Below are positions 1 through 64,000 of a stretch of DNA of 64,000 nt, in pieces. Origin of the DNA: a virus. The notes beneath the pieces were generated by a model that had not been told where the DNA came from, ran no database searches, and was given only the letters and a program-made list of their open reading frames with translations. The position numbers were made by a program, and so were the translations under genes. Location: positions 11,563 through 75,562 of IMG/VR virus record IMGVR_UViG_3300025087_000053; one strand, given 5' to 3'. How positions within the stretch are numbered: the first letter of the stretch is position 1; each line of letters begins with the position of its first letter.

Positions 1-109
1 CTTTTCCATCTATTCGAATAATCATCGGCATTCTGGGGGTTAGATGAAGTCTCGAGATATTTTCGTATCCCTTCATGCGGATTGCGAGATCGGAATTCTT
101 TCTTGGCAT
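1..109 (-). CDS. Thg1-like tRNA(His) guanylyltransferase / 3'-5' polymerase (5' part only, runs off window)
   Basis: Manual translation from ATG 109: MPRKNSDLAIRMKGYENISRLHLTPRMPMIIRIDGK, matching the Thg1/TLP N-terminal L..RMK.YE...IIRIDGK signature. Confidence 0.8.
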   Translation of the reverse strand, partial: MPRKNSDLAIRMKGYENISRLHLTPRMPMIIRIDGK

Positions 110-159
110 TATCTAACCTTCTTTCTAAAACTCCATCTTACCGGGAAAAACGAAAGATG

Positions 160-1299
160 TCAATACTTAAAAACCCTTACACAGTCTGCCTGTACAGCGT
201 CTTCTAGGTTGTGTATAAAAGCTTCGTGAGTAAACATTTTCATTTTCCCATACAAAAGTGCCTGAAGCTCTTGCGGCATCTGGTCAAGACAAGTAATGGC
301 TAGAATCACATTCAGCGGATAAGTAGTTTGTTTATAGTCGTGAGAAATAGTTGTTCCAACTTTGGTTATATCTAACCACGCATATCTTAATATGTCTTGA
401 TGCATATTTGGTTGGTTTGTAATATCAACAATTCCATATGGAGCTTCTTTTAATTCGTTTTCTAACGGTCCCGCCCCATGTCTTGTAAGATAAGGTCGCG
501 TAACATAATAAATATCAAGCATCTCTTTAATTCTAGCTTCTTCTAACATAGCCAAAACGTTTGTCAACCCCGTCCTAGACCTCGTAACGTGGGGAAAGTC
601 TTTACCGTATTCATCTAACAAAAGACCCTGAGCCCCCTCAAAAATAAAGTGTTCGTAATTTGGTAGTTTTGTAGAAGATTGAGGCCATAAGAAAGATTCA
701 CATCGTGCAGTCATAATGGCACAGTCTTCGTAATACTGTTCCCACATTTGTTTATTGTCAACTTGCTCTAAATCTTCTATAATGTTAAGCTCCCTCATCC
801 TCCTGGGAAGCCAGAAATTAACAATCAATTCGATCTTTTTCTTCAAAAGGGATCTGTTTGAAAGATCCCTAAAAACAATAGCAAAGCCTGCCTCGCTCCT
901 GGTAACAGTTTCGTTGATACCAAGGCCACAACTCCCGTGTTTATATTTGCCTCTTAAAGCTTCAATTGTTTGGTTTAAAATCATATCAACTGGTGTGGTT
1001 ACAAGACATCGTGGATCTGCCAAAACAATTGGGTCTGGTGGCAGAGATAGAAGCTCTTGAGAAAACAAAACAGGATTTACAATAAAATGCTTGGAGAAGT
1101 AAGTAGCAGCCCCATTAAAAGTGCCTGAGCCAAAGTGATGAAAGACGTGTCGGCTGCCATCAGATTTAATTACAGTATGAGCAGCTTGAGCCCCGCCGTT
1201 GAATCTAATTACAAGGCTTTTATTATCCGACAAGCAATCAACAACGTGTCCCTTGCCTTCGTCGCCATAATTAGTTCCAATGACAGCCGACAGTCGCAT
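160..1299 (-). CDS. Adenylosuccinate synthetase-like protein (divergent PurA family)
   Basis: GDEGKG, RFNGGAQAAHT, EGAQGLLLD and TRHGAGP motifs; aspartate-binding loop altered. Confidence 0.9.
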   Translation of the reverse strand: MRLSAVIGTNYGDEGKGHVVDCLSDNKSLVIRFNGGAQAAHTVIKSDGSRHVFHHFGSGTFNGAATYFSKHFIVNPVLFSQELLSLPPDPIVLADPRCLVTTPVDMILNQTIEALRGKYKHGSCGLGINETVTRSEAGFAIVFRDLSNRSLLKKKIELIVNFWLPRRMRELNIIEDLEQVDNKQMWEQYYEDCAIMTARCESFLWPQSSTKLPNYEHFIFEGAQGLLLDEYGKDFPHVTRSRTGLTNVLAMLEEARIKEMLDIYYVTRPYLTRHGAGPLENELKEAPYGIVDITNQPNMHQDILRYAWLDITKVGTTISHDYKQTTYPLNVILAITCLDQMPQELQALLYGKMKMFTHEAFIHNLEDAVQADCVRVFKY

Positions 1300-1312
1300 T
1301 GCACCCTTCTTT

Positions 1313-2239
1313 CTATAGAGTAATCAGCCCTTGAGAGTCTGAGGATGCGGAGCTTGTTAGGCCAGAGATTGCTTTATGAACAACCATGGCCGTACTGCCA
1401 TCCCACGAATCAGCAACGTCGTCTGCTTTAGAACCTTCCACAACTTGAATTGCCGAAACAATAACTTCAGCCATCTTGGTGTGATCGGTCAAAGTCAAAG
1501 AACGCTCTCCTAGCAACGCTCTCCAGCGGTCTACAACCCAACTATCATATGAGCCACCTTCAGCAACATTCAAATGAAAAACCTCCCAATTTCGTGTGAG
1601 CATTGTCAAAAGCTGTTTCCCGGAAATGTCTTCGCCGATAGTATCCCCGAAGACTGATTGGGCATGCTCAACAAGAATCTTTGGAGTTGGTCCGTCATCG
1701 CCAACAGTAAATAAATAACCCTTTCTGTTTCTCTTTTCAACGGCATCGCACGAGGTATGCTTCGCAGCAAAATAATGCAAGAGAGAATATCCTTCGGAAT
1801 CATTTCCTCCGCCGCCGCCCTCAAGATAAAGCTTTTCAAGCTGTTCTGCGATACGAATATCTGCTTCAAATTGAGAAACTTGAAGCGGAGAATTATCGCA
1901 GTATGCATCGCCGATTGCAGCGCAAAGAACATGAGGATCGCGCACCGGCTTTCTATTATAAATCTCTTCGAACAGGGTTTTCAGTCCCTTTTTTGCCATT
2001 ATTTCCAAAATACGAGACATTGAACCCGTAACGTCTAGTCCAACGATAATTGGAGTAGAGTTGGGATTGTCTGCGGAATCCCTAGATTCTCGCAGCCCAT
2101 TCTTTATTTTCTTTGGATCTAAATCATCGTTCATTGAAGAGGACTTGTAGATGTGAGCCGCAGTCGTCGAAGCCTTGTGCAAACCACGCGAGCTAGAATA
2201 AGAAGCCCAGTCTGTTGGTGAAAATCTTCCGCTTCCCAT
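1313..2239 (-). CDS. vWA domain protein
   Basis: MIDAS-like LDVTGSM, AIGD, EGGGGGND.E, FTVGD motifs. Confidence 0.85.
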   Translation of the reverse strand: MGSGRFSPTDWASYSSSRGLHKASTTAAHIYKSSSMNDDLDPKKIKNGLRESRDSADNPNSTPIIVGLDVTGSMSRILEIMAKKGLKTLFEEIYNRKPVRDPHVLCAAIGDAYCDNSPLQVSQFEADIRIAEQLEKLYLEGGGGGNDSEGYSLLHYFAAKHTSCDAVEKRNRKGYLFTVGDDGPTPKILVEHAQSVFGDTIGEDISGKQLLTMLTRNWEVFHLNVAEGGSYDSWVVDRWRALLGERSLTLTDHTKMAEVIVSAIQVVEGSKADDVADSWDGSTAMVVHKAISGLTSSASSDSQGLITL

Positions 2240-2241
2240 GA

Positions 2242-3252
2242 TTATTCTCCCTGTTTGTAAGCTTCATCGACGTGAAGCTCCATTTTGACAAATTTGCGTT
2301 TTCCAAATGTTTTTTGCAACGCCTCATGCCACAACTTGTAAGCACGCTGAGCCGTGTCGTCCACCGGAATCTGCACCAGATCGACCATGGGGCTTGACGA
2401 TAAAGAACGTCCTGTAATATCTCCCAACAACTCTCGAACAGTAGCCCTAATTATCTCAAGATCTACTAGAGGTGTAGCAATTTTGTTACATTTCACCTCC
2501 CATGGCAGATACTTGTATGTTCTAATTGGCAACGTAGAAATCTTTTCATCTATTGGAACAGCAAACCACCAACTTCCCAACAAAGACACGCTGTGATCAG
2601 AAGGAGAAATAAAAACGGAATCAAGAGAAATATCTCCATGAACTATCTTAGCCCACTCCAAATAACACGCTATGTTGTGCAATCCACTCCCAATCCATGC
2701 TACATGAACTGGTTCAATCTTTCCCTTGTAATAGCTAAAAACTTCTCGCAACGGAACAAGGTTTTTTGACTTTGGAATCGTTAAAAGAAGTTTATCATCT
2801 TCAAGTTCAAATACTTTTATTGACTCTGGAAGGGTTTTCGACATCTCTTTCTTCATTTTATCATCTGCATAATGAAGATTTTTTATAGTTCTCTCTGCTC
2901 TTTTTGAAAATTGTTCGAACTTCTTATCAATTAAATATGAAATGTGGGTATTCGCAATATAAACGTACCCCAATTCGAAGCTTCTGCTAACTAGGTATTT
3001 GAACCTAATACTCCCACCACCCTTCTTTTTCAAATCAAGAAAACTAGAACCTCTCCATTTCCCAGTTTCTAGAAGCCTTACTGCTTCTTTATAAAGCTCC
3101 GTAATATGTGACATTACCTTGGCATCACCAGTTGTTTTATCAGGATGCCAATAAAGAGCCAATTCGTGAAATTTCTTTTTTGCTTCTGCAAGATCACCTG
3201 GAAACAAAGACTCTGGAACAGTGAACTCAAGAATTTGTTTTTCTGTTTCCAT
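2242..3252 (-). CDS. J-domain fused to a protein kinase-like domain
   Basis: N-terminal AKKKFHELALYWHPDK (HPD motif); C-terminal IVHGDISLDSVFI catalytic-loop-like motif; no DFG. Confidence 0.75.
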   Translation of the reverse strand: METEKQILEFTVPESLFPGDLAEAKKKFHELALYWHPDKTTGDAKVMSHITELYKEAVRLLETGKWRGSSFLDLKKKGGGSIRFKYLVSRSFELGYVYIANTHISYLIDKKFEQFSKRAERTIKNLHYADDKMKKEMSKTLPESIKVFELEDDKLLLTIPKSKNLVPLREVFSYYKGKIEPVHVAWIGSGLHNIACYLEWAKIVHGDISLDSVFISPSDHSVSLLGSWWFAVPIDEKISTLPIRTYKYLPWEVKCNKIATPLVDLEIIRATVRELLGDITGRSLSSSPMVDLVQIPVDDTAQRAYKLWHEALQKTFGKRKFVKMELHVDEAYKQGE

Positions 3253-3479
3253 TTTTAATTCTTTCTGCTCGCACTTCTTTTCCTACGCGCCCGACTGCTT
3301 CTGTAACATATAATCTACCCAAGCATCCGCCATCTTGGCAGCCAACATTACAGACCATAAGACAGGAATTTCAATATAGTCTGGAAGAAAACCCTCTGGC
3401 CACACTCCTGTCTTTTGCACGATATCATATGCCCGTATATGCTCATAATTGTGAGATCAAACCAATCATAAAGAGACAT
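3227..3479 (-). pseudogene. Small hypothetical gene with a frameshift after codon ~9
   Basis: GGAGG RBS + ATG 3479 (MSLYDWFDL), then another frame continues NYEHIRAYDIVQKTGVWPEGFLP...TNS-stop; span 253 nt = 3n+1. Could be a sequencing error. Confidence 0.5.
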
Positions 3480-3497
3480 TTTATCCTCCGTTTCCTA

Positions 3498-3525
3498 CGC
3501 GCCCGGAGAGGCTTGAACTCCCGAC
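3498..3525 (-). pseudogene. 3' half of a tRNA-Arg-like gene (T arm + acceptor strand)
   Basis: GTC GGGAG TTCAAGC CTCTC CGGGCGC G; its acceptor strand is complementary to the 5' fragment at 5054-5070. Confidence 0.7.
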
Positions 3526-3572
3526 TTGTATTTTTTATACAAAAGCGAGTTCGACTCCACTATTTATAATAA

Positions 3573-3648
3573 CGCCCTGGGCAGGGCTCGAACCTGCATT
3601 ATTCCAATTACGGTACACACGGGTAGAAGCCGTGGCCGTTACCAGGGC
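3573..3648 (-). tRNA. D-armless tRNA-like RNA, anticodon UCU (Arg), long variable region
   Basis: GCCCTGG/CCAGGGC acceptor, CACGG-CTTCTAC-CCGTG anticodon arm, GCAGG-TTCGAGC-CCTGC T arm; only 7 nt where the D arm should be. Confidence 0.75.
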
Positions 3649-3666
3649 AATAGGAGAACACCATCC

Positions 3667-5053
3667 CGTTCGAGATTTAAACCACGAAATCATCAGCCGA
3701 CATGAGTTTAAGCTCTCTCCTCTTATTAAAAATAATGAATTTACAAAAAAGTCAACATATTTCACTTCGTGTGCTATATTTATAATGTGTCGAAACGTCT
3801 TTCTACAACTTCTGAAAAAAGCCTCCCTATAACTATCCTCAGTCAACGTATTCGACTCGTTCCAAATAACATCCAAACAACCTTTTTCGAACGTTGTGCT
3901 GGTGCATCTCGCTTCGTCTACAACTGGGGATTGGACCGTTGGAAAACTCAATACGAAGCCGAAGGAAAGCCCTCTTGGATCAGTCTTAACACCGAGCTGA
4001 ATGCCTGCAAAAACACCGAATTTCCTTGGATGGCAAAATTGCCGTGGGCTGTTGCTGCAACGGCGTTGTCCAACCTCGGCAATGCTTTCTCCAACTTCTT
4101 TCGCCGTATCAAATCTGGCCAAAAGCCCGGCTATCCCCGCTTCAAGTCGAAGAAACAAAGCAAAATGTCCTTCGCCGTTGAAGGTCGAGCCCTTCGCTTT
4201 GACGGCCGAAGAGTTAAGATTCCCAAGCTTGGTTGGGTCCGCACTCGACAAGAGATAAGATTTCCTGGTAAAATCCTGTCCGCTCACTTTACGAAACATG
4301 CCGGTCATTGGTACGTCTCGGTCCAAATTCAAGTCTCCGACTCCTGGTCCTATCCCCATCGCTGCGAAACCCAAGAAGCGGTTGGAGTGGATCTCGGGCT
4401 CCGAGACCTTGCCGTGCTTTCTACGGGAGAACGGGTCGAGGCTCCACGCATTCTGCGTGCTCATGAAACCAGACTGCGACGATTCAACAAGGAAATGTCT
4501 CGTCGCGTCATAGGAGGAAGAAATTGGCAGAAGACTAAAACGAAGCTTGGACGGCTGCATGAACGGATTTCCAACATCCGCAAAGACGTAACGCATAAGC
4601 TTACCGCTCGGCTGGTCCGAGACTTTCGTCGGATTGGAATCGAGGACTTGAACGTCAAGGGGATGATGGCAAATCATCATCTTGCCAAGTCGATTGCGGA
4701 TGCTGCCTTGTCGGAAATCAGGCGTCAGCTTATGTATAAAGCTCCGCTTGCCGGCAGTGAAATCATTGTTGCCGACCGCTGGTTCCCTTCTTCCAAGCTG
4801 TGTTCCGACTGTGGAACAAGACGAGAAGGACCGTTGCCTTTGTCCATCCGAGAATGGGTTTGTGAGGTTTGTGGGGTTGTCCACGACCGAGACATCAACG
4901 CAGCCATTAATCTTAGAACCGCCGCCCTGGCGGGGATAGCCTGCTGTCAAGAAAGCTCTGGTTCTGGCCCTACGGCCAGAACGAAACTTCCTCATGGGCA
5001 GGAATTGAGCAACTGTGTTAACTAATGGGTTCATGGTTTAAGTCTCAAATGGG
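3667..5053 (+). mobile_element. IS607-type TnpB-only element, copy 1 (E1, 1387 bp, no transposase)
   Basis: Inverted ends cgTTCGAGATTTAAACC ... GGTTTAAGTCTCAAAtgGG; same length as copy 4; removing it rejoins a tRNA D-loop (GCTCAGTT|GGAT). Confidence 0.9.
3769..5025 (+). CDS. tnpB: RNA-guided endonuclease TnpB
   Basis: HTH_OrfB-like N-terminus, RuvC GVDLG / IEDL / DRDINAA, CxxC..CxxC zinc finger; true start may be GTG 3787. Confidence 0.95.
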   Translation: MCYIYNVSKRLSTTSEKSLPITILSQRIRLVPNNIQTTFFERCAGASRFVYNWGLDRWKTQYEAEGKPSWISLNTELNACKNTEFPWMAKLPWAVAATALSNLGNAFSNFFRRIKSGQKPGYPRFKSKKQSKMSFAVEGRALRFDGRRVKIPKLGWVRTRQEIRFPGKILSAHFTKHAGHWYVSVQIQVSDSWSYPHRCETQEAVGVDLGLRDLAVLSTGERVEAPRILRAHETRLRRFNKEMSRRVIGGRNWQKTKTKLGRLHERISNIRKDVTHKLTARLVRDFRRIGIEDLNVKGMMANHHLAKSIADAALSEIRRQLMYKAPLAGSEIIVADRWFPSSKLCSDCGTRREGPLPLSIREWVCEVCGVVHDRDINAAINLRTAALAGIACCQESSGSGPTARTKLPHGQELSNCVN

Positions 5054-5070
5054 AACTGAGCTACGGGCGC
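4915..5070 (+). ncRNA. Predicted omegaRNA of E1 (scaffold + flank-derived guide)
   Basis: Block conserved in all five element copies, overlapping the tnpB 3' end and right end, as known for TnpB omegaRNAs. Confidence 0.75.
5054..5070 (-). pseudogene. 5' fragment of tRNA-Arg-like gene interrupted by E1
   Basis: GCGCCCGTAGCTCAGTT is a canonical tRNA 5' acceptor strand plus D-stem start. Confidence 0.8.
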
Positions 5071-5113
5071 TAATATTAAAAAGCATACCCTCCCGTATCG
5101 TCTTTCACTTCTG

Positions 5114-5497
5114 TCACTTGGGAAGAACCCCCAGCTTTATAAACCCAACCGGACCAACTCCGTTAGAATGGCTCCTCACTGGTTTCACAATTTCTTTTTC
5201 TTCTCTTAGCACTTCAACGTGAATCGAACCAATCACCACATACCCACCACCAAACTTCTTTCTTGCCTCTCGGGTGAAAAGAAGCTCATATCGAGAATTG
5301 CCAACGTCCTTCGAAAAAACCTTGAAAGCCTTACCCTTATTGGCCCTTTCAAAAGCTTTCGCAATGCAAGAACCGATATCCTTGTCTTCCGTCTTCATTG
5401 CATAAAGCGGCCGAGACATACTAAAATACTTGTCAACTCCACACTCGAAATAGATCCTGTTAGACATTTTAATTATCCTTTCTTGTCCAAATTCCAT
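5114..5497 (-). CDS. Hypothetical protein
   Basis: ORF in operon orientation; probable start at MSNR. Confidence 0.55.
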   Translation of the reverse strand: MEFGQERIIKMSNRIYFECGVDKYFSMSRPLYAMKTEDKDIGSCIAKAFERANKGKAFKVFSKDVGNSRYELLFTREARKKFGGGYVVIGSIHVEVLREEKEIVKPVRSHSNGVGPVGFIKLGVLPK

Positions 5498-6225
5498 TTC
5501 TTGACGACTTCTGGCATTTCTTTGTTATAGTGGTCGGGGTCGTGTTGGTAAAGAATCTTCACGACCTCAACATGGCCTTTTGCCGAAGCCCATCGGATGG
5601 CATGGTTGTCATCGGCCGTTGGATCAACCCTCTTGTCGGAAAGAAGAATCTTCACGACCTCAACATGGCCTCTTTCCGAAGCCCATAGGATGGCATAGTT
5701 GTTATCGGCCGTTGGATCAACCCTCTTGTCGGAAAGAAGAATCTTCACGACCTCAACATGGCCTTTTGCCGAAGCCCATCGGATGGCATGGTTGTCATCG
5801 GCCGTTGGATCAACCCTCTTGTCGGAAAGAAGAATCTTCACGACCTCAACATGGCCGCAACTCGAAGCATCTTGGATGGCAGCGTTGTCATCGGCCGTTA
5901 GATCAACCCCGCAATCCAAAAGAGTTCTCCACGTCGAAGCTTTCTTCAAAGACATCCGAGGACCAAGAAGAATCTTGTTTGCCTTCCACTTGCTCCCACC
6001 GGGGTCCTTATAAATCTGCAAATCCTCGTCGTTTGGAAACGTCACCTCTCTGATCCACGGGCCGTAATTAAGGAATTCGCAGATATGCTTTTCGTCGGAG
6101 AAATATATTCCTCCGGAAGTACAGGTTCCTTGAGGATTAAAGGGCAAGACATCGACATTAAGCCCCGTCTTGTAATGCATTCTGTTGTGGCGCTCTTTTT
6201 CATTAAGAATCTTGAAGAACGGCAT
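5473..6225 (-). CDS. Ankyrin repeat protein A (4 repeats, conserved N-terminal domain)
   Basis: 31-aa repeats N.AIRWAS..GHVEVVKILL; RBS AAGGA; upstream promoter. Confidence 0.92.
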   Translation of the reverse strand: MPFFKILNEKERHNRMHYKTGLNVDVLPFNPQGTCTSGGIYFSDEKHICEFLNYGPWIREVTFPNDEDLQIYKDPGGSKWKANKILLGPRMSLKKASTWRTLLDCGVDLTADDNAAIQDASSCGHVEVVKILLSDKRVDPTADDNHAIRWASAKGHVEVVKILLSDKRVDPTADNNYAILWASERGHVEVVKILLSDKRVDPTADDNHAIRWASAKGHVEVVKILYQHDPDHYNKEMPEVVKKWNLDKKG

Positions 6226-6254
6226 GGTGATGTCCTTTGTTAGAAGATGGAGCC

Positions 6255-6283
6255 ATCTTATCTTATTTTTGTTGTCTTGTCAA
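6255..6283 (-). promoter_or_regulatory. Sigma70-type promoter of ankyrin gene A
   Basis: TTGACA-17-TAAGAT. Confidence 0.7.
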
Positions 6284-6499
6284 GCCCTCAACATATTTAC
6301 ATCCATCGGAATACCCATCGTCGTATCCATCGTCGTATCCCGCATTCCTCGCTGAAACTTTTGCAGAGTCAATACACATTTTGCAAGGAAGAAGATAATA
6401 GCTACCCGACTCCCCGGATTCTTGGACTTCCAAAACACTAGCACAAACTCTACAATAAAACTTTCTTTCCATCTTCTTCCTCCTCCTCAAACAAAACAA
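6263..6499 (-). CDS. Small hypothetical protein (CxxC pairs, GYDDG repeats)
   Basis: ORF; probable start MERKFYC. Confidence 0.55.
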   Translation of the reverse strand: MFCLRRRKKMERKFYCRVCASVLEVQESGESGSYYLLPCKMCIDSAKVSARNAGYDDGYDDGYSDGCKYVEGLTRQQK

Positions 6500-6836
6500 A
6501 TTTAGAATGAAATATCTTGATAGTTTCTTCTGTAAAAGGAATCTTTAATCCAACCAACTTAGATTCTCCGCTAAGGGGATCTTTCTTAGTTCTTCTAAAA
6601 TAATGAGCCATAACCCTATGTCCGAAAAGATATTCTTTTTTGTCTTTTATCGCAATCCTAGACTTAAACTTGTTGTTAAATTTAGGATAAAGTCTGTAAT
6701 TTGTAAAGTGTCTTTCACCCTCATCTGTTGGTGTCGCCATTCCGATCTCACAATAGCACAAAATATCTCCCAACGAGTTTATTTTATCTTGAAATTCTTC
6801 ATGAAACAACACTCCAAATGGAAAAAAGTAAAACAT
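6450..6836 (-). CDS. Hypothetical protein
   Basis: Tightly packed ORF. Confidence 0.55.
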   Translation of the reverse strand: MFYFFPFGVLFHEEFQDKINSLGDILCYCEIGMATPTDEGERHFTNYRLYPKFNNKFKSRIAIKDKKEYLFGHRVMAHYFRRTKKDPLSGESKLVGLKIPFTEETIKIFHSKFVLFEEEEEDGKKVLL

Positions 6837-7040
6837 TTAAAGCAAATCCCAAAGGTTCTTATAAAGAACATCAGAAATATTCTTTGGTAACTCTTCTTGT
6901 GTTTCAGCCAAGTGCTTTATAAACTTCAAGAACTTTTCGTCTACTTCCTTGGCGATTTGCTCTGCCTGCCTTTTCGCAAGGTGTTTAAGCCGCCTTTCAT
7001 ATTGCTTTTTTGATATACGGAGATTGCGTTTTCTTCTCAT
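6837..7040 (-). CDS. Hypothetical basic protein
   Basis: Tightly packed ORF. Confidence 0.5.
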   Translation of the reverse strand: MRRKRNLRISKKQYERRLKHLAKRQAEQIAKEVDEKFLKFIKHLAETQEELPKNISDVLYKNLWDLL

Positions 7041-7045
7041 AATAT

Positions 7046-7201
7046 TTAAACCAGCCTATTCATCGCCCCGTTCCTATTGAGAAGCTTATCTCCAATAGCA
7101 ACAATTAAAGGATTTGGTTCCATTACTTGACCAACACCAGAACGAAAAACTTTATCCAAAGCCGCACCTTCGTTCCCTGGTCCCATTGCCCAACAAGACA
7201 T
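7046..7201 (-). CDS. Small hypothetical protein (51 aa)
   Basis: Manual translation MSCWAMGPGNEGAALDKVF...NRLV; fills the gap; ATG is 2 nt from the E2 left end. Confidence 0.45.
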   Translation of the reverse strand: MSCWAMGPGNEGAALDKVFRSGVGQVMEPNPLIVAIGDKLLNRNGAMNRLV

Positions 7202-7203
7202 AA

Positions 7204-7495
7204 TCTTTGAGACTTAACCACGACACGAACCCGTTAGTTAACATGGGGTTAAGCCTTCTCCTTCTGTTAAAAAGAACGAATTTACAAAAAAGGAGTAAAT
7301 TCCACTTCGTATGCTCTATTTATAGTATGTCGAAGTTTTATACTACGACGATAAAAAGAACCGCCGCCCTGGCGGGGATAGCCTGCTGTCAAGAAAGCTC
7401 TGGTTCTGGCCTTACGGCCAGAACGAAACTTTTTCATGGGCAGGAATCGAGCAGCCGTATTAACTAAGGAGTTCATGGTTTAAGTCTCGAAGGGG
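7204..7495 (+). mobile_element. Mini TnpB element E2 (left end + promoter + omegaRNA, tnpB deleted), 292 bp
   Basis: Homologous to both ends of E1/E4; internal deletion joins tnpB codon ~10 to AGAACCGCCGCC. Confidence 0.9.
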
Positions 7496-7500
7496 AAAAT

Positions 7501-7532
7501 AAAGAACCGGCCTAGATCGTGCGCCGGTTCTT
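7501..7532. terminator. Hairpin, probable bidirectional intrinsic terminator
   Basis: AAAGAACCGGC...GCCGGTTCTTT inverted repeat with A/T-rich flanks. Confidence 0.6.
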
Positions 7533-7631
7533 TCTAAGTCGCCTACTTTTCAAGGCAGTTTGTTTTTTTACTAGATAAAGTTGTTTTTTTGTGAGCCCAG
7601 CGAGAGCATCACCACCTTTCCTTTTAGGATT

Positions 7632-7713
7632 ATTTGTTCTCTCGGCCGTGATTCAAGAGAGACAACCAGAGGCCCCACCACGGGGGATTTGGTTAGTGGC
7701 CGAGAGAACAAAT
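7632..7713. repeat. 16-bp perfect inverted repeat enclosing a nested hairpin
   Basis: ATTTGTTCTCTCGGCC (7632-7647) / GGCCGAGAGAACAAAT (7698-7713). Confidence 0.85.
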
Positions 7714-7716
7714 CTT

Positions 7717-8304
7717 TTAAGCAGTTGCCTCTGCCGACTGCTCGTTTGCCCTCTTTTCCTTGCGAGTCTGCGTCATGTCCTTGGGAAGAAGATCGGAAAA
7801 CTTCTTAATCTCCTCTGCAGCCGCAGTCTCAAGATTCAGAAGATCATCAAGGGTGTTAACCTTCTTGAGATTCTTCTTTGTAAGAACCCTCCTCATTTCT
7901 CCAAGAACTCCAGAGAAATCCGAATAGAACTTTGAAAAACTGCCGTTTGAAAGCGAAAAACAATGCTTGTTGCTACCGATCTTGAAAACCTCACCTCCCA
8001 CCGTATACTCTCGGAAGTAATCTCCCTTATCCTCGTCGGGGATGGCAATGCGCACCTCTGCGCCACTAAGGACTGCGGTCTTTCTCACGTAAACCTTCTT
8101 CTCCGACTTAAACTCGTCGGGGAGCGTGCGATACCCAGCGTCCCAATGGCTCAAGGCATCTGTATCCGTCTTGCCATACTTGCGAAAAATCTTGTACCAA
8201 ACCACAGGCATACCATTCTTGGCCTTGCCTCGCCCAAAGCCCTTGGGCTTCTCCTCGGTCGTAGTGTTGTCGGTGACGGTCAGGGTGCTGTTATCGCTGT
8301 CCAT
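7717..8304 (-). CDS. Hypothetical protein
   Basis: ORF 7717-8340; probable start MDSDN downstream of promoter. Confidence 0.7.
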   Translation of the reverse strand: MDSDNSTLTVTDNTTTEEKPKGFGRGKAKNGMPVVWYKIFRKYGKTDTDALSHWDAGYRTLPDEFKSEKKVYVRKTAVLSGAEVRIAIPDEDKGDYFREYTVGGEVFKIGSNKHCFSLSNGSFSKFYSDFSGVLGEMRRVLTKKNLKKVNTLDDLLNLETAAAEEIKKFSDLLPKDMTQTRKEKRANEQSAEATA

Positions 8305-8345
8305 TTTACTTCTCTCTTTCAAGTTTGTTGTCCAAGACAAAAACT

Positions 8346-8374
8346 ATATTATTCGATCTCTCTCTAAAAGTCAA
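8346..8374 (-). promoter_or_regulatory. Sigma70-type promoter
   Basis: TTGACT-17-TAATAT. Confidence 0.65.
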
Positions 8375-8376
8375 GA

Positions 8377-8643
8377 TTAAATCATCGGAGCGCGGCCGAA
8401 ATAATCGTCCTTCAAAGCTTCCATGATCTTCTTGGACATCTTCACAGTCCATTCATTCCTGAGATCACACTGGTCCTCCATCTCAGACCAACGCTTGATG
8501 CAAGCCAGAAAAAGACCAAAGACAGACTGTTGCAGCGTCCTGTGCTGACGAGTGATTGCATCAACAAATGGCTTTTCATCATAGCAGCAGTTGTTAACAA
8601 GGCTTGCAATCTGCTCTGCCGTCTTCTCTGCGTCAAGGTTCAT
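8377..8643 (-). CDS. Hypothetical protein
   Basis: ORF with HRTLQQS motif, operon orientation. Confidence 0.65.
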   Translation of the reverse strand: MNLDAEKTAEQIASLVNNCCYDEKPFVDAITRQHRTLQQSVFGLFLACIKRWSEMEDQCDLRNEWTVKMSKKIMEALKDDYFGRAPMI

Positions 8644-8677
8644 TTTTTTCTCTCTTGTTCGCCCTGTTTTAGGAATT

Positions 8678-8951
8678 CCCCTTCGAGACTTAAACCATGA
8701 ACTCCTTAGTTAACAAGTTAACACGGACGCTCGATTCCTGCCCATGAGAACGTTTCGTGCTGGCCGTAAGACCAGAACCAGAGCTTTCTTGACAGAAGGC
8801 TATCCCCGCCAAGGCGGCGGTTCTTTCATAAGTCGTAGTACAAAACTTCGACACGCTATAATTATAGCACACGAAGTGAAACATGTTGACTTTTTTTGCA
8901 AATTCGTTGTTTTATTCAGCAGTTTATTAACTACAGTTCAAGTCTCAAACG
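8678..8951 (-). mobile_element. Mini TnpB element E3 (274 bp, inverted orientation)
   Basis: Reverse-complement copy with both ends and the same internal deletion as E2. Confidence 0.9.
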
Positions 8952-9002
8952 CCTTGGAAATCTCAAGCTCTGGTTTTTCCACTGTATTCTCCAAGGGTTT
9001 AA

Positions 9003-9608
9003 TTAAAACCGGCAACCTGCCTTCTTCAACAGCTTCACGACCTCAACATGGCCGTTTTCCGAAGCCCATAGGATGGCACGGTTGTCACCGGCCGTTGGAT
9101 CAACCCTTTTGTCGGAAAGAAGAATCTTCACGACCTCAACATGGCCGTTTTCCGAAGCCCATAGGATGGCACGGTTGTCACCGGCCGTTGGATCAACCCT
9201 CTTGTCGGAAAGAAGAATCTTCAAGACCTCAACATGGCCTCTTTCCGAAGCCACTCGGATGGCATAGTTGTCATCGGCCGTTGGATCAACTCCGCAATCC
9301 AAAAGAGTTCTCCACGTCGAAGCTTTCTTCAAAGACATCCGAGGACCAAGAAGAATCTTGTTTGCCTTCCACTTGCTCCCACTTGGGTCCTTATAAATCT
9401 GCAAATCCTCGTCGTTTGGAAACGTCACCTCTCTGATCCACGGGCCGTAATTAAGGAATTCGCAGATATGCTTTTCGTCGGAGAAATATATTCCTCCGGA
9501 AGTACAGGTTCCTTGAGGATTAAAGGGCAAGACATCGACATTAAGCCCCGTCTTGTAATGCATTCCATGGTGGCACTCGTCGTCATTAAGAATCTTGAAG
9601 AACGGCAT
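9003..9608 (-). CDS. Ankyrin repeat protein B (3 repeats)
   Basis: N-domain nearly identical to gene A; 93-bp repeats. Confidence 0.92.
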   Translation of the reverse strand: MPFFKILNDDECHHGMHYKTGLNVDVLPFNPQGTCTSGGIYFSDEKHICEFLNYGPWIREVTFPNDEDLQIYKDPSGSKWKANKILLGPRMSLKKASTWRTLLDCGVDPTADDNYAIRVASERGHVEVLKILLSDKRVDPTAGDNRAILWASENGHVEVVKILLSDKRVDPTAGDNRAILWASENGHVEVVKLLKKAGCRF

Positions 9609-9644
9609 GGGGATGTCCTTTGTTAGAAGATTGAGTTCTTACCG

Positions 9645-9673
9645 AGGATATCAAAAACAAAAGAAGATGTCAA
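9645..9673 (-). promoter_or_regulatory. Sigma70-type promoter of ankyrin gene B
   Basis: TTGACA-17-TATCCT; near-identical to 12542-12570. Confidence 0.7.
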
Positions 9674-9939
9674 GCGGGTTCTTTACCGCTTTCTTCTATT
9701 TTCTTTTTTGCGTCTTTCGGGCAGCAGTCTGGACAATAAAGAATCGCCTTTGGTTCCGGTTGCGAAAAAACCTCGACGTACCACTCTTTTACAGATTCTT
9801 TAGTCTTTACAAATTCTTTGTTACAAACAGAACAATGGTCGGTTTTCATCATTAAAGAAGAAGAAGCTTTAATTTCTTTTGCAATCTTCTTAACAAACTG
9901 ATTAACTTTCTTTCTTCTTATCTTTCTTTCGAAGCTCAT
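9670..9939 (-). CDS. Hypothetical zinc-binding protein
   Basis: CSVC...CPDC. Confidence 0.6.
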   Translation of the reverse strand: MSFERKIRRKKVNQFVKKIAKEIKASSSLMMKTDHCSVCNKEFVKTKESVKEWYVEVFSQPEPKAILYCPDCCPKDAKKKIEESGKEPA

Positions 9940-10145
9940 TAGTCACCATCTTTCTTTCCAATAGAAGAAGAATAAAGATCCTTACCCCAACCGCCTCCCT
10001 TTAGAACAAAGGTAGTTTTATAATTTGTTTGCTTCTCTGTTTCTTCAGAAGAACAATCGGGACATTTAATAGACCCTCGCCCTTTCGTCACAATCTCTTC
10101 AAATCTCTTCCCGCATTTCTGACAAACAAACTCGAACAAGGGCAT
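9939..10145 (-). CDS. FmdB-family zinc ribbon protein
   Basis: MPLFEFVCQKCGKRFE...CPDC...FVLKGGGW. Confidence 0.85.
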   Translation of the reverse strand: MPLFEFVCQKCGKRFEEIVTKGRGSIKCPDCSSEETEKQTNYKTTFVLKGGGWGKDLYSSSIGKKDGD

Positions 10146-10180
10146 TGTACATTCTCCTGCGTGTATACGCATATATATAT

Positions 10181-10456
10181 TTATTTAATTATATCTCTCG
10201 CTTTTGGGGTAGAGCACCACATGAGGTCTCCTGGATATGTCGAACTATGGATATAACTTACCATATCTTTTGCCCAAAGCTTCATTAAAGAGTCTATTAC
10301 CATAGCGTTTGAATATCCTGACTCTTCTACAATATATTCCTGAGAAAGATAAGACCTTGCGGCACAGGTTCTTAATATATTTTTGTCTCTCTTGTCTTCT
10401 GCTCTCAACAAGGCTTTTAAAATCTTTTCTTCGTACACTGTTAGTTTGTTTTCCAC
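10181..10456 (-). CDS. Putative winged-helix protein
   Basis: LSQEYIVEESGYSNAMVIDSLMKL HTH-like pattern; GTG start. Confidence 0.45.
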   Translation of the reverse strand: MENKLTVYEEKILKALLRAEDKRDKNILRTCAARSYLSQEYIVEESGYSNAMVIDSLMKLWAKDMVSYIHSSTYPGDLMWCSTPKARDIIK

Positions 10457-10464
10457 TATTTTAA

Positions 10465-11028
10465 TTAGTCTATATAATCTAGTCCTTCACCCCAAAAGTT
10501 CGGATTTTTTCTTTCCCATACAACAAAATAACCCGAAAGAACAGAAATATTATCTCTCTTAAAGACTTTGTATGGATGTCGCGTAGCAGCACTTATAGTT
10601 CCATATTTTGGTCTTGGCTTGGATTTTTGAAACTTCTTTCTCTTAGGAATCTGATTAAGAAAATTCATGCACCCGTCCAAGAACACACTTACGTCATATT
10701 CTGCAAGATATTCTTCAAGCATTTTCTCAAGTGGATACAAATATCCTACAATTGCATACCACTTGTTTCCTCCTTTATCGTTGGAGCGAAAATTATCAAA
10801 GCTCAGCACCGTTGCGCTATATCTTGCTTTCTTCTTTTCTTCTGAACAGCTTAAAGAAAATCCTCTTTCTGGAATCTCCAAGAAGTCGCAAGGAATCAAA
10901 AACTTATTTGTCTCTTCAAAAGAATCCTCTTCTACTTGCTCTTCTTCCGGAAGGCTTATGGAAGATTCTCCAACGCCCAACTTCTCCATCTTCTGTAAGA
11001 TATCAAGTGCCGATGTCTTTTGTGTCAT
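10465..11028 (-). CDS. Hypothetical protein
   Basis: 187-aa ORF. Confidence 0.7.
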   Translation of the reverse strand: MTQKTSALDILQKMEKLGVGESSISLPEEEQVEEDSFEETNKFLIPCDFLEIPERGFSLSCSEEKKKARYSATVLSFDNFRSNDKGGNKWYAIVGYLYPLEKMLEEYLAEYDVSVFLDGCMNFLNQIPKRKKFQKSKPRPKYGTISAATRHPYKVFKRDNISVLSGYFVVWERKNPNFWGEGLDYID

Positions 11029-11824
11029 ATAGATATTTCTCTTTCACAACAAATTGCTTCTTTGTCTTGGGAGAAATCACCAGATAAGGTCGACTTCCCT
11101 TCGACACAGATTGAATTGTTTGATCTTTATTATCCAAAACGATAACATCTTCTGTTGTAATCTTGGTTTTATCCTGCGAAGCGTAATACTTTCTGTTCTT
11201 ATTAAAATTGTTCGGACGATAAACCCTAACTAACTGTCCCTCTTCAAACTTCGGAGGTTCAAGATAAACTCTCCACACTCTATTAGACCACTTGTTATGA
11301 CAAATGTAAAGATAGTCTGAGTAGTTTTGCGGAGGACGAATAAAATATTTATTACTCGACGCATCCCAAAGTTGTGTTTTAGAGAAAATGCTTCTAGCGT
11401 TGGGATATTGAGCGCACAAACTCCAGTTTGCAGACTTGTTGCCAGCACCCAGCGAGAAATTATAATACCCTAAACAAGCTTCCCACCGTTCCTTACATCT
11501 TTCGGTGTTTTCTTCAAACCATTTAGAAAAGCCTTTACCGCCAAAGCAATCATATACCTTTTCTCTTGAGAACAAATCGTTTGCCATTACACTAATAAAC
11601 GAAAGTTGCCCAACGGAAAGAGTTGTGATTCTCGCTTTGCTAAGCAGATCAAGATAATAGCTTTGATATTTATTTTTCCAAATCTCCCAATGAGGAGACT
11701 TGTTTCCTTTTAGGTTTTCATTTAGAGTCTTCAAATACTTAAGGTTTTGTTTTGTTACCTCATCCAAACTAGACGGATATTCCGGCTCAATTGGCATGTT
11801 CTTAAAAAGAATCGGATTAAACAT
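11003..11824 (-). CDS. Hypothetical protein
   Basis: 273-aa ORF overlapping its neighbours. Confidence 0.7.
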   Translation of the reverse strand: MFNPILFKNMPIEPEYPSSLDEVTKQNLKYLKTLNENLKGNKSPHWEIWKNKYQSYYLDLLSKARITTLSVGQLSFISVMANDLFSREKVYDCFGGKGFSKWFEENTERCKERWEACLGYYNFSLGAGNKSANWSLCAQYPNARSIFSKTQLWDASSNKYFIRPPQNYSDYLYICHNKWSNRVWRVYLEPPKFEEGQLVRVYRPNNFNKNRKYYASQDKTKITTEDVIVLDNKDQTIQSVSKGSRPYLVISPKTKKQFVVKEKYLYDTKDIGT

Positions 11825-12506
11825 GGCAACCCGCTTTCGACAACAGCTTCACAACTTCGTAGTGGCCTGCTTGCGAAGCCACTAGGAGGGCATAGTTGTT
11901 GTCGACCGTTGGATCAACCCTCTCGTCGGCAAGAAGAATCCTCACGACCTCTGCATGTCCTTTTAACGAAGCCCATCGGATGGCACAATTGTATGAATCC
12001 GCTGGATCGACTCTCTTATCGGCAAGGAGAGCCTTCACAACTTTACTGTGACCTTGCTTCGAAGCCCATCGGATGGCAGCGTTGCTATCGTCCGCTGGAT
12101 TAGCCCTTTTGTCGGAAAGAAAAAGCTTCACAGCTTCAACATAACCACTATACGAAACCTTTTGGAGTGCGCTGTTCGTTGGAACAACCCCGCAATCCAA
12201 AAGAGTTCTCCACGTCGACGCCTTCTTCAAAGACATCCGAGGACCAAGAAGAATCTTGTTTGCCTTCCACTTGCTCCCACCGGGGTCCTTATAAATCTGC
12301 AAATCCTTGTCGTTTGGGAACGTCACCTCTCGGATCCACGGGCCATATCTAAGGAAATCGCAGATGTGCTTTTCGTCGGAGAAATACAAACCTCCGGGGT
12401 CACAACTTCCGCTAGGATTAAACGGCAAAATGTCGACGTTAAGACCCGTTTTATACTTCATTCCATAGTGGCGCTCGTTGTCGTGAAGAATCTTAAAGAA
12501 CGGCAT
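11817..12506 (-). CDS. Ankyrin repeat protein C (more diverged paralogue)
   Basis: Same N-domain as A and B, 4 repeats. Confidence 0.92.
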   Translation of the reverse strand: MPFFKILHDNERHYGMKYKTGLNVDILPFNPSGSCDPGGLYFSDEKHICDFLRYGPWIREVTFPNDKDLQIYKDPGGSKWKANKILLGPRMSLKKASTWRTLLDCGVVPTNSALQKVSYSGYVEAVKLFLSDKRANPADDSNAAIRWASKQGHSKVVKALLADKRVDPADSYNCAIRWASLKGHAEVVRILLADERVDPTVDNNYALLVASQAGHYEVVKLLSKAGCHV

Positions 12507-12541
12507 GGCGATATCCTTTGGTAAAAGCTAAATTCTTGCCG

Positions 12542-12570
12542 AGGATAACAAAAACAAAAGAGGATGTCAA
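12542..12570 (-). promoter_or_regulatory. Sigma70-type promoter of ankyrin gene C
   Basis: TTGACA-17-TATCCT. Confidence 0.7.
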
Positions 12571-12573
12571 TAG

Positions 12574-14181
12574 CTATTTTTTAACGAGAACACAACTTAG
12601 CGTAATTAACATGGAGGCGGCGCTAAGAGCGTTGAGAAGCGCAAACACTTCTACTTTCGTAGGATCAAGAATCCCGGCCCCAATCATATCAGGTACAAAA
12701 CCTCTTGTCAAGAAATTATACCCTTTCCATAAACTTTTGTTTTTATTTCTTTTATTTCTCTTTAGCACCTCTGAAGAAAGAGAATCAAAGCTAACGCCAG
12801 AATTGCCACAAAGCTTTCTGAATGGAGAAGATAGGGCATTTTTAATGATTTGAGCACCATGTTTTTGTTCCTCTGTTTTAAAATCGCACATCTTTAAAGA
12901 TTCGGATTGAAGCAGCAAGGGGATGCCTCCACCAGGAAGATACCCATGTTCTAGAGAAGACTTAACCGCCTCTAAAGAGTCCTGAACTCTGTGCGTTTTT
13001 TCTATTGCTTCTGCTTCTGTATACCCTCCAACACGTATAACCGCAGCTCCAGAAGAAAGTCTAGAAATTCTTCCTTCAAGAATCTTTTGTTTTATTTCGC
13101 TCTCTTCTCGGCGAAGCTCTTCTTTTAATTCTTCTGTCTTGGCAAGTATCTTTGCTTGCTCTCCTCCTCCACCAACGAAAGTAGAAACATTTTTATAAAT
13201 CTCTACTGATTTGACTCGACCAAGATGTACCATTCTGGTTTTTTCTAAAGTCAGCATCGCACTATCATAAGGAGAAATAAACTCTGCTCCAGTGACAAGA
13301 GCCAAATCTTTAAGTATCTCTTTTCTTTCTTCACCAAAAGCGGGAGGACTTACCACCGCAATTTTCATTGTGTTGTTGATTGCGTTTAATATAACAGCCG
13401 ATAAAGCCTGACCCTCCACCTCTTCCGCGATAATTACCAAAGGCTTTCCTTCTTTTGCTGCCATGGTCAGAATACCCATTATTTGCTCAACAAAAGAAAC
13501 TCTCTGATCTGTTACCAACACCAATGCGTCGTTATATCTTACGGAATTTGTTCTATGGTCGTTTACAAGCGCCGAAGAAACATAGCCTGAGTTAAATCGA
13601 AATCCGTCGATATATTCAACAACGGTATCAAAAGACTTCGACATTTCAACCACAATTGAGCCATCTTTCCCTATGTTTGAAACAACATCCTCTATTAGAT
13701 TCCCAATAACTTCGTCGCCATTTGCAGAAATTGTCGCAATACTTTTAATTTGTTCTGTTGAGTCAACCTTGAGAGAACTCTTTTTCAATTCTTCTACAAC
13801 TTTTTCTACAGCTTTTTCCATTCCCACTTTAAGTTCGTTGGGATTGTCGCCAAGATCAAGATATTTCAAAGAAGAGAAAAAGATATTCGCGGCCAACACA
13901 ATACTTGTCGTAGTTCCATCACCTGCGTTGATGTTTGTGGAAATTGCAGCTTGCTTTAATATTTGTACTATGGCATTTATAATCGGGTCATCTGATTCAA
14001 CAAACTTCGCAACAGTTACACCGTCTTTCGTTTGGACGGGCGAACCATCTCCGCTCTTTAAAAGAACCGTTTTACCAGCAGGACCCATTGTTGACGATAC
14101 AGGAAAATAAATAAGTTCTATCGCCTTTAGAACTTTTTCTCTAAGCTCACGAGAATCCATTTCATGAAAATTCATTCTCAA
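12574..14181 (-). CDS. groEL: Chaperonin GroEL (phage-encoded)
   Basis: TMGPAG, TKDGVTVAK, AGDGTTT, ATISANGD, GILDPTKV. Confidence 0.97.
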   Translation of the reverse strand: MRMNFHEMDSRELREKVLKAIELIYFPVSSTMGPAGKTVLLKSGDGSPVQTKDGVTVAKFVESDDPIINAIVQILKQAAISTNINAGDGTTTSIVLAANIFFSSLKYLDLGDNPNELKVGMEKAVEKVVEELKKSSLKVDSTEQIKSIATISANGDEVIGNLIEDVVSNIGKDGSIVVEMSKSFDTVVEYIDGFRFNSGYVSSALVNDHRTNSVRYNDALVLVTDQRVSFVEQIMGILTMAAKEGKPLVIIAEEVEGQALSAVILNAINNTMKIAVVSPPAFGEERKEILKDLALVTGAEFISPYDSAMLTLEKTRMVHLGRVKSVEIYKNVSTFVGGGGEQAKILAKTEELKEELRREESEIKQKILEGRISRLSSGAAVIRVGGYTEAEAIEKTHRVQDSLEAVKSSLEHGYLPGGGIPLLLQSESLKMCDFKTEEQKHGAQIIKNALSSPFRKLCGNSGVSFDSLSSEVLKRNKRNKNKSLWKGYNFLTRGFVPDMIGAGILDPTKVEVFALLNALSAASMLITLSCVLVKK

Positions 14182-14918
14182 ACCTCTTTCAACAGTTGTT
14201 CAATATCTAAAGCTCCATAACAATCCTGTTTTTCTCTATTGATATGATAATGATGAATAAACCCCTTACAAGAGTTATGGATAAATGTTGCTTTATTCCC
14301 ATTCAAAGTCTGCAAAGGAAGATGAAAGAAAAGATGAAAAGCCTTCCAAAGCTCTTTTAAAGCCTCTAGTTGTATTGGATAAAATCCTAATATCTTCCCA
14401 AGTTTAACACCATTCACTCTATCCTGGGTTTCTATAATCGGTCGTGCTCCAAATCCATTCTTCTCATACCAATCTTGGTATTTTAGTTCTACAGCGTTTG
14501 TTATTTCAACTCCAACGCTTTTTGCATTATAGGGCTTTGCGTGCTGAGCAATGTCCGCAATGTCACACATTTGATATATCGTTCCATCGTTGTCAATAGA
14601 AAAATGAACACTCAATCCTCTATGTTCCAATACAGAATAGCAATCTCGCGAGGACAAACAAGCATCCCAATGGTTAACAAATAAATTAATCTCTCTGGTC
14701 CCCTTAACACTTACTACATTCTTATTCCTCATTCCTCCTGGCTCTGTGAAGTCGACAACAGGCCAGGCAATGGGGACTGAAGCTGTTCTCCGATAGATAA
14801 GAAAATTTTCCTCTTTTAAACTAGGCTTCTGGGGCACATAGGTTATGCCTTTCTCCAGATTATAGTTGGAAATATTCTCTCTCGCGAGAGCTGAGAGGTC
14901 TTCTTTGGTTTTTGTCAT
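14178..14918 (-). CDS. N-acetylmuramoyl-L-alanine amidase (Amidase_2), putative endolysin
   Basis: FVNHWD, SVHFSIDNDGTIYQ, AQHA..YN..SVGVEI, HYHI; native start MTKTK; alternative start 14939 inside E4. Confidence 0.85.
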   Translation of the reverse strand: MTKTKEDLSALARENISNYNLEKGITYVPQKPSLKEENFLIYRRTASVPIAWPVVDFTEPGGMRNKNVVSVKGTREINLFVNHWDACLSSRDCYSVLEHRGLSVHFSIDNDGTIYQMCDIADIAQHAKPYNAKSVGVEITNAVELKYQDWYEKNGFGARPIIETQDRVNGVKLGKILGFYPIQLEALKELWKAFHLFFHLPLQTLNGNKATFIHNSCKGFIHHYHINREKQDCYGALDIEQLLKEV

Positions 14919-14920
14919 CG

Positions 14921-16307
14921 CATTCGAGATTTGAACCATGAACTCCTTAGTTAACATGGGTTTAAATCTTCTCCTCCTGTTAAAAAGAATGAATTTGAAA
15001 AAAAGTCAACATATTTCACTTCGTGTGCTATAATTATAGTGTGCCGAAACATCATTCTACAACTTCCGAAAATAACCTCCCCACAACTATCCTCGGCCAA
15101 CGCATTCGGCTGGATCTTAATAACGTCCAAACATCTTTTTTTGAACGATGCGCCGGTGCTTCCCGTTTCGTCTACAACTGGGGATTGGACCGCTGGAAAG
15201 CTCAGTACGAGGCTGGTGGAAAACCGTCGTGGGTTAGTCTTAGCTCTGAACTGAATGCCTGTAAAACTACCGAATTTCCCTGGATGATCAAGCTGCCGTG
15301 GGCTGTTCCCTCTACGGCGCTGTCCAACCTCGGCAATGCTTTCTCCAACTTCTTTCGTCGTGTTAAATCTGGCCAAAAGCCCGGTTATCCCCGTTTCAAG
15401 TCGAAGAAACGGAACAAAGCAGCCTTTGCCATCGAGGGCCGAGCCCTTCGTTTTGACGGCCGAAGAGTTAAAATTCCCAAACTCGGCTGGGTCCGCACCC
15501 GACAAGAGATAAGATTCCCCGGCAAAATCTTGTCCGCTCACTTTACGAAACATGCCGGTCATTGGTACGTCTCGATTCAAGTTCAAGTCTCCGACTCCTG
15601 GTCTTATCCTCACCGCTGCGAAACCCAAGAAACGGTTGGAGTGGACCTCGGACTTCGAGACCTTGCCGTGTTTTCCACTGGAGAACGGGTCGAGGCTCCA
15701 CGCATTCTGCGTGCTCATGAAACCCGACTGCGACGACTCAACAAGGAAATGTCTCGTCGCGTCATAGGAGGAAGAAATTGGCAGAAGACTAAAACGAAGC
15801 TTAGTCGGCTGCATGAACGGATTTCCAACATCCGCAAAGACGTAACGCATAAGCTTACCGCTCGGCTGGTCCGAGACTTCCGTCGGATTGGAATCGAGGA
15901 CTTGAACGTCAAGGGAATGATGGCAAATCACCATCTTACCAAGTCGATTGCGGATGCTTCCCTGTCGGAAATTAGGCGTCAGCTCACGTATAAGGCTCCG
16001 CTTGCCGGCAGCGAAATCGTTGTTGCAGACCGCTGGTTCCCCTCTTCCAAGCTGTGTTCCGACTGCAGAACAAGACGAGAAGAGCCGTTGCCTTTGTCTG
16101 TCCGAGAATGGGTTTGCGAAGCCTGCGGGGTTGTCCACGACCGAGACATCAACGCAGCCATTAATCTTAGAACCGCCGCCCTGGCGGGGATAGCCTGCTG
16201 TCAAGAAAGCTCTGGTTCTGGCCTTACGGCCAGAACGAAACTCTCTCATGGGCAGGAATCGAGCAGCCGTGTTAACTAAGAAGTTCATAGTTTAAGTCTC
16301 GAAGGGG
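14921..16307 (+). mobile_element. IS607-type TnpB-only element, copy 4 (E4, 1387 bp)
   Basis: ~40-bp imperfect terminal inverted repeats; removal restores clpP stop-AAGGGG-10 nt-ATG of the amidase. Confidence 0.92.
15023..16279 (+). CDS. tnpB: RNA-guided endonuclease TnpB
   Basis: Close paralogue of 3769-5025; RuvC D/E/D and zinc finger intact. Confidence 0.95.
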   Translation: MCYNYSVPKHHSTTSENNLPTTILGQRIRLDLNNVQTSFFERCAGASRFVYNWGLDRWKAQYEAGGKPSWVSLSSELNACKTTEFPWMIKLPWAVPSTALSNLGNAFSNFFRRVKSGQKPGYPRFKSKKRNKAAFAIEGRALRFDGRRVKIPKLGWVRTRQEIRFPGKILSAHFTKHAGHWYVSIQVQVSDSWSYPHRCETQETVGVDLGLRDLAVFSTGERVEAPRILRAHETRLRRLNKEMSRRVIGGRNWQKTKTKLSRLHERISNIRKDVTHKLTARLVRDFRRIGIEDLNVKGMMANHHLTKSIADASLSEIRRQLTYKAPLAGSEIVVADRWFPSSKLCSDCRTRREEPLPLSVREWVCEACGVVHDRDINAAINLRTAALAGIACCQESSGSGLTARTKLSHGQESSSRVN

Positions 16308-16319
16308 ATGTCTAGCCCC

Positions 16320-17018
16320 TTAAATAATCTCGTCGATTATCCCATACTCAAGAGCTTTTTGTGCAGAGAAGTAGTGGTTTCTCACCTTAAGAAACTTTTT
16401 TAAGTCTCTCTCGGTAAGCTTTGAATTTTCCAGAAGAATTCTGCAATAGGTATCTTGCAAAACAGTAATTTCTGCAGAATGTTCTTTCATTGCCGGGTAT
16501 GAACCTTCAAAAGAGGCGATTACATTATGAATCATAAATCTACAGTTTTCAGTAGCTCTTCTCTTTGTACCGCCAATTAAAAGTATTGTAGCAGCAGATT
16601 GACATGTGCCAATAGCAGTAGTGATTATTTCAAATCCCTGTCTCTTTATGATCTGCATCATGTCATAAACACCCAAAGTTCCCTCCACTATCCCACCCGT
16701 AGAAGAAACTAAAATCTCAAAAGGCTCTTTTACTACTTCTTCTTCTCCGGTTTCTTCGTTTTTGTAAAGATATAGACCTTTTGCTGCGAGGGAAAGCATT
16801 TGAAACGTTGCGCTAGCACAAACGTCTTCTGTTATCTGTCCGTATACACCAACAACTCTTAAAGGATTAGAGTCTTCCGGAGAAACAAAAAGTCCCTTAT
16901 CCTCATCATCCTCGCCCTGCTCACAATGGTCGCATAGCTTAGTATAAACCTTTTTATTTACTTCGCATACACTACGAAGTTTATTTGAATTTTTCATGAA
17001 TTCTCCGGGTTCGGTCAT
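16320..17018 (-). CDS. clpP: ClpP-like protease
   Basis: SSTGG, IGTCQSAAT (catalytic Ser), RFMIHN (His), YFSAQKALEYGIIDEI. Confidence 0.9.
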   Translation of the reverse strand: MTEPGEFMKNSNKLRSVCEVNKKVYTKLCDHCEQGEDDEDKGLFVSPEDSNPLRVVGVYGQITEDVCASATFQMLSLAAKGLYLYKNEETGEEEVVKEPFEILVSSTGGIVEGTLGVYDMMQIIKRQGFEIITTAIGTCQSAATILLIGGTKRRATENCRFMIHNVIASFEGSYPAMKEHSAEITVLQDTYCRILLENSKLTERDLKKFLKVRNHYFSAQKALEYGIIDEII

Positions 17019-17044
17019 ACAGACCGAAGGGGTTATTTTTTATT

Positions 17045-17743
17045 TCACTTAGTCTTGGAAGATTTGCGAGACTTCGCTTCTTTGACGGCAGAACGAAGCT
17101 TTGAAACCACTCTGCGATAAACCTCGTTAATAACCTCTTCGGAAACCTCTCCTTCAGTAACAGGAGCGTCTTCTTCGGTCACAACTTCGGCGCCAGCAGC
17201 AGCAGGAGGTGCTTCGGCTTCTTTAATCTTGCCCTTTTGAACCATTTTGCCTTTGCCAAGCTTTTCTTGCATCACAGGAGGCTCTTCCTCTTCTTCCGCT
17301 TCGGGAGCCGGGGGCAGGCCACCTTCGCCACCTTCGGGAGCCGGGGGAGGCATCTCGCCGCCTTCGCCACCTTCCATTTCGCCACCTGCGCCACCGTCTA
17401 CTTGGACATTAACATTCGCTCCAGACTTAGCAGAAATAACGTCTGCGATGTCTTGGATTAGTTCTGCTACGGCCTCTTCGGGCAGACCAGCAAGAGCGCT
17501 GTCTTCTACAGGAGCGCCTTCCTCGGGCGGCATATCGGAGGGCATGTCACCTGCGGGAGCGGGCGGAGGAGGCTCGGCACCGGCATCAACTGGGGGCATA
17601 TCGCCACCTTCGGGCGCGCCTTCCTCGTCCTCTTCGTCCTCTTCTTTCAGACGAGCCAGAAAGCCTTCAGTCAGTTTCTCTTGACCAGCCAGACGCATGA
17701 ATCTAATAGTTTCATCTCTTTCCAAAAGTAGCTTTTTAGCCAT
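17045..17743 (-). CDS. Acidic, Pro/Gly/Glu-rich protein, possibly head/scaffold-associated
   Basis: Low-complexity composition, upstream late-promoter-like motif, LLE/LxE motifs. Confidence 0.6.
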   Translation of the reverse strand: MAKKLLLERDETIRFMRLAGQEKLTEGFLARLKEEDEEDEEGAPEGGDMPPVDAGAEPPPPAPAGDMPSDMPPEEGAPVEDSALAGLPEEAVAELIQDIADVISAKSGANVNVQVDGGAGGEMEGGEGGEMPPPAPEGGEGGLPPAPEAEEEEEPPVMQEKLGKGKMVQKGKIKEAEAPPAAAGAEVVTEEDAPVTEGEVSEEVINEVYRRVVSKLRSAVKEAKSRKSSKTK

Positions 17744-17793
17744 TTTTCAATCTCCTTGATAACAATTCTTACGCCACTCGGCGGTTTCATTAT

Positions 17794-17801
17794 TAAATAG
17801 T
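17794..17801 (-). promoter_or_regulatory. Putative late promoter motif ACTATTTA
   Basis: Same motif upstream of tail sheath (52321-52328) and neck (58056-58063) genes. Confidence 0.55.
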
Positions 17802-17802
17802 A

Positions 17803-18099
17803 TCAAAATTGACGAAACTCTTTGAAATCTCGTTTTTTTCTTAATTTTAAGTACGACCTATCCAAAATCCTAGATATTGCAGTATAATGAATTCCTAATC
17901 TTTTTGATATCTGTTGCAAAGTCATAGGCCCGTTTTCATTTATCGAAAAATAAGTACAGTTATATTCTTCTGGAAATTCTATCCACATCCTACAACTTTC
18001 AGAAGAACACGGACACTCTTCGGAATGACACTTTTGTACACATTCTGGTAAATCCCTTAAATTATTGATCTTTTTCCTCGTCTGCATCATCATTTTCAT
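17803..18099 (-). CDS. Cys-rich protein with sigma70 region-4-like HTH
   Basis: GPMTLQQISKRLGIHYTAISRILDRSYLKL. Confidence 0.7.
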   Translation of the reverse strand: MKMMMQTRKKINNLRDLPECVQKCHSEECPCSSESCRMWIEFPEEYNCTYFSINENGPMTLQQISKRLGIHYTAISRILDRSYLKLRKKRDFKEFRQF

Positions 18100-18754
18100 C
18101 CGCCTTTTCTAAGTCTTCTAAAGTCAAAGAAGCAACCTCTTCGTCCTCTTCGAAGTCTTTTAGTAATTCATCAAAATTTAAATAATCTTCTACTTTATCT
18201 TCATAAACAGTAGGAAAAGAATCGTCCACTTCGTCTTCTTGCTGTATGTTTCCAACCAAATAATTGACTACCTCTTTTCTTTTTTCCAGTTGTTCTTCTA
18301 TTTCCTTTAATTTTCTTTCGTTTGGATAAAACACGTCTGGGTGTCTGTAATTATAAATCTTACGAAAAGGGTTTTTATTTTTAGTAAGAACACCCTTTCT
18401 AATAGAAGGCAAATCAAAGAAGTTCCCTCTTCTCGTATAGCTCTGACTATATTTCTTTGTAGCGTAATCTCTTAGAAACTTAATAAACTCAATGTCTTCT
18501 TCTATAATTAAGTCCATCACCGTAAGCCAAACCCAATTATGAGACAAGTCTAATCTGTCAAGAGAAAGAAAAAACCTTACAAACTTCTGAAAGGAAACGG
18601 CTATTCCCGGAACTCTTGTATCCATATACATGAAATCGTCATGTATAAAGTTGTTAGGGTCTCTTTCTTTTTCTCTTCGAGAATAATAAGCGTTGGAACT
18701 TTCTTTTCTGCGTCTTATTACCTCATCGACAAATAATTGATATCTTTTGGGCAT
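18062..18754 (-). CDS. Hypothetical protein with acidic C-terminus
   Basis: 230-aa ORF. Confidence 0.65.
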   Translation of the reverse strand: MPKRYQLFVDEVIRRRKESSNAYYSRREKERDPNNFIHDDFMYMDTRVPGIAVSFQKFVRFFLSLDRLDLSHNWVWLTVMDLIIEEDIEFIKFLRDYATKKYSQSYTRRGNFFDLPSIRKGVLTKNKNPFRKIYNYRHPDVFYPNERKLKEIEEQLEKRKEVVNYLVGNIQQEDEVDDSFPTVYEDKVEDYLNFDELLKDFEEDEEVASLTLEDLEKADENDDADEEKDQ

Positions 18755-18756
18755 AG

Positions 18757-20838
18757 TTATAGCTTTCTAAATGCTTCATTTATCTTCTTGTTCGTAGAAA
18801 AACCCCACTTCTCATCTTTGGTAACGACGCCAACATAAGCTGAGTTTTCAACAAGAGGATAATAGTCTTTCACATTCCAGCACTTAATTTTGTTCTCTTC
18901 ACCCGTATTATCAACCACCGTAAGAACAGCATAATCTTTCTTGTTTGCTAAGGTTTGCTTAAACTCTACGCTCTTTAATACAAACCAAACATATTTGCCC
19001 ACTTCCCATTCGCTCACCGGAACGGCGCCAAGAGACTTTAAAGCTTTTACGTCTTTAGGTGAAACAATTTGGTCAACAGGATAAACTCCTGTTAACTGAG
19101 AGCGATAAATAAGTCTTTCTTTTTCCGCGAAGGAGCCTTCTGGAGAATACAATTTAATATTTTCTTCAAAGTCTTCTTGGTCTTTAGGACGAATAACCGC
19201 CACACATGACCAGAAATGCTTGTCGCCAGTAAACCTTTCGTCCATAAGACTATCTAATGCGCCGCTTCTTGTCAAGACATCTAGATACTTTTTATTTAGC
19301 TTCTTGCCCCAAATGTCTTCTTTAAAAAGCACATCTTCAATCTTATTGTAGGGACGACAATAGGAGATTTGTTCTACAGCGGTCTTGCCCATCCCCAGCA
19401 AAGAGAACAGAGGTTGAATAAGTTCTTTTTTGTTGTCTGGAGACACATCCCAATCATATAAAGAGGACTTATTTATGTCCACAGAAGCCATAGTGAACCC
19501 AATAGATTTAGCATCAGATATCGCTTTTGCTTTTGTTTTTTCTGGCTCGCTGTTGAGGAAGGCGGCAACCCATTCGCTTTGATAATAAGTAAAAAGCCAA
19601 GCACACTGATAAGAAAGGATGGAATATCCGCAACTGTGGGACAAATTAAATCCATAATTGTTGAATAATTCCAAGGACTTCCATAATTCTTCTAAAGCAT
19701 TACCTTCAATCCCCTTTTCAAGACCACCCTCGACAAACTTCTTATAAATCTTCTCTTTCTTTTCTGCGTTGTTCCCTATGAGACCCTTTTTTGTCAAGAG
19801 TTTTCTAAGAGAGTTTCCTTCCATTAGAGAAACGTCTTTCCCTATTGCAACAGCCAACTTAGCAATTTGCTCTTGATAAATAACAAAGCCATAGGTACTT
19901 TTTAAAACAGGCTCCACACAAGGATGAAGGTAGGTAACGGTTTCTGGATGCCTTTTCGCTTTTAAATACTTCTTGTCTATGTTCGAACCCAGAGGTCCCG
20001 GCCGATATATCGAAGTTACAGCAGACAAATCCTCAATAGATGTGGGTTTAACTTTCACGCAAAAGGATTGCGCGCCGTCGTTAGAAAATTGGAAAATACC
20101 TAAATTTAAATTCTTCTTCTTGTGGAAAACAGTTTCCCATACTTTCTGATCGTCGAAGTTGATTACGTCGGGGTGCAAGTTTCTATTATAAAACTCTATA
20201 ATTTCTTTTATCCCACAAGAGAGTTTTCTTTTGTGAAGAATATGTTTGATAGTATCTTCTATAATTGTTAAAGTTTGCAATCCTAAAATATCAAATTTAA
20301 TAAACCCCAAAGGTTCTAGATGCCGTACCGCTTGCCCTTCAGACCAAGGACTTTGGAAAGAACCCTTGGCGCTAATAAGAGGCATTTTTTCATGTAAGTT
20401 ATCAGACCAAACAAGTCCCGCCGCATGTTGTCCAATAGACTTCACCATGCCTTGTAAATTTTCTATGTGAGATGCTACAGAGGGATATTTTCTTAAAAAG
20501 GCTTGGAAAGAAGGACTATATGCCTTAACTTCTTCATAAGTAGGTTCGTAAACTCCGGCAACTTGCTCATGATCCTGTTTGGCTTTTGGTAAAGCCTCGT
20601 CGACCATTTTTGTTGTTACTTCATTAACTTCTTGAAAAGATACATTATAAAATTTTGATATGTCCTTAACAAGAGACTTCAAGTGAAATGTGCCATAGTT
20701 TGAAATAAGAGTTGCGCTCTTTTCTCCCCACTCTTCAATAAGAAAAGTCTTAAACTCTGCTGCACGAGAAAAATCGCAGTTGTGAACAATAACAGTCTTA
20801 TAACTCTCTTTAAAAGAGTGATGTTTAATGATTTCCAT
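18757..20838 (-). CDS. dnaE: DNA polymerase III alpha, C-terminal half, preceded by a 20-aa C-intein
   Basis: MEIIKHHSFKESYKTVIVHN|CDF; GQHAAG, KFDILGL, GIFQF, RPGP, IYQEQ, YGFNLSH, C-terminal OB fold. Confidence 0.93.
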   Translation of the reverse strand: MEIIKHHSFKESYKTVIVHNCDFSRAAEFKTFLIEEWGEKSATLISNYGTFHLKSLVKDISKFYNVSFQEVNEVTTKMVDEALPKAKQDHEQVAGVYEPTYEEVKAYSPSFQAFLRKYPSVASHIENLQGMVKSIGQHAAGLVWSDNLHEKMPLISAKGSFQSPWSEGQAVRHLEPLGFIKFDILGLQTLTIIEDTIKHILHKRKLSCGIKEIIEFYNRNLHPDVINFDDQKVWETVFHKKKNLNLGIFQFSNDGAQSFCVKVKPTSIEDLSAVTSIYRPGPLGSNIDKKYLKAKRHPETVTYLHPCVEPVLKSTYGFVIYQEQIAKLAVAIGKDVSLMEGNSLRKLLTKKGLIGNNAEKKEKIYKKFVEGGLEKGIEGNALEELWKSLELFNNYGFNLSHSCGYSILSYQCAWLFTYYQSEWVAAFLNSEPEKTKAKAISDAKSIGFTMASVDINKSSLYDWDVSPDNKKELIQPLFSLLGMGKTAVEQISYCRPYNKIEDVLFKEDIWGKKLNKKYLDVLTRSGALDSLMDERFTGDKHFWSCVAVIRPKDQEDFEENIKLYSPEGSFAEKERLIYRSQLTGVYPVDQIVSPKDVKALKSLGAVPVSEWEVGKYVWFVLKSVEFKQTLANKKDYAVLTVVDNTGEENKIKCWNVKDYYPLVENSAYVGVVTKDEKWGFSTNKKINEAFRKL

Positions 20839-21319
20839 GTTTCCTCTTGTTGTCTATCTCAAGTACAAATCTCTTTCTTTCTTCGGTAATAGTATTAAAA
20901 ACTTCTATTACATCCAATGGAACTATTTGAAAACTTTTTGTTTCTCCCAATAAAGAAATGTCGGTTAAAGCTATTCTTTCTTTTTTTTGTTTTGACATCT
21001 TTTCTATTTCCAGCACCACTACTTCCCCGCCAATAGATTTCAAAGAATCACCAATTTTTAATTCTTTTGTCTTAGTAACCCTGTCACTTGAAAGAATAAA
21101 CTTGTGCGTTTCGCCCGCAATAATAATACCCAAAATATCTTCTTCTACTTGTTGTACTACTATTGAAAATACTTTTTCTTTCGGCCGCACATTTCTACTA
21201 AAAACAGCAGAAACCACGGAGTTCTCTCCAAACTCGTTTATAACAACATCTCCTATTAGAACATCTCGAAGTTTTTTATATCCCCCAGAAACTCGTACTT
21301 CGTGCCCGCTCCAAAGACA
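20779..21319 (-). mobile_element. Split intein in dnaE (IntN 164 aa at 21319-20828; IntC 20 aa at 20838-20779)
   Basis: PDID|CLWSG block A; ETHKF block B His; TDISL...SF block F; VHN|C block G in the next ORF. Confidence 0.88.
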
Positions 21320-22705
21320 ATCTATGTCGGGACTCGAACCTTCGGATAAAAATCTTTCAAACAAAAGACCATATTTAATAGGGTCGACATGTGTTATGTT
21401 CAACACATACGCAATTAAAGAACCTCCAGCAGAGCCCCGCCCTGGTCCAGTCAGACAAAAATTCCTGCTTTTGTCTATTATCTTTTTCATTGCCAGAAAA
21501 TATTTACAATATCCTCGGTCTTTTACAACCCTAAGCTCATGTTTCAGTCTGTCTACATATTCTTTCTTTTCATACAGCCCCTTGGCCTTTAGACCAGCCA
21601 CTGCCCTCCTTGCTAAAGCCCCTTCTTCAGTTTGGCCAGTGGGGACAACAGAGGAAGGTAGTTTATAGCTTCTGTCCATATCGACATTCTCTATCCTGTT
21701 CATAGCAATGTCATATGTGTTATCGAGACTCTTTTCTATCGTGTCATCTTCATAAAAAGAATTATGTTTAAGAGAATATTTTTTATAATCTCTCCACATT
21801 TCTTCTGCAGATTTTGGATACAACTCATAACCGATTTCTTCTACGGTTTCTGGTAGCTTTGCCTGCTCGCTGTCTTTAGAGTTTAACCAACCCAACTTCT
21901 TGTAAAGAAATCTATCTTTCCACAACTCGGGCCTTGGGTAGTGTGCGTCAGCAGTAGAAACCAGCTTAAACCCCATCTCAACTGAAAGCTGTATTATTAG
22001 TTGGTTTAAATCATGCTGTTCAACAAAGTCATTCCACTGTAATTCTCCGTACCATCTATCTTCAAAGATATCCAACATAGCTTGCGTTGTCTTGCGCATC
22101 TCTAAAAGAATATAGTCTGTTCCCTTTTCGTAATTATCAAAAAAGTTAGAAGAATAAACTCCGCCCACACAAGCACTTGTTGCAATAATGCCTTTGTTAT
22201 ATGAACGAAGCATATCGTAATCTATTCTGGGGTATCTATAGAAGTTTTCTCTCTTGTAGGAGTTGTAGACGAGTTGAAATAGATTTTTAAGCCCGTCTTG
22301 ATTTTGAGCCAAAAGAAGTATATGGCTTCTTTTATTAATTTCTGTCTTCTTTGTCCTTGAAAACCTCTTTAGATCGTCTTCAATAACCGTTGCGTTTATC
22401 TCTTCTTCTTTCTTCTTTTTTAATTCTTTGTTCTCTTTGGCCGTTTCGTATGCCGTTCTCCACTTCTTAAAAGAAGGAATAATATACGCCTCAATTCCAT
22501 ATATTGGTTTTACTATCTTCCCCTCTTTTTTCATTTCTTCTGCGGCAAATAGTTGGTAGGCCATGGAGTTCATGTTACCATGGTTCGTGATGGCGAGGGC
22601 TTCACCCCCCGTCTCGTGGACTCTTTCCATAAATTGTTTGGGATAACCGAATCCGTCAAACACCGAGAACGTATCGTGGCAATGAAGATTTACAAATTTT
22701 ACCAT
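20825..22705 (-). CDS. dnaE: DNA polymerase III alpha, N-terminal half (PHP + palm start) fused to N-intein
   Basis: FVNLHCH, AITNHG, TADAHY, GPGRGSAGGSL, LLFERFL, PDID. Confidence 0.93.
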   Translation of the reverse strand: MVKFVNLHCHDTFSVFDGFGYPKQFMERVHETGGEALAITNHGNMNSMAYQLFAAEEMKKEGKIVKPIYGIEAYIIPSFKKWRTAYETAKENKELKKKKEEEINATVIEDDLKRFSRTKKTEINKRSHILLLAQNQDGLKNLFQLVYNSYKRENFYRYPRIDYDMLRSYNKGIIATSACVGGVYSSNFFDNYEKGTDYILLEMRKTTQAMLDIFEDRWYGELQWNDFVEQHDLNQLIIQLSVEMGFKLVSTADAHYPRPELWKDRFLYKKLGWLNSKDSEQAKLPETVEEIGYELYPKSAEEMWRDYKKYSLKHNSFYEDDTIEKSLDNTYDIAMNRIENVDMDRSYKLPSSVVPTGQTEEGALARRAVAGLKAKGLYEKKEYVDRLKHELRVVKDRGYCKYFLAMKKIIDKSRNFCLTGPGRGSAGGSLIAYVLNITHVDPIKYGLLFERFLSEGSSPDIDCLWSGHEVRVSGGYKKLRDVLIGDVVINEFGENSVVSAVFSRNVRPKEKVFSIVVQQVEEDILGIIIAGETHKFILSSDRVTKTKELKIGDSLKSIGGEVVVLEIEKMSKQKKERIALTDISLLGETKSFQIVPLDVIEVFNTITEERKRFVLEIDNKRKHGNH

Positions 22706-22707
22706 GT

Positions 22708-23733
22708 TTATTTTTTACCTAAAAACTCCATCGCCTGAAGGGTTTGACGAGGAATGAATTCTTTTTTAGAAAGGAACTCTTCTCGCTCGGGGAACTCTTT
22801 TGTTTCTAGCAAGAAGCTTCTATATCCTTCCCACAGAGTAATATCATAGGACCAAGTGGGAGTCAAGAAAATATCATCTTCCTGTCGCGCAATATTCTCA
22901 AATACCTCTTTAAACTGTATCTTCTTATAGAAGTTTTCTTTAAGGGCTTTTTCAAGAGACTCGTACTCTTTTTTTTTCTTATTGACAGAAGAGTAATATG
23001 CCTTAACAAACTCAACAAACCTGTTGTATCTTATTATAAAAGGGCACAACTCTCCGTCTAAAATTGTTTTCCCATCTCTCTCAAAGAAGATATTACCACC
23101 TTCCCAGCTCATAGCTGTTTTTCTTACTTCGTTCAAAAAGTCTAAATCGGTTGCAGAATAAGGAAACATTACAAGATATTTATCCGGCAAAGCATATGCT
23201 GATATTGTTTCAAACATCTTTGTTGTCAATATCATCGCTTTTAAAGTAGACCACAACAGAGTATTAACTCCTTCCTCTTCGAAGTCGGAGATAATATAAA
23301 AAATAGGGATTCTCTTCCTTAAAGAATTTAAGTTTGGGAACGCATGTCCTTTGCCTTCTTCTAAAAGGTTCTTGTGATAAAGATACTTGCGAGCAAAAGC
23401 AGGAGAGTACATCCAATTCCCAAGTCTATTTCGTATGGGAATATATTGTTTATTGTTTACTACAACATAAATTGAAGTTGCACCCAAAAGAGCCGCCTCA
23501 TATGCTGTCCTCTCAAAAGCTAAAAGACCTTTACCGACGGGGATATACAAATCATTCCAATAAAAAGAAGTATTTCGAAAGTCACCGCTAATCGGAATTA
23601 TCGCGGTCGACGTAAAGCCCACCGGCCTCGTCACATCCCGATCCTTCTCCCTCAGATCCCGAATGGTCAGAATCTTTTTTATCTTTCCAGACATCATCTC
23701 TTTCGTATTCTTCGAAGTAAAGGTCGTTTCCAC
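22708..23733 (-). CDS. Hypothetical protein, weak sugar-phosphate nucleotidyltransferase-like N-terminus
   Basis: AIIPISG...YIPVG...EAALLGATSIYVV pattern. Confidence 0.45.
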   Translation of the reverse strand: METTFTSKNTKEMMSGKIKKILTIRDLREKDRDVTRPVGFTSTAIIPISGDFRNTSFYWNDLYIPVGKGLLAFERTAYEAALLGATSIYVVVNNKQYIPIRNRLGNWMYSPAFARKYLYHKNLLEEGKGHAFPNLNSLRKRIPIFYIISDFEEEGVNTLLWSTLKAMILTTKMFETISAYALPDKYLVMFPYSATDLDFLNEVRKTAMSWEGGNIFFERDGKTILDGELCPFIIRYNRFVEFVKAYYSSVNKKKKEYESLEKALKENFYKKIQFKEVFENIARQEDDIFLTPTWSYDITLWEGYRSFLLETKEFPEREEFLSKKEFIPRQTLQAMEFLGKK

Positions 23734-24709
23734 TTTCTGCCTTTCCTTTCCACATCTTCATCGCATCCCACAAATAAGAAGAAGCTGCATTTGTAATTGG
23801 AGTATTTTGTAAATATTTAAGCCAAGGAGGATAATAATCTTCCTCTTTCAAAAAGAATTGTATTCTCTTCTCTGGATCGTAATAAACGTTGGGGTCTTCT
23901 ATGTATTCTTCTCTTCTAACCATATCCAAATAAATCGGATAATAAGAGACTTCGGGCTGTTTCTCTTTTGATCTCCACATCCGCTTTCTCCCAACTAACC
24001 CAAGAGTGTTTTTAATAAAAAAGCTAAGATATTCCAACACTTCTCCTTGGGAATATCTTCGCAATTCTTCTCCCTGTATGTCTTTAAGCTTAAGACGAGA
24101 CACAGAAATAATATTTGTGTAAGGCTTGCTAAACGCCTGAGAAAGCTTCTTAAGAACAGGAGTCTTGCCAAGACCAACTAAAGGAAAATGTATAATTGAA
24201 CAAAGTTTCTCTTCTCTTTTAAAAAATCTCTGCTGTCCAAAATGGCACTTCCAGTCTCCCTGTATGTCTATCATATTAGCCCAGTCAAAATAATAAACAT
24301 TAACGTCTTCTGGATTTCTTTCTCCTGTTTTGTATTTCGATAATCCTTCCACGTTATGTGTGTCATAAACAAGCAACTTCTTGTATTGATAAGAATATTC
24401 TCGCCCGCCATATATTATATGGACAAGCCGTTTCTCTCCATCCACAACGATTTTATCTGCTGCGCTATCGTTCAGCATAGCTCCGTTAAACAGAGAAGTA
24501 TAAAAAACATTCTCTCTAAACCACTTAAGTCTACTGACTTCCCACGGAAGAGGATCTATTTTTCTTGTATACGCAATCCCAGGTCTTTTCAACGCAAGGG
24601 AAGCACACAGCATAGAAGGAAAATTGCAGCCTATTACAATAGTTGCAAACGTTCTGTAGGCTTTAGCGCGAGGAAGTCTTCTGGGCCTTGAGTAGAAAAA
24701 GAACTTCAT
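23588..24709 (-). CDS. Hypothetical protein
   Basis: 373-aa ORF. Confidence 0.7.
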   Translation of the reverse strand: MKFFFYSRPRRLPRAKAYRTFATIVIGCNFPSMLCASLALKRPGIAYTRKIDPLPWEVSRLKWFRENVFYTSLFNGAMLNDSAADKIVVDGEKRLVHIIYGGREYSYQYKKLLVYDTHNVEGLSKYKTGERNPEDVNVYYFDWANMIDIQGDWKCHFGQQRFFKREEKLCSIIHFPLVGLGKTPVLKKLSQAFSKPYTNIISVSRLKLKDIQGEELRRYSQGEVLEYLSFFIKNTLGLVGRKRMWRSKEKQPEVSYYPIYLDMVRREEYIEDPNVYYDPEKRIQFFLKEEDYYPPWLKYLQNTPITNAASSYLWDAMKMWKGKAESGNDLYFEEYERDDVWKDKKDSDHSGSEGEGSGCDEAGGLYVDRDNSD

Positions 24710-24717
24710 CGATCATT

Positions 24718-24990
24718 TCAAAGCTCGATGTAAGCAACGACGTTGTGTTCTCGAATAAGAAAGAACTCTCTATCTAGGATCTTTACAGACTGAAGGAGGT
24801 TCTCAACCACAAGATAGGTGGCTTTTGGTCCCGTGTCTGCTCTAACCACAACGAAGTCTTGAGCCTTGTCTTTAGCTTTATCCACAGGCAAGAGAAGATT
24901 AATTTCTTTGTCTTTGGACAAACCCTCTGATAGTTCTTCAAGGTCGACCTTTTCTACGACCATCCACTTATTTGTTGGCTTCAGGTGCAT
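24718..24990 (-). CDS. GroES-like co-chaperonin
   Basis: LKPTNKWMVVEK...FFLIREHNVVAYIE resembles GroES termini; size fits; groEL is in the window. Confidence 0.65.
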   Translation of the reverse strand: MHLKPTNKWMVVEKVDLEELSEGLSKDKEINLLLPVDKAKDKAQDFVVVRADTGPKATYLVVENLLQSVKILDREFFLIREHNVVAYIEL

Positions 24991-24991
24991 C

Positions 24992-25255
24992 TCAGTCTCC
25001 CAACATCTTGACAATCTTCTTCTGCATCTCGCTTAGATCTTGAAAATTAGTCCCGTTCTTACGGAGACGATAGACAATCATAATGTCTTTAATTTGTTCC
25101 TTTGTAAGCCAGTTGTTATCTACGTAGCCTTTCCGAAGTTCCTTTCGTTGCTCCTTGTACGGCTCAATAGTAGCATCAATCGTAGCAATAGACTTTAGAT
25201 AATCTGCAATTCTTTCCTCTGTGCTCTTGGGTTTCTCGTCAACGTTTTCTGTCAT
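24992..25255 (-). CDS. Small coiled-coil DNA-binding-like protein (DsbA/GapR-like)
   Basis: Helical ERIADYLKSI...KEQRKELRK...YRLRK pattern; AGGAG RBS. Confidence 0.45.
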   Translation of the reverse strand: MTENVDEKPKSTEERIADYLKSIATIDATIEPYKEQRKELRKGYVDNNWLTKEQIKDIMIVYRLRKNGTNFQDLSEMQKKIVKMLGD

Positions 25256-25435
25256 TTCTTTCTCCTTAGGTGATATCTTCTATTCTAGATCACCGTTTGT
25301 TAAGACAATGCAACTACAACAAAATATCTATTTCCTAGTCTTTAACCTTCCGGACAATTAAACCTAGGTCTAAAACAACTCCATTTTTAGAAACTATGAT
25401 ATCAAATATCATTTTTCACAGAGTACCACAAAAGT

Positions 25436-26149
25436 TTATACTTCATCTTTCTCGTACTTTCTGTCTAACTCTTTTATAAAAGAGCTTAGCCCAGGTATTA
25501 TTTCTTTTACAAAAGAAACAAATTCTTCTATGCTTAAACTTCCTTTTAAAGAATTAATTGCGAAACAACACAAAACAATGTTTTCTTTTGTATATCCTTT
25601 TGTTGGGTCTATTCTGTCTATGCTTACACTATCGTGTTGAAATATACCAGAATTACGACTAATGCTTTTACCTGTGTAAAAGCATTTTCCTTTTTGTTTT
25701 AGGAATAAATCGTAAATATCATCTTTTTCTAAAGTACAAATAATGTTTTTCCTCCTGCACGAGAAAGATATTGAAGATATCCTTTGTCTAAAGTAAGCTT
25801 TTAAATCGCTTTTCATCTTAAAAGACTTCTTTTTATACCCTGCTTGAACACAACTGTAATTTGCAAAGCACTCTTTACAAACCTTCTGGTACCCTGTTAA
25901 GGTATGTCTGTTTTTCGAGAAATCTAATAATGGTAGAAATTTCTTACACTTATAACACCATTTTTCCCCATTTTGTATAGAAGGGCAAAGGTGCCTTCTT
26001 TGCGAAAATTTATATTCCTTTATCGCTTCAATCCCACATCTTCGACACTTTAACCAAACAGGTTTGTGAGAGCCTTTTTTTAAGTCACCAGTAGAATAGC
26101 CGAATTCTTCTTTGGTCTTTTCTTCTAAAATTTCATACTCTCCATACAT
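25436..26149 (-). CDS. Free-standing HNH-type homing endonuclease
   Basis: Zn-finger N-terminus; QKGKCFYTG...SIDRIDPTKGYTKENIVLCCFAINSLKG. Confidence 0.8.
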   Translation of the reverse strand: MYGEYEILEEKTKEEFGYSTGDLKKGSHKPVWLKCRRCGIEAIKEYKFSQRRHLCPSIQNGEKWCYKCKKFLPLLDFSKNRHTLTGYQKVCKECFANYSCVQAGYKKKSFKMKSDLKAYFRQRISSISFSCRRKNIICTLEKDDIYDLFLKQKGKCFYTGKSISRNSGIFQHDSVSIDRIDPTKGYTKENIVLCCFAINSLKGSLSIEEFVSFVKEIIPGLSSFIKELDRKYEKDEV

Positions 26150-26153
26150 CTTG

Positions 26154-26180
26154 TTTCCCTCCTATATAAATAGGAGGAAA
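26154..26180 (-). promoter_or_regulatory. RBS-sequestering hairpin overlapping a late-promoter-like motif
   Basis: mRNA CCUCCUAU-UUAU-AUAGGAGG stem hides AGGAGG; contains CCTATTTA. Confidence 0.7.
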
Positions 26181-26192
26181 TTTTGGTTTTAT

Positions 26193-26636
26193 CTAGTCTG
26201 ACGACCCGAATCCGCCCGTGCCTCTGCTGGTGTTTGTATTAACCTCTCCAACAGTAAGATCACAATATACCACAGAACCAAACACCATTTGCGCAATTCT
26301 TGAGTAGGGAAACACAGTGTAAGGCTCTTTACTATAATTATAAAGGATTACGGCAATTGGGCCACGGTACTCGTTATCAATACTGCCGGGAGAGTTTGCA
26401 ACAGTAACTCCATTTTTAAGAGCCAACCCCGACCTTGGACGAATTTGCGCATCAACGCCTATAGGCATTTGCATTTTAAATCCACAAGGAACCAACGCCC
26501 ACTGTCCCGGCTCAAGCACCAAAGGCTCTTTAAGAAAAGCCTTAAGGTCATAACCCGAATCTGTAGGATTTGCTTTCGTCGGCATACACTCCGGGTCGTC
26601 AAGCTGGATAATAAACTTCGAAAAAGTGTGTGTCAT
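26193..26636 (-). CDS. dut: dUTPase
   Basis: SGYDL, QIRPRSGLA, NSPGSIDNEYRG, RIAQ, RGTGGFGS. Confidence 0.97.
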   Translation of the reverse strand: MTHTFSKFIIQLDDPECMPTKANPTDSGYDLKAFLKEPLVLEPGQWALVPCGFKMQMPIGVDAQIRPRSGLALKNGVTVANSPGSIDNEYRGPIAVILYNYSKEPYTVFPYSRIAQMVFGSVVYCDLTVGEVNTNTSRGTGGFGSSD

Positions 26637-26660
26637 TTCTTTTTACCTTTCTGCTTTCTA

Positions 26661-26746
26661 CGGAAGGTAGAGGACTCGAACCTCTGCAACCTTTCGGTTG
26701 GCCGCCGCTTTCCAAGCGGGCACGATAGCCGCTCCGTCAACCTTCC
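26661..26746 (-). tRNA. tRNA-Ser (GGA)
   Basis: GGAAGGT/ACCTTCC acceptor, TTGGAAA anticodon loop, long variable arm CAACC-GAAA-GGTTG, AGAGG-TTCGAGT-CCTCT T arm; no encoded CCA. Confidence 0.92.
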
Positions 26747-26752
26747 ACAAGC

Positions 26753-27094
26753 TTATATTTCTTTTATTCTCTCTGCGGATTTCTTTAGGGCATCAATAAA
26801 AGACTCAATATTTTCTTCGTCGAACAAAAAGACTTCGCTTTTGTCCGTTGTCCTACCCCTAAAAAGAATTGAAAAAGCTTCTTTAATCCTTTCCCAAAAG
26901 CTATCAGCAAACATTTGCGTTCTGAGATCAACCCAATTATAAATCTCCCCCTCTTCGTCCTTTATTATAGTAAGCTCTATGTCGTGTTCTCTTATACCAC
27001 ACTGACACGGAATTCTCCAATGCACCATCTGCTCGTCTTCAAAAATCAACATTTGTTTTTTCATTATTTCCCTCTGTTTTCTATAAAACCACAC
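26753..27094 (-). CDS. Hypothetical protein
   Basis: ORF with CQC..H and FWERIKEAF motifs. Confidence 0.65.
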   Translation of the reverse strand: MWFYRKQREIMKKQMLIFEDEQMVHWRIPCQCGIREHDIELTIIKDEEGEIYNWVDLRTQMFADSFWERIKEAFSILFRGRTTDKSEVFLFDEENIESFIDALKKSAERIKEI

Positions 27095-27636
27095 GACTTA
27101 AACTCTGGGCAAAAGCCGTTTCTATAGATGCATTCTCTAACCATATACTTAGCTAGGTCCGGGTCAACTTTGGCTACATTTTTCTTTATCTCTCGGAACA
27201 CTCGTTGAGTCACGGCGTGCGACTTCGCACAAAGCCTCTTCCTCGACATGTTTATTAGCGATTGAGCATTTACCAGCATCGCCATATCAGAGGGAGTCCA
27301 TCTGTCTTGTTCTCCCTTTTGGCCTCTGTCTTCTCTTCCTGTTCTCACATAAAAAGAATTGCCAACAGAGTGCCTTGGGAAATGAGTAGAAACAAAATGC
27401 GGAATGCCATACATTTCAATCCAAAACATCTGTGTTCTAATGGGTGAGTGTTCAGATTTATACGCAGCACTTAGAGATATCTTTTTAATTTCCTTATGTG
27501 ATGTCATTTTAAACGCTTCAATCATTAGGTCGAAATCTGTTAGTTTTCTCACCAAGACAGAAAAATTAATCTCTATTTCTTTTTCTAATCCATCCGGATT
27601 CGTATAGTTGTAGACATATTTAACAGGAGTCGACAT
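27064..27636 (-). CDS. thyX: Flavin-dependent thymidylate synthase ThyX-like
   Basis: SEHSPIR, HFPRH, NAQSLINMSRKRLC, C.YRNGFCPE; start MSTP coupled to upstream stop (TAATG). Confidence 0.8.
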   Translation of the reverse strand: MSTPVKYVYNYTNPDGLEKEIEINFSVLVRKLTDFDLMIEAFKMTSHKEIKKISLSAAYKSEHSPIRTQMFWIEMYGIPHFVSTHFPRHSVGNSFYVRTGREDRGQKGEQDRWTPSDMAMLVNAQSLINMSRKRLCAKSHAVTQRVFREIKKNVAKVDPDLAKYMVRECIYRNGFCPEFKSCGFIENRGK

Positions 27637-27863
27637 TACCAATATCTCCTCACGCATGGGCAGTCTTGTTCTACAGGCGCAATTTCTGAACTTCGAATCC
27701 CCACCTTCCAATGTTGGACATTATCTTTTGTCCTAGTTCTATTGCCTCTCCGTATAGTTTTTATAAACAACTTTGCCTTCTCGGGCTCAAGAGCATCAAA
27801 TGGCTGAACGCTCTTTATCCTCTTACAGCCTATGCAATATGCGATTAGCCATTGTTTTTTCAT
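27636..27863 (-). CDS. Hypothetical protein
   Basis: Coupled small ORF with Cys pairs. Confidence 0.55.
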   Translation of the reverse strand: MKKQWLIAYCIGCKRIKSVQPFDALEPEKAKLFIKTIRRGNRTRTKDNVQHWKVGIRSSEIAPVEQDCPCVRRYW

Positions 27864-28189
27864 TAATTAATCTCCAGCTTTTTTTCCTCTTTTGCAAGGA
27901 ATTCTTCAATAGAAGCAACCCGCTGGTCAAGCTGCTTGACGCTTTTATTAAGTGTTGAAATAGATTCCGAAAGAAGAATAAAATCTGCTACCAACTGAGA
28001 AGCCACAAAGAGAGCATCTTTTACGGCAGATTGCAGTTCTTTGAATTCTTTTTCTTCTGGTGTAAGTTCTTTTACCTTGGGCACGACGTCCTCTTTATCG
28101 GAGAGTATTAAAACACACTCCTTGGCAACAGTCAAGATCTTTTTTGCTATCCGCATTTTGAATACCCGCAAGTTTTGCAAACGGCACAA
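27863..28189 (-). CDS. Hypothetical coiled-coil protein
   Basis: ORF; probable start MRIAK. Confidence 0.55.
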   Translation of the reverse strand: MCRLQNLRVFKMRIAKKILTVAKECVLILSDKEDVVPKVKELTPEEKEFKELQSAVKDALFVASQLVADFILLSESISTLNKSVKQLDQRVASIEEFLAKEEKKLEIN

Positions 28190-30561
28190 CCACCTTCATA
28201 TACCAGCTTTTGCCCACATTCTTGACAAATACTGTCGCCTCCACAAACACAAACACCGTCATTTATGTATCTTTTCAAAATTCTTGCAATAACCTTGGCA
28301 AAAGAAGAAAAATCTCCATCTTCGCTTCTATTAAGCTGCTCCACGATAAAAGAAGGAGAACTTCCATGTCTCAAGGATAAAGAAATTAATCTCGTCATAA
28401 CCCCTTCTGTAGGATTATTAAAGACTTTTGCAATATCTTTTATCTTTGTTGCGTCTTCTCCGTAAACGAGATCATATCTACTTCTAGATTTAAATTTTGT
28501 CTTCTCGATAATTCCTGTTGTATGTTTTGTAGGTATTTCCACCAAATCCGATAGACCAGCAAAAATCTCATATGGCTTAGAGTCTAACAAACCAACAAAA
28601 ATAGTCCACTCTTCTCCTTTTATCTTCGCTCTGTGGATGTCACATTTTAATGATAGAGGACGCTTGGGAGCCTTTGTAATATTAAAGGGGTTAGATGTCT
28701 TCCCGTTCTCTTGCTTTGCTTTTTCCTTAGAGGTAAACAAAACAGCATCTCTGGAGCCTTCTCTATAAACAGTTATTCCCTTAAGCCCCTTTTCCCAAGC
28801 ATAAGTATAAATTTCTTCTACTTGTTCTGCGGTTGTGCTTTCTGGTAAATTAATCGTAGAAGATATGGAGTGGTCTATATGTTTTTGTATCACACTTTGC
28901 ATTTCCACTCGGCGCTTCCAATCAATTTCATTCGCCGAAACAAAGTATTCTGGGATATCTGTAGTGTTGAACTTTTTTTGGTATTCTGTAAGGTTAGAGT
29001 GCTTTACTTCATATTCTACCCACTTATCGCCTACAAGGTCTTCTTTACCAATCGTCTTTTCTTCTGAATTAGTTTTTCTCTTTCTGGTATAAGAGTTCTG
29101 GAATACTGGTTCTATCCCGCTGCTGGTTTGTGTTAGAAGAGAAATAGAACCAGCGGGAGAACAAGTTAAAATAGAAATGTTTCTTCTGCCAAAACTCCTT
29201 ATTTCCTTTTGCAGCTCTTTCGAAAGAGAAAGAATAAACTCGTTATCTTTTTCCAGTTCCCATTTAAAAGCAGGAAAGACACCTCTCTCTTTTGCAAGAG
29301 TCACACTGCTTTCATAGGCAGAAGTTTTTATTGTATTAAAGACCTCATCCGCTACTGCTATAGCTTCAGAAGAATCATAACACAACTTTAATTCCGCAAA
29401 CATATCTGCAAGGCCAGTAATACTAAGACCTGTTCTTCTTCCGTCTCTTGCAGATTCAAACATTTCTTGCCAAATTTGTTTTTCATCTTGAGTATCGCAG
29501 ACTTTAATGATTTTTTCTATTTTCTCCATTTCCAAATCAACCAAATCGTCCAAAAGTCTTTGCGCAACGTGTGTCATAGAACGCAATTTTTTAAAATTGA
29601 CTTGTGGAGCCTCAAAGGCGCTGTCAACAAAAGATTTTAAATTAAGCAGAAGAAGGCGACATCCATCGTTAACACACAAAGGAAGTTCAGAACAAGCATT
29701 TGTAGAAACAGCTTTAAACCTTGGATAAGACGAAGCGGGACAATAAGAGATTATTCTAGACCAAAAAAGAATGCCAGGTTCTGCTGTATCTCTAGCTAAC
29801 TTAGTGATATGCTTCCAAAGTTCTTTTGCTTTTATTTTTCTTGTTACTTTTGCCGGTCCCTCTACTGGCCACCGAAGTTCGTATTCTTCATCATTTAAAG
29901 CTGCCTTCATAAAATCGTCATAAATCTTTATTGAAACATTTGCTCCAACAACCTTTTTAAGGTCTTTCTTCATAGATGCAAACTTCTCTACATCAGGATG
30001 TCTACCATCCAAAGAGATTAAAAGAGCCGCCCTTCGATTACCTTGTCCTATCATTCTTGCAACATTTGAATAATAATCAGCAAAACTCCAAGCACCCGAA
30101 GTGGTTTTAGCACTGTTATTTACTCCAGTACCCTCCGGGCGTAAAAGAGATAAGTCCGTACCAACTCCGCACCTTCTTTTGGTAAGATTGGCTAAGTCTC
30201 TTCCGCTTTCAAAAATAGAAGAAATGTTGTCCTCTGGCGGTCTTGCTACAACGCAGTTTGCCAAAGAAGATAAACTATAATTGTTTCCTATTCCATAAAG
30301 CGGGCTTCCTTGAGGAACGATGTATTTAAACCCGCGTAAGGCTTCGTATATTTCCTTTTCGCTAAGAGGGTTGGGATATTTTTTTTCTATTCTTGCAAAC
30401 TCTTTTGTCACCCTCCGGATTGTTTCGTCCGGATAGCTCTCTAAAAACAAATCTTCCTTATCTCTGAGGGCATACTTCTTCATCCAGACGTCTGTTGCTA
30501 GCTCGTCCCCCTCAAAATATTCAAGCGTTGCTTTACGTACTTCTTCTTCTGTAAACATCAA
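28147..30561 (-). CDS. nrdJ: Ribonucleotide reductase, class II (adenosylcobalamin-dependent)
   Basis: SLANC, TNACSEL, GRRTGL, SPAGSIS, SISSTINLP, KGITVYREGSR, C-terminal Zn ribbon EGGC..C..CGYSKC; no nrdB in window. Confidence 0.9.
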   Translation of the reverse strand: MMFTEEEVRKATLEYFEGDELATDVWMKKYALRDKEDLFLESYPDETIRRVTKEFARIEKKYPNPLSEKEIYEALRGFKYIVPQGSPLYGIGNNYSLSSLANCVVARPPEDNISSIFESGRDLANLTKRRCGVGTDLSLLRPEGTGVNNSAKTTSGAWSFADYYSNVARMIGQGNRRAALLISLDGRHPDVEKFASMKKDLKKVVGANVSIKIYDDFMKAALNDEEYELRWPVEGPAKVTRKIKAKELWKHITKLARDTAEPGILFWSRIISYCPASSYPRFKAVSTNACSELPLCVNDGCRLLLLNLKSFVDSAFEAPQVNFKKLRSMTHVAQRLLDDLVDLEMEKIEKIIKVCDTQDEKQIWQEMFESARDGRRTGLSITGLADMFAELKLCYDSSEAIAVADEVFNTIKTSAYESSVTLAKERGVFPAFKWELEKDNEFILSLSKELQKEIRSFGRRNISILTCSPAGSISLLTQTSSGIEPVFQNSYTRKRKTNSEEKTIGKEDLVGDKWVEYEVKHSNLTEYQKKFNTTDIPEYFVSANEIDWKRRVEMQSVIQKHIDHSISSTINLPESTTAEQVEEIYTYAWEKGLKGITVYREGSRDAVLFTSKEKAKQENGKTSNPFNITKAPKRPLSLKCDIHRAKIKGEEWTIFVGLLDSKPYEIFAGLSDLVEIPTKHTTGIIEKTKFKSRSRYDLVYGEDATKIKDIAKVFNNPTEGVMTRLISLSLRHGSSPSFIVEQLNRSEDGDFSSFAKVIARILKRYINDGVCVCGGDSICQECGQKLVYEGGCAVCKTCGYSKCG

Positions 30562-31952
30562 TTTATGTCCTTCTTTGTCTTTACCTTATTATATGCTGCC
30601 TGCAAGGCACTTGCTTGTAGCTCCGAGGCTTTCTTTGGCCCTGTCGCTTCTATGGCTTCCTCGGGCGCCGAAACATTAATATCAATTACCCTTGTGTCCA
30701 TATAGACAGGGCATACCATTTGATCGTCTCCAAATCTGTTCTTGGAGATAAACATACGTCCAGCTTTATTTTGTCTCTCTTCCGGACTTCTTGACACAAC
30801 CATAACAAAATCACATGGAAAATTCTTTCCATAACCACCAGAACTATGCTCCATCGTTGCAACTTCCGCCTGAGCACCCGTCCTGTTTAGCTGGTCCATT
30901 GTCCAAACTGGGAAACCAAAATCTTCTCCCATAGAACGAAGGTCGTCTGCAATATCTTCCGTTTCCGACCATCCGTCTTTCTTCACAACAACGGGCTTAA
31001 TTTTGCTAAGGTAATCTATAAGAACCAAGTCAGGTTTAAAATCTCTTTTTATTGTCTTCTCAACATAGTTTCTAAGTGTTTGTACTGATGCTGCTTTCGC
31101 TCTAAATTTCTTTACAACAAGTCTTCCTTTTACCAAAGACTGCAAGTCCCCAAACACTGCTTCTTGTGAGCCAAACAAAAGCTCTGGGGGGACCTTGGTT
31201 AAACACACATCAAATCTTCTTCCTATTACGCTTTCCGAAAGCTCTAGCGTGATGTACAATACGTTTTTACCAAGCTTTAGTGCATGCGCTCCTAGATGCA
31301 CAAGCATCATGGTTTTCCCGCCCCCCGTAGGAGCCATCCCCAAACCGATTTCCCCTATTCCCAAGCCTCCCTGCATTAAGTTGTCAATGTAGTTCCAACC
31401 TGTAGAAATCGGAGTTCTGGTTTCTTGAGTTTTATATCTCGCATAAAAGTCTCTTACAAGATCGTGTCCAATATCGTTGTCCAACCCAAGTCGAAGAGAC
31501 TCTACAATTATTTTTTCTATCTCTTCGAAAGAAGAGGAAGCCATAAGCTTAATCGACTGAAGCATTGCCTTCTTTAGGTTCTGCTTCTTACAAAACTTTA
31601 TTGAAGAATCTTTGATATATTCTATGTCTACACTAAGGCCAGGCTCTGTTTTAAATTTCGACAATAGTTCTTTTGCTTGCCCATACGAAGTTTCATCCGT
31701 TTCATTTTCAGAAGTTCCCAAGATAGCAGAAATAATATTTAGCGAAGGATGAACTTTATATTGTTTCTTATAGGCCAATAGTTTTTGTACATAAAATCTA
31801 AGATATTCAAATTCAAAGAATACCGTTTCAAGAACTTCCGTGATTTGATCGCAATAAAGATGATCAAAAGTCATCGCCTTTACGACTTCTTCTTGAAACG
31901 ACAGACCAAAAGAAGAAAAGTCTTCTACCTCTCGTACTTCCTTTTTTGTCAT
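30558..31952 (-). CDS. DnaB/gp41-like replicative helicase
   Basis: ISTGW, APTGGGKT Walker A, ITLELS, LIDY, QLNR, KNRFG. Confidence 0.92.
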   Translation of the reverse strand: MTKKEVREVEDFSSFGLSFQEEVVKAMTFDHLYCDQITEVLETVFFEFEYLRFYVQKLLAYKKQYKVHPSLNIISAILGTSENETDETSYGQAKELLSKFKTEPGLSVDIEYIKDSSIKFCKKQNLKKAMLQSIKLMASSSFEEIEKIIVESLRLGLDNDIGHDLVRDFYARYKTQETRTPISTGWNYIDNLMQGGLGIGEIGLGMAPTGGGKTMMLVHLGAHALKLGKNVLYITLELSESVIGRRFDVCLTKVPPELLFGSQEAVFGDLQSLVKGRLVVKKFRAKAASVQTLRNYVEKTIKRDFKPDLVLIDYLSKIKPVVVKKDGWSETEDIADDLRSMGEDFGFPVWTMDQLNRTGAQAEVATMEHSSGGYGKNFPCDFVMVVSRSPEERQNKAGRMFISKNRFGDDQMVCPVYMDTRVIDINVSAPEEAIEATGPKKASELQASALQAAYNKVKTKKDIN

Positions 31953-31955
31953 AGA

Positions 31956-32915
31956 TTATTTTATCTCCGACATAACTCGATTGCTCCACTGGAAAAGTGG
32001 AGTCCAATTCAATTCAGCAAACCCATCTTTAATTGCAGATTGTGTAAACATTGACTTACGAAAAACTAAATCCCTCTTCTCTATTTCTTCTCGAATTTCT
32101 CCCTGAGCCTGAAGAGAAATGAGAGGGCTATCTAACTGTATCATTCGCATATTCTGTATTACTTGATCTCGGCCAGAAAGAATGTTTTTATGTATAACTA
32201 GTGGTTTCTCGACGTTTTGACAGAACTTTACAACGTCGTCTATACTATATTCTTTTTCTTCCTTAAGAAAATCAAATCTTTTTGCAACAGACTTCAACTT
32301 AACTCCGCCAACTCCTTGAACATTATCACTCTTGTCGTCTCCTGATATTGCACGGGCTAAAGCAAAGTTTCTCGGATGAATCCCATACTTTTCAAGGATC
32401 TTTTTTATCGACAACACCTCGTCCTGAATCGGTCTGTATACTATCGTATTTTTGTCGATCAGTTGAAAGAAATCCTTGTCAGAAGACACAATAATTTTCT
32501 GTGCTTCTTTATATTTCTCGCGATGAACTAGAAACGCAATAACATCATCAGCCTCTACCGATTCATAAATCAATTGCTTTACCGGCAAAAAAGAAAGATA
32601 TTCGATAAGCTTGGCGTGCTGCCAAAACTTATTTCTTTCTTCGTCTTGCGGATCTATTTGCAAAGAACGATTGAGATTAATTGGCTTTCTTCCAGCCTTA
32701 TAGTTTTTATCAATTGCTCGACGACGCCTTGAGCCTCCTAGACCATCCCAGACGACAACCACCTCGTCGGGCTTTATATAATTTATCATTGACTGTAGAG
32801 ACTTAAGTCCTCCAACAACCCCTCCAATCGGAGCGCCGTTTAAAGAAAGAGTTGGGTTTACAACATAATTCCGGATAAATAAAGAATTTAAACTGTCAAT
32901 AAATACTACTCTCAT
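31956..32915 (-). CDS. 5'-3' exonuclease / flap endonuclease (T4 RNase H-like)
   Basis: VVWDG, YKAGR, EADDVI, SSDKDFFQL, GDDKSDNVQGV. Confidence 0.93.
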   Translation of the reverse strand: MRVVFIDSLNSLFIRNYVVNPTLSLNGAPIGGVVGGLKSLQSMINYIKPDEVVVVWDGLGGSRRRRAIDKNYKAGRKPINLNRSLQIDPQDEERNKFWQHAKLIEYLSFLPVKQLIYESVEADDVIAFLVHREKYKEAQKIIVSSDKDFFQLIDKNTIVYRPIQDEVLSIKKILEKYGIHPRNFALARAISGDDKSDNVQGVGGVKLKSVAKRFDFLKEEKEYSIDDVVKFCQNVEKPLVIHKNILSGRDQVIQNMRMIQLDSPLISLQAQGEIREEIEKRDLVFRKSMFTQSAIKDGFAELNWTPLFQWSNRVMSEIK

Positions 32916-32921
32916 TTTTGT

Positions 32922-33356
32922 TTATGCCCTGATCATAGACAAGCTGCCGTCATCATTAGAATAATAAATCTTCTTGATGCCGCAGAAGTCCATCACTGCT
33001 TGACACATCTCGCAAGGGCGAGAATTTCGAAGCTCTCCGTTCTTGCCAATACGAACCACAACAATGGTTCCACCAACAGTAAGAGCTGCTGGAATATTCA
33101 GACAGGCCCGGCTTTCAGCATGACGAGATGCCTTAAGATTTCCGTTAGTTACACGAAAGTCGAACCTGTTACAGAAAGAAGAATAATTCCTCTTGTTCGA
33201 GGCCGCGTTGATATAAGCCCCACCGTTATTGATCAGTACAGCTCCATGACGAAACCCGCAAGCAGAAGCATCTGCGACTTTACGAGCCAGTTCCACAGCC
33301 TTCGCAATACGATTCGTAATGTCGATGTTGTGGATTTCTCGCATGATTTTCCTCAT
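32922..33356 (-). CDS. Cytidine/dCMP deaminase-family protein
   Basis: RHGAV, HAE, SRPCEMC. Confidence 0.88.
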   Translation of the reverse strand: MRKIMREIHNIDITNRIAKAVELARKVADASACGFRHGAVLINNGGAYINAASNKRNYSSFCNRFDFRVTNGNLKASRHAESRACLNIPAALTVGGTIVVVRIGKNGELRNSRPCEMCQAVMDFCGIKKIYYSNDDGSLSMIRA

Positions 33357-34348
33357 GGAACATAAGAATAATAATAAGGTGCCTTAAAAACTCCGTCGAC
33401 TTTCTCTCTTAATTTAAACAATTGTGTACACGATAATATGCTCGCCAACATAGATACTGTATCATTATTTAGCAAAGAAAGCAATATGCTTTCTGTCGTC
33501 AAAAGCGTAGTAAGTCTTTCTCGAACAGTGCTCTTATCCTCTTCGGCGTGTAGATTATTGTATATTGATTCAACAAGATTTTCTTGATTTTCTATACTCC
33601 GAATATCATATTTGGCAATATACTTTGTAAGTCGATAAAGATTCAAATGCTGCATCTTGTTAATTTTTAAAACCTTATTTGATACACAAGAAGAAAAGTC
33701 TTCATGATAAAATACCCGCTTATCATTAAATCCTACCATGGAATTAAAGAAATCAAAATTAGAAACAATATTTTCTGGGGTGTCCATAAAGCTAGAAACA
33801 AGCTGCACCGTGTGGGGTTTGGGAGAAGGCTTTATGAAACTCTTTACAAGTTTCCTTATCAAAGGAGTTTTTTCTAGCTTTCTAGTAAGATAACTTCTTG
33901 TATCAACCATTTTATATGTTTCTGCAAATGTCTTTTTTCCATAGTTTGTGTTTGGTACATTTTTCCAATATTCAACTGTAAGATTATCTGAAAAAGCGAT
34001 TAGGTGTTTGTTGTATTTGCCTTGCTTTATAAACTTTTTATGAAACAAATCACTTTCTTCTTTTGAAGAAAACCAAACGTCCAAATCCCCTGCAAGACCA
34101 ATAAGACTTGAGTATAACCCACGATGTTCCTCAAAAACTTTATTATTCTCTGGGGTAATTTCTATCCTCCTATTTGTTGTTAAAATCTCCCACAAGTCCA
34201 TATTTGAATAATAATACATCAGAGGAAGGCCGCCAGCGACAAACCCTCCGCAGTCAAAAACATTTTTGAACTGTTCCAAGAAATTAGGAAGGTCTGGCTT
34301 GTCAGAGAAAAAAGATTGTTGAATTGGTACGGAATGTATTACTGACAT
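33353..34348 (-). CDS. Nucleotidyltransferase-fold protein (CCA/polyA polymerase head-like)
   Basis: GFVAGG...GDLDVWF...NFDF. Confidence 0.6.
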   Translation of the reverse strand: MSVIHSVPIQQSFFSDKPDLPNFLEQFKNVFDCGGFVAGGLPLMYYYSNMDLWEILTTNRRIEITPENNKVFEEHRGLYSSLIGLAGDLDVWFSSKEESDLFHKKFIKQGKYNKHLIAFSDNLTVEYWKNVPNTNYGKKTFAETYKMVDTRSYLTRKLEKTPLIRKLVKSFIKPSPKPHTVQLVSSFMDTPENIVSNFDFFNSMVGFNDKRVFYHEDFSSCVSNKVLKINKMQHLNLYRLTKYIAKYDIRSIENQENLVESIYNNLHAEEDKSTVRERLTTLLTTESILLSLLNNDTVSMLASILSCTQLFKLREKVDGVFKAPYYYSYVP

Positions 34349-34375
34349 TTCTCCCTCTCCGTTTGCAAGAGCGAC

Positions 34376-34404
34376 AGATTAGCACAGCGAGAGGGAAAAG
34401 TCAA
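34376..34404 (-). promoter_or_regulatory. Sigma70-type promoter
   Basis: TTGACT-17-(TGc)TAATCT. Confidence 0.7.
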
Positions 34405-34405
34405 A

Positions 34406-35620
34406 CTATTCTTCGTCCTTCTCTCCAAACGACACTACAGAAGAGCCCTTCTTTTCATTGAGTTTTTCCGTTGGTTGGTCGGGAAAGTTAGGAATTTCTT
34501 TGTGTCCCTCGTCTGTTTCTTTATCGAAATAGAAATCCGCTGCATTCTTTTTTTCGTTAAAGTTCACAACCATCTCTTCTTCAACAACCTTCATCACAAG
34601 AGCAAAAAAGTTTGCATCGTTCTTGAGAAGATCGCTCCAATCTTTCTCTTGGAACTTTACTTCTTGCTTGTCATCTCCCATAAGAAACTTCCAAGGTCCG
34701 CCTGTACGATATCTAGGAGAGATTTTAACTACCTCAAACAAACTTTCATCATCACAAACTCCGACTCTGTTGGGGTCTCCCCACAAAATCTTAAACTCAC
34801 ACTTTCTTTTCTCGGTCCCATATCGTGATTTAATAAGCTTCGCTTTTACTGTTGAGCCAATAATAAACCCCTTCTCGTCCTCAACGAAAGAGGCTTTTGC
34901 ATGAGGCTTAACAAGCCAAATACGAAGATGGCAAGCATAAGCAACAGAAAGCCCACCAGGAGTAAAATACTTAACTTCATCTGTTGCGTATTTGCTAGAA
35001 GCCTCTGGAGAAATGTTTGTCTTAAGATGATTTAAGATTACCCAAGTGGCCCCAGCCCTGTTAAGAGGTCCAAGCAGCTTCGAAATACCCTTTGAAATAG
35101 TTCTTGCCTTAACAGAAACCGAAGAACTTGGATTAAAATCTCCTTCAACATCAGTTAAGTCGGGGAGCATGGCAAGGCTGTCGAGAATAAAGACAACTCT
35201 ACCCATCTCTTCTTCTGAAAGAACAGCTTCCATGATTTCAAACATTTGTCGTATATCGTCTGGAAGAATATAGGTAAGATGATCTAAGTCGCATCCGGCG
35301 TTGATAAGAAACTCTGAGTCTATTGCTCTCTCGCTATCAAAATATACAACGTGATAGCCCTTCTTTTGGGCATTTACCGCAATTTGCGCTGCCAAATAAC
35401 TTTTCCCAACTCCAGACAAAGAGGCTATTTCTGTAATTCTTCCTACGGGAATTCCCGCTTTAATTCCCCTTGCGATTGTACAATCCAGAAGAAAAGAACC
35501 TGTAGAAATCCAGTCTTTAACTGTTGCAGGAGACTCATCTTTTGTAAGATTGTAAGCAACGTCATGTCCGACTTTTTTGTTTATGATAGATTTAATTTTT
35601 TCTAAGCTTGTCTTTGTCAT
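34406..35620 (-). CDS. recA: RecA/UvsX recombinase
   Basis: ISTGS..LD, GIPVGRITEI, GVGKS, FDSE, LDSLA, TPGG. Confidence 0.93.
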   Translation of the reverse strand: MTKTSLEKIKSIINKKVGHDVAYNLTKDESPATVKDWISTGSFLLDCTIARGIKAGIPVGRITEIASLSGVGKSYLAAQIAVNAQKKGYHVVYFDSERAIDSEFLINAGCDLDHLTYILPDDIRQMFEIMEAVLSEEEMGRVVFILDSLAMLPDLTDVEGDFNPSSSVSVKARTISKGISKLLGPLNRAGATWVILNHLKTNISPEASSKYATDEVKYFTPGGLSVAYACHLRIWLVKPHAKASFVEDEKGFIIGSTVKAKLIKSRYGTEKRKCEFKILWGDPNRVGVCDDESLFEVVKISPRYRTGGPWKFLMGDDKQEVKFQEKDWSDLLKNDANFFALVMKVVEEEMVVNFNEKKNAADFYFDKETDEGHKEIPNFPDQPTEKLNEKKGSSVVSFGEKDEE

Positions 35621-35650
35621 TATTGTTCCTCAGTTAAAAGATGTAGAACA

Positions 35651-35679
35651 ACTCCGGCCGAGATAAACCCAGCCGGAGT
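35651..35679 (-). terminator. Hairpin after the SSB gene
   Basis: ACTCCGGC...GCCGGAGT stem, extended by GTAGAACA/TGTTCTAC. Confidence 0.55.
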
Positions 35680-35703
35680 ATTGTTCTACATTTTCATCTC
35701 AAT

Positions 35704-36492
35704 CTATTTTTCTTCAAACGCAGCGTCAATAGCGTCGTCACCAGAAACCGGGGGCTCTGCTGCTTGTGTTAGAATAGTTTCCGATTCCTTGGCAGCACCA
35801 TATTTTTCTGTGCCTCCCTCGGAATTGCCAACATCTTGGTTCATATGCTCGCTAAGAATCATTTCCACATCTTGTGGAGTCTTGCGAGGATAAAGAAGAT
35901 TAAAGGTCGGCATATCTGCAACAAGCTTACGGGCTACTTCGTAGTCTTCCATAATCGGAGTGGGGCGACGAGCAATCTTTACGCTGCTCTTGGAGAAGCG
36001 AGGATTAGCTTCGTTGTACTCATATGAAAGTAGCACATCAAATCCTTTTTCTTCGTCGGCGATGTTGCCAACGTCGGGATTAAGAACTTCCTCTAGCATT
36101 GACTTGTACACGCCTTTGCCATAGCTCCACCAACGCACGCCTTGGTCCTCTTCGCCGCGAACAAGAATGGGCGAGAAATATCTCTCACGAGGAAAGTAAT
36201 TATCTTTCGCTAGTTGGATCTTCTCAGCATCTTTTGTATTGTAAAGCTCAAAAGCCATTTCACAAATAGCACACTTCTCATTGAAATTCTTTCGAGGACA
36301 AAGGAAACTCTTTCCGCCAATAAAGTGGATAGAAGCCTCAACAAAGGGTTCTGATACGTTCACAATACGTAATGCAAAAGTTTTTGTTTCCTTGGGCGAC
36401 CAACGATACGATTTCCCTTCTCCGGTTTTTGCCTTCTTGGGGTTGTTAATGCTGTCTAATTTCTTTCTGATTTCTTCTAGGTTTAGTGACAT
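35704..36492 (-). CDS. Single-stranded DNA-binding protein (gp32-like)
   Basis: H...CP.....CAIC Zn site, ILVRGEE, WSYGK, acidic tail; located next to recA. Confidence 0.8.
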   Translation of the reverse strand: MSLNLEEIRKKLDSINNPKKAKTGEGKSYRWSPKETKTFALRIVNVSEPFVEASIHFIGGKSFLCPRKNFNEKCAICEMAFELYNTKDAEKIQLAKDNYFPRERYFSPILVRGEEDQGVRWWSYGKGVYKSMLEEVLNPDVGNIADEEKGFDVLLSYEYNEANPRFSKSSVKIARRPTPIMEDYEVARKLVADMPTFNLLYPRKTPQDVEMILSEHMNQDVGNSEGGTEKYGAAKESETILTQAAEPPVSGDDAIDAAFEEK

Positions 36493-36514
36493 TTTGTTTC
36501 TCCTTGTTATGTTA

Positions 36515-36748
36515 CTATGCTGTAACTTTTTCTGGTCCCTCAACTACTTGATCCCAATTGATAATTCTAAAGTCCTGTTTGTCTACATCCCAGACCACCT
36601 CCTGATTTTGTTTTGCTGGTTGTCTTCCCGTGCCCTTTATTCTTTCGTTTAAAAGGGATTTGGGAAGGTCTCTCAAATATTGAAAAGTCATTGTTCTCGC
36701 TTCGCCATTTTTCTTCATAAACAGAATTTTCCAAGTTGGTGTTGTCAT
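36515..36748 (-). CDS. Small SH3/WYL-like protein
   Basis: FMKKNGEARTM...VWDVDKQDFRIINW. Confidence 0.65.
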   Translation of the reverse strand: MTTPTWKILFMKKNGEARTMTFQYLRDLPKSLLNERIKGTGRQPAKQNQEVVWDVDKQDFRIINWDQVVEGPEKVTA

Positions 36749-37602
36749 GATGTTATAATCTCCTGTATTTGATCAGAATACGGAATAACAAACAAATATT
36801 TACTATCGTATGGGGAAATAAATATGTCGTATACGTAGTCTACTGCTTGTTTCCGATTAAGTTTTTCTCTTGCTTCCTGCAATAACCCTGATTGTTTTTC
36901 GTAGTCTCCTTTGCTTACTAAATAGTAGTAAGCTTTGAGAATAGGCGAAAATATTTCATAAAAAAGATTCTCTTTCCCCGTTTCCAAATCGACACTTCCA
37001 AGAGTATAAATTCTTGCGCAATTAGGAGGAGTTAAGTCTTGTTTCAAAACGCCCTCTTGTTCTCTATAGGCCAACAACATTTTATACGTCCCAAGAAGAA
37101 GCTCTGTTTTTTTAGTTTCTATCTCGGACAATGTTGTTGCAGGAATCATTTTCTCCAGACAATAATCATCAACTATGCAGATTTCCTTAAAAACTCCCGA
37201 TCTGGCGTATTCTTGGAGCACACCATACACCACCTTTCGATTTAGTTTGACGTCATTTTTATAAGTTGGCGTAGGTCTTAGCAAAAAAATTATTCTGATG
37301 TCTGCGTCCTTGACTTTTTGAAGCAGACGAAGACTACATGCAGAAACGATGTCTGAGCCATCAACAAATGCTATACAAGAATTGCCAAGTTTATTAAATT
37401 TATGAAGATTACACTTTGAAGAGGAATAAAGCTTATCAAAAGATTCTTCTATCTTCTCGGGACTTGTCTCTTTAATTACTACATCAGAGTCATCACGAGA
37501 AGACACAAGAAAAACTTTCTTGAGTTCTGGCCAAGACTTTAATTGTTCTACTAATACGGGCTGATTTCCTATTACTACAGCACAACTAGACTTTTTTACC
37601 AT
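36745..37602 (-). CDS. Hypothetical protein (possible degenerate tubulin/FtsZ-like fold)
   Basis: Alternating beta/alpha pattern; GGGTGSG signature absent, so fold call is weak. Confidence 0.4.
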   Translation of the reverse strand: MVKKSSCAVVIGNQPVLVEQLKSWPELKKVFLVSSRDDSDVVIKETSPEKIEESFDKLYSSSKCNLHKFNKLGNSCIAFVDGSDIVSACSLRLLQKVKDADIRIIFLLRPTPTYKNDVKLNRKVVYGVLQEYARSGVFKEICIVDDYCLEKMIPATTLSEIETKKTELLLGTYKMLLAYREQEGVLKQDLTPPNCARIYTLGSVDLETGKENLFYEIFSPILKAYYYLVSKGDYEKQSGLLQEAREKLNRKQAVDYVYDIFISPYDSKYLFVIPYSDQIQEIITS

Positions 37603-38779
37603 GTTCTAAAATCCTACTCATCTCTCCAAAATTCTTCCCTATAGAGAGGTTTATAACATACTTTCCAAAATCTGTAGAAGAGAAAATTTCTTCTATCTCT
37701 CTTATTTTATGTTTTTCATTCTTGTCAAAATCTAATACAAGACAGTCGTGAATAAGGAAAGCGATATAGCTTCTCATCTTATTCTTTTTCAGACATTCCC
37801 AAACTTTTAGTGCCTGCGCAAGAAACAAATCACTCGTTGTGCTTTGGATAAGATAATTAAAAACAAAATGAAAATCCTCTATTTCTATAGTTCGCCCCAA
37901 AGGTGTTTCAATCTTTTTCCCGTCCCAATACTTCTTTATTAGTTCTTCTCTGTCAAATATCTTTAAGGAAGCATCTTCTGGGTTATACAGCCAAGAGAAA
38001 ACTTTCTTTTTTGCTTCTTCTCTGGAAAGTTTACCGCAAAAGAGGTTTTCTGCATTCCATTGGTGGATATCGTGTTGAGGTTGTTCTTTCCCAAACAAAT
38101 GTAAAATAGTTCTTATTTCAGCTCCATTTATGTCCAATTCGACATAAACATCATTGTTGGGACAAAGAATGTGTCTTTCTTTTTTGGGCAATCTAAGTAT
38201 CGGAAAAGAACCCGGCCGCTCGCTCAGACGCCCTGTAACAGTACCAAAAAGATTATAGTCTATTCTCTGTAGGCTTTTATTTAAAGCGTTCTTTATGTCT
38301 TCGTCCGCTTCTGCACAGACGTTAAGTTTTTTAAAGGCTATGTCCTCTAATAGAAACGACGCCTGTTTAAGCAAATTATAATTCTTTGGCCTTTCGGTCG
38401 AATCAATAATCTTTTTTGTTATTTCAGTTCTTTTGGCGGCAAACTCAAGCAAGAAGTCAAAAGAAAATAAATCAACAAAATTCCTAGAAGTTACTTTTAC
38501 TTTAGCTGTTTTAATTGCACACTGATATGCGGCCCATGTTTCATAAAGCTTTTCCCAGTCTCTCCTTTCCTTTTGCGAACATACGTCGACAACCTTTTTA
38601 TTGGAACAGTACAAAGCGGCGGAGTCAACACAAGGGAAGGCTCTCGATAGATACCAAGAAAAACTCGGGACTGGAAGATTTCCGGACTCTGAAAGAGATA
38701 ATACATTAATACTACCATCACAGTAAATAACGTCAGATTCACCGTTTTTAGAAGAAAAAAGAACGTCTATGAAATTCAT
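37586..38779 (-). CDS. Family A DNA polymerase-like protein (compact polymerase domain)
   Basis: GTVTGRLS, ELDINGAEIR (motif A), REEAKK (B), NYLIQST, IHDCL (C). Confidence 0.85.
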   Translation of the reverse strand: MNFIDVLFSSKNGESDVIYCDGSINVLSLSESGNLPVPSFSWYLSRAFPCVDSAALYCSNKKVVDVCSQKERRDWEKLYETWAAYQCAIKTAKVKVTSRNFVDLFSFDFLLEFAAKRTEITKKIIDSTERPKNYNLLKQASFLLEDIAFKKLNVCAEADEDIKNALNKSLQRIDYNLFGTVTGRLSERPGSFPILRLPKKERHILCPNNDVYVELDINGAEIRTILHLFGKEQPQHDIHQWNAENLFCGKLSREEAKKKVFSWLYNPEDASLKIFDREELIKKYWDGKKIETPLGRTIEIEDFHFVFNYLIQSTTSDLFLAQALKVWECLKKNKMRSYIAFLIHDCLVLDFDKNEKHKIREIEEIFSSTDFGKYVINLSIGKNFGEMSRILEHGKKV

Positions 38780-38785
38780 GCTGCC

Positions 38786-39793
38786 TTATCTTGTTTCGGC
38801 CTCAAGATATCGCATCGCACGGTCAAAGTCAAGTTCTTTTAAAAGAGCACAAGATTTCTCAATAATCTTCTTTTTCTTGGCCAAAGACAGCCCCTTATCC
38901 GAATACTCCAGCTTTAACCCAAGATAAAGATTAAACCAAAAACCAACGTCTTTGTCAACATCCTTTTTATTAACGTATTTGCGATAAGAAGCAATAATAA
39001 CTTCTTTTAGCAAATCCAAGTCTTTATATTTCGCGTCTTCGAAATATTCTTCAAGTACCGAGTTTTGCTCTGTTTTTTCTATAAAAGGCTTTGCCGCATC
39101 AGAATAAAGATTAAACATCAATCTCCATGGAGCGTTTTTATCTACAGCAAACCCAAATCGGACAGCACAGCTCTGATAAAGGGGATAATTGTCGTCCGAC
39201 ATTAAAACAGTTTTTGGGTAATCGTCTGAATGAGACTTTTTCATTACCTCTATTCCAAGTCCACTGCAAAGAGGATCACAATACTTGGAATTAATAAAGT
39301 CTGTAAACGTAAATGGTAGTTTTGTATTTTCTGAGAGTGCTATTATCTGTCTTGAGAAGTTAAGAAAATCCTTCTTTTTAAAGAACCCATTCTTAAAAGA
39401 GTTGTCTACCAAGTTTGCAAAATAATTTTTGTATTCTTGCTCGGGGTTTTTATAACCAGAGACAACTTTTATATCTTTGAATTCGCTTTTATCCAAGCAT
39501 CCGGCCATTTTAACAAACTCTTTCTTAAAGGATTCGTAAGCCGATACAACAAAACTTACTCCTCTTTCTTTCTTCTTCCCAGAGTCTAAATAAACATCAA
39601 ACTTATCTTTCTTAGGGATTATAGAAACTCCATTAAAACTCTTTCCATAAACTTGATGCCGATAAAGGAAGTCGATATAATATCCGTTTAATTCAAGTCT
39701 CTCGTCAAAAAGAGAAAGATATTCTATTCTCTTGTTAAAAAGAATTCTCGTGGACATGGAGTTTTTTCCATCTGCAACCATATTATTTTTCAA
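38786..39793 (-). CDS. Hypothetical protein
   Basis: 335-aa ORF at the end of the tail module. Confidence 0.7.
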   Translation of the reverse strand: MKNNMVADGKNSMSTRILFNKRIEYLSLFDERLELNGYYIDFLYRHQVYGKSFNGVSIIPKKDKFDVYLDSGKKKERGVSFVVSAYESFKKEFVKMAGCLDKSEFKDIKVVSGYKNPEQEYKNYFANLVDNSFKNGFFKKKDFLNFSRQIIALSENTKLPFTFTDFINSKYCDPLCSGLGIEVMKKSHSDDYPKTVLMSDDNYPLYQSCAVRFGFAVDKNAPWRLMFNLYSDAAKPFIEKTEQNSVLEEYFEDAKYKDLDLLKEVIIASYRKYVNKKDVDKDVGFWFNLYLGLKLEYSDKGLSLAKKKKIIEKSCALLKELDFDRAMRYLEAETR

Positions 39794-42080
39794 CTCCGTC
39801 TACAGAGCTATAACTTTGAGTAGAAGAAACATTACCGTCGTCTAGGCTTCTAGGAGTTACAGCTCCCTCTTCTTCCCCGACATTGAACCCAATTACCATT
39901 TCCGTCATACATGTCAAATTTGTTTTAAAGCTACTAGGAGTAATCTCACACTCCGTTTTAATTACAGTATAATACCCCAACAATCCAAATCTTCTCGCGT
40001 TTGTTTCATTTGCAAGCATTGGAGACGGATGAAGAAATATCTTACTTCCGTTGGTAAAAATGTTATTCCCCATCAACGCCACGTTAGCATCAAAAACGTC
40101 CAACAACATCAAACCATCAGAGCTTTCAATGCCTTTTTTAATCTTTGCCATACGAACGCTTCTTAACGCCTCGTCGCTTCTTTGCGCATATTTTATTTCT
40201 TCTGTTATGCCCCGATTTCTCCCCTCATAAAGATGATATACTCCATTTTTCTGATCTTTTTCAACATCAATCTTTTTAAAGTGTGCTCCCTCGTAATCAA
40301 TAGCAAACACAATAAACCACGATTCCTGCTCCGGAGATATTTGTTGATTAGATTCAGATATGACTTTTTTATCTCTCTTCTTGGGAAAAGTTAAAACAGT
40401 CGAAGAAAACAAAACTCTTTTGCTTTGAGGATATCTTCCCAAAAGCCCTTTTGGATGATGTAGGCTGGGTCTAATCAGGCTCTGCAAAAGACCAAAGATA
40501 AAGTTCTTCAGGAACACAGAGGGAACTCCGGTCTTAATAACGTTTGCTTTAAACCAAGTCAAATAGTTGTTAAGAGATATCGGCAAATCGGCAATAGAAA
40601 TACTTTTTAACTCTCCTCCGTCGCCTTTTATCGTTATATTCCCAAATAAAATCTTCAAATCTTGAAGAATCTTGGGATTGTTGCCCTCTACGATCCTCAT
40701 CGCAGCATCAACAAGATCTCCAAAAAAGAAATACTTAATATCAAATCTTCCATTAATGTAAGACAACTCTGGAGATTGGGAGCTTCCTTGCAATATCTTT
40801 TTTGCCTGTTCATCATGGTCGTTTGCATCGGAATTTTGATTTTTTGGTATTTTCTCCAAATATGCTTGTTTTTCTTCCGGTGTTAAATCAACCTCAAGAT
40901 GATACAATACATCCAAAGGCTCCGCTTCAAGAGAATATATTTGATCGTTGCATTTTAACATTTCCAACAAAATCTTGTATGCAGCATATATCTCCTGTTG
41001 CCTTAGCTCTTTTATTTCTTCTTGTCGCTTTTTCTCAAGATCCCTTTCTATAGTTCTAATATCAACGCCCTTTTTTTCTGCTTCGTCGTCCAACTCATAT
41101 GCTTCAAACTTCAATAACGAATTTTGAAACTTCTTATCTGCCTCCTTGATGGAATAGAAAATATCTGCATCGGCAGAATTCATCAAGCCTTCCAAAGAAG
41201 AAATAAAATCAAAAGTCATTCTCACATAACCAGCTTGAGCAATCTCCGTTTGATAATTCACAGGAAAAAGCTGCAAGACGATATTGTGAGAATTCAAAGC
41301 ATCTTTTAATTTCTTTGACAAAAGGGGATTGTTTTGGTCAAAAGACCAGCCAACATGAGCCTTAACTATAAATGGAGGATTGTTCTTAGCACTTATTCCA
41401 TAATTCCCCAACCAACCCATTGAGGATCTTTGCTTAAACCAAGTAAAATCAGAAAAACCAATTTTATATTCTCCGTCTATTGTCCTCTCTTCGAAAAACT
41501 CGTCAAGAGAAGAAAATAATATTGTTAATGACGCCAAGATGTTTCTATCCGACGTCGCAAGGTCGGTTCCCTCATAACTCCATTTAAAAGATTCTACACC
41601 CGCTCCTCCTCCTCTTGCTTTCTTGTCTTTAAATATCTTCTCTATGTCCTTTGTATCAATAAAGTTCTTGAAAGTATACTCAACTTCTTTCTTTTTCCCA
41701 CCTTCCAAAAGAAATACTTTATATAGTCGTATTTTTGGAACCAAACAGCTTTGTTGAGCAGGAGTCATGTTTAATATTTCTTCTGCTCCTTCTCTTCTTA
41801 AAAGCTTGGATATAAAGCTTTCTGAGCTTTCATTTGTGGTGAGATATAAATGAGATTTTGATTTATTCCTTGTCTCTTGCTGTTGAATTATCTTGTCGAA
41901 GTTGGCTGCAATATATTCCTGCTCTCTAAATCCACGATAAAAAGCTTCTTGAATCTTTTTAACAGCAGAATCAAAAGACTCTTCCTGCTTTTTTCTTTGT
42001 TCTATTGTCGCTTCTGCCGCTCTAATGTCCGAATGCTTTATGACATTGGGGTCATAAAGATCACCTACTCTTCTTTCCAT
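39783..42080 (-). CDS. Putative baseplate hub-like structural protein
   Basis: Position after tape measure, tube initiator and LysM genes; C-terminal GN.IF..G..I.L...GYY.V hub-like pattern. Confidence 0.5.
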   Translation of the reverse strand: MERRVGDLYDPNVIKHSDIRAAEATIEQRKKQEESFDSAVKKIQEAFYRGFREQEYIAANFDKIIQQQETRNKSKSHLYLTTNESSESFISKLLRREGAEEILNMTPAQQSCLVPKIRLYKVFLLEGGKKKEVEYTFKNFIDTKDIEKIFKDKKARGGGAGVESFKWSYEGTDLATSDRNILASLTILFSSLDEFFEERTIDGEYKIGFSDFTWFKQRSSMGWLGNYGISAKNNPPFIVKAHVGWSFDQNNPLLSKKLKDALNSHNIVLQLFPVNYQTEIAQAGYVRMTFDFISSLEGLMNSADADIFYSIKEADKKFQNSLLKFEAYELDDEAEKKGVDIRTIERDLEKKRQEEIKELRQQEIYAAYKILLEMLKCNDQIYSLEAEPLDVLYHLEVDLTPEEKQAYLEKIPKNQNSDANDHDEQAKKILQGSSQSPELSYINGRFDIKYFFFGDLVDAAMRIVEGNNPKILQDLKILFGNITIKGDGGELKSISIADLPISLNNYLTWFKANVIKTGVPSVFLKNFIFGLLQSLIRPSLHHPKGLLGRYPQSKRVLFSSTVLTFPKKRDKKVISESNQQISPEQESWFIVFAIDYEGAHFKKIDVEKDQKNGVYHLYEGRNRGITEEIKYAQRSDEALRSVRMAKIKKGIESSDGLMLLDVFDANVALMGNNIFTNGSKIFLHPSPMLANETNARRFGLLGYYTVIKTECEITPSSFKTNLTCMTEMVIGFNVGEEEGAVTPRSLDDGNVSSTQSYSSVDGVEK

Positions 42081-42082
42081 CT

Positions 42083-42424
42083 TTATCCCTCAAACATCAT
42101 CATAACTTTTTCCAACGGCAAAGGAATATAAACTATTTGTCCAATTGTTAATTGGCAGTCTACTGGAACTTGGTTAAACCAAGCAATCAACCACCATAAA
42201 GTAACATCTCCATAGTGTTTATATGCAAGTTTATAATACTTGTCCCCGGCTCTCCATGTATGATTAACAACATCAAGTTCTTTTATTTGTTCTTTTGTCG
42301 GATATTTCAGTTGAAGAGTTTTGTATTGTAAAATATGCTTAAGCCCCTTTTTCTTAAGCTCCGAAGCATACATTTCATTTTTGTTGATAACAGGATTTAA
42401 CCTGCGATAACGAGAGATGGGCAT
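42083..42424 (-). CDS. LysM-like baseplate wedge protein (gp53/tail X-like)
   Basis: HTWRAGDKYYKLAYKHYGDVTLWWLIAWFN...GQIVYIP. Confidence 0.8.
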   Translation of the reverse strand: MPISRYRRLNPVINKNEMYASELKKKGLKHILQYKTLQLKYPTKEQIKELDVVNHTWRAGDKYYKLAYKHYGDVTLWWLIAWFNQVPVDCQLTIGQIVYIPLPLEKVMMMFEG

Positions 42425-43992
42425 TATTTAACAACCTCTTTATACGATTCTTTGATTAATCTTCTTAGAAAGGATTCTTTTATTTCTTCTTTCTTGTCCA
42501 AATCCCATTTCCTGACGATTCCTGGTGTTTCTTTATTATAGTGGTCGGGGTTATGTTGATAAAGAATCTTCACGACCTCAACATGGCCGTTTGCCGAAGC
42601 CCATCGGATGGCAGCGTTGTCATCGGCCGAGGGAACAACCCTCTTGTCGGAAAGAAGAATCTTCACGACCTCAACATGGCCGTTTGCCGAAGCCACTCGG
42701 ATGGCAAGGTTGTTACCGGCCGTTGGATCAACCCTCTTGTCGGAAAGAAGAATCTTCACGACCTCAACCTGGCCGTATTCCGAAGCCCATTGGAAGGCAT
42801 AGTTGTCATCGGCCGTTGGATCAACCCTTTTGTCGGAAAGAAGAATCTTCACGACCTCAACATGGCCTTTTGCCGAAGCCCATCGGATGGCAAGGTTGTT
42901 ACTTGTTCTTACGTTCGCACCCTTCCGAATTAAATCTTTTACATATTCGAGGTTGGGAGTTTCTTCTTGTTTTACCGCATCTTTTAGCTTGTTGTTTAGC
43001 AAACCTTGCCGTTGAATCTGTTTTTCATATTTTAAAAACTCTTCGGGGATACCACCCTCCGACATCTCCGCCATCATTTCGATGGAAGGATTATACCCGG
43101 CTCGAACAATCTTCATTAGCTTTCGGAGTTCGTCGACATTATACGCTTCCGCTTCATCTCTATTGAAAGCCGCAGCAACAAACTTTAGCCAATCGTCATA
43201 TGTTACTTCCTTCATGTTCTTCTGCATCAAGGAAACATATTTGTTAAATCGGTCTTGACCTCCGATCTCTTCTATTACTTCTCTCGGGGTTTGAAGAAGA
43301 TTTCCCGTAAATATGCCGCCAGGATATTCGTTCTCTACTGTCGTTACGGTTGTTTCGATACCGTCCCCTTGGTCGACAACAGCAAAGTTAATTCTTGAAA
43401 ACCTGTTACTTATGACGTCTTCCAAAGGAACTGTCTTGTTTATGACGTTAAAAAAGACGACCCCATCGTTAATCGTATATTGATAGAAATAGTTCTGTCC
43501 TTGGGCTGCAATACACCATGGGGTTCCTCGACCCCAATAACAAGAGCCCTCCCTCGACAGCAGACGAATCATGATGTATTCATCGTCCTCATAAAGAGTT
43601 TGGAAATGTTCCCCTTCGCCACTTTCGGCTGCTTTATAGGCGGTTTTCTTCTTCTCTTTCCCCTTCGATCTCTCGCTCCGTTGCACGGTTTCGTAATAGT
43701 TGATTGCGTCGAAGACTCTTTCAGCCGTTTCGTATTGATTAATGTCTTTCTTTTCCAGCCGAGGACCAATCTGATCGAACTTAAGAAATGCGTCCGCAAC
43801 AAGCTCTTTGCTCTCGTTGCCTTGAAGAGTTCTTTTTAAAGCCCATTCCAAATACTTCTGTTTGCCCGTCGGATCTTTCGAGGCAAAGAAGTCGATTAGC
43901 TCTGTTTGCTCGGGAAGCTTTTCTTTCAGAGAGGAAATTTTATCTTCAAGCAAAAGAACATCTTTAACTTCTTCCAAAATTACATATCTCAT
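42424..43992 (-). CDS. Multidomain protein with C-terminal ankyrin cassette (ankyrin locus D), within the tail module
   Basis: N-terminal DPTGKQKYLEW / SCYWGRGTPWC domain; four 93-bp repeats at ~42561-42905. Confidence 0.85.
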   Translation of the reverse strand: MRYVILEEVKDVLLLEDKISSLKEKLPEQTELIDFFASKDPTGKQKYLEWALKRTLQGNESKELVADAFLKFDQIGPRLEKKDINQYETAERVFDAINYYETVQRSERSKGKEKKKTAYKAAESGEGEHFQTLYEDDEYIMIRLLSREGSCYWGRGTPWCIAAQGQNYFYQYTINDGVVFFNVINKTVPLEDVISNRFSRINFAVVDQGDGIETTVTTVENEYPGGIFTGNLLQTPREVIEEIGGQDRFNKYVSLMQKNMKEVTYDDWLKFVAAAFNRDEAEAYNVDELRKLMKIVRAGYNPSIEMMAEMSEGGIPEEFLKYEKQIQRQGLLNNKLKDAVKQEETPNLEYVKDLIRKGANVRTSNNLAIRWASAKGHVEVVKILLSDKRVDPTADDNYAFQWASEYGQVEVVKILLSDKRVDPTAGNNLAIRVASANGHVEVVKILLSDKRVVPSADDNAAIRWASANGHVEVVKILYQHNPDHYNKETPGIVRKWDLDKKEEIKESFLRRLIKESYKEVVK

Positions 43993-44819
43993 TATTTCTT
44001 CCCCAACACAACATCTTCTTGAGATTCTTTCACACTATCCCCAACAGAAGAATCTGTTGAAAACTTTTCATTATCTGTTCTTTCCTCTGGAAGAACAATG
44101 TATCCAAACGGATACCGATTCCCAACCTTATCATCCGAAAACACAAGAGCCCCATCTTTCGAAGATTTCTTTGTCCATCCTGGAAGATGTGTATGAAGAA
44201 TATAAAGCATTACAGAAACAGAAATCGTCTTTGGGAACGCCTCTGAGTCAAGAGTGCCAAAGAAAAACCCATCGTCTACAACGGGAGCATAATCTATTGC
44301 TCCGTCAATATAACATACAACACCACTTGGGATAAGAGTTGTATTTTTTTCTTCCCCGGTGTCCCCTTCGTTGTTTGTCAAAAAGTTAATAAACTTCGCC
44401 TTCATCAGAGGAGGTGCCGAAATCTGTCCGTCTTCATAAACGGGATAAACCATTCTTTTCAAAACACCAATTTTATACAAATTTAATTTTGCTTCTTCTT
44501 CGCTTTCTGCAGGAACATTCCAAGAAATTGTAACTGCTCGTTCTGTTCCTTTATATATGCTCATCGCATCCATACGACCATATACCTTATTTTTTTCCCA
44601 TTCAGCAGTATGTGTATCGCGATAATCAGTCAGAAACGCTTTAAAATCTACTCTTTCTCCCGAAGGAATATGCTGAAATTGGATAATTAACCCTTTCCTC
44701 TTTTCAAGGAAATCCGTTCCTTTTACTTCGGGAAGTGATATCTGGTCATTCCCCGTAAGCTTAAGACTTCTTCCATCAGAAGATACGCCGTATTGTTCGT
44801 CTTTTTTTATCTCTGTCAA
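43992..44819 (-). CDS. Putative tail tube initiator / baseplate protein
   Basis: FKAFLTDYRD...VYGRMD...YKGTER.VTISW...YP...APPL; follows tape measure. Confidence 0.65.
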   Translation of the reverse strand: MTEIKKDEQYGVSSDGRSLKLTGNDQISLPEVKGTDFLEKRKGLIIQFQHIPSGERVDFKAFLTDYRDTHTAEWEKNKVYGRMDAMSIYKGTERAVTISWNVPAESEEEAKLNLYKIGVLKRMVYPVYEDGQISAPPLMKAKFINFLTNNEGDTGEEKNTTLIPSGVVCYIDGAIDYAPVVDDGFFFGTLDSEAFPKTISVSVMLYILHTHLPGWTKKSSKDGALVFSDDKVGNRYPFGYIVLPEERTDNEKFSTDSSVGDSVKESQEDVVLGKK

Positions 44820-44832
44820 CGATTAGCCCTCG

Positions 44833-47079
44833 TTAGTAAGCAACCGACCTAGAGTCTATTCTAATTTCTTCATTTATTGTGTCGACAATAATCTTCTTAA
44901 ATACCTTGCCGTCTAAATTGAGAGAAATATGTACCTCTTTCCCACTTCCGCCTCTCTTCGCACCATCAAAATTATTTGAAGTAGAACGAAGGCCAGAAAT
45001 AGATTTGCCAAAAACCCCCAACAAAGCTGCACCCGGAGCACCTATCATGGCAAACCCGGCCAACGACAAGGCCAAAGCAGACACACCAGAAGCCGTTGAA
45101 AGAAGTCCCGCTCCAATATTAAACCAATTCATATTTGAAAAAGAATCAAAAAACTTTAACATCTTGTCACCGGCCATATCGGCAAAGCCGGTTAAAGAAT
45201 TAACCATCATGCCGATCCCTTCCGCCGCTTCTCCAATACCTTTTGCTGCAACACCAAAAGAAACAAATGTTACAGAAAGAGCCAACAATGTGCCAATAGC
45301 CGCTAGTCCAACAGGCCCCATTGCGCCAAGAGTAAACAATAAAATTCCTGTACCTACCGTAAACGCTCCCAATGCTCCTACAACTCCCCAAATTTGAGCA
45401 GGGTCTAATTCTTTAAACGAAGCTGCAATATTCGAAATGCCTTTTGAAGCAATCCACACAGACGCACCAATTGCCAAAATAACCCCCGCCATACTCCACA
45501 GACTAGGACCAGCCGCTTTAGCTGCAGCCCCGGTGCTAGCCATCCCTCCAGCAACCGTACTGCCGCCAGTAGCAGCGCCGCCCCCCCCAAGAACAGAAGC
45601 AATACTTTTTAAATTAATAAATAAACTTCCAAAAAAGCCGACTCCCTTTATGGCAGTTGCAACACCAAAAATGGCCAACAACCCTCCTGGATGTTCAGAA
45701 ACAAGTGTTTGTATCGTTGTAACTATCTTCTCTAAAGTGGGATAAATTTTTTCTACTAGGGGAAGAATAGTGTTCCCCAAAGAAACCAAAGTGCTTTTAA
45801 GTCTATCCGATAGTGTTCTAGCATCTTGAATCAATTTATTCATGTCTGCCTGTTGTTCATTATATTCTTCAAGACCAGCAGAACCGGCATTAAATAGCTT
45901 TGCTGTTGTCGCCGTATCTAGTTCCAAAATACCAGCAATGGCTTCTTGTTCTTGACGAGTTAATTGCGAAAACTCCAACCCTGTTGCTTCAAATTGCGAC
46001 ATTAGATATGGAAGTTTTTCATCTAAATCTAATGTTAGCAAATCAACACTATTAACAAGGTTTTGCCCCAACATCGCATTTAATCTACCCGCTGCCGTTG
46101 CTGCCCCTTCAAACGTATCAAATTTCTTTGCAGCACTCATCAGATCTTCAACAGAAGTTCCCGCATTCCTCGCCTGAATTGCCATGTTTTTAAACACAGA
46201 CGTCATTCTGTTCCCGTAACTGGCAACCATTGGAGCTGCGCGAGAGAAAGAAGAAATCATTTCTTTCGGAGGAAGGCCCATGGAAACAGCGGCTTTTACC
46301 ATGCTCTCTTGCATTTCGAGAGCGCCTTCGGAAGTTTGATTTAATGCCTTTGTCGCAAGATTAAGAAATTCTGCACTTTCTTCGGCAGAAATACCCAAAT
46401 ATTCCAACTTCCCCGTGGACATAATAAGTTGTTGCTGAATTTGAGCCCCTTCTTTTCTAAAGTCCACCATAGAAGAATAAAGAGCGTTAATAGAAGATTC
46501 CGCTTGATCAAAGCCAACACCCCAAGCTTGACCTTTTAGAACAACGTCATTCATAACAGGCATAAATTTTCTTCCTGTGCCTGTCAGTTTCGCAATAGAA
46601 GCGGCAGCATCATCGGACGCCATAACTGCTTCTTGAAACCCTCTTACAAATTTATTGCTTATGCCCTTGGAGATTTCGTTGATTCCCGAAATTATAGCTT
46701 TTCTTTTTCCTGGCTGAGTAAACAAAGAAAACGTTTTAACAATAACTTTATCTAAAAGGGTCATCTCTCGGTTTGTATCCAAGAAGAGATCAAATAATTG
46801 TCCATAAGACTCTTTCGATTGCTCTATTAGCTTTATTTTCTTCTCTAAGAGAGGGATAGATTCCTGCAGGGTTTTTAAATCTTTCTTGTTCTTCTCTATT
46901 TCCTGCTCTGTAAGCTTATTAAGCTCCTCTTTCGAGGTAAGAATTTCAACAAGCGCTTTTCCCCTGTTCCGAGCTAGTTCTAGTAAATCTTTTTCGTGTT
47001 TGATAGAGTTTAGATATTCCGAATTTAATTCTTCTTGAAGTTTAACAGCATTTTGAGATATGGTAGATTTAGTTGCCAT
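44833..47079 (-). CDS. Tape measure protein
   Basis: Long Ala/Gly-rich helical protein with hydrophobic segments, FDTFEGAATAAGRLNAMLG; downstream of tube and chaperones. Confidence 0.85.
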   Translation of the reverse strand: MATKSTISQNAVKLQEELNSEYLNSIKHEKDLLELARNRGKALVEILTSKEELNKLTEQEIEKNKKDLKTLQESIPLLEKKIKLIEQSKESYGQLFDLFLDTNREMTLLDKVIVKTFSLFTQPGKRKAIISGINEISKGISNKFVRGFQEAVMASDDAAASIAKLTGTGRKFMPVMNDVVLKGQAWGVGFDQAESSINALYSSMVDFRKEGAQIQQQLIMSTGKLEYLGISAEESAEFLNLATKALNQTSEGALEMQESMVKAAVSMGLPPKEMISSFSRAAPMVASYGNRMTSVFKNMAIQARNAGTSVEDLMSAAKKFDTFEGAATAAGRLNAMLGQNLVNSVDLLTLDLDEKLPYLMSQFEATGLEFSQLTRQEQEAIAGILELDTATTAKLFNAGSAGLEEYNEQQADMNKLIQDARTLSDRLKSTLVSLGNTILPLVEKIYPTLEKIVTTIQTLVSEHPGGLLAIFGVATAIKGVGFFGSLFINLKSIASVLGGGGAATGGSTVAGGMASTGAAAKAAGPSLWSMAGVILAIGASVWIASKGISNIAASFKELDPAQIWGVVGALGAFTVGTGILLFTLGAMGPVGLAAIGTLLALSVTFVSFGVAAKGIGEAAEGIGMMVNSLTGFADMAGDKMLKFFDSFSNMNWFNIGAGLLSTASGVSALALSLAGFAMIGAPGAALLGVFGKSISGLRSTSNNFDGAKRGGSGKEVHISLNLDGKVFKKIIVDTINEEIRIDSRSVAY

Positions 47080-47082
47080 TTT

Positions 47083-47433
47083 TTATTTCCCAAAAGGCCA
47101 CTTAATACCTGTTGTCTTCTGAAAAGAATCAACAGCCTTTGAAAGCCAAGATTTGCTTGCATATGTCTTGGGATTGTCTAGCCCATATTTTGTTATGGAG
47201 TCGACATAGCCCTTTTCTCCAGCAATAGCCTTAGAAAATAAGTCTACTTGCTCTTTGGTCCCTACAATTTTAACAGGAATGGCAAAATCCGACCCAAATA
47301 GTCTTTTAAGAATATTCTGTATTGCCACACCAAGAGACCTTGTAAATCTATCCTCGTTTATTTTATCTTTTTCATTTAAATTAATGCGAATTTCTTGTAG
47401 TTCTTGGTCTTTTGACATGGACAGTTCTCCCAA
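47083..47433 (-). CDS. Hypothetical protein
   Basis: ORF with upstream ACTAATTA motif; probable start MSKDQ. Confidence 0.65.
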   Translation of the reverse strand: MGELSMSKDQELQEIRINLNEKDKINEDRFTRSLGVAIQNILKRLFGSDFAIPVKIVGTKEQVDLFSKAIAGEKGYVDSITKYGLDNPKTYASKSWLSKAVDSFQKTTGIKWPFGK

Positions 47434-47477
47434 AAAGAAAAGATTTCTTTCTCAAATAATTAGTGATTTCTTATTGT

Positions 47478-47680
47478 TTATGGATGATTAAAGCTGGGAG
47501 GGCCACTATTTTTCTTTGGCTTCTCTTCTTCCAGCTTTGCAGATAGTTTCTCGATCAAAAATCTTCTTAATCCAACAGACATATTATAAGACGTTAATAT
47601 CGAAATATTCCCGTAATATGCCAATAAAAACATCGCCTCCCAAGCCTTTTCCACATATTCATCATTTATTCCAAAAAAAG
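47478..47680 (-). CDS. Tail assembly chaperone extension (probably reached by +1 frameshift)
   Basis: FFGINDEY...YNMSVGLRRFLIEKL open in the +1 frame from a U7 run. Confidence 0.55.
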
Positions 47681-48519
47681 CTGTGGTCAAGCGGAACCTC
47701 CGAGTCCGCTTCGAACCCACAAGAACAAGCAAAATGATACTTTCTCTTAATATCAGGAGCCACTTTAGAATAACAAAAAGTTAAATGGGCCGAGTCTACC
47801 ATCGGAAGCTTTTCTAATGCTGTACGAAGGAATACGGCAGTCCTGGGGTCATTCTTTGCTATCTTCTCCCCCTTTTCGTTCTCAATGGAAACAACGGCAG
47901 TTTCTAGCACAGAAAGATTTGTCAATTCCTTAATCTTTTTTTGTTCGTCTCGGGTTAAAAGCTGAAATTGTGCTTTCCATTTGGTTTTGGGAAGTTCTAT
48001 TTCATATGTCTTTGGGCCGGTTTTTACAATTACTTCGTCCCCTTCTGGCATACCTGGGGCTAGCTCAAAACTGTCCAAATCTACGGAACTATTAACTCTT
48101 TGCCCACAAGATGGACAGCCCAAAGAAAACTCATATTTCGGAGATATGGATTTTGACCGAGAAGCAATAACAATTGCGTTAATATCGGCAGCCAACAGCT
48201 CTCTCGGGTTTATGTGTTTATCCACCAAGATATGAGCAAGAAATTTATCTATTGCAAGGTCTTTTTTCCATAAATCTTTGTTGGAAAGAATATCCTCGTC
48301 TTTTGCTGTCATATGATAAATTTCAACGAATTCAGCATCTTTCAGAGGGTGCCCCTCTGGATAAAATCTTCCTTTACTTGGGATTTCTATTGTTTCCGTC
48401 TCAACAGGAAGATCAAACCATCTTGTTTTTTCTTGTGTTGGCGGAGGGTTGAAAGCTACATCTTCTTCTGTTGTTTTTTGATGCGCTCCCAAAAGTCGTT
48501 CGTCGTTTCTTGTTGCCAT
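47662..48519 (-). CDS. Tail/baseplate assembly chaperone (gp26-like)
   Basis: IPSKGRFYP, MTAKDEDIL, CPSCG, CSCG, ends FFW; lies between tube and tape measure. Confidence 0.8.
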   Translation of the reverse strand: MATRNDERLLGAHQKTTEEDVAFNPPPTQEKTRWFDLPVETETIEIPSKGRFYPEGHPLKDAEFVEIYHMTAKDEDILSNKDLWKKDLAIDKFLAHILVDKHINPRELLAADINAIVIASRSKSISPKYEFSLGCPSCGQRVNSSVDLDSFELAPGMPEGDEVIVKTGPKTYEIELPKTKWKAQFQLLTRDEQKKIKELTNLSVLETAVVSIENEKGEKIAKNDPRTAVFLRTALEKLPMVDSAHLTFCYSKVAPDIKRKYHFACSCGFEADSEVPLDHSFFWNK

Positions 48520-48611
48520 GTTTTATTACCTTCTGGCGAACTTTCGCCAATGCTCATGCTGCGCTGTCTACAGCCCTTCAAACACATAAAATATATCTCA
48601 CATAAGTCGGT

Positions 48612-48801
48612 TTCGTGTGCTATATTTACAATGTGTCGAAGATTTATACTACGACTTATGAAAGAACCGCCGCCTTGGCGGGGATAGCCTGCTGTCAAGA
48701 AAGCTCTGGTTCTGGCCTTACGGCCAGAATGAAACTCTCTCATGGGCAGGAATTGAGTAGCCGTGTTAGCTAAGGAGTTCATGGTTTAAGTCTCAAAGGG
48801 G
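48612..48801 (+). mobile_element. Mini TnpB element E5 (promoter + omegaRNA + right end; left end not recognisable)
   Basis: Homology to E2/E3 from TTCGTGTGCTATATT to GTCTCAAAGGGG. Confidence 0.88.
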
Positions 48802-48864
48802 ACCTAGATTAGCACATTAAATAGGCTAATGTGAGGATTTTAGCAAGAAGAGAAGAAATAAACA

Positions 48865-49401
48865 TTACGGGAAAACGCGCTGACGAGTGGGAGGAGTGTT
48901 TAATTCTGCCCAATCGTAAACAATGGTAACTTCCACTTCTGAAAGCTCATCGCTGGAATAATCCAATGTTGAAGGGCTAACTGCCGATATCCAAGCATTG
49001 TGGAGCATCCAAGTTTCTGTTTCACCACCTTCCTCATCTAACTGCGCAATCTTTATTAAACCAAGACTTGCCACAGAACGACTTTTAGACATAGAATTGG
49101 ATAAATCGGATTCGTTAATCGGAGGATGATATCCCGCCTTTGAAATATATTTCAAAAGAGACATTACCGTATCATCACCAAACCCAAAGTCTACAAAAGT
49201 AGCACTAATGTCCTGCCAAGACATAATACCAGGGAATTTAAATTTGTGCCCCATGTAGTGGTGTTCTACTGTATTGACTTCAAATTTAGGCTTATCGATC
49301 TTTTTTGCGGCAATTCTGGGAACTTCGCTGATGCCCAAATAAACAACCCACCGAAAAGCTCTCTTAGTGTCCGCGCCTATTGCATCACGCCAAAAAGCCA
49401 T
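48865..49401 (-). CDS. Tail tube protein (gp19-like)
   Basis: KRAFRW, KFPG..SWQDIS.TF.D, ETW.LHNAW, LDYSSDE...VTIVYDWA. Confidence 0.9.
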   Translation of the reverse strand: MAFWRDAIGADTKRAFRWVVYLGISEVPRIAAKKIDKPKFEVNTVEHHYMGHKFKFPGIMSWQDISATFVDFGFGDDTVMSLLKYISKAGYHPPINESDLSNSMSKSRSVASLGLIKIAQLDEEGGETETWMLHNAWISAVSPSTLDYSSDELSEVEVTIVYDWAELNTPPTRQRVFP

Positions 49402-49430
49402 ATTATTTCCTCTCCTCTAAGTAATTACAA

Positions 49431-52265
49431 TTAATCATCAAACGATGCACCACTAGAAGTAATGTTAAACTCAACAGCCAGATATTCAATTGCCTTAGCA
49501 GGCTTCAAAAGAATCTTTGCATACATGATGTTCCTGTCACGTAAATCAGGAGTCGTAGTGGTTTCGTCAAGAATGATTCTAAAGTCTTCTAGACCGTAGT
49601 TAGACTTCACGCTAGCCAGAAGCGGTTCTACTTTAGAGTAAAACTTTTGCCACGTCGCCTGGACGTTATTCTCAAATAAGATTCCTTTGCTTCTTGTCGA
49701 AATCTCTTTCTTCAGATAGATCATCAGACGACGGACATTAATTCTGTCCAAAGCAGATTGAGTAGTCTGAAGTGTTTTCTGCCCAAAGATAACAATCCCC
49801 TCTTGTGGGAAAGAAGCGATAGGGTTGATATTCACTTCATATAATTTATCTCTGTCTTTCTTGGTCAGTTTCGCACGAACGTTAACAACAGGAATCCCAC
49901 CCGCACCATCAGTTAGACCACCTCGATTAAATCCAGCAGGAGCAAACCACAGCTTGGAATTCTTTTGTCCATAGGCGAAAGCCCCAATTGCCACAACCGA
50001 AGGAGGAACCCACAGAAGAGCGTCGTTAATTGTATCTCTGACTTGCACCCAAGAATAATAGGTGCAACCATAAGAACTATTAATTCCTCTTCCCTGCAGA
50101 TTAGAAACAACCGTAGAAACAGTCCCAACTCTAGAACTTTCCGAGTCGGTGCTTTCTGCACTAGGTTTGTAATCCCCATTCAGATCGATTACAGCTAGAG
50201 AATCTCGTCTTTCTTCGCAGGCATCAATAATATATCCAGTTAGACCTTCGTTAGAAAGACCCGGCATCGACATAATATTGCACTCAACAACTTCGGGATC
50301 TCTTACGGAATCAACCGCTCTACGGATTGTGTTGTAAGCGTAGTTTGTTAATTCTGTGCCACCAGTTAGATAAGTATTTCTAAAAGGTTCCTTCTCGGTA
50401 ACATCTAGACCATCAAATCCACCAAACAGAGGAGCTGTAAATTGATCAAACCCAGAATCAAGAACCGTCTTCCAACCAGCAGAACCAGAGGCAGTATAAG
50501 AAGTACCTGCCGTTCTATAAGTCGAAGCATACAGAGCGTTGGTAGAAGATGCCGGATCAACCTTCAAGTTATCCAGAGAGAACTTAAAAGAATGCTCTGT
50601 TAGAGTACCATCGGAAAACGAATCTAGATCTGATGGCAGAGGATAAACCAAATCTTTAAAACTCTTCTCAAACTTCGCAGAAGAACCGCTTTGACAAGTG
50701 TCAATGCCCCAGTAAGCATCTCTAGGAGAACTAAAATTTCCTGTTAGCCCCGTAGTTCTAAGAGCAACCGAGGGGAAGGCCAAAGAACAAGTAAATGCCG
50801 AAATCCCAGAATGTATTGCTTGTGTACCTACTGTTGCATAAGTTGAATGAGGCACGCTACCCATACCTTTAACAAAGGCGGTTGCTCCCGGTGCACTACC
50901 GCTAGTCAAAGAAACAGTATTGCAGCGCAGTGGGCCATAGAACCCAAAGGGCAGAAGAGACGCATCTGTTAGACCAGAGTCTACGTCGTCATTCATTACA
51001 ACATAAACAAATTTGCTTCTATTGGTATAATCACCATAGGTCACATATAGTCTGTTGGTCTCATCCCAAGTTTGATATTTTGTACCAATTTTCTTGGCAA
51101 CGTAGTTGGGAGAAGAGGGATCAAGATTACAACCCGTGAAGGTCTCTAGAACAACTCTCTTCCCATCGTTATCCGAGCTTTGACGAATGGTTACTGTAAA
51201 TGAACCATATTGATAATCTAAGTTCTCGCTATATTTGACATCTTCAACAGAGACTTTAATGTTCTTGCTTAGCCATTCGCCACCGTCCAAGCTAACAAAT
51301 TTAAACAACTTTTGCATATCATCCGGATCGTAAGAGGCATAATCAGTTGATAAATCTTGTGCAAAGAACCACCCGGTTTCAGCTTTTTTAGAACCCATGC
51401 GATAGTCTGCACCATCATATGAGCCGCTGCCAAGAGCCATAATAAATCCATAACAATCACCTGCAACAGAACCAGCACCAACTGTATCTTTTAGATGCCT
51501 GTCGAAGGTTTGACCAAGCCAATAAGTTTTAAGTCCCGCTGTTGCAATAATGTCGTTATTCACCAAAGTCGGATTTGTATTAAATACTCTTCGAATATAT
51601 TTCGCAGAATTATCAGAGAAATTAAAAGCCGTGGTCAGAACATCTGTACCAGACGAATTCGCGATTGTAGCCTTAAATTCATAATTTCCACCTTGAGATT
51701 TCACAAGAGCAGCAGCACCAGAGCCGGAAGCACCTACAACGGTGTCATTCGGCATCGTACCGCTTAGGCGAATAGAGCCCTCATCAAGATAAAAAATCGC
51801 AGCTAATGATGCACTTCCGTGATTTGCCACAGAACTAGAAGCAACAACAAATAAACCATAGGCTCCGCCATTGGTCGCTTGGTCTACTGTAGGCTCTACC
51901 AGAGCCGTTGCCCAACCCGCCTCTCCGTCCGCAGTAGCGTTGGTATGCTGTTCGCCTAGCAAACGAACATAAGTAATGGGAGATTCGTTTTTCAACCACG
52001 CCCAAGCAGCATAAGCGCCGTAAGTAGGAGCTGTATAATTACCATCTCTCCATACGTCACCACCCTTACCACCGGCAATAGGATTTCCAAAAATCTCCAC
52101 AAACTCCGAAAAAGAATTAACTTTTACCGGACGCATACCAGGACCGCGTTCTGCACGACCGATGATTGCTGGACCAATAGGAACCCCGGTTTTGGAAACC
52201 TGAGAATTATCGGTCTCTTCAATCATAATCGCCGGGGAAATAAAGCGGAATTTATCAATCGCCAT
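49431..52265 (-). CDS. Contractile tail sheath protein (gp18-like)
   Basis: FISPAI..EE.D.S, WVPPS, WFAPAGFNRG, INPI, FGQKTLQ, ALDRINVRRL. Confidence 0.95.
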   Translation of the reverse strand: MAIDKFRFISPAIMIEETDNSQVSKTGVPIGPAIIGRAERGPGMRPVKVNSFSEFVEIFGNPIAGGKGGDVWRDGNYTAPTYGAYAAWAWLKNESPITYVRLLGEQHTNATADGEAGWATALVEPTVDQATNGGAYGLFVVASSSVANHGSASLAAIFYLDEGSIRLSGTMPNDTVVGASGSGAAALVKSQGGNYEFKATIANSSGTDVLTTAFNFSDNSAKYIRRVFNTNPTLVNNDIIATAGLKTYWLGQTFDRHLKDTVGAGSVAGDCYGFIMALGSGSYDGADYRMGSKKAETGWFFAQDLSTDYASYDPDDMQKLFKFVSLDGGEWLSKNIKVSVEDVKYSENLDYQYGSFTVTIRQSSDNDGKRVVLETFTGCNLDPSSPNYVAKKIGTKYQTWDETNRLYVTYGDYTNRSKFVYVVMNDDVDSGLTDASLLPFGFYGPLRCNTVSLTSGSAPGATAFVKGMGSVPHSTYATVGTQAIHSGISAFTCSLAFPSVALRTTGLTGNFSSPRDAYWGIDTCQSGSSAKFEKSFKDLVYPLPSDLDSFSDGTLTEHSFKFSLDNLKVDPASSTNALYASTYRTAGTSYTASGSAGWKTVLDSGFDQFTAPLFGGFDGLDVTEKEPFRNTYLTGGTELTNYAYNTIRRAVDSVRDPEVVECNIMSMPGLSNEGLTGYIIDACEERRDSLAVIDLNGDYKPSAESTDSESSRVGTVSTVVSNLQGRGINSSYGCTYYSWVQVRDTINDALLWVPPSVVAIGAFAYGQKNSKLWFAPAGFNRGGLTDGAGGIPVVNVRAKLTKKDRDKLYEVNINPIASFPQEGIVIFGQKTLQTTQSALDRINVRRLMIYLKKEISTRSKGILFENNVQATWQKFYSKVEPLLASVKSNYGLEDFRIILDETTTTPDLRDRNIMYAKILLKPAKAIEYLAVEFNITSSGASFDD

Positions 52266-52320
52266 AAGTTTTTCTCTCCTCTGCGCTCAAAGCTCCAATC
52301 CTTTTTAAGATTGGTCATAG

Positions 52321-52328
52321 TAAATAGT
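52321..52328 (-). promoter_or_regulatory. Putative late promoter motif ACTATTTA
   Basis: Upstream of tail sheath; motif recurs before other late genes. Confidence 0.55.
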
Positions 52329-52366
52329 TGATTTCTTGGCCAAAACGCGGAAGAAATAAGAGAAGT

Positions 52367-54028
52367 TTAATTTTCTTCGTCCTCATCCCAATCTAACATT
52401 ACATATTCTCTAGGAATCTTGACTTCTACGATACTTTCGCCTCTTTTAATTTTAGGTGTCTTGCTGTTTTCCCCTGCTTCTGTAATGTAACCTATTGTTT
52501 TTACAGTAATTGTTGTCTTAAAGAATCGCTCTTCTTCTTTAGTTCCCTCCGCATTATCTTCCGTTGGAAACTCTTCTGGTAAGAATCCTTCATATTTGTG
52601 TCCTTCTCTGCCAAAGACGAAATAATTAATACTTCCCGGTTTTGATAAAAACGGTTGTACCAATGTGTTCATTTGCTGTATATGGCTTGTTTTTATTGAT
52701 ATTTTATATTCTATGTTGACGTAGGAAAATTGGGGTAGGTTTATATATTCATACAATACCTTCTTTGCTCTATTCTCCGGATACCAGAAGTTTATTTTTC
52801 CATACTCGTCCAAAGACTGTTCATTTCGATGATTTGCGGTTTTCTCGTGTTTTATGCGTCTTTTAAAACGAGCCACTCCGCCTTTTTCATCAGTATTTAA
52901 ATTCGCAAAGAATTGGCCTTTTTCCGTAAGACTTCTCCCTATATCCCCTCTTCTTACCGATATTAACGGAAGTTCCAAAGAACCAGAAGACTCTCTTAAA
53001 TCTTTGTTATTTTTTATATGGAAAACTCGCTCAGAATCAGACCAGATAACGGGAGTTTTTTCCCATCCATCTTGTGTGTTGCAAAAAAGGTCGAGTTCTT
53101 TATCAACCCAGTCATAAAAGGCCCAGTCAATGTTTTCTAGTGTTGATGGCTGAACTTCAAAAATTTCTTCTTCTTTCTTTTCTTTCTTCTTTTGGCTGTT
53201 ATTGAAAGACGGCTTTTTTCTTCTTGAGTGAGTGTATGAAGGGGAAGCTTCCCCAGCCGTTATAACCGTTCCAGCGGAAGATAAAACAATCTCGCCGATG
53301 CTCTGCGCCAGCGCGCCGGTGGAGACGTTCGAGACGACGGTGCCGGCGGCTGATAGGAAGATGTCGCCGATGGAGTTGGAGAAGGTGCCGGTGGACGGGA
53401 CGCTTTCGCGCAGCAAACAAGCGATAAGCGCCCAGTCCTCGCTCGCATGGTTGATGCCGGCAGTCCAATCAGACGACACAGACAAATTATATTCTTGAGC
53501 TGTGATCCGAGTGCCGTTGTCTTGGTTCCCACTTAATGTACCGTCGATAGCCGTAACGCCAGAAATATCACCTTGCCCAGACGCCACCGCGCAATAACCC
53601 ATACCGGCGCCAGTGACAGTAAGAACCGCTGACGCCGGCGTGCCGGTGCCAGAACTGCCAGTGTATGACGACAACACCACAGGATAACCGGAGTTAGAAT
53701 AGAAGTGCAGCGTCCTAAACCCCAAAGTATTAAGCGCAGTGTTTGGGATATTAAGTGTCCTAGACCCCGTTGTGGTCGTCGTCGTCCACCAAAGTTCAAG
53801 CACTCCCTCCGGGGAAGACGCGGCCTTTCTTTGCGTGTCGATTTGTGTAAACGTGTCTAACCCATCAGAAAAATACGGCGCTCCTCCTGCTCGGCCGGTC
53901 GCGCCTTGCGTATTGATAAAACAAAAAATGATTCTTGTCGCTGCGTCTATGATCGTGGTCATTGACAAGGGGTTTGTATTCCCATTTGGAATTCCGAGCA
54001 AATTGCCTTCTGCCTGAAAAAACGCCAT
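52367..54028 (-). CDS. Chimeric protein: GC-rich beta-rich structural domain fused to a duplicate tail-completion domain
   Basis: C-terminal ~270 aa are a paralogue of 54460-55296; N-terminal part is Thr/Ser/Gly-rich and GC-rich. Confidence 0.8.
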   Translation of the reverse strand: MAFFQAEGNLLGIPNGNTNPLSMTTIIDAATRIIFCFINTQGATGRAGGAPYFSDGLDTFTQIDTQRKAASSPEGVLELWWTTTTTTGSRTLNIPNTALNTLGFRTLHFYSNSGYPVVLSSYTGSSGTGTPASAVLTVTGAGMGYCAVASGQGDISGVTAIDGTLSGNQDNGTRITAQEYNLSVSSDWTAGINHASEDWALIACLLRESVPSTGTFSNSIGDIFLSAAGTVVSNVSTGALAQSIGEIVLSSAGTVITAGEASPSYTHSRRKKPSFNNSQKKKEKKEEEIFEVQPSTLENIDWAFYDWVDKELDLFCNTQDGWEKTPVIWSDSERVFHIKNNKDLRESSGSLELPLISVRRGDIGRSLTEKGQFFANLNTDEKGGVARFKRRIKHEKTANHRNEQSLDEYGKINFWYPENRAKKVLYEYINLPQFSYVNIEYKISIKTSHIQQMNTLVQPFLSKPGSINYFVFGREGHKYEGFLPEEFPTEDNAEGTKEEERFFKTTITVKTIGYITEAGENSKTPKIKRGESIVEVKIPREYVMLDWDEDEEN

Positions 54029-54032
54029 CTTC

Positions 54033-54440
54033 TTACGCCCCCGGCGCCGTCCAGGTCCATGTGGTCACAGTCACCGTCTGCCCGGCCTCGATGGTGACGT
54101 CGTCAAGCGTCAAGTCGCCGCCGTCGCCGGTCGCGGTCACGGTGCCCTGTGCGTGGCAGGTCGTACCGTCGCTGGCGTAGAGCCGCCAGTGCGCAGCCGT
54201 GCCCGCCGCGTCGGCACTGGTATCGCTCCAGGTGCCGGCCTTGACCTTGCTGCCGCTCGACGCTGCCGCCATCCAATCGGCCGGCAGAGTGATGATCGCA
54301 AGCACGGTGCCGCTGTCCGCCGTCGCGCAGTCTGCGGGCTGCGCACCGGTGCGGATCTTGAGCACAGGAGACGCACCAACCGTCGTCTCAATTATATCTA
54401 AAAGTGCATTTCGTACCGTATCCGAATACTGTTGTGCCAA
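54033..54440 (-). CDS. Small Ala/Thr-rich putative virion structural protein (GC-rich, foreign-looking)
   Basis: 135 aa; GGAGG RBS; codon usage unlike its neighbours. Confidence 0.75.
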   Translation of the reverse strand: MAQQYSDTVRNALLDIIETTVGASPVLKIRTGAQPADCATADSGTVLAIITLPADWMAAASSGSKVKAGTWSDTSADAAGTAAHWRLYASDGTTCHAQGTVTATGDGGDLTLDDVTIEAGQTVTVTTWTWTAPGA

Positions 54441-54459
54441 TCATTTATCCTCCCAAAAC

Positions 54460-55296
54460 TTAATCTTCGTTATCTTCGTTCCAATCCAACATTACATATT
54501 CTCTAGGAATCTTAACTTCTACAATGCTTTCTCCTCTTTTTATTTTTGGTGTCTTGTCGTTCTTTCCCGCTCCCATGATATATCCAATTGTTTTCACAAG
54601 AATCGTTGTTTTAAAAAATCTCTCTTCTTCTTGGGGCTTTTCTGAATTTCCCTCCGCAGCATATTTATCCGGCAAGAACCCTTCATATTTATGCCCCTCC
54701 CTGCCGAAGACGAAGTAATTAATACCTCCCGCCTTAACTAGGAAAGGTCTTATTAGTGTGTTCATTTGTTGAATATGACTTGCTTTTATTGATATCTTAT
54801 AGTTTACCACAAGATATACCGGCTGCGGCATGTTGATATATTCATACAATACCTTCTTTGCTCTATTCTCCGGATACCAGAAGTTTATTTTTCCGTACTC
54901 ATCCAAAGATTGCTCGTTTCTGTGATTTGCTGTTTTCTCGTGCTTTATCTTCTTTTTAAAGATTGTTACTCCGCCTTTATCGTCGGGATTAAGATTGGCA
55001 AAGAAAGGGCCTTTGTCGGTAAGACTCTTTGTAAAAGAATCTCTTTTTACAGAAATAAGAGGTAATTCAAGAGTTCCCGACATATCTCTTAGGTCTTTGT
55101 TATTTTTTATGTGATAGGATCTTTCCGCGCTCGTCCAGATAACAGGAGTTTTTTCCCATCCGTTTTGTGTATTACAGAAAAGGTCTAATTCTTTATCAAC
55201 CCAATCAAAAAAAGCCCAGTCAATGTTTTCTAAGGTTGAAGGCTGAACTTCAAAGACTTCTTCGGAAGTTGGTTTTTTTTGAGATACTTTTCCCAT
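54460..55296 (-). CDS. Putative tail completion / sheath terminator protein (gp15-like)
   Basis: STLENID.A, PVIW.S.ER, LPLISV.R; located between neck and sheath genes. Confidence 0.65.
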   Translation of the reverse strand: MGKVSQKKPTSEEVFEVQPSTLENIDWAFFDWVDKELDLFCNTQNGWEKTPVIWTSAERSYHIKNNKDLRDMSGTLELPLISVKRDSFTKSLTDKGPFFANLNPDDKGGVTIFKKKIKHEKTANHRNEQSLDEYGKINFWYPENRAKKVLYEYINMPQPVYLVVNYKISIKASHIQQMNTLIRPFLVKAGGINYFVFGREGHKYEGFLPDKYAAEGNSEKPQEEERFFKTTILVKTIGYIMGAGKNDKTPKIKRGESIVEVKIPREYVMLDWNEDNED

Positions 55297-56298
55297 TTAT
55301 CTTACCCTCTTGTCCACTATCCCAAAATCACTTCCCGACTTTTCCCTCGTTTGCTCCCAAAACTCTTCTGGTGGTTCGCCATATCTAATTATGTAAACAG
55401 GTTTATATTTATCCTCTGTCGAAGCTTCAATTTCCACAATAGACAGAATCCTATTTCTTCCAGAATATCCAACAGGCTCCATAACTCTAAAGTTCGTATC
55501 TCCTGTATATTTTCTTGGAGAAGAAGATATTTTTTTAAGAATGGTAGAAAATTTATTTATGTTGTCTGCATAGTTTTTTTCTGCTTCTTGGGGAGACTTT
55601 ACAAATTCTTGTATTTCAGAGTAGTCGTAATAAAGATATCTACTCTTTTCGTGTGCAAGAATTCTTTCATAATAAGAAATAATTGTTCTGAAAATTAGTT
55701 CCTCGTGTTTTCTCAAATATTCTTCAAATTTCTTGTTCCCATAGTCTTGCGTAACTTCTTTATACTTTTCCAAAAGCTGCTTAAATACATTTTCTACAAT
55801 TTCTTTGCGATAATCTTCATATTTTTTTATATTCTCTAGTTCGTGAACAGTCCCATAAAAGTAATCGCCACTTCTCACGGATTTTGATATTGTTGAACCC
55901 AAGATACTTTTAATATCGTCTTCATCTGGTAATGCCGACTTAGGTTGTACTAAAGCAGAAATAATGATCCTATTTCCTCCATATTTAGCTACAGTTTGCT
56001 GGCCAGCTATTCTTGCTGTTAAAATGTTATTTGTGAAATAAGCTCCACCATAGCTATGCCTCGAAGGAGTATGAGTTTCCGCTTGAGGGTCGTCTTCCCA
56101 AGTTTTTTCTTTTGGGTTTGGGACCAAACCGTTGGTTAAAATAGAATTTAAAAACTTTGAGGAAGTGCCGTGAAAAACAACTTCTCTATTTTTAGTTCTA
56201 CGCTCTTTAAGAACTCTTTGCGTTTCCTCTCTTATAATCTTCCCAAGATGTAAAGAAAAATTACTTAGCATTGAACACACCACTTCGAGCACGGACAC
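55297..56298 (-). CDS. Putative ADP-ribosyltransferase-fold protein
   Basis: VVFHGTS...SILTNGL.P...GAYFT signature. Confidence 0.65.
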   Translation of the reverse strand: MSVLEVVCSMLSNFSLHLGKIIREETQRVLKERRTKNREVVFHGTSSKFLNSILTNGLVPNPKEKTWEDDPQAETHTPSRHSYGGAYFTNNILTARIAGQQTVAKYGGNRIIISALVQPKSALPDEDDIKSILGSTISKSVRSGDYFYGTVHELENIKKYEDYRKEIVENVFKQLLEKYKEVTQDYGNKKFEEYLRKHEELIFRTIISYYERILAHEKSRYLYYDYSEIQEFVKSPQEAEKNYADNINKFSTILKKISSSPRKYTGDTNFRVMEPVGYSGRNRILSIVEIEASTEDKYKPVYIIRYGEPPEEFWEQTREKSGSDFGIVDKRVR

Positions 56299-56755
56299 AT
56301 TTTGCCGCTATCTCTAGTTTATAATCTGTCTGTCCAAACAGTTGCTTTGGTTCAGACAGGGATACGATCTCATAATAATTGTCACCATACTCAAGAAAGT
56401 CCCCAACACGAACAAATATATTTTGGTCTTCTGTCAATCTCCTCTTGTGGAAATGTACAGTTACTTTTGTTCGTCTTTCTGGGCCAAATTCGTCTTCTCC
56501 TGTATAGCCTGGATCTTCCCATTCCAACAAAACAAATACTCGAACAGGAGGAAGGAATGTTTTATTTATTGCCTCGCCATAAAGCGGATGAAAGTCTGTT
56601 CTTTCAACATCTATGGCATAATACAAACACGCCTGGCCCAACATCTTCTCCATTATTTCGTTGGTTAATTGACGTTGGAAGTTTCTTTCCTTCTCGCCAA
56701 AAAACAACGGAGGCGGAGCTTGAGGGACGGACCATTTGTTATCTTTTTGAGACAT
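56261..56755 (-). CDS. Neck / head-closure protein (gp14-like)
   Basis: HPLYGEA..K, VRVGDF.EYG..YYEI, KQLFGQ. Confidence 0.75.
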   Translation of the reverse strand: MSQKDNKWSVPQAPPPLFFGEKERNFQRQLTNEIMEKMLGQACLYYAIDVERTDFHPLYGEAINKTFLPPVRVFVLLEWEDPGYTGEDEFGPERRTKVTVHFHKRRLTEDQNIFVRVGDFLEYGDNYYEIVSLSEPKQLFGQTDYKLEIAAKCVRARSGVFNAK

Positions 56756-56767
56756 TATTGTTCTTCT

Positions 56768-58021
56768 TTACCCCATGAAAATAAGAGTCGGAACTTTGGA
56801 CAACGAATTCTGCAGATCATCGTGAGCTTTGGAATCCTTCTCGCTAAGAGCCGCATAATCCGTTTCTTCAAGAACCTTCAACAACTCTTCTTTTAGTTTT
56901 TCTTTCTCTTGCTGAGCTGCCGACAATAAAGCCTCTCCATTAAGAGTTATACTATCTCCCGGAATAGGAATTGCCGACATCTTGCTTCTAACATATCCAA
57001 GAGTTTCTTTGCTCAAAGCAAGAGCATAATTTCTAATCCACATCTTGCCCATAGAGTTAATATTTTCATATGGTATGTTGGCAAACGGCATGGTGTTGAT
57101 GTTGTTCACACCATCTATTTCTTTCTGTGTTGCGGAATCTGCGCTAGCCCAAGGAGCATTATCTTCTGGAACTATAAACTCAAACCACATCTTTGTAGGA
57201 GAAGATGTTGTAGGAATAGGGAACAAACGAACTTTATTATTTCTTATCTCGTAAGAATAGTGTGAAGTTCTGTTCCACAATCTATCTTCCAAAGACATCA
57301 CTCTTAATTTCATTTCCCAAGAAGGCATAATTTCAAAAGATGTCTCGCTTGAATAGTTGTTATAAGACATGAACCCAGCAACGGTATTTAAACCGCCATA
57401 AATGCCGTATAACGACCAGTTGGCCATACCTGTTTGATAATGAATTTTCTTGATAAATACTCTTTTGTCTCCGACAGTCCCACTAAAGTCCGCCGATGCT
57501 TCTAAGATTGCCTGAAGATCATAATCCTGTTGTCCAGCAACAATGTCAATAGAAGCAGAATAAACAGTTTTGTAACCCCCAATGCCAACCATCTCCGAAA
57601 ACATCTTTGACATACTGTTGAGATAGCCAAAGTTGTATTTAATGTACTTTAGACTTGAGCTGGCTGGGGCCCCACCAGAGCCCGTAACCTCTCCCATATG
57701 GTCAAAAGAAGCTGTCGCCCCGCCCAGAGCAGAACCCAATGTGCTTCTGGCCTGATAAAGATTAACAAGATAAGAATATTCTAAACAAGACTCTTCATAA
57801 GCTGCGAATACCGAATATTTATCAATTTCCAAATCGAGTGTGTTGCCGCCCATCCTTTGAAAGGTAAAAGCCACCTGAGAGGCAGCCCCTCTCTTGAACT
57901 CATCGCTTGAATAAACCCCAAAGGGCAGTGGATGTGTTACGGTATTAACGTCCGTATAAGATGCTGTTTCTGGTAAAACAACAGAACTTACGGAGCTTGT
58001 GGGATACAAATTTGTGGTCAT
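56768..58021 (-). CDS. Neck / head-tail adaptor protein (gp13-like)
   Basis: WIRNYALALSKETLG.VRSK..IPIPG..ITLNG..L. Confidence 0.8.
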   Translation of the reverse strand: MTTNLYPTSSVSSVVLPETASYTDVNTVTHPLPFGVYSSDEFKRGAASQVAFTFQRMGGNTLDLEIDKYSVFAAYEESCLEYSYLVNLYQARSTLGSALGGATASFDHMGEVTGSGGAPASSSLKYIKYNFGYLNSMSKMFSEMVGIGGYKTVYSASIDIVAGQQDYDLQAILEASADFSGTVGDKRVFIKKIHYQTGMANWSLYGIYGGLNTVAGFMSYNNYSSETSFEIMPSWEMKLRVMSLEDRLWNRTSHYSYEIRNNKVRLFPIPTTSSPTKMWFEFIVPEDNAPWASADSATQKEIDGVNNINTMPFANIPYENINSMGKMWIRNYALALSKETLGYVRSKMSAIPIPGDSITLNGEALLSAAQQEKEKLKEELLKVLEETDYAALSEKDSKAHDDLQNSLSKVPTLIFMG

Positions 58022-58055
58022 TTACAAAGACCTCCAAGAGACACTTCGTTCATAA

Positions 58056-58063
58056 TAAATAGT
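58056..58063 (-). promoter_or_regulatory. Putative late promoter motif ACTATTTA
   Basis: Upstream of the neck operon. Confidence 0.55.
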
Positions 58064-58106
58064 TAGTTTCGCAAAGGATTTCGACAAGAAGACAATAAAA
58101 AAGAAG

Positions 58107-58129
58107 AAAGCCGCATTAATCGCGGCTTT
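58107..58129 (-). terminator. Intrinsic terminator
   Basis: AAAGCCGC-gattaat-GCGGCTTT followed by a U-rich run on the minus strand. Confidence 0.75.
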
Positions 58130-58257
58130 CAAGGGAGAGGTGGGAAAGGGTTTAGAGGATTGCCTTTTTTCGATCTGGCTCAGAACGAACGCTGTAAAAG
58201 GCTGTTTACTTAATTATTTCCTCTCCTCTCCGGTGGGATGTTTACAACGTCCTCATT

Positions 58258-58671
58258 CTAACTAGAGAGCACCTTCAGTTTTTTCGTCTTTTTTGCCTCA
58301 TTCTTCGGGATAACCAGCTTTAAAATGCCATAATTATATGAAATTTCTGCCTTTTCTAAATCATAAATATTTTCTGTGTCGTAGTAAGATGTTTCCAACT
58401 TTGTGGAAAGATTAGAAATCGGTTTTTCTCCAGGATCTGCCTTAATTATCATCTGGTTCCCTCGAACCTCCACGGAAATATCCTCTTCCCGAAGGCCGGG
58501 AACAGCATATTCAAGAATTTTCTTGTCCGCTTCTTCTTTTGTGAAATAATCTTTGTACTCTTGGACCTTTTGAAAGGACCACTGTACTGGAGCGTCAAAT
58601 AGTTCATCTTTAAACACAGGCCAAAAGTAATTCATAGGATCCATTAGTTTCATTAGTGAGTTGTTTTTCAT
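58258..58671 (-). CDS. Small heat shock protein (Hsp20)
   Basis: VPGLREEDISVEV...YNYGILKLVIPK; GGAGG RBS before MKNNS. Confidence 0.9.
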   Translation of the reverse strand: MKNNSLMKLMDPMNYFWPVFKDELFDAPVQWSFQKVQEYKDYFTKEEADKKILEYAVPGLREEDISVEVRGNQMIIKADPGEKPISNLSTKLETSYYDTENIYDLEKAEISYNYGILKLVIPKNEAKKTKKLKVLSS

Positions 58672-58748
58672 AGTTTTATCCTCCGTAGGTTTAGCCTTTT
58701 CAAGGCAACGGAAAGATAAACATAAAATTTTGATTGTCAAGCAAGAAA

Positions 58749-59273
58749 TTAACGAACAAACCCAAATCTCTTTAAAAATTCTCTTTCTTTCTGCAATTCC
58801 TCTTCTGCTAACTGAGAAAAAGACACCAAGCAAGAGGGGAACGGAGCCCCCGTCTTCATCTGAACCCCATCCACAACAAACTTAATCCTTCCTGAAATAA
58901 AACAAATGTGCTTTGCGTGCTCAAACACCTTCTTAAAAGCTTTTGTGTCTGTTCTTGCTGGAGTAAGCATTAGAACTCGATAACATCTTTTATTTACGAC
59001 TTCATCAATTGATTTTTCTACCCACTTCTTTAATTGGCTATAAGGAGGATTTACGAAAACCTCATGCCCTTCCCAAGGAAATTCTAGTCCATTTGTTCCG
59101 TTTTTTGTACAATACAAAGAACATTTTGCATTTTCTGATGTTGCACAAGGATCAAGAGAAAATCCATAAAACTCATCCAAATTGGCAAACATCTCATCAG
59201 GAGTTCCATATTCGTCGTTTTTATGCGAATGAACTAGTTTTTTTGTTCTCTTGTCCATTTTATACCTCTTCAA
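58749..59273 (-). CDS. Phage DNA N6-adenine methyltransferase (Dam-like)
   Basis: YGTP, FSLDPCA, FVNPPYS, PARTDT, GRIKF, APFPS. Confidence 0.92.
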   Translation of the reverse strand: MKRYKMDKRTKKLVHSHKNDEYGTPDEMFANLDEFYGFSLDPCATSENAKCSLYCTKNGTNGLEFPWEGHEVFVNPPYSQLKKWVEKSIDEVVNKRCYRVLMLTPARTDTKAFKKVFEHAKHICFISGRIKFVVDGVQMKTGAPFPSCLVSFSQLAEEELQKEREFLKRFGFVR

Positions 59274-59613
59274 TTTCGTCTTCTGTCAAGACGATAAAAA
59301 CTTCTTTATCTCCGGATTTAAACTTTACCGTAAAAAGAAACTTTCCGTCCCCGTAGTCCTGCCCAACAACTACGCCATATCCGTTTAGAATTTCTTCTCG
59401 AAACGGAAGATAACAAAGATTATTAAATTTTGTTATTTGAACGTTTTTCGTCTTTACAACAGCATCCAGCTTAATCGGACAGAACCTGCTGAATAAGGCG
59501 TCGGCATAATCTTGAACTTTTTTCAAATCGTAACGTAATACACCGAGAGTTCTTAGTTTTTCGTGCGTTTCTACAAGTTCATTTAGTTTTACGAAAGAAG
59601 GATTATTTACCAT
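59260..59613 (-). CDS. Hypothetical protein
   Basis: Coupled ORF. Confidence 0.6.
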   Translation of the reverse strand: MVNNPSFVKLNELVETHEKLRTLGVLRYDLKKVQDYADALFSRFCPIKLDAVVKTKNVQITKFNNLCYLPFREEILNGYGVVVGQDYGDGKFLFTVKFKSGDKEVFIVLTEDEIEEV

Positions 59614-60151
59614 AAATCGTGTTCTGCCTTTCTGTTAGTTTTATAAAAACCTCGTCAAAAGACACAGGTTTAAAACCATTCGAATCGACCCCAGCATGAT
59701 ACCTCAAAAGGCTGGCATCTGCAACAAGTTCTTTGTGTGTGTGGCCATAAAGGTGCCAAGACTTAAAATAATAACTCTCCCACTCTTCCATCGGATAATG
59801 GAAAAGAATAACTTTCCTAGTTTTGCCTTGACTTGCAAAGTCTCTTGCCAAATATGGCTGAACAGAAAGAAATTGATAAAAAAAGTTGTGGTCCTTAATC
59901 AAACGTCTATCATGATTCCCGATAATTAAATGTTTCTTGCCGTTCAGCCTACCGATGATTGACAATGCTTGTTGAACACCACAGAAGCCAAAGTCCCCAA
60001 GATGAAAAATATTATCTTCTGTTCCTACAACAGAATTCCAGTTTTCTATAAGCTTCTCGTTCATTTCTTCTATCGAAGAAAAAGGACGGCCTTTTCCTAG
60101 ATGCAAGATGTTTCTGTGCCAAAAGTGGGTATCGGAGGTAAAGAAGTCCAT
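59603..60151 (-). CDS. Calcineurin-like metallophosphoesterase
   Basis: FTSDTHF.H, HLGDF, GNHD, HYP, GHTH. Confidence 0.92.
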   Translation of the reverse strand: MDFFTSDTHFWHRNILHLGKGRPFSSIEEMNEKLIENWNSVVGTEDNIFHLGDFGFCGVQQALSIIGRLNGKKHLIIGNHDRRLIKDHNFFYQFLSVQPYLARDFASQGKTRKVILFHYPMEEWESYYFKSWHLYGHTHKELVADASLLRYHAGVDSNGFKPVSFDEVFIKLTERQNTIYGK

Positions 60152-60161
60152 TAAGCATTTC

Positions 60162-60623
60162 CTACTTATTGTGGATTGGGAACCTCTGGAAATAAGAGGC
60201 CCAAATCTCCCTCGCACAATTCACGCGCCCGGTTCTCTCGGGAAGAGCCTTCTGGAGGGCTCGACGAAGGGAATACTTTCGACCCTTGTTCTTGTCGAAG
60301 TTGTCCCAAGCCACGCACATCGCCTTCCCCTCGCCAAAGGGAGTCTCAGTGTTGTCCGAGCCCACAAGAAACACCTGGCACTCCGTAGAACCGCCATGAT
60401 TTCGAGTCTTCTCCACCACCTGCCCCGTCTTGGGGTCTGGCGACTCATACTTCTCGAACACCCGATTGTGCTTCCACAGAATACGAATCTTCTCACCAGT
60501 GCTCAGCATCACATCCAGCATCTTCCTTCTCCTTGTTTCCGCAACTGTTTGTTTTTCGTAACCAACTACAGAAAGGTTAACAAACTTAAGGGATTTTGTC
60601 AAGCTCAATCTTACATCCAACAT
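60162..60623 (-). CDS. Hypothetical protein
   Basis: A.C..WDNFDKNKGRK.SL.RAL motif; probable start MLDVM after promoter. Confidence 0.65.
   Translation of the reverse strand: MLDVRLSLTKSLKFVNLSVVGYEKQTVAETRRRKMLDVMLSTGEKIRILWKHNRVFEKYESPDPKTGQVVEKTRNHGGSTECQVFLVGSDNTETPFGEGKAMCVAWDNFDKNKGRKYSLRRALQKALPERTGRVNCAREIWASYFQRFPIHNK
60574..60602 (-). promoter_or_regulatory. Sigma70-type promoter
   Basis: TTGACA-17-(TGt)TAACCT. Confidence 0.65.
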
Positions 60624-60987
60624 CTCTTAAAAGCCTCACGACCTCAACATGGCCGTTTTTCGAAGCCAATTGGATAGCCTGATTCTCATAGGCCGTTGGG
60701 TCGACCCTCTTGTCGGAAAGAAGAATCTTCACGACATCAACATGGCCGTTTTCCGAAGCCCATCGGATGGCATAATTATCAAAAACCACCGGATTAACCC
60801 TCTTGTCGGAAAGAAGAAATTTCACGACCTCGACAAGACCTTTTCCCGAAGCATATCGGATGGCATAGTTGTTATCGGCCCTTGGATCGAACACCTCCAT
60901 CGACAGAATTAAAGCCGCTTCCTTGTCTTTGCCTTTTTTGCAAAGCTCCCAAAAAAGCCGCTCTCCTCTGTTTTGTTCTCTTCTCAT
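60586..60987 (-). CDS. Ankyrin repeat protein E (3 repeats, unrelated N-terminus)
   Basis: Same 93-bp repeat family. Confidence 0.88.
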   Translation of the reverse strand: MRREQNRGERLFWELCKKGKDKEAALILSMEVFDPRADNNYAIRYASGKGLVEVVKFLLSDKRVNPVVFDNYAIRWASENGHVDVVKILLSDKRVDPTAYENQAIQLASKNGHVEVVRLLRDVGCKIELDKIP

Positions 60988-61005
60988 TTTAAAAAGTTCC
61001 CAAGC

Positions 61006-61188
61006 TCAATCGTTGAGCAGAACTTTCTTTTTTCTCTCTTGCGAGAAATTCTCTCCCTCAATCTCTTTTAGCGACTTTTTAGGACGAAATTCTCCACAAA
61101 AATCACTCGGATCCTTCAATACCTCTGTTGGATATCTTCTGCACCATTGTTCACGATAAAACCAGCAATTATCACAACACTCTTTCAT
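61006..61188 (-). CDS. Small Cys-rich hypothetical protein
   Basis: CCDNC...CRRYP...DFCGEF. Confidence 0.6.
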   Translation of the reverse strand: MKECCDNCWFYREQWCRRYPTEVLKDPSDFCGEFRPKKSLKEIEGENFSQERKKKVLLND

Positions 61189-62444
61189 TGATTTTTCCCC
61201 AGGTTGTTTTCAACAATAATAATCGGCTCTCCCGCAGGAGGACCATAAGACTTGGAATTATTCCAATGATCGTAATTAGCTCTATCCACAACCCAAATCC
61301 TCTTAATGCGAATTGAGTCGGGAACGGGAGCCCCTGTATCCGTCAAAATAAAACAAGCATCATATCCCGATTCAACTGCCCACTTTGAGCAGTTATTAAA
61401 ATCGGTTCCGCCTGCCAAGGCCCGGAACGGCTTAACCTTCTTATTCTTTTCCCATCTAAACAAACTCTTTGTCTCAACCTCAACGTCAAAAGGAACCACA
61501 TCAAACTCCACAAACTTCGCAAGACTATCCAACTCACCAAAGAACATAGAAAGAAGTTCGTCTCCCATCGAACCAGATTGGTCCATCAACACCGCGATTC
61601 TTGCCGTATGTGTAAACTTCTTCCCTGGAAACATATACGGCATTCTCTTATTAATCTTTCTGATAGTCGACTTCTTCTTTGCTCTAACCGCTCCCATAAC
61701 AAGCATTCTCACAACATCTTGCCATCTTACCGAAGAATCAAGGTAATCGTTGATTTCTTTTTGAATTTGCGCCGGGATGGAGCCCCACGAATGGTTAATT
61801 GCGTTCCGCTTTCCCTCTCGCATTGCCTTTTTAATTTCTTGCTCTGCGGCAGAAAGAAGGTCGGGCGGGAAGCCGTCTGGAAACTCTGTGATGTTTCCGT
61901 TCTCGTCAACTCCAAAACAAATATGTGAAATACCCTTGAACTTCTCTAGAATACTTTCCTTATTGGGATCTCTTTGCAGCATTGCATAATATTGCTCTGC
62001 TGTAAGACCAGACGGATAATTTAAGAAGTCCCTCTTTCCTGGGATAACCCAATCGTCCCTCATTTCATCCGCTTGAAGAAAAGAATTCACAGCCAAGTCC
62101 AAGCAAATGTTCCAAATCCTTGGTTCAATCTTCTTTTTTTCTGCGCTTCTGCGCGTAATATGCCCAAGAAGAATATGATAAAATTCATGCTTAAAGACAC
62201 CGATCCTTTGCTTGATTGTAAGCTCATTCATGTAAACATTATTAATCACAAGCGAAGGGCGGCCCGTCTTTTTGTTTAGAGAAACACCAGCCGTTGGAAC
62301 TTCGGCCCAATTGCCTACATATTTATCCACCCCCAAACTAAACCCAGCAAGAAAAGGTTCAGCTTGATAATAATGCCCAAGATCAGTCTTGAGGTTAAAA
62401 AGAGGAACCGGCTTATCTTCGGGAGAATACATTTTAATTCTCAC
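61185..62444 (-). CDS. Metallopeptidase-like (HExxH) + vWA domain protein (DUF2201-type)
   Basis: PTAGV, HEFYHILLGH, WNI..DLAVN, DQSGSM, GGTDF, ILTD. Confidence 0.88.
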   Translation of the reverse strand: MRIKMYSPEDKPVPLFNLKTDLGHYYQAEPFLAGFSLGVDKYVGNWAEVPTAGVSLNKKTGRPSLVINNVYMNELTIKQRIGVFKHEFYHILLGHITRRSAEKKKIEPRIWNICLDLAVNSFLQADEMRDDWVIPGKRDFLNYPSGLTAEQYYAMLQRDPNKESILEKFKGISHICFGVDENGNITEFPDGFPPDLLSAAEQEIKKAMREGKRNAINHSWGSIPAQIQKEINDYLDSSVRWQDVVRMLVMGAVRAKKKSTIRKINKRMPYMFPGKKFTHTARIAVLMDQSGSMGDELLSMFFGELDSLAKFVEFDVVPFDVEVETKSLFRWEKNKKVKPFRALAGGTDFNNCSKWAVESGYDACFILTDTGAPVPDSIRIKRIWVVDRANYDHWNNSKSYGPPAGEPIIIVENNLGKNQ

Positions 62445-63619
62445 TTGATAGCAGAAAGCTCACGACCAAGGACGTACTTCTGATAAATCCTTTGCATCTT
62501 CAACTTTTGACCCTCAATGGTCGCCTCATTGTTCGAAATAGCCTTCGTCAGGTCAAAATTCCACTCGCCTCCAAAAACAACCTCATCCCAGAACTTAAGG
62601 AAGATTTCCGAAGGCATTTCTAGAAGAAGATTGGAAACATTTTCCGCTGTCTTCTGCTTGTTGTTCGCAAACTTCTTGTGCAAAAGCTCTTTGGTAGCTG
62701 GATCCTTCCAACGATCAATATGATTGTTCCACTCGCTAACATTGAACCTTTGAACCTTGCCAAAAGCAACCTTATCACCATTCAGAATATCTTCCGGCTT
62801 AATCACCTTGTTCTTAGCGTCTGCCACCCAATTCTTGAAAGAATTTGCAGCCTCTTCTCCAACGAAACCATTCGAAATAAGAAAAATCTTTGTCAAGTCT
62901 TCTGAATTGTTTTGTAGAGCACTTTCGAGAATCTTGGAGTTCTTAGCAACAACCGTATTCAGACGATCCCACGACCGACGAGAAGGGTAAACCTTCCCCG
63001 GCTTCATGTTCTTGGTAACTTCAAGACACTCGGGGAAATTCTGCACGAATGCAAGGATTTCTGGATGAATCCCACCTCGCTCGCGGCCCCACTCAACCCA
63101 ATCCTCAATGGTCGGATTAAGATCAAACGTCACCCAACGGTCCAAGAAAGCAGGGTCCATGGAGTTAACATTATAATTATTTTCGTTCTCTCCGCCATTA
63201 ACACAAGAAATAAGCACCGTCCTCGGATGAAGAGTATATCCCGCAAGAGTGCGAGAATCACCAAGCTCAAAGTAGCCCTGAGACACCTCAAGTGTCGCAC
63301 GATCAATTTCGTCGATCAACAGAACCGTTGGCTTTGTGCAAGCCTCCATAAACCAATCTGGCGGATAATATTTTGTGGTGTTGTTTGTGCGATCCCTAAA
63401 GGGAAGTCCTAGCTGATCCCCCTCTGTTTGCTGTGAAGCTCGCCGTGTAACAAATCCATATTCCATTTCATTAATGGCATAAAGAAAATTCACAAGTTCC
63501 TTGGCCCACGAACTCTTTCCAACTCCATGCTTTGCACGAAGAAGAATGGGAGGAGGATTATCACAATTGATAATCGGAAGAATGATATTCAGCAGCATCT
63601 TGAAAGAATACTCAATCAT
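62441..63619 (-). CDS. MoxR-like AAA+ ATPase
   Basis: HGVGKS, LLIDEIDRA, MDPAFLDRW, PSRRSW. Confidence 0.9.
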   Translation of the reverse strand: MIEYSFKMLLNIILPIINCDNPPPILLRAKHGVGKSSWAKELVNFLYAINEMEYGFVTRRASQQTEGDQLGLPFRDRTNNTTKYYPPDWFMEACTKPTVLLIDEIDRATLEVSQGYFELGDSRTLAGYTLHPRTVLISCVNGGENENNYNVNSMDPAFLDRWVTFDLNPTIEDWVEWGRERGGIHPEILAFVQNFPECLEVTKNMKPGKVYPSRRSWDRLNTVVAKNSKILESALQNNSEDLTKIFLISNGFVGEEAANSFKNWVADAKNKVIKPEDILNGDKVAFGKVQRFNVSEWNNHIDRWKDPATKELLHKKFANNKQKTAENVSNLLLEMPSEIFLKFWDEVVFGGEWNFDLTKAISNNEATIEGQKLKMQRIYQKYVLGRELSAIK

Positions 63620-63655
63620 TTTATTTTCCTCTTCTTAGAACGCTAAAGTTGAGCA

Positions 63656-63684
63656 ATAGTAACAGATTTTATTCTTTAAGTCAA
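63656..63684 (-). promoter_or_regulatory. Sigma70-type promoter
   Basis: TTGACT-17-(TGt)TACTAT. Confidence 0.7.
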
Positions 63685-64000
63685 GCGGGAAATTTACATC
63701 CGGCATCTTTTAAAAGCTTCACGACCTCAACATGGCCTTTTGCCGAAGCCCATTGGATGGCATAGTTGTTACCGGCCGTTGGATCAACCCTCTTGTCGGA
63801 AAGAAGAATCTTCACGACCTCAACATGGCCTCTTTCCGAAGCCCCTCGGATGGCAAGGTTGTTATAGGCCGTTGGATCAACCCTCTTGTCGGAAAGAAGA
63901 ATCTTCACGACCTCAACATGGCCGTTTCCCGAAGCCCATTGGATGGCACGGTTGTCACCGGCCGTTGGATCAACCCTCTTGTCGGAAAGAAGAATCTTCA
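63681..64000 (-). CDS. Ankyrin repeat protein F (3' part; starts beyond the window)
   Basis: At least three 93-bp repeats, C-terminus KLLKDAGCKFPA. Confidence 0.88.
   Translation of the reverse strand, partial: KILLSDKRVDPTAGDNRAIQWASGNGHVEVVKILLSDKRVDPTAYNNLAIRGASERGHVEVVKILLSDKRVDPTAGNNYAIQWASAKGHVEVVKLLKDAGCKFPA

Follow-up and report, generated by a model that had tools for sequence, protein, structure and literature searches.

TnpB elements and their gene-less derivatives

The DNA analysed here (the window, 64,000 nt) is part of a viral contig of 75.6 kb, which corresponds to an estimated 38% of the phage genome. It contains two full copies of a mobile element (E1 and E4), each with a tnpB gene, and three short copies without the gene (the minis E2, E3 and E5), whose component parts are listed in Table 1. 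Repeat finding and alignments recover the right end in five copies and the left end in four; E5 lacks a left end altogether. Chance alone would give 2.5 occurrences of a terminal 15-mer; it is found 12 times, nine of them at element ends. In the full copies the ends form an inverted repeat of about 40 bp. The two arms of E4 agree at 35 of 42 positions; the figure for E1 is 29 of 42, and there the repeat was used to set the left boundary, with an uncertainty of about 3 nt. The initial annotation had given the two full elements an identical length of 1387 bp; the equality holds, whereas the length becomes 1391 bp once the boundaries are shifted by 1-3 nt. Left flanks always end in CA, extended to TGTCA in three of six copies.

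Table 1. Positions of the elements and their parts, counted from the first letter of the window
Feature	Position	Strand	Remarks
E1, full element, 1391 bp	3664-5054	+	left inverted repeat, promoter, tnpB, omegaRNA scaffold, right end
E1 promoter-like site	3752-3780	+	TCAACA, 17-nt spacer, TATATT, extended TG
tnpB copy 1, 412 aa from GTG at 3787	3787-5025	+	longest ORF from 3769
E1 omegaRNA scaffold, 137 nt	4918-5054	+	overlaps last 36 tnpB codons
Predicted guide of E1	5055-5074	+	antisense to first 20 nt of broken tRNA gene
E2, mini, 296 bp	7201-7496	+	left end, weaker promoter, 35-nt leader, full scaffold
Predicted guide of E2	7497-7516	+	enters stem of terminator-like hairpin of neighbouring minus-strand gene
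Predicted guide of E3	8657-8676	-	
E3, mini, 278 bp	8677-8954	-	promoter 8889-8861, scaffold 8677-8821
E4, full element, 1391 bp	14918-16308	+	scaffold 16172-16308
tnpB copy 2, GTG start	15041-16279	+	ORF 15023-16279
Predicted guide of E4	16309-16328	+	
E5, mini without left end	48597-48802	+	promoter-like site 48597-48626, leader, scaffold 48666-48802; extent also given as about 48615-48802
Predicted guide of E5	48803-48822	+	

Both tnpB ORFs are intact (412-418 aa) and match the Pfam profiles OrfB_IS605, Cas12f1-like TNB and HTH_OrfB_IS605, while structure searches retrieve the ISDra2 TnpB at E=3.7e-73. The motifs GVDLG, IEDLN and HDRD and a CxxC zinc ribbon are visible in the alignment to 9yyg, an AI-designed nuclease that supplied the top-scoring structure chain. 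An alignment of 22 sequences shows D208, E292 and D375 to be invariant, that is, the D/E/D triad of the RuvC fold with the zinc ribbon lying between RuvC-II and RuvC-III. Pfam, structure matches and invariant residues agree with the annotation that both full elements encode TnpB with an intact catalytic triad. The two copies differ from each other with a dN/dS of 0.15 at a dS of 0.35, and by these sequence measures both are intact nuclease genes under purifying selection. E4 has inserted at the start codon of an amidase gene (14178-14918, minus strand).

The three minis had been described as sharing one deletion junction, and their alignments bear this out: in E2, E3 and E5 alike, a tnpB 5' remnant of about 30 nt is fused to the sequence right after the RuvC-III codons. 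Judged from their sequences, they derive from the TnpB elements of this phage and still bear the omegaRNA. That they keep promoter, scaffold and right end is supported by alignments and the covariance model described below, except that the promoter of E2 falls below the scan threshold. A sigma-70-like site scores 9-10 of 12 in E1, E3 and E5, the strongest match being that of E3 (10/12, with TG), and the promoter block is kept in seven of seven copies, five in the window and two on another contig (G001). As the tnpB start codon directly follows the promoter site in E1, the mRNA is probably leaderless, and retention of this predicted tnpB promoter in the minis would make each of them a self-promoted unit.

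A remnant ORF of 46-54 aa stays in frame in the minis with a dN/dS of about 0.6-1.1, which indicates that any constraint on them is not at the peptide level; at a dN/dS of about 1, a micro-protein encoded by the minis is rejected. The proposal that their leader has become a new hairpin did not survive scrutiny either: the predicted folds are weak (-6.8, -6.5 and -4.2 kcal/mol, with z-scores of -1.95, -0.90 and -0.65), the sole stem substitution, found in E5, weakens the pairing, and we reject the hairpin as an evolved feature because the folding is not significant.

The omegaRNA scaffold and the predicted guides

The same 137-nt scaffold is present in all five elements and finishes at the right end; in E1 and E4 it overlaps the 3' part of tnpB. 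Compensatory changes affect 18 of its 38 base pairs among 10 sequences and 32 of 38 among 27 distinct sequences, in which 92.5% of the cells are paired; shuffled controls reach 72%, and sliding the partners gives 29-41%. This covariation shows that the scaffold folds as a genuine structured RNA. A second signal comes from the coding region, for tnpB dS drops tenfold where the gene overlaps the scaffold (0.038 versus 0.39 in the remaining gene).

E2, E3 and E5 all match covariance-model positions 1-137 in full. E2 scores highest of all copies (155.7 bits) and E5 reaches 152.2 bits, next to 155.4 and 154.0 bits for the full copies. E3 scores 23 bits lower, with four broken pairs in supported helices and an 8-nt insertion that arose by duplication; this copy is probably decaying, and to speak of five guides in the window, as had been done, overstates the case. 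Whether substitutions in the minis respect base pairing, which the initial annotation had made a point of decision between function and passive decay, has an answer that differs by copy, on counts that are small: in E5 four are pair-preserving (including one double change from C-G to U-A), two are at unpaired positions and one is a broken pair common to E4, E2 has one pair-preserving and one pair-breaking change, and the breaks in E3 go the other way.

Mini scaffolds are 89-96% identical to those of the full copies, and scaffold divergence is well below the divergence at tnpB third positions (p=4e-5). Between E2 and E3 the promoter and scaffold retain about 94% identity, whereas the left end and 5' part retain 73% (Fisher p=4.5e-6). 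The variants are distributed as a mosaic among copies, such that E5 has the U-A pair of E1 and other sites of E4 or E3.

The flanks following the five right ends, which are the predicted guides, are pairwise distinct as had been stated, and a search of the 75.6-kb contig allowing up to two mismatches returned no further match for any of them.

Relatives and comparison with known systems

Recombinases of the Y1, serine, tyrosine, rve and DDE_3 families are all absent from the 75.6-kb contig, which extends to the whole contig the annotation's statement that the window contains no transposase. The serine-recombinase TnpA that it proposed to seek beyond the window did not turn up there (PF00239 is absent from the contig); such an enzyme may be encoded elsewhere, since the contig covers an estimated 38% of the genome. 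The closest cellular TnpB relatives, at 42-48% identity, have a MerR-HTH and resolvase TnpA directly upstream (loci L019, L021, L071 and L025). Our scaffold model matches the first three of these loci; in bona fide relatives of the IS607 family it locates the tnpB 3' end. On the evidence of TnpB homology and this model, the phage elements are one TnpB/omegaRNA family of an IS607-related clade. Right ends in the phage clade stop at GGGA and are followed by variable sequence, whereas the cellular relatives with TnpA end in GGA-ACGG, an extension that the phage elements lack. Terminal inverted repeats were sought in other members of the clade and none were found.

With IS607 elements, including IStrons (Zedaveinyte et al. 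2023, PMC10690162), the phage elements share the TnpB relatives and the covariance model, and the homing model is applicable to them; yet they differ in lacking both the serine TnpA (PF00239) and the GG core (ACGG) at their junctions, and in having left flanks ending in CA in place of G-rich TGGG. An IStron was considered and rejected, as no group I intron was found at Rfam gathering scores in the window or at E values up to 10 in the region 3300-5300 around E1. PATEs (Meers et al. 2023, PMC10055086) resemble the minis in being protein-less, in having ends in common with TnpB elements and in encoding omegaRNAs that require TnpB in trans. They differ in having subterminal hairpins and mobilisation by a Y1 TnpA, while the phage elements have a terminal inverted repeat of about 40 bp (PF01797 being absent) and belong to a clade linked to serine TnpA. 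ISDra2 TnpB (PDB 8EXA, 8H1J) is the best match among natural proteins of solved structure and has an equal domain order and equal catalytic motifs, but it belongs to an IS605 element of the Y1 type, whose motif is TTGAT, and its sequence identity to the phage TnpB is moderate.

A close parallel in layout is with stand-alone omegaRNAs (Altae-Tran et al. 2021, summarised in PMC10691335), which are reported to act in trans with compatible effectors and to add target sites (PMC10691335). Like these, the minis are gene-less mobilised copies with complete scaffold and right end, new flanks and an effector in the genome, here two intact tnpB genes alongside. What sets them apart from the published cases (PMC10691335) is the phage setting, the retained tnpB promoter, the copy devoid of a left end, and sequence evidence of selection on promoter and scaffold during decay of the left end. 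The concept of trans-acting stand-alone omegaRNAs, or array-free multiplexing, is already published (PMC10691335, PMC10055086).

TnpB homologues at 60-91% identity exist among metagenomic proteins. A sister phage with an empty site was not found: phage records returned zero megablast matches to a 20-kb query, the ClpP-like protease recovered no relative among viral contigs, and the tail sheath recovered relatives with conserved synteny at just 45-48% identity, too distant to define an empty site. For this reason the element boundaries, the left motif and the homing target are inferred. On contig G001, members of this element family (89% identity) lie at both ends; the rest of it is unrelated, and those flanking proteins that were tried had no matches in its three end stretches that were compared. 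An exact-pattern scan of viral contigs for the scaffold gave zero matches, and a looser pattern retrieved full-length relatives only, with one scaffold per contig. This single scaffold in other viral contigs with the same TnpB clade implies that the multi-guide layout is no general feature. A separate Cas12f CRISPR mini-array lies in the same phage genome, and comparison of CRISPR spacers with the sequences used here gave self matches only.

Possible functions of the minis

The pattern of conservation suggests that at least two of the minis have been kept by selection. With promoter and scaffold retained, the left end drifted or gone, and no constraint on a peptide, E2 and E5 resemble guide-RNA genes that are being maintained. 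We are inclined to think, with modest confidence, that the minis are maintained as guide-RNA units which are loaded in trans by the phage TnpB. A plausible course of events would begin with one ancestral copy, from which one deletion, at an AG microhomology, removed codons from about 10 to 376, after which the deleted mini may have spread to at least three loci (E2, E3 and E5). Transcription of each mini would start at the tnpB promoter that it has kept, its 35-nt leader would be trimmed off, and the 137-nt scaffold with about 16-20 nt of flank would be bound in trans by the TnpB of E1 or E4. The complex is predicted to cut DNA in which the flank sequence directly follows the CA-ending left motif. 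Such a target would be available only in insertion-free genomes, for example those of co-infecting relatives, whereupon repair off the element-bearing genome would copy the element in, or the rival genome would be lost.

It is conceivable, though we regard this as speculative and rather doubtful, that the minis have been domesticated as fixed self-promoted guide-RNA genes which have ceased to move, their left ends being neutral or lost and a transposase missing, such that two TnpB proteins and four or five guides constitute a dispersed gene-drive or exclusion system against co-infecting relatives, beside the Cas12f mini-array; the E1 guide might also direct cutting of tRNA genes. Should the minis be active, guide RNAs of transposon origin would let a lytic-type phage bias inheritance at several loci or damage rival genomes without a CRISPR array, and they would represent a simple natural step from a one-guide transposon nuclease to a multi-guide immune system. 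A kept promoter and scaffold next to a neutral left end could also serve as a sequence-only criterion for distinguishing maintained guide genes from decaying mini-transposons.

Passive decay is the most serious competitor of selection as an account of this pattern. The minis could be functionless MITE- or PATE-like relics, non-autonomous deletion derivatives once spread by a transposase that is now absent or located elsewhere. Scaffold similarity would then be maintained by gene conversion with the full copies or because the right end is selected at the DNA level; this is possible, if on balance unlikely. It accords with the failure to find a transposase in the contig, with the drift or loss of left ends and the decay of E3, and with the mosaic of variants, which suggests recombination, the phage itself encoding a UvsX-like recombinase. 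Conversion, however, should even out the left ends too, and these differ by 27% as against 6% for the scaffolds; moreover, the changes in E5 preserve pairing, and the promoter is kept even in this copy, which is no longer mobilisable. E3, in which the best promoter match accompanies a damaged scaffold, is the clearest case for another role, namely co-option of the minis to serve phage genes as regulatory RNAs or portable promoters. It is co-oriented with its neighbours, 34 nt separate its right end from the downstream ORF 8377-8643(-), and E4 and other copies are located at gene starts. Yet we hold such co-option to be improbable, for E2 and E5 run counter to their flanking genes, so that their transcripts would be antisense, and conservation of the entire 137-nt scaffold with pair-preserving changes would be left unexplained.

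E1 offers a reading of its own, in which at least this element is directed at the host: its guide, being antisense to a common tRNA 5' end, would direct cutting of host or rival-phage tRNA genes as a weapon of takeover or competition. Read as its reverse complement, the flank indeed gives the first 20 nt of a tRNA, and the matching D-loop bases would provide a CA-ending motif. We nevertheless consider this very improbable, because insertion into a phage tRNA gene is the simpler explanation: the matching 3' acceptor and T arm are located, among tRNA remnants, about 140 nt beyond the E1 left end. In silico removal of E1 does not rebuild an intact tRNA that ARAGORN can find. The TnpB of one relative likewise lies between tRNA genes.

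The phage contig and its TnpB elements

The window covers bases 11563-75562 of a linear viral contig of 75.6 kb, with an estimated completeness of 38%. Among the contig's genes, almost all on the minus strand, are those for ribonucleotide reductase, a split DNA polymerase, a DnaB-like helicase, a UvsX-like recombinase, GroEL, and the tail sheath and baseplate hub; given these genes, the phage setting of the elements is real. No close relative of this phage was found among deposited phage genomes. ORF prediction with Pfam searches, repeat finding and alignments confirm the two full TnpB elements and three minis recognized in the initial annotation, with the right end (~155 nt) present in five copies and the left end in four, E5 being devoid of the latter.

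TnpB elements and genes of the window
Feature	Position	Strand	Remarks
E1, full element	3664-5054	+	1391 bp, placed by terminal inverted repeat
tnpB ORF of E1	3769-5025	+	418 aa, three TnpB Pfam domains
E2, mini	7201-7496	+	repeat finding and alignments
E3, mini	8677-8954	-	repeat finding and alignments
E4, full element	14918-16308	+	1391 bp, placed by terminal inverted repeat
tnpB ORF of E4	15023-16279	+	418 aa, three TnpB Pfam domains
E5, mini	~48615-48802	+	right end at 48802

The two TnpB proteins are 89% identical and recover ISDra2 TnpB structures with significant scores (E=3.7e-73); aligned with the best-scoring chain (9yyg, an AI-designed nuclease), they show all three RuvC motifs as well as the zinc ribbon. 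The whole-gene dN/dS between the full copies is 0.15, and both nucleases are under purifying selection. Open antisense frames fully span both genes (3535-5034(-), 499 aa; 14951-16288(-), 445 aa) and matched no Pfam family; TTA, CTA and TCA codons number zero in the 412 codons of either tnpB, as against 3.7% in other phage genes. An expressed antisense ORF has been described in an Anabaena tnpB in a preprint (10.64898/2026.02.14.705889).

The two ends are inverted repeats of each other over ~40 bp, with 35 matches in 42 positions for E4 and 29 in 42 for E1. Immediately 5' of the GTG start is a promoter-like site (TCAACA, 17 nt, TATATT or TATAAT, with an extended TG), and a promoter this close to the start codon probably yields a leaderless tnpB mRNA. 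Scores of this site are 9-10 out of 12 in E1, E3 and E5 and below threshold in E2; the promoter block as such is kept in all five window copies and in two copies on an otherwise unrelated viral contig (G001). All six independent left flanks end in CA (TGTCA in three, then CACCA, AGACA and TTCCA), which makes a CA-ending flank a candidate adjacent motif, the element boundaries being inferred. The right end terminates in GAAKGGGA, unlike this candidate motif, as is expected if self-cutting is avoided.

A structured RNA and the maintenance of the minis

Over their final 137 nt all copies adopt a common fold, in which 18 of 38 pairs display compensatory changes across the window copies and five further relatives. 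A covariance model built from these sequences picks up the tnpB 3' end in 18 more loci. In the resulting set of 27 distinct sequences, 32 of the 38 pairs have changed on either side and the paired fraction of cells is 92.5%, as against 72% in shuffled and 29-41% in partner-slid controls, although this alignment was fitted to the model and is hence biased toward the structure. Synonymous divergence between the full copies is 0.038 in the part of tnpB that overlaps the scaffold, down from 0.39 in the rest of the gene. Given this drop and the compensatory pairing, we identify the conserved structured RNA as the omegaRNA.

In all three minis the deletion fuses the initial ~30 nt of tnpB, via an AG microhomology, to sequence following the RuvC-III codons; this common junction means that they derive from a single deletion event and later spread to three loci. 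The minis retain an in-frame ORF of 46-54 aa, which fuses the tnpB start to its last 36 codons, but its dN/dS of 0.6-1.1 indicates that constraint does not act on a peptide. A hairpin that had been proposed to have newly arisen in the mini leader proved weak, being no better than shuffled sequences.

All three minis match the covariance model along its full length, with the scores of E2 (155.7 bits) and E5 (152.2 bits) on a par with those of the full elements (155.4 and 154.0) and that of E3 lower (132.1). Against the consensus of all five copies, four changes in E5 preserve pairing (a double C-G to U-A replacement among them), two fall at unpaired positions and one breaks a pair that is broken in E4 too; E2 has one pair-preserving and one breaking change, and in E3 four changes break pairs and 8 nt are duplicated. 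E2 and E3 are 94% identical in the scaffold and 73% in the 5' part (Fisher p=4.5e-6), and the latter difference of 27% is close to the neutral yardstick of tnpB third positions (21% raw, dS 0.35-0.39). We read these patterns as suggesting that in E2 and E5 promoter and scaffold are under RNA-level selection, with the left ends free of selection, and E3 as either decaying or acting as promoter of the ORF that begins 34 nt further on. The main alternative is that gene conversion among the copies explains the scaffold similarity; the variants common to copies indeed form a mosaic, but conversion leaves unexplained why the left ends escape homogenization.

Selection on the RNA would accord with the proposal in the initial annotation that the minis are guide units loaded in trans, which we consider partly supported: it is plausible and agrees with published biology, its functional steps being proposed. 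Stand-alone omegaRNAs without effector or transposase have been reported in genomes that also hold effector loci, and they work in trans, making extra sites targetable (PMC10691335); PATEs often encode omegaRNAs, which require TnpB in trans (PMC10055086). The phage minis are thus a clear further example of an already published kind. Somewhat unusual here are the evidence that promoter and scaffold are under selection, the ends that form inverted repeats, and the missing IS607 core.

IS607 ancestry and the missing transposase

The closest TnpB proteins, at 57-91% identity, are encoded in metagenomes and on viral contigs, whereas the closest in ~185,000 species-representative genomes reach only 42-48%. 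Several of the latter are IS607 elements, as they have a MerR-HTH and resolvase TnpA directly upstream. The right ends of these cellular relatives extend by ACGG, while the phage clade ends at GGGA; for IS607 a homing model with a TGGG motif and a GG core has been described (PMC10690162). The window elements are thus IS607-related by descent, yet depart from IS607 transposons in two defining respects. The absence of a transposase, claimed for the window, holds for the whole 75.6-kb contig, in which searches for five families (serine, Y1 and tyrosine recombinases, rve and DDE_3 transposases) recovered none. The minis may have spread via a transposase encoded in the unsequenced ~60% of the genome or in the host, or via one now extinct.

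In three viral relatives (L187:9915-10049, L262:3130-3291, L264:3003-3242) tnpB is immediately preceded by a ribbon-helix-helix (CopG-type) gene of 44-79 aa that has a promoter of its own; this gene is missing from the window's elements, and these relatives have no inverted repeat and one scaffold each. Ectothiorhodospira haloalkaliphila carries the scaffold twice (L018:5081-5207, 6033-6159), 952 nt apart, the second copy lying 3' of a 5'-truncated tnpB duplicate.

Guides, insertion sites and other loci

Each 16-nt flank is unique in the contig, with no second site at <=2 mismatches; this fits the homing model, where the insertion-free allele is the target. Such an allele was not found in the deposited phage genomes and viral-contig relatives searched. 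The right flank of E1 (5055-5074) corresponds in antisense to the first 20 nt of a tRNA; a 3' acceptor and T arm that match it are found at ~3499-3530, ~140 nt beyond the left end of E1. Between these pieces lies an odd tRNA(UCU) whose D arm is almost absent and whose variable region is long (Rfam tRNA, 32.5 bits); ARAGORN made no call for it. E1 thereby sits within minus-strand tRNA debris (3499-3648, 5055-5074), and a 17-nt piece of the acceptor region is repeated near 3279-3296. The simplest reading is that E1 represents an insertion into a phage tRNA region; it is also possible that its guide would be aimed at host tRNA genes. An element with a 57% identical TnpB on a metagenome contig (L100, 1-170, 1500-1560) likewise lies between tRNA genes, a hint that this clade may prefer tRNA regions.

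E4 is located exactly at the start codon of an amidase (putative endolysin) gene (14915-14921, 16309-16325). If its flanks were joined, an AAGGGG ribosome-binding site would again stand 7 nt ahead of the ATG, the A of which is supplied by the first base of the element when inserted.

Upstream of the window, a locus of the contig (L260:5502-7498, = G000:C1) encodes a 475-aa Cas12f-like protein with E=1e-60 to solved Cas12f structures and a Pfam TNB domain. Its gene adjoins a CRISPR array of five repeats with 61-nt periodicity, whose 33-34-nt spacers had no match among the sequences examined in this analysis. A dispersed family of ankyrin-repeat genes with 93-nt units (5473-6225, 9003-9608, 11817-12506, 42424-43992, 60586-60987, 63619-64000) includes several with a near-identical N-terminal part (repeat families D1-D3). 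The DNA polymerase (18757-22705(-)) comprises two overlapping ORFs matching successive halves of one PHROG family. Finally, an 800-nt segment is doubled at 52367-53170 and 54460-55263 (spacing 2093 nt, 73-88% identity), the two copies apparently being paralogous genes.

Follow-up and report, generated by a model that had tools for sequence, protein, structure and literature searches.

The window analysed here is a stretch of 64,000 nucleotides, corresponding to positions 11,563 to 75,562 of the virus record IMGVR_UViG_3300025087_000053. It contains five related elements, including two full copies that encode TnpB (E1 and E2) and three gene-less mini copies (M1, M2, and M3). The features of the E1 locus and of the other copies are listed in Table 1.

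Table 1. Features of the E1 locus and related copies (window coordinates)
Feature	Position	Strand	Basis or remark
E1, full copy	about 3665-5054	+	codes for TnpB
CAT beside left end, candidate TAM core; family consensus about GYCAT	3662..3664	+	8/9 independent sites
E1 left end; conserved block starts TTCGAGATTTAAACC (3669)	3665..3768	+	end alignment; first base 3664, 3665 or 3669
tnpB of E1, 418 codons from GTG 3769; true start may be GTG 3787	3769..5025	+	Pfam, phrog_506, ISDra2 alignment
E1 right end, omegaRNA scaffold region; ends ...GTTTAAGTCTCAAATGGGA	4915..5054	+	self-BLAST, end alignment
E1 right flank, predicted 16-nt guide ACTGAGCTACGGGCGC	5055..5070	+	antisense to tRNA-Arg positions 1-16
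E2, second full copy	14919..16308	+	88.6% DNA and 88.8% protein identity to E1; guide is the unrelated flank TGTCTAGCCCCTTAAA
M1, gene-less mini copy, left end and omegaRNA scaffold	7202..7496	+	guide is an unrelated flank
M2, gene-less mini copy	8677..8953	-	guide is an unrelated flank
M3, mini copy without left-end tip	48612..48802	+	guide is an unrelated flank
Outer tRNA-Arg 3' fragment	3498..3527	-	27/30 identical to 3' part of intact L221 tRNA-Arg(ACG)
Inner non-canonical tRNA-Arg(UCU)-like gene	3573..3648	-	Rfam tRNA model 32.5 bits, gathering score 29, local search
15-nt direct repeat TTTCCTACGCGCCCG, exact	3279..3293 and 3491..3505		self-BLAST

The tnpB gene of E1 is apparently intact. 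Its product contains the HTH_OrfB_IS605 (PF12323), OrfB_IS605 (PF01385), and Cas12f1-like_TNB (PF07282) domains, all above the Pfam cut-offs, and it also matches phrog_506. The protein aligned over its full length with the ISDra2 TnpB (8exa/8bf8/8h1j, E 4e-73). The RuvC residues D208 (GVDLG), E292 (IEDLN), and D375 (HDRDINAA) of E1 correspond to D191, E278, and D361 of ISDra2, respectively. The 75.5-kb record, rated 38% complete by CheckV, gave no match to TnpA of the Y1 (PF01797) or the serine (PF00239) type; E1 was therefore categorized as a non-autonomous, TnpB-only member of the IS200/IS605 family. Upstream of the window, the minus strand of the record (6227-6814) has one distant TnpB/Cas12f-like match (23% identity over 186 residues).

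The genes near E1 include a minus-strand module (160-3252), which encodes a PurA-like adenylosuccinate synthetase, a phrog_2971 protein, and a kinase-like protein. The PurA-like gene belongs to phrog_1211 ('2-aminooxy adenylosuccinate synthetase') and is of the PurZ kind. The kinase-like protein has a weak DnaJ (J-domain) match, and its homologues occur in phage contigs of 100-500 kb. An identical copy of this 336-aa protein is recorded on 14 contigs of up to 154 kb. When the 336-aa kinase-like protein and the 127-aa protein flanking the locus were used as single queries, no IMG/VR relatives were found. A profile of the kinase homologues gave 14 jumbo-phage loci, none of which has a syntenic tRNA-Arg beside the gene. 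Megablast against the GenBank phages gave no match. The sole distant GenBank match is MT835469.1 (human faeces), which contains vWA and PurA-like genes, and no kinase or tRNA. At the level of single genes, the closest named phages are ~190-kb ones of Vibrio and Rhizobium, together with an uncultured faecal phage, all with ~40% protein identity. Several of the jumbo phages with a kinase homologue (L012-L015, L017, and L020) carry tRNAs with a CTA anticodon near the module. These tRNAs are labelled 'Pyl' by ARAGORN and suggest that amber stops are recoded in these phages. The window phage has a tRNA-Ser(GGA) only (26660-26747).

Right end, predicted guide and relatives of E1

The right end of E1 (~140 nt) is common to E2 and the three gene-less mini copies. 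Self-BLAST showed that it is 85-92% identical to 7357-7497, 48663-48805, and 8824-8676. An Rfam search of this region matched no family. All five window copies finish in ...GTTTAAGTCTC(A/G)AA(T/G)GGGA, and the end alignment shows unrelated sequence directly past that A. The tip, ...CTC(R)(R)AA(N)GGGA, is also common to the distant relatives L021/L252, L023, L253, and L022. Since the tip is conserved across the copies and they diverge directly after it, A5054 is the final base of the E1 right end.

The sequence AACTGAGCTACGGGCGC, at 5054-5070 of the plus strand, is the exact reverse complement of GCGCCCGTAGCTCAGTT, the start of a tRNA-Arg gene. It occurs once in the window. The initial annotation had noticed this antisense match and had read all 17 nt as guide; the match is exact and unique in the record, and the boundary was one base off. 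As A5054 belongs to the element, the predicted guide begins at 5055 and spans tRNA positions 1-16 (16/16), not 17. The three bases that follow (TAA, 5071-5073) lie outside the tRNA, upstream of its start. The guide is antisense to the acceptor 5' strand, U8/A9, the D-stem 5' strand, and the start of the D-loop of a minus-strand tRNA-Arg. A search of the entire record (75,562 bp) that allowed up to 4 mismatches gave no second match to the 5054-5070 sequence, which argues against self-targeting by E1.

Of the 301 genomes sampled from one bacterial phylum, 54 (18%) contain the exact 16-mer; the reversed control pattern gave 2 matches. All 31 bacterial instances that were read are tRNA-Arg genes, with the anticodons TCT (16), TCG (7), CCT (5), CCG (1), ACG (1), and GCG (1). 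The 16-mer is a tRNA-Arg signature, and the earlier statement that many bacterial tRNA-Arg genes start in this way holds. Beyond the 16-mer, 24 of these instances continue TGGATAGAGC (TGGAT), five continue CGGATAGAGC, and none continues ATG. The 19-mer ending in TGG occurs in at least 117 IMG/VR contigs, mostly within tRNA-Arg genes.

The likeness of an arbitrary flank to a tRNA start might arise by chance, and the shortness of the match, and nothing else, would speak for this. A given 16-mer is expected only about once per 4 billion bases. In the bacterial samples read, this one is confined to tRNA-Arg genes; moreover, a complementary tRNA 3' end and a second tRNA-like gene lie nearby. Chance resemblance has a negligible probability and was rejected on these grounds.

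The perfect complementarity to the tRNA-Arg 5' end could also be taken to mean that RNA is the target: the first 16 nt of tRNA-Arg transcripts would pair with the omegaRNA 3' end, and TnpB would sequester or cleave these transcripts. Some Cas12 relatives act on RNA or tRNA (PMC13594972). However, ISDra2-type TnpB is a DNA nuclease that needs a TAM in double-stranded DNA (PMC13565253), and folding of the tRNA hides these 16 nt within its acceptor and D stems. No sequence feature points to RNA targeting. An RNA-acting guide is therefore highly improbable.

The TnpB proteins of L021/L252, L023, and L253 share 60-67% identity with that of E1, and these loci have the same right-end tip; in L022 the tip stands alone. 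Among 80 bacterial TnpB loci, the tip was shared by L023 only. Closer homologues were found in other phages. Phage G001 contains a 90%-identical TnpB, and its flanks share zero DNA with the window. The 51-kb phage contig IMGVR_UViG_3300002727_000010 has at both ends inverted copies of an E1-family TnpB (L001/L251 and L004/L265), with 79-90% protein identity, and shares no other DNA with the window. The same TnpB family in phages without other shared DNA suggests that the elements move between unrelated phages. More distant relatives (L254-L259 and L264, ~43% TnpB identity) lie directly behind ORFs ending in ...SFS(A/S)R(I/L)YG(A/R)RGGRK, which we take to be the ending of IS607-type serine recombinases. 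These neighbours suggest that the E1 clade might stand between the IS605-type (ISDra2) and the IS607-type relatives.

The tRNA-Arg locus around E1

A second tRNA fragment lies 1.5 kb from the guide, on the same (minus) strand. From 3527 to 3498 it reads AAGTC GGGAG TTCAAGC CTCTC CGGGCGC G, which corresponds to the variable loop, the T-arm, the acceptor 3' strand, and the discriminator. Its acceptor strand (CGGGCGC) pairs 7/7 with GCGCCCG at 5070-5064. The intact phage tRNA-Arg(ACG) in L221 carries the same 16-mer at its 5' end (16/16). The tRNA-Arg genes of L238 and L208 gave the same local alignment score against the 3' fragment as L221 (24). The gap between the two tRNA pieces consists of E1 and ~135 nt containing the tRNA-Arg(UCU)-like gene. 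Judged from these sequences, the two fragments are most simply the ends of a single tRNA-Arg gene. Because both tRNA ends flank E1 on the same strand, E1 would be located in the D-loop of a degenerate phage tRNA-Arg, on the opposite strand.

Only the first ~20 nt and the last 30 nt of the outer tRNA remain tRNA-like. The tRNA likeness left of E1 ends 4-5 nt past the junction. When E1 was removed at 25 trial junctions, ARAGORN called 0 tRNA genes, and folding of the E1-less region gave no informative tRNA-like structure. The failed restoration and the lost likeness on the left side suggest that the gene was either broken before the arrival of E1 or rearranged afterwards.

The inner tRNA-Arg(UCU)-like gene has a good acceptor, T-arm, and anticodon arm, with CUUCUAC as the anticodon loop (Arg, UCU). 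There is no D-arm in the usual position, and the variable region contains a 17-nt insert. The D-stem 5' strand and the D-loop (CCGT AATTGGAATAA) are found after the anticodon arm, not before it. ARAGORN made no call for 3573-3648. The breakpoint after this D-loop coincides with the end of the tRNA likeness of the outer fragment. The 15-nt direct repeat consists of the tRNA 3' acceptor strand and 8 nt downstream, including TAGGAAA on the minus strand. The two repeats bracket a 197-bp segment with a 43-codon ORF, which has its own GGAGG ribosome-binding site; the segment looks like a small insertion downstream of a tRNA gene. The locus is a rearranged tRNA-Arg region.

The broken ends might have another origin, in which recombination with another genome introduced E1 along with ~20 nt of an intact donor tRNA-Arg, and 3498-3527 is a separate resident remnant. 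Such an event would fit both the stop of the tRNA likeness, 4-5 nt to the left of the junction, and the failure of E1 removal to give a tRNA. The 90%-identical TnpB of phage G001, with no other shared DNA, also indicates that the elements move between unrelated phages. Moreover, the GCGCCCG/CGGGCGC acceptor is common to many tRNA-Arg genes, and two fragments could match without one origin. However, the origin from one gene is more economical, considering the same strand, the right order, and the 7/7 acceptor complementarity. Both fragments also match one tRNA-Arg type (L221, L238, and L208), and no donor was found. A copied-in E1 is considered unlikely; the order of the two fragments on one strand and their matching ends speak for the insertion of E1 into a resident tRNA-Arg gene, as far as can be judged from the sequence.

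Left end, insertion sites and candidate TAM

The left end of E1 contains a hairpin and an inverted repeat of the right-end tip, and a promoter-like site for tnpB is located at 3752-3780. The tips of the left end (3669-3690) and of the right end (5030-5054) form a ~20-bp inverted repeat (TTCGAGATTTAAACCA / TGGTTTAAGTCTCAAA), which reaches the extreme tip in L252 (TCCCATTC). The IS200/IS605 elements have subterminal hairpins, no terminal inverted repeats, and a fixed TAM of 4-5 nt on the 5' side of the left end. The terminal inverted repeat of the E1 family is not typical of this group. No consistent target-site duplication was found across the window copies.

The conserved left-end block opens with TTYGAGA (3669 in E1), and four variable bases precede it in the six phage-clade copies. 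Nine independent sites were compared. In eight of them, CAT stands at a constant position next to the left end, where the ninth (M2) has CAA. The site motifs are ACCAT in E1; GTCAT in E2 (CAT at 14916-14918), L001, and L004 (reverse complement); GACAT in M1 (CAT at 7199-7201); TCCAA in M2 (CAA at 8954-8956); CCCAT in L252; and GCCAT in L023 and L253. Three models were considered for the start of the left end. The favoured model (R3) has a 5-nt TAM of about GYCAT directly beside the left end, as is the family norm. A left end that starts from T3664 (R2), with CA at the end of the flank in each of the six phage-clade copies, or from 3669 (R1) is also possible. By the choice of the left-end start, the phage site beside the protospacer reads ACCAT, CACCA, or CATCCCG.

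Two other routes to the TAM were rejected. In the alignment to ISDra2 TnpB, five residues of ISDra2 were read as replaced in E1 (Y52W, S56N, K76W, F77A, and Q80A), and these are presumably the TAM-reading residues of ISDra2. TTGAT is therefore not expected, and homology to ISDra2 yields no TAM for E1. The comparison with the 80 bacterial TnpB loci was also dropped, as L023 alone shares the tip and L254-L259 (43%) are all at one site and, like L264, of the IS607 type.

The complement of CAT opens a long outward ORF in E2, L001, L023, and L253, and also in M1 (51 codons) and M2 (as TTG). At these six sites it is likely the start codon of a divergent neighbour gene, which would place the elements exactly at gene starts. 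The bottom strand of the E2 left end (14919-14960, minus) reads TAAGGAG-TTC-ATG GTT CAA ATC TCG AAT GCG, and this frame runs in-frame into the ATG of an amidase-domain gene (14178-14918). The E2 left end looks as if it supplies a replacement ribosome-binding site and a 7-residue extension. The same frame stops at a TAA 12 nt before the flank ATG in E1 and L004, and in L001 its stop overlaps the ATG (TAATG). A left-end mini-ORF was rejected as a general feature: the upstream GGAGG spacing of 15 nt is too long, and the frame is open into the neighbour only in E2. Two linked possibilities are that the TAM core CAT, being complementary to a start codon, leads the elements to land at gene starts, and that the left end of some copies supplies a replacement ribosome-binding site, as in the AAGGAG-TTC-ATG of E2 into the amidase gene. 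Both the CAT and the outward ribosome-binding site of E2 are small leads to the question of how elements of this type persist in densely packed phage genomes.

These boundaries bear on the question of host cutting. It had been proposed that the E1 RNP could recognise host chromosomal tRNA genes or tRNA genes of other phages, and that one TAM base (CATCC at the phage site, TATCC in a canonical tRNA) may decide whether the host is cut. This one-base argument assumes a right end at 5053 and a left end at 3667, and it is not supported, as A5054 belongs to the element. With A5054 within E1, a canonical tRNA-Arg shows ATCCA by the protospacer (...TATCCA), so a shift of the right end by one base changes the conclusion. 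A permissive TAM in canonical tRNA-Arg genes finds no support in the CAT of the family sites, which the canonical genes lack; they are compatible with R2 only.

Cutting of the host chromosomal tRNA-Arg during infection, as a by-product or a weapon, would draw on the 16/16 protospacer in 54 of the 301 genomes, on the 24 of 31 instances that continue TGGAT and thereby put ...ATCCA beside the protospacer, and, under R2, on the CA that ends the six phage-clade flanks and the canonical site alike. However, CAT stands directly beside the left end at eight of nine sites, and no bacterial instance continues ATG. The 16-mer is found in only 18% of the sampled genomes, and the insertion site fully explains the tRNA-like guide. 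Host cutting is improbable, considerably more so than a copied-in E1; the host-aimed reading is not supported, and it fits the least supported TAM model only. The part of the proposal that concerned other phages is plausible. An R3-type target (GCGCCCGTAGCTCAGTATGG) was found in one IMG/VR contig only, the 161-kb phage contig of L268, whose intact tRNA-Arg(UCU) has TCCAT beside a 16/16 protospacer.

Expected targets and comparison with known systems

E1 is probably an ISDra2-like TnpB-only element in the D-loop of a phage tRNA-Arg, with its own flank as guide, set against the E1-free locus. The TnpB-omegaRNA RNP of this family cuts the TAM plus flank, in the element-free allele or the donor joint, which favours retention or homing of the element (PMC13565253). 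In E1, the omegaRNA would begin in the 3' part of tnpB, cross the right end and run on into the flank, and the adjoining sequence, here the antisense of tRNA positions 1-16, would serve as the guide. The target of the RNP would be the E1-free locus, that is, the TAM followed by ACTGAGCTACGGGCGC. The practical targets might be a co-infecting relative's tRNA-Arg gene, or the joint that excision leaves in the donor, and cutting there would favour the retention or homing of E1. By analogy with known TnpB systems, cutting of the E1-free phage tRNA-Arg allele is the expected function, to be assumed by default for an active RNP. The guides of the four remaining window copies are four unrelated flanks; the tRNA-like guide of E1 therefore needs only its insertion place as explanation.

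The E1-free allele was searched for in several ways. Neither the exact right-flank pattern nor the E1-less junction pattern with a 0-8 nt gap gave a match in the JGI metagenomes. The IMG/VR and GenBank phage searches gave no phage similar enough to supply this allele.

A wider role might be considered by comparison with SegB, a GIY-YIG homing endonuclease that cuts in the tRNA region of phages T4/T6, so that in mixed infections its tRNA region is preferentially inherited (PMC2330249, as summarized in PMC13565253). SegB also promotes rearrangement and segmental amplification of the phage tRNA region (PMC13096335). Like SegB, E1 would be a phage-borne selfish nuclease that targets phage tRNA genes. 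By this analogy, E1 might be an RNA-guided counterpart of SegB, which cuts and homes into the tRNA-Arg genes of unrelated phages and scrambles its own locus; this is a tentative idea, rather doubtful than likely. Repeated cutting and repair at its own tRNA cluster would yield a scrambled locus, including a rewired tRNA-Arg(UCU). As the guide matches the best conserved part of tRNA-Arg, possible prey could be tRNA-Arg genes with an ATGG-type D-loop, such as that of the 161-kb contig behind L268. The recognition is different: SegB uses protein-DNA recognition and is not transposon-borne, whereas E1 is RNA-guided, with a target fixed by its flank. The likeness is functional and not one of family membership, as the E1 nuclease is a RuvC-type TnpB with no GIY-YIG domain.

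A transposon-borne guide can mirror a universally conserved gene without any targeting 'intent', which matters when the TnpB guides of phages are read as weapons. If active, the RNP of E1 would naturally prey on competing phages with an unbroken tRNA-Arg allele, in an RNA-guided version of SegB-type homing. Several copies are needed to set the element boundaries before arguments on the TAM are made. The corrected boundaries and the CAT motif might be the most useful by-products of this analysis.

In comparison with ISDra2 of the IS200/IS605 family, the TnpB of E1 aligns over its full length and retains the zinc ribbon and the RuvC D/E/D residues. The scaffold of the omegaRNA likewise extends over the 3' end of tnpB and the right end, with the directly following flank as guide. 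There is also no target-site duplication, as in the ISDra2 family. Unlike ISDra2, the record of E1 contains no TnpA, the TAM-reading residues are replaced, and the site motif contains CAT. The ends of E1 form a ~20-bp inverted repeat, and the element lives in a large phage. The closest kinds are the TnpB-only IS1341 group and the PATE-like non-autonomous derivatives; the gene-less mini copies here keep the scaffold. E1 is a TnpB/omegaRNA element that would work as its family does.

Follow-up and report, generated by a model that had tools for sequence, protein, structure and literature searches.

Ankyrin genes of an uncultured groundwater phage

The stretch of DNA analyzed here (the window; 64,000 nucleotides) is part of IMGVR_UViG_3300025087_000053. 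Its parent contig is 75.5 kb long, and the end of the window is also the end of the contig. The estimated completeness of the IMG/VR record is 38%, and the other 62% of the genome lies outside the data. The ~200 kb genome is that of an uncultured tailed phage of the myovirus type from groundwater, which was detected in groundwater runs from six studies. Genes for tail sheath, split DnaE, RNR, and GroEL, which provide the phage context, are present, as are genes for DnaB, UvsX, tail tube, and baseplate. In addition, the phage has six or more members of an ankyrin-repeat gene family that is otherwise typical of giant viruses.

An earlier reading of this DNA, made from sequence alone, had proposed that six loci hold about 21 ankyrin units of 93 bp. 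All six loci (A to F) are real, have the coordinates that the sequence-only reading gave, and are encoded on the minus strand. TRF delimited the 93-bp arrays at 5551–5909, 9033–9290, 11967–12136, 42562–42899, 60636–60867, and 63717–64000; when kept in register, they comprise 21 full units and one that is cut by the contig end. Each of the six ORFs matches Pfam ankyrin models (E = 1e-15 to 1e-22), with Ank_2 scores of 56–80 bits against a cut-off of 27.3 (PF00023/PF12796), and the Pfam search of A–F found no NACHT or NB-ARC domain. The gene calls are based throughout on translation and on the units in register.

Genes A, B, and C share a common plan, in which a head domain of 108 amino acids is followed by an ankyrin array. 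Gene A (5473–6225; 250 amino acids; Pfam ANK E = 3e-22) consists of the head domain (5902–6225), four ankyrin units (5521–5892), and a type-1 tail (YQHDPDHYNK...). Gene B (9003–9608; 201 amino acids) has a head domain that is 94% identical to that of A, three units (to 9275), and a type-2 tail (LLKKAGCRF). Gene C (11817–12506; 229 amino acids) is an older paralogue with the same kind of head domain (synonymous divergence, pS, of 0.30 from A and B), four diverged units, and a type-2 tail. The remaining genes are built differently. Gene D (42424–43992; 522 amino acids) joins an unrelated N-terminal region of 360 amino acids to four core-type units (42532–42903) and a type-1 tail. Gene E (60586–60987; 133 amino acids) encodes an ankyrin-only protein with three units (E1–E3; 60598–60876), of which E2 is near the core type. 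Gene F (63681–64000), the 5′ end of which is cut by the contig end, retains three units and part of a fourth, followed by a type-2 tail.

Matches to the sigma-70 promoter consensus are found on the minus strand upstream of A (TTGACA-17-TAAGAT; 6255–6283, ~30 nt from the start codon), B (TTGACA-17-TATCCT, with TG; 9645–9673), and C (TTGACA-17-TATCCT, with TG; 12542–12570), and the site upstream of B is conserved with that upstream of C. Judged by these consensus matches, A, B, and C would be early genes read from sigma-70-like promoters.

A nearly constant scaffold and seven variable codons

The proposal that the units share a nearly invariant 57-nt scaffold was borne out: there are 11 matches with three or fewer mismatches (five of them exact), compared with none in 100 shuffles. 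When the 10 full units from these core genes (A, B, D, and F) are compared, identity is 97.6% in the scaffold and 79.2% in the 36-nt variable block. Over their whole length, these units are on average 81% identical in amino acids (65–94%) and 90.5% in nucleotides, and those of C and E are indeed more diverged than those of A, B, D, and F. Every codon allele and 12-residue cassette listed previously is present. However, instead of six variable codons we found seven, at unit positions 1, 2, 4, 7, 8, 11, and 12.

The AF2 model of the gene A protein (pLDDT 93) has the stacked helix-turn-helix repeat fold and superimposes on AKR2A with a VIA Z score of 17.2 (rmsd 1.5 Å over 114 residues); DARPin and other ankyrin structures give Z scores of ~17, with rmsd values of 1.5–2.7 Å for the DARPins. 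In this model, the variable segment is entirely helical (DSSP residues 111–123). Calculated for an ideal helix, an arc of 140 degrees takes in positions 1, 4, 7, 8, 11, and 12, with the fixed positions (3, 5, 6, 9, and 10) on the opposite side. The variable residues are predicted to lie on one face of helix 1, as had been anticipated.

The same reading had mapped the variable positions to the β-turn and first helix that are randomized in DARPins. Here, only the helix-1 face holds up. Although both share a fixed framework with variable surface residues, the phage unit lacks the three residues of the β-turn tip in a HMMER alignment to 6mol. In that alignment, positions 1, 11, and 12 of the phage unit correspond to positions 33, 13, and 14, and the invariant N3 to position 5, all of which we take to be randomized in DARPins; the list of such positions reportedly goes back to Binz et al. 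in 2003. Positions 4, 7, and 8 fall on the DARPin framework residues T6, H9, and L10. With only three of the seven positions coinciding and the tip deleted, we rejected the idea of a DARPin-like library whose randomized positions include the β-turn.

Selection on the variable codons

Count-based dN/dS comparisons, a check suggested in the sequence-only reading, place the change in a few codons, where almost all of it alters the amino acid. Among A, B, D, and F, non-synonymous divergence (pN) at the seven codons is 0.41, compared with a pS of 0.06–0.08, and a pN of 0.36–0.55 persists where scaffold pS is zero (A–A and F–F pairs). By minimal counts, the seven codons have undergone 23 non-synonymous steps at 17 sites and 3 synonymous steps at 22.4 sites (p = 2e-6; these codons were picked after inspecting the data); for the segment defined a priori, codons 1–12, the result is weaker, yet still significant (p = 2.3e-4).

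Third positions of the variable codons have been kept (pS 0–0.13), so the variable alleles appear to be young products of point mutation. The earlier suggestion that old alleles encoding binding residues are reshuffled does not agree with this conservation, and point mutation under strong diversifying selection explains the alleles better. Linkage among the variable sites is nil even within 36 nt, with 45 of 55 site pairs incompatible with any tree, which equals the expectation for full shuffling.

Array turnover and mosaic genes

Array turnover is real. Unit-to-unit pS is 0.00 within A and 0.48 within C, and the value between A and C units (0.31) equals that of their head domains (0.30). N-terminal domains, arrays, and tails are also mosaic between loci: A has its head in common with B (94%) and its tail in common with D (88.6% over 422 nt). 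The part of the earlier gene-conversion proposal in which arrays are rebuilt or homogenized, and exchanged between loci, is supported. Ongoing conversion, on the other hand, is not required, since scaffold pS (0–0.07) is no tighter than that of the non-repeat N-terminal domain of A and B (0.046), and recent amplification suffices.

Within 90%-identity clusters, D occurs with one, three, or four units, B with two or three, and A with four or six, and chimeric combinations are also found. These variants come from short-read metagenome assemblies, and some of the differences in copy number and some chimeras may therefore be artifacts, especially for A. Could misassembly, with repeats collapsed or made chimeric, have created the whole pattern? 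Two contigs stop short, this one inside F and L059 inside an array, Logan contigs break at A and B, and unit numbers differ between assemblies. Even so, exact runs common to different loci do not exceed 72 nt. Only the internal runs of A (120 nt) and B (75 nt) are longer, which leaves just the unit counts of these two genes open to collapse or expansion. Furthermore, in four groundwater or soil runs, Logan contigs recover the junctions between genes and their unique flanks with 0–2 differences and span three of the four units of C equally well; one 2.7-kb contig (9536–12307) covers most of gene C. The exact C and D proteins occur on 12 and 8 contigs, respectively, one of them 119.9 kb long, and the variable codons are read directly, independent of assembly path. 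We therefore give an assembly artifact almost no credence.

A head domain in common with Mimiviridae

Compared by itself with BFVD, the head domain resembles ankyrin proteins of Mimiviridae (E = 1e-12), with TMq values of 0.93–0.94, rmsd values of 1.1–1.3 Å, and 40–46% identity over 108–110 columns. The best 50 structural matches of the head domain are all from giant viruses, and the whole protein matches a giant-virus protein with a TMq of 0.86 over 235 columns. The head-plus-ankyrin architecture of A, B, and C belongs to a Mimiviridae gene family and is new here. The same two-part architecture, with ankyrin or DUF4116 repeats, is seen in Mimiviridae and further giant viruses, for example in Borely moumouvirus (A0A6G6ADU4) and mimivirus R267 (Q5UPU4). 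A head-domain HMM family comprises 3526 representatives, and 65 of 100 sampled carry ankyrin repeats.

DUF7666 (PF24703) has an Atlas similarity of 0.77 to the head, but the heads of A, B, and C do not match it at E values up to 10, and among 100 representatives of the family a single head domain reaches 25 bits (cut-off, 27). The head domain has no sequence-profile match in the PDB. Its best Z score against the ADP-ribosyltransferase (ART) fold is 5.4 (Arr, Tpt1/KptA), which is below the tool's noise level of 7–8, with ~45 of the best 50 structural rows being ART-fold proteins, and residues H13, Y41, and E60 are conserved. It is conceivable, if improbable, that phage and giant viruses have retargetable effectors in common, in which the head is a minimal ADP-ribosyltransferase-like enzyme (H13, Y41, E60) whose choice of substrate is re-specified, over very brief spans of evolution, by cassette turnover and hypermutation-like replacement of seven helix-1 residues in each ankyrin unit. 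If so, their function in viruses would correspond to that of the fungal NLR or lamprey VLR repertoires, which recognize by means of repeats.

Proposed explanation and alternatives

The explanation that we favor, and consider reasonably probable, is that the phage has a family of genes for ankyrin-repeat proteins that act as intracellular binders, and that one lineage of this family recently amplified a single unit of 31 residues. By recombination at identical 57-nt scaffolds, four or more genes (A, B, D, and F among them) would have received this unit, with fusion to the unrelated tail-module gene D and swapping of C-terminal tails between the two types. A candidate enzyme for such exchange is the UvsX-like recombinase of the phage (34406–35620, minus strand; phrog_97, E = 3e-47). 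From then on, ordinary point mutations would have been fixed by strong diversifying selection and would have replaced, almost to saturation, seven codons in each unit, all of them on the solvent face of the first helix, with the other 24 codons barely changed, even synonymously. The outcome would be a group of paralogous binders built on one scaffold, with many binding surfaces. The pattern would mark rapidly re-tuned protein binders; the variable face would bind protein targets, for which the sequence-only reading had suggested host defense proteins as an example, and the selective pressure presumably comes from host–virus or virus–virus conflict.

The mosaic genes, the recombinase, and the tree-incompatible site pairs would also be expected if ongoing gene conversion kept the scaffold uniform and shuffled old alleles for binding residues, kept as a standing pool, from cassette to cassette, and some cassettes do recur, that of F1 in P0127 and DNNLAIRRASEK in L059, P0121, and P0122. 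We nevertheless regard such shuffling as unlikely, given that the variable codons, unlike the C units, have kept their third positions, that scaffold pS (0.027) is no lower than that of the non-repeat A/B head, and that exchange tracts shorter than ~10 nt would be needed. Recurrent selected mutation explains the nil linkage better than homologous recombination on that scale; the nil linkage is nonetheless unusual for simple mutation plus selection, and counts against our explanation. Together with the near absence of background mutation, it leaves room for a non-DGR process of targeted diversification, and a diversifying enzyme may be encoded elsewhere in the unseen 62% of the genome. As in diversity-generating retroelements (DGRs), variation is limited to a few codons of a putative binding surface and, within them, to the first and second positions. 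Yet variants have arisen at all four bases (G, 10; A, 9; C, 5; T, 3), and since changes are not adenine-specific, the diversification is not DGR-like. No unit fits the role of template, which would have to be identical to the others except at its A positions, the 75.5-kb contig (of a record that is 38% complete) contains no template repeat, extra non-coding copy of the unit, or reverse transcriptase (RVT_1) match, and 21 targets in six genes are not the layout of a DGR. That a targeted hypermutation system, DGR-like or otherwise, writes the variable codons is thus highly unlikely.

The binders might alternatively be aimed at a eukaryote, with a phage host that lives in or with protists and proteins whose action resembles that of symbiont-phage ankyrin effectors. 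Giant viruses of amoebae and other protists are where the head-plus-ankyrin family otherwise occurs, chytrids and Rozella are among the best matches to the ankyrin sequence, and precedents exist in ANKp of a sponge-symbiont phage (bioRxiv 10.1101/608950) and in the ankyrins of Wolbachia phage (PMC3173496). We consider this doubtful, as the A–F translations contain no signal peptide or recognizable secretion signal, the source samples are groundwater and soil metagenomes, and the sigma-70-like promoters suggest action inside the infected bacterium. A still less probable role, for gene D at least, is that of a baseplate or fiber part of the virion, whose ankyrin array is a receptor-binding module that diversifies with the host surface. 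Gene D lies among baseplate and tail genes, between a baseplate-wedge-like gene (42083–42424) and the baseplate hub, tube, and sheath genes; its N-terminal 200 amino acids are conserved across many large phages, and the relative L001 has a different C-terminal part in its place, the ortholog being alike only over amino acids 1–132 and lacking ankyrin repeats. Against such a role, D matches no structural-protein family, and A, B, and C are stand-alone genes in an accessory region with their own promoter matches. We know of no ankyrin receptor-binding proteins in phages.

Comparison with known systems

The closest analogue is the internally highly conserved repeats (ANK, TPR, and WD) of fungal NOD-like receptors in Podospora and other fungi (Dyrka et al., 2014; PMC4986451). 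Likenesses include repeats that are nearly identical in DNA, positive diversifying selection at a few concave or helix-face positions (count-based in the phage units), and the variety of domains fused to the array; a further likeness may be repeat-number polymorphism with exchange within and between paralogous loci, for which the phage variants come from short-read assemblies. The phage genes differ in lacking NACHT or NB-ARC domains, in being carried by a phage rather than a fungus, and in their short arrays of 3–4 units, and their mean amino-acid identity is below the fungal cut-off (≥85% between repeats over ≥100 amino acids). ANKp of the “Ankyphages” and the ankyrins of phage WO are likewise phage-borne and thought to act in conflict between organisms, but the abstracts report neither near-identical repeat DNA with hypervariable codons nor a giant-virus head domain.

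In Bodo saltans virus, a multi-copy ankyrin family that forms a “genomic accordion” has been read as the signature of an arms race (PMC5871332). Its copies form terminal tandem blocks, whereas those of the phage are dispersed. Compared with the giant-virus families in general, the genes described here reside in a tailed prokaryotic virus, and their units are 31 amino acids long with near-identical DNA. The design of scaffold plus variable codons is not confined to this phage: the viral contig L065, with the same head domain, has four repeats that are identical in DNA except at three non-synonymous codons, which we count in favor of its generality.

The ankyrin genes and their repeat units

Six open reading frames on the minus strand, A (5473-6225), B (9003-9608), C (11817-12506), D (42424-43992), E (60586-60987), and F (63681 to the end of the window), all contain Pfam ankyrin matches, and TRF reported six 93-bp arrays. 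Read in register, the arrays comprise 21 full units of 31 residues, plus one that is truncated at the contig end. Each unit consists of a scaffold of 57 nt, near-invariant in A, B, D, and F, for which 11 matches were found at ≤3 mismatches versus 0 expected, and a variable cassette of 12 codons (36 nt). Every allele and cassette quoted in the sequence-only reading was recovered among the in-register units and the variable codons are, as it had claimed, concentrated at few positions, but these number seven rather than six. The predicted structure of gene A (pLDDT 93) matched DARPins and natural ankyrin domains at Z ~17. Of the two units of gene E that we compared with the core type (the young unit of the A, B, D, and F lineage), E2 differs at 4 of 72 non-variable nucleotides and E1 at 11 of 72; since these differences involve too few sites, we do not claim E as a conversion mosaic.

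Apart from the phage's own record, IMG/VR had no copy of a 26-mer of the scaffold, which occurs on one metagenome contig, L059 (Ga0208957_1001687). There, positions 10424-10780 hold a further core-type ankyrin gene, cut by the contig end, with three cassettes absent from the window, different neighbours, and the same type of C-terminal tail as gene A. It may be a seventh locus of this phage, or may come from a close relative.

Variable codons evolve faster than silent sites

Among the units of A, B, D, and F, together with E2, unit codons 1, 2, 4, 7, 8, 11, and 12 have a pN of 0.41 and a pS of 0.08, while the 19 scaffold codons have a pS of 0.06 and a pN of 0.02. The scaffold is therefore near-invariant at synonymous sites too and change mainly alters amino acids (pN of 0.41 versus pS of 0.06-0.08), as originally suggested. 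By gene pair, pS at non-variable codons is 0-0.07, and pN at the variable codons stays at 0.36-0.55 even where pS is 0 (A-A and F-F pairs). Counted as minimum steps, the seven codons underwent 23 non-synonymous changes over 17.0 sites versus 3 synonymous changes over 22.4 sites (ratio ~10, p = 2e-6); with the helix-1 segment (codons 1-12) chosen a priori, it is 6.4 (p = 2.3e-4). With pN so far above pS, relaxed constraint alone is ruled out, and the contrast in rates calls for positive selection or a targeted mutator. We conclude that the finding is real and quantitatively striking: the phage carries a small repertoire of predicted binders on the same scaffold, whose surfaces change ~10 times faster than silent sites.

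Position of the variable residues

DSSP analysis of the gene A model assigned the 12-residue variable segment to a single helix (residues 111-123 in unit 1), followed by helix 2 (residues 126-134). An ideal-helix calculation placed positions 1, 4, 7, 8, 11, and 12 inside a 140-degree arc, with the invariant N3, A5, I6, A9, and S10 on the opposite side of the helix; position 2 (D/N) is at the N-cap. In a HMMER alignment to the DARPin 6mol, the unit lacks the three residues of the beta-turn tip. Unit positions 1, 11, and 12 align with positions 33, 13, and 14, which are randomised in DARPins, whereas positions 4, 7, and 8 correspond to the DARPin framework residues T6, H9, and L10. Based on this alignment, the proposed DARPin-like binding face is indeed the same face, but the positions used are only partly the same and the beta-turn tip is absent. 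The arrays are ankyrin scaffolds that nature has already selected, of a compact type with 31 residues and no beta-turn.

Array turnover and exchange between loci

The 108-residue N-terminal domain of A, B, and C (the head) has a pS of 0.046 between A and B, and of 0.30-0.32 between either of them and C. The corresponding values for the unit scaffold are 0.027 and 0.31-0.32. As the scaffold is no more uniform than the flanking unique sequence (0.027 versus 0.046), recent amplification suffices to explain it, without a need for ongoing gene conversion. Between units, pS is 0.48 inside C, an older paralogue, and 0.00 inside A. From this difference, the A/B/D/F lineage, once separated from C, must have regenerated its array from a single unit.

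The heads of A and B are 94% identical over 603 nt, starting at the ribosome-binding site, whilst the last unit and tail of A are common to D (88.6% over 422 nt); B, C, E, and F have a second type of tail. Such mosaic combinations of head, array, and tail show exchange that apparently occurred through the arrays, in agreement with the recombination between loci proposed earlier. In gene D, a young core-type unit is placed behind an unrelated 360-aa N-terminal region, for which PHROG and Pfam gave no function and which is a module apparently joined to varied partners; its ortholog in a related phage, L001, is 85% identical over residues 1-132 and has no ankyrin part. After residue 132, the L001 gene (10001-11335) continues into an entirely different 310-aa C-terminal part devoid of ankyrin repeats.

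Variants, defined as proteins at least 90% identical in public assemblies, include a gene A with six units, a gene B with two units, and a gene D that has either three units or a single unit and a third tail variant. A B-headed variant has an A-type tail and five units, of which one equals unit F1 of gene F, and chimeras join the first two A cassettes to a cassette and tail present on L059. In all, 19 distinct cassettes are known. Given the exact internal repeats of 120 nt in A and 75 nt in B, some of the differences in unit number and some chimeras may come from the assembler. The six loci themselves are sound, since the longest run shared between different loci is 72 nt, Logan contigs from four runs reproduced the junctions to unique flanks and spanned the C array for three of its four units, and exact copies of the C and D proteins are present on 12 and 8 contigs, respectively. 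The Logan contigs are k=31 unitigs that break at arrays A and B, and are uninformative on unit number and within-population variation. They contain alternative letters at 5789/5790, 9163, 9172, and 9174, inside variable codons; because these match cassettes known elsewhere (such as L059.1 and F1), we rejected them as alleles and read them as unitigs aligned across loci. Peaks of depth over the arrays, being sums of such unitigs, were likewise rejected as a measure of copy number.

Origin of the variable alleles

Third positions are conserved within the variable codons (xxT at codons 1 and 4, xAC at codon 2, CxA at codon 7, and mostly xxA at codon 11). The variable alleles are therefore as young as the scaffold, which speaks against their having been drawn from old alleles shielded from conversion. 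The suggestion that standing old alleles are reshuffled is contradicted by a pS of 0-0.13 at these codons. Another potential source of variation is a DGR, but no reverse transcriptase or spare unit copy was found in the 75.5-kb contig, where the absence of the former holds for this fragment only. We rejected a DGR on the mutation spectrum: in contrast to the adenine specificity of DGRs, variant states arise at G (10), A (9), C (5), and T (3), and none of the units is a template that differs from the others only at adenines. Within the 36-nt block, 45 of 55 informative site pairs are incompatible with any tree, versus 44.9 ± 2.5 after shuffling of columns, with no clear dependence on distance. 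Recurrent selected mutation has probably saturated these sites, with exchange of whole units on top. The absence of linkage is the least comfortable of our observations, and leaves a small door open for some other mechanism.

Predicted expression of A, B, and C

A perfect TTGACA, followed by a 17-nt spacer and TAxxxT, lies 30-37 nt upstream of the start codon in each of genes A, B, and C, and B and C share the promoter-like sequence. These promoter calls are consensus matches only; if real, A, B, and C would be early genes read by the host polymerase. Short genes with their own predicted promoters offer a tractable system in which to find the partners of phage ankyrin proteins. A 12-nt unit is repeated in tandem (x2.2) at 6315-6340, just upstream of the gene A promoter region.

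The head domain

Neither Pfam nor PHROG matched residues 1-108 of A, B, and C. When a profile of the head was run at E ≤1e-3, it recovered 3526 cluster representatives, in which the domain is almost always N-terminal; among 100 sampled representatives, 65 have ankyrin repeats and 6 have DUF4116 repeats. The head model (pLDDT 96) matches heads of Mimiviridae ankyrin proteins at a TMq of 0.93-0.94 (rmsd 1.1-1.3 Å, 40-46% identity), all of the top 50 BFVD rows are from giant viruses, and the whole protein matches giant-virus ankyrin proteins at a TMq of 0.86. Foldseek returned nothing from the PDB at E ≤1e-3, and the HMM profile gave only a chance-level match to PDB sequences. The best VIA-align Z was 5.4, below the noise level of the tool, yet ~45 of the top 50 rows have an ADP-ribosyltransferase fold, including Arr, Tpt1/KptA, diphtheria-type toxins, PARPs, and DarT. 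H13, Y41 (in GGIYF), and E60 (in WIREV) are conserved in the head. We regard an ADP-ribosyltransferase-like head as a possible lead only. PF24703 (DUF7666) had no match in the genome, and the link to it is sub-threshold.

The same head occurs on the viral contig L065 (IMGVR_UViG_3300009296_000166, GC 0.64) at 1603-2262, where it is followed by four 27-aa ankyrin-like repeats, identical in DNA except for three non-synonymous codons (TAC/GAA, AGG/TGG, and TTG/TGG) in four combinations. Neither an NCLDV capsid nor the sheath of this phage was detected in five further records with the head, in a search whose controls gave no signal either.

Comparison with other repeat families

The internally conserved repeats (ANK, TPR, and WD) of fungal NLRs undergo concerted evolution, are polymorphic in repeat number, and show positive selection on the concave face (PMC4986451). 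The phage arrays resemble them in evolutionary regime; however, the phage proteins lack the nucleotide-binding domain of fungal NLRs, and the amino-acid identity of the units (81%) is below the cut-off of that study. The gene family is that of the giant-virus ankyrin expansions (PMC5871332). A regime of fast-changing surfaces, documented in fungal immune receptors and suspected for those expansions, is now seen in a phage. The genes also connect this tailed phage with a family otherwise found in Mimiviridae-like giant viruses, and raise the questions of where such viruses come into contact and what role the head domain has. A literature search for phage ankyrin anti-defence proteins returned nothing relevant.

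The phage and its genomic context

The source record is a linear IMG/VR virus of 75.5 kb (CheckV completeness 38%), of which the window spans bases 11563-75562, and all long open reading frames in the window are on the minus strand. Based on its tail sheath, tail tube, baseplate hub, baseplate wedge, and head-tail adaptor genes, together with replication genes that include DnaB, a UvsX-like recombinase, ribonucleotide reductase, and a split bacterial-type DnaE, we conclude that the virus is a large tailed phage that is distant from those in culture. Its closest sheath match is that of Microcystis phage Mel-JY01 (28.6%), and 22 kb of the window had no megablast match among cultured phages. Public groundwater and soil metagenome runs from six studies contain 86-89% of its words. 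Two overlapping minus-strand reading frames (18757-22705) divide the bacterial-type DNA polymerase III alpha between them, one with PHP and the first half, the other with the second half, finger, and HhH. An HNH endonuclease is also encoded, as are, both on the minus strand, a GroEL-type chaperonin (12574-14181) and an Hsp20-like small heat-shock protein (58258-58833).

Several other duplications were observed. Two neighbouring genes adjoining the tail sheath (553 and 278 aa), which had no family matches, are 76% identical over 806 nt (52367-53170 versus 54460-55263), and look like a duplicated structural-module gene. Paralogous genes of 499 and 445 aa (3662-5054 and 14916-16308), with no match in Pfam or PHROG, are 88.6% identical. 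Their 5' ends overlap copies of a 140-230-bp element found at five dispersed sites (4915-5055, 7270-7497, 8676-8913 (inverted), 16169-16308, and 48612-48805), and twice on L059 (5357-5594 and 8058-8291). Neither PHROG nor Pfam gave a function for the small neighbour genes of A-C. Genes A and B adjoin the dispersed elements, and a 33-nt unit is repeated in tandem (x2.2) at 17299-17366, within the open reading frame at 17045-17743.

Follow-up and report, generated by a model that had tools for sequence, protein, structure and literature searches.

A putative natural split intein with a short C-terminal piece at the PDID/CDF site of a viral DnaE and its metagenomic relatives

Introduction

Natural split inteins typically consist of pieces of about 100 and 35–40 aa (PMC10189870). 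In fractured genes, the N-parts measure 88–105 aa and the C-parts 33–54 aa (Dassa et al., 2009, PMC2677866); the DnaE loci described there number three, one with the C-part of a second intein and another with a Vsr-like gene (PMC2677866). A break between blocks F and G was found to be described only for laboratory-made inteins in our literature search, which covered part of the journals, and the same search returned no natural intein with a short C-terminal piece (IntC). Short pieces on the C-terminal side are described in the surveyed literature for engineered cuts only, namely Ssp GyrB S11, Ssp DnaX S11 and Ter DnaE3 S11 (Lin et al., 2013, PMC3620165; PMC11766414) and the short-IntC variants of Npu DnaE, of the C15 type (Aranko et al., 2009, PMC2664965). 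Cuts of the S11 type are called synthetic (PMC11766414).

Short intein pieces are accessible to peptide synthesis and thereby lend themselves to site-specific labelling and protein semisynthesis. Shorter C-pieces are highly desirable (PMC2664965), and artificially split inteins usually behave less well than natural ones (PMC10189870). [quoted passage not shown]

Here we analyse a gene pair for DnaE, the α subunit of DNA polymerase III (PolIII α), in a stretch of viral DNA of 64,000 nucleotides (the window). The two open reading frames, ORF A and ORF B, very probably encode the halves of a natural split class-1 intein with an S11-like C-terminal cut at the PDID/CDF site, whose predicted activity is trans-splicing.

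Results

Two overlapping genes encode the polymerase

A Pfam search of the whole 75.5-kb virus record (completeness of 38% according to CheckV) showed that its sole PolIII α is encoded by two overlapping genes; all of the features described below are on the (−) strand. ORF A (20825..22705) specifies the 626-aa N-half of DnaE, made up of a PHP domain, the first part of the palm and then the N-terminal intein piece (IntN). The N-extein (21320..22705; residues 1–462) ends in ...SSPDID, the first catalytic Asp pair of PolIII α. It is followed by IntN (20828..21319; 164 aa, residues 463–626), which contains blocks A, B and F and a 30-aa tail, begins with CLWSG (Cys1 = Cys463, codon 21317–21319) and ends with KRKHGNH directly ahead of the TAA. 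ORF B (18757..20838) specifies the 693-aa C-half, in which IntC precedes the C-extein. IntC (20779..20838) is the 20-aa peptide MEIIKHHSFKESYKTVIVHN, and its end, TVIVHN, represents block G with the penultimate His and the terminal Asn. The +1 Cys (codon 20776..20778) is the first C-extein residue and lies between both catalytic Asp of PDID-C-DF. The C-extein, which including the stop codon occupies 18757..20778 (673 aa), starts with CDFS and comprises the remaining palm, the fingers and an HhH domain. In the Pfam search a single DNA_pol3_alpha domain was cut by the junction (profile positions 19–106/107 in ORF A and 112–260 in ORF B), and residues 470–572 of ORF A gave a weak HINT match.

The 14-nt overlap of the two ORFs (20825..20838), with the TAA of ORF A at 20825–20827 and the ATG of ORF B at 20836–20838, suggests translational coupling. 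A Shine-Dalgarno-like AAGAGG (20843..20848) is located within the end of ORF A, 4 nt 5' of the ORF B ATG. With respect to ORF A, ORF B is shifted into the +1 frame, and since this frame contains a TAG six codons upstream of the ATG with no start codon in between, 20 aa is the maximum length of IntC. The gene-structure features at the junction are far beyond chance; no promoter or terminator signals beyond chance were found near it. An earlier, sequence-only reading of this DNA had described the ORFs in this way, and the 164-aa N-piece, the 14-nt overlap, the Shine-Dalgarno-like site and the 20-aa C-piece are all present in the sequence; the interval given there, 20779–21319, coincides exactly with the intein, whose first codon is that of Cys1 and whose last is that of the terminal Asn.

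The junction is reproducible. The exact 626-aa and 693-aa proteins were each found on 13 contigs from JGI/IMG, Logan and ENA, the longest of 119,904 bases, and a fragment from a further ENA contig (P0001) has the same terminal residues.

Splicing residues and predicted fold

Alignments showed Cys at position 1 in every family member in which the N-terminal junction is present. In block B (GETHKF, 21098..21115), His534 is shared by all family members, and the position His-3, normally a Thr, is occupied by Gly, giving G-E-T-H in the window; the block B Thr or Ser is retained in about half of the relatives. Block F (IALTDISLLGETKSFQIVP, 20918..20974) contains the invariant residues Asp582, Phe592 and Pro596, and a canonical block F, D-x-T-V-E-D-N-H-x-F, is found inside the IntN of several relatives. 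The C-terminal junction reads VHN/C in the window and SHN/T, SHN/C or SHN/S in 12 other C-pieces and 3 contiguous forms, so that every C-piece has His-Asn with a +1 Cys, Thr or Ser. A position-1 Cys, the block B His, the block F Asp, HN with a nucleophile, the HINT fold and the existence of empty alleles identify a class-1 intein, and the reproducible placement of its halves on separate ORFs makes it a naturally split one, with predicted trans-splicing. The split differs from the canonical kind, in which the break lies between blocks B and F and an IntC of about 35–50 aa holds blocks F and G, given that block F here belongs to IntN and the 20-aa IntC holds block G only; nor is it of the short-IntN atypical kind, with an IntN of 164 aa. 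The layout of a fractured gene, in which a free-standing endonuclease gene separates the halves, is absent from the window, where the two ORFs overlap by 14 nt, and present in a related locus (L082, described below).

For structure prediction, ORF A and ORF B were joined by one four-base step (AGGA=R), the purpose of which was solely to provide a single read-through chain. The AlphaFold (AF2) model, computed with 28 aligned sequences, had a pLDDT of 86.5 and a pTM of 0.83. Its top Foldseek match was gp41-1 (6qaz; 25% identity), and VIA-align returned Z values of 14–17 and rmsd values of 1.6–2.6 against 50 HINT-fold entries, nearly all of them inteins (more than 40 solved inteins). For gp41-1, NpuDnaE and other inteins the corresponding values were 14–17 and 1.7–2.0, and the Z of 17 to solved inteins was obtained over model residues 4–141. 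The structural alignment ends at model residue 140–141, the Pro of F-Q-I-V-P, which is equivalent to residue 131 of 137 in NpuDnaE and to residue 120 in gp41-1. Because it runs that far along NpuDnaE, IntN accounts for all but the last strand of the fold; and because the model matches solved inteins up to the penultimate strand, the cut corresponds to the engineered S11 site. The tail of IntN past block F (20828..20917) is predicted to form a β-hairpin, DVIEVF/ERKRFV, after which LEIDNK fits the Y-x-I-D-x-D motif of the family. In the model, the chain past residue 141 forms a hairpin of residues 143–148 and 153–158 (pLDDT of about 80) and then a low-confidence helix over the junction. The final strand, Y-K-T-V-I-V-H, has a pLDDT of about 60 and the IntC part values of 58–67; an AF2 model of a natural contiguous relative (P0153) fell below 50 in the region between blocks F and G.

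Two other assignments of the intein parts were considered and rejected. That HHSF/YNTSF of IntC is the true block F His-x-x-Phe is ruled out by the canonical D-N-H-x-F within the IntN of many relatives, and is also opposed by the structural match of IntN up to NpuDnaE residue 131. A third intein piece is ruled out by a contiguous form (L090), in which nothing is seen to be missing between blocks F and G.

The same break in divergent relatives

A search of 1.8 billion cluster representatives gave 27 matches to IntN. One of these (P0023) was a contiguous intein and two were partial matches to very long proteins; in the others the domain was located at the C-terminal end of the protein and was preceded by P-D-[IV]-D/C in all but one fragment. 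About 25 divergent N-halves, with IntN domains of 146–193 aa that are 26–39% identical to that of the window, all stop shortly after block F. Aligned, their ends follow one order, namely block F (D-I-x-V ... F-x-[IV]-x-P-F), a strand, a turn and a second strand ending in Tyr. Past this Tyr, often within Y-x-I-D-x-D, there is a variable tail and then the stop, the earliest stops being two residues beyond the Tyr; the long-tailed N-halves have a conserved terminal I-[RK]-[IL] strand.

Using the first 420 residues of the L082 C-half as query (targets of 231–735 residues), we identified 11 other C-halves that start with 13–20 residues ending in [FS]-[TS]-[LI]-C-S-H-N ahead of TDFEP. In general, the short heads of C-halves precede TDF or CDF. 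IntC partners were identified for the window and the L082 subgroup, which is a minority of the N-halves. L082 itself is a 250-kb viral contig in which the IntN gene (3740–4435) is followed by a 360-aa DUF7487 ORF with a weak Vsr match and then by the C-half, which has its ATG at 5549, a GAAGG upstream and a 16-aa IntC ahead of CDFE; a second split intein lies upstream. The origin or the maintenance of this type of locus presumably involved an inserted endonuclease-like gene. The sequence-only reading had called for a search for the break in relatives; it is kept across the family, in one relative with a gene between the halves. The central proposal of that reading, a natural split intein in PDIDxDF broken between blocks F and G and having an ultra-short IntC, thus gains support from both the reproducible junction and the relatives.

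Scans of metagenome and genome contig collections yielded no further locus, and neither did a scan of a viral contig collection with P0002 (a split relative). A PDIDCLH pattern search of viral contigs returned only the L082 contig, while viral scans with extein motifs as seeds mostly recovered relatives whose PDID/CDF site lacks an intein. Since tblastn searches with the IntN sequences of the window and of L082 gave no match in 50,697 GenBank phage records, no cultured phage is known to carry the intein.

Empty and contiguous alleles

The 80 closest viral DnaE genes (about 50% identical) read YPDIDYDVSD without interruption at this site. An empty site is also present in L091, where the sequence is PDIDSDCADREE, and in proteins of the P0157 type, which read DIDTDF; the alleles free of an intein comprise PDIDYDV, PDIDSDC and DIDTDF. 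Contiguous inteins were identified as well. L090 carries a canonical mini-intein at the PDID/CDF site, in which block F and His-Asn are the usual 12 residues apart, and P0023 and P0153 have contiguous inteins at the same site that include the hairpin insertion. P0153 falls into one 90%-identity cluster with two split forms, P0002 and P0152 (the latter on 5 contigs), and diverges from them immediately after ...EEKLVS[PV]H.Y; both observations indicate that the change between contiguous and split forms was recent in this lineage. Contiguous relatives had been named beforehand as grounds for rejecting the split. They do exist (P0153, P0023 and L090), but what they show is an unbroken form of the intein and not a mis-assembly.

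By eye, 8 of 18 positions agree between the window IntC and the C-terminal 18 residues of the P0153 intein. Removal of one base from the window sequence gives an open intein of 183 aa in which the spacing of blocks F and G is like that of P0153, and for this reason a one-base change in the loop that follows the hairpin could have turned a contiguous ancestor into the split form of the window. The contiguous and empty alleles of the PDID/CDF site are useful for studying how inteins become split.

Discussion

Alternative explanations of the divided gene

That ORF A and ORF B are the product of an assembly or sequencing error, or the remains of a recently inactivated polymerase gene, is scarcely credible. 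A single-base change would restore one frame, and the sequence-only reading had accordingly raised the possibility of an indel; however, both proteins are identical on 13 contigs from several independent sources, the 75.5-kb record contains no second PolIII α, and the same break occurs throughout a divergent family. The offset might instead be bridged during translation, with ribosomes making a programmed +1 frameshift within the overlap; this would yield a contiguous, cis-splicing intein and leave the ORF B start secondary or unused. The +1 frame of ORF B and the shortness of the overlap fit such an event, as do the open 183-aa intein that results from one four-base step and was modelled as a HINT fold, and the similar spacing of blocks F and G in contiguous relatives. 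Slippage would nevertheless be possible only within GAC AAC AAG AGG AAA CAT GGA AAT CAT TAA, a stretch in which we know of no +1 slippery motif when prfB-type sites are taken as the yardstick, and the Shine-Dalgarno sequence and ATG are well positioned for independent initiation of ORF B. Furthermore, the stop is at the same place in about 25 other N-halves, and in L082 a frameshift could not join the halves because the whole 360-aa DUF7487/Vsr-like ORF separates them. Frameshifting is hence highly improbable.

There is more to be said for the idea that the intein halves dock only non-covalently, with splicing slow or absent and the polymerase functioning as a heterodimer. The C-halves of the closest DnaE relatives start with a different, intein-like leader of 35–40 aa that ends in Asn, and in place of Cys, Ser or Thr this Asn is followed by Glu, Pro, Arg or Asn. 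The presence of a leader without a nucleophile next to the same motif suggests that non-covalent assembly can work here, and docking without splicing might be sufficient for a polymerase interrupted at the PDID/CDF loop. The sequence-only reading also made polymerase activity dependent on splicing and proposed a possible post-translational switch for replication; the first of these would not hold if docking is enough, and the second is speculative. Assembly of NrdA by interaction domains of this sort is published (PMC3045599). Against this stands the retention of all class-1 splicing residues among members that are just 26–39% identical, a degree of conservation not expected for a mere docking module, and we therefore consider docking alone to be improbable.

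Proposed mechanism and a possible capture module

The genes are divided reproducibly, the break and the splicing residues are conserved throughout the family, and the fold is that of an intein; from this we infer that the halves assemble and splice in trans. ORF A and ORF B would be co-transcribed, given that no promoter or terminator signal beyond chance occurs at the junction, and ORF B is probably translationally coupled to ORF A through the overlap and the internal Shine-Dalgarno sequence. IntN would adopt nearly the whole HINT fold, to which IntC would add a short leader and the last β-strand with His-Asn. The 20-residue head of ORF B would dock onto IntN and complete the fold, perhaps aided by the extra hairpin and tail of IntN past block F. 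Cys1 would then form a thioester, Cys+1 would attack it and Asn20 would cyclise, and the exteins would be joined into a 1135-aa polymerase reading PDIDCDF.

A more tentative idea, which we regard as possible though rather doubtful, is that the hairpin and tail after block F constitute a dedicated capture or placeholder module for the IntC of 13–20 residues. The strand-turn-strand unit, the Y-x-I-D-x-D motif and the terminal I-[RK]-[IL] might hold, or temporarily fill, the groove of the missing last strand. If true, assembly would differ in mechanism from the "capture and collapse" by which canonical split inteins come together, and the family could represent the first inteins of natural origin that are well behaved when synthetic peptides are to be ligated to protein C-termini. 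As material for such uses, the family supplies at least 12 natural IntC peptides of 13–20 residues together with matching IntN domains.

Comparison with known inteins

The cyanobacterial DnaE intein (Ssp, Npu) shares with the window intein its PolIII α host, the class-1 Cys1 and Cys+1, and the distribution over two genes. It is inserted in the fingers (point a; Novikova et al., PMC4760082) and not at PDID/CDF, its break falls at the endonuclease site, which lies between blocks B and F, and gives pieces of about 102–123 + 36 aa, and its halves are at separate loci, unlike the overlapping ORF A and ORF B. The two are 16–18% identical and have the fold in common but no closer sequence kinship. 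The best sequence-aware structural match, gp41-1 (6qaz; 24–25% identity, Z 16.7, rmsd 1.8 over 121 residues), comes from a different host protein and has the canonical split site, in which it differs from the window intein.

Resemblance to the fractured genes of Dassa et al. (2009) lies in the breakage of phage-type replication genes inside an intein. Fractured genes carry a gene between their halves whereas the window does not; L082 shows the full layout, its halves being separated by a free-standing Vsr-like gene and preceded by a second split intein. Because the DnaE loci of Dassa et al. share such features, this type of locus may have been met before, with its tiny IntC unrecognised. AceL-TerL, GOS-TerL, VidaL and PolB16 OarG (PMC10189870) are likewise natural, very asymmetric and metagenomic, with a short piece that can be synthesised. 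In inteins of the AceL-TerL type, however, the short piece is N-terminal (15–37 aa), and the window intein, with its short piece at the C-terminal side, is their mirror image.

The position of the break is shared with the engineered S11 inteins and Npu variants; these, too, are cut after the second strand of block F and ahead of the last strand, leaving an IntN with a near-complete HINT fold and a small C-piece with block G. The engineered forms were made in the laboratory from contiguous or canonically split inteins, whereas the phage DnaE family is natural. Moreover, the S11 IntC has 6 aa, compared with 13–20 aa in the phage family, where a leader of 7–14 residues is included, and the IntN of the family has an extra hairpin and tail of 13–58 residues that is absent from canonical mini-inteins such as that of L090. 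What is new, as judged from sequence, is a natural, C-terminal, S11-like split with an IntC of 13–20 aa in a sizeable metagenomic family of putatively trans-splicing inteins.

Genes around the split polymerase

The two halves of the window's DnaE, namely ORF A with its N-terminal intein fragment (IntN) and ORF B with its C-terminal fragment (IntC), have free-standing nuclease genes nearby. One is a 98-aa ORF on the minus strand (17803-18099) with a weak match to an HNH endonuclease (phrog_7545, E 1e-4), which lies approximately 0.7 kb downstream of ORF B with one ORF in between; the other is an endonuclease VII/HNH-like gene, also on the minus strand (25436-26149), located 2.7 kb upstream of ORF A. 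The gene at 17045-17743 (minus strand) encodes a 232-aa acidic, low-complexity protein rich in Pro, Gly, Ala and Glu, and adjoins a gene for a ClpP-like head maturation protease (16320-17018; phrog_94). This acidic protein may be scaffold-like.

Inteins in related viral DnaE genes

Viral locus L081 encodes a close DnaE relative in which the PDID site, i.e., the insertion point between the catalytic aspartates, is without an intein; in the region of about 6351-7083, an intein beginning CFTDSVGILT lies in the palm, following ...GQVRS, and marks a third insertion point. In L082 (IMGVR_UViG_3300037086_000360, 250 kb), DnaE is fragmented into at least three pieces (2748-7573), and the halves split at the PDID site are separated by a DUF7487/Vsr-like ORF. 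The IntN-bearing ORF of this locus opens with a 38-aa IntC from a second split intein at the GRG|S site and is preceded by a 336-aa ORF of unknown function. Fragmentation was also observed in L091, a 390-kb viral contig, where several inteins, both split and contiguous, divide DnaE (3977-8339) among at least four ORFs; its PDID site carries no intein and reads PDIDSDCADREE.

Termini of the DnaE halves

Comparison of the long-tailed N-halves (P0003, P0005, P0008, P0014, P0018, P0021 and P0022) revealed a common Y-x-I-D-T-D motif in the IntN tails, resembling the DIDTD extein junction of DIDTDF alleles, whose PDID site is empty, and, directly before the stop, a terminal strand conserved as I-[RK]-[IL]. 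These elements could stand in for the last strand that IntN lacks, or they could be left over from a duplication of the target site.

The C-halves examined (P0031-P0037, P0039, P0049, P0052, P0055, P0059, P0068, P0072 and others) all came from outside the window and belong to the DnaE genes most similar to that of the window (50-57% identical). They open with an intein-C-like leader of 35-40 aa that ends in a conserved Asn; the next residue is Glu, Pro, Arg or Asn, and only after it comes ...[TS]-x-M-PDID. The +1 nucleophile is absent after this Asn, and the leader may represent a non-splicing docking module. The split in these closest relatives is distinct from that of the window: it precedes the same PDID motif by a few residues.
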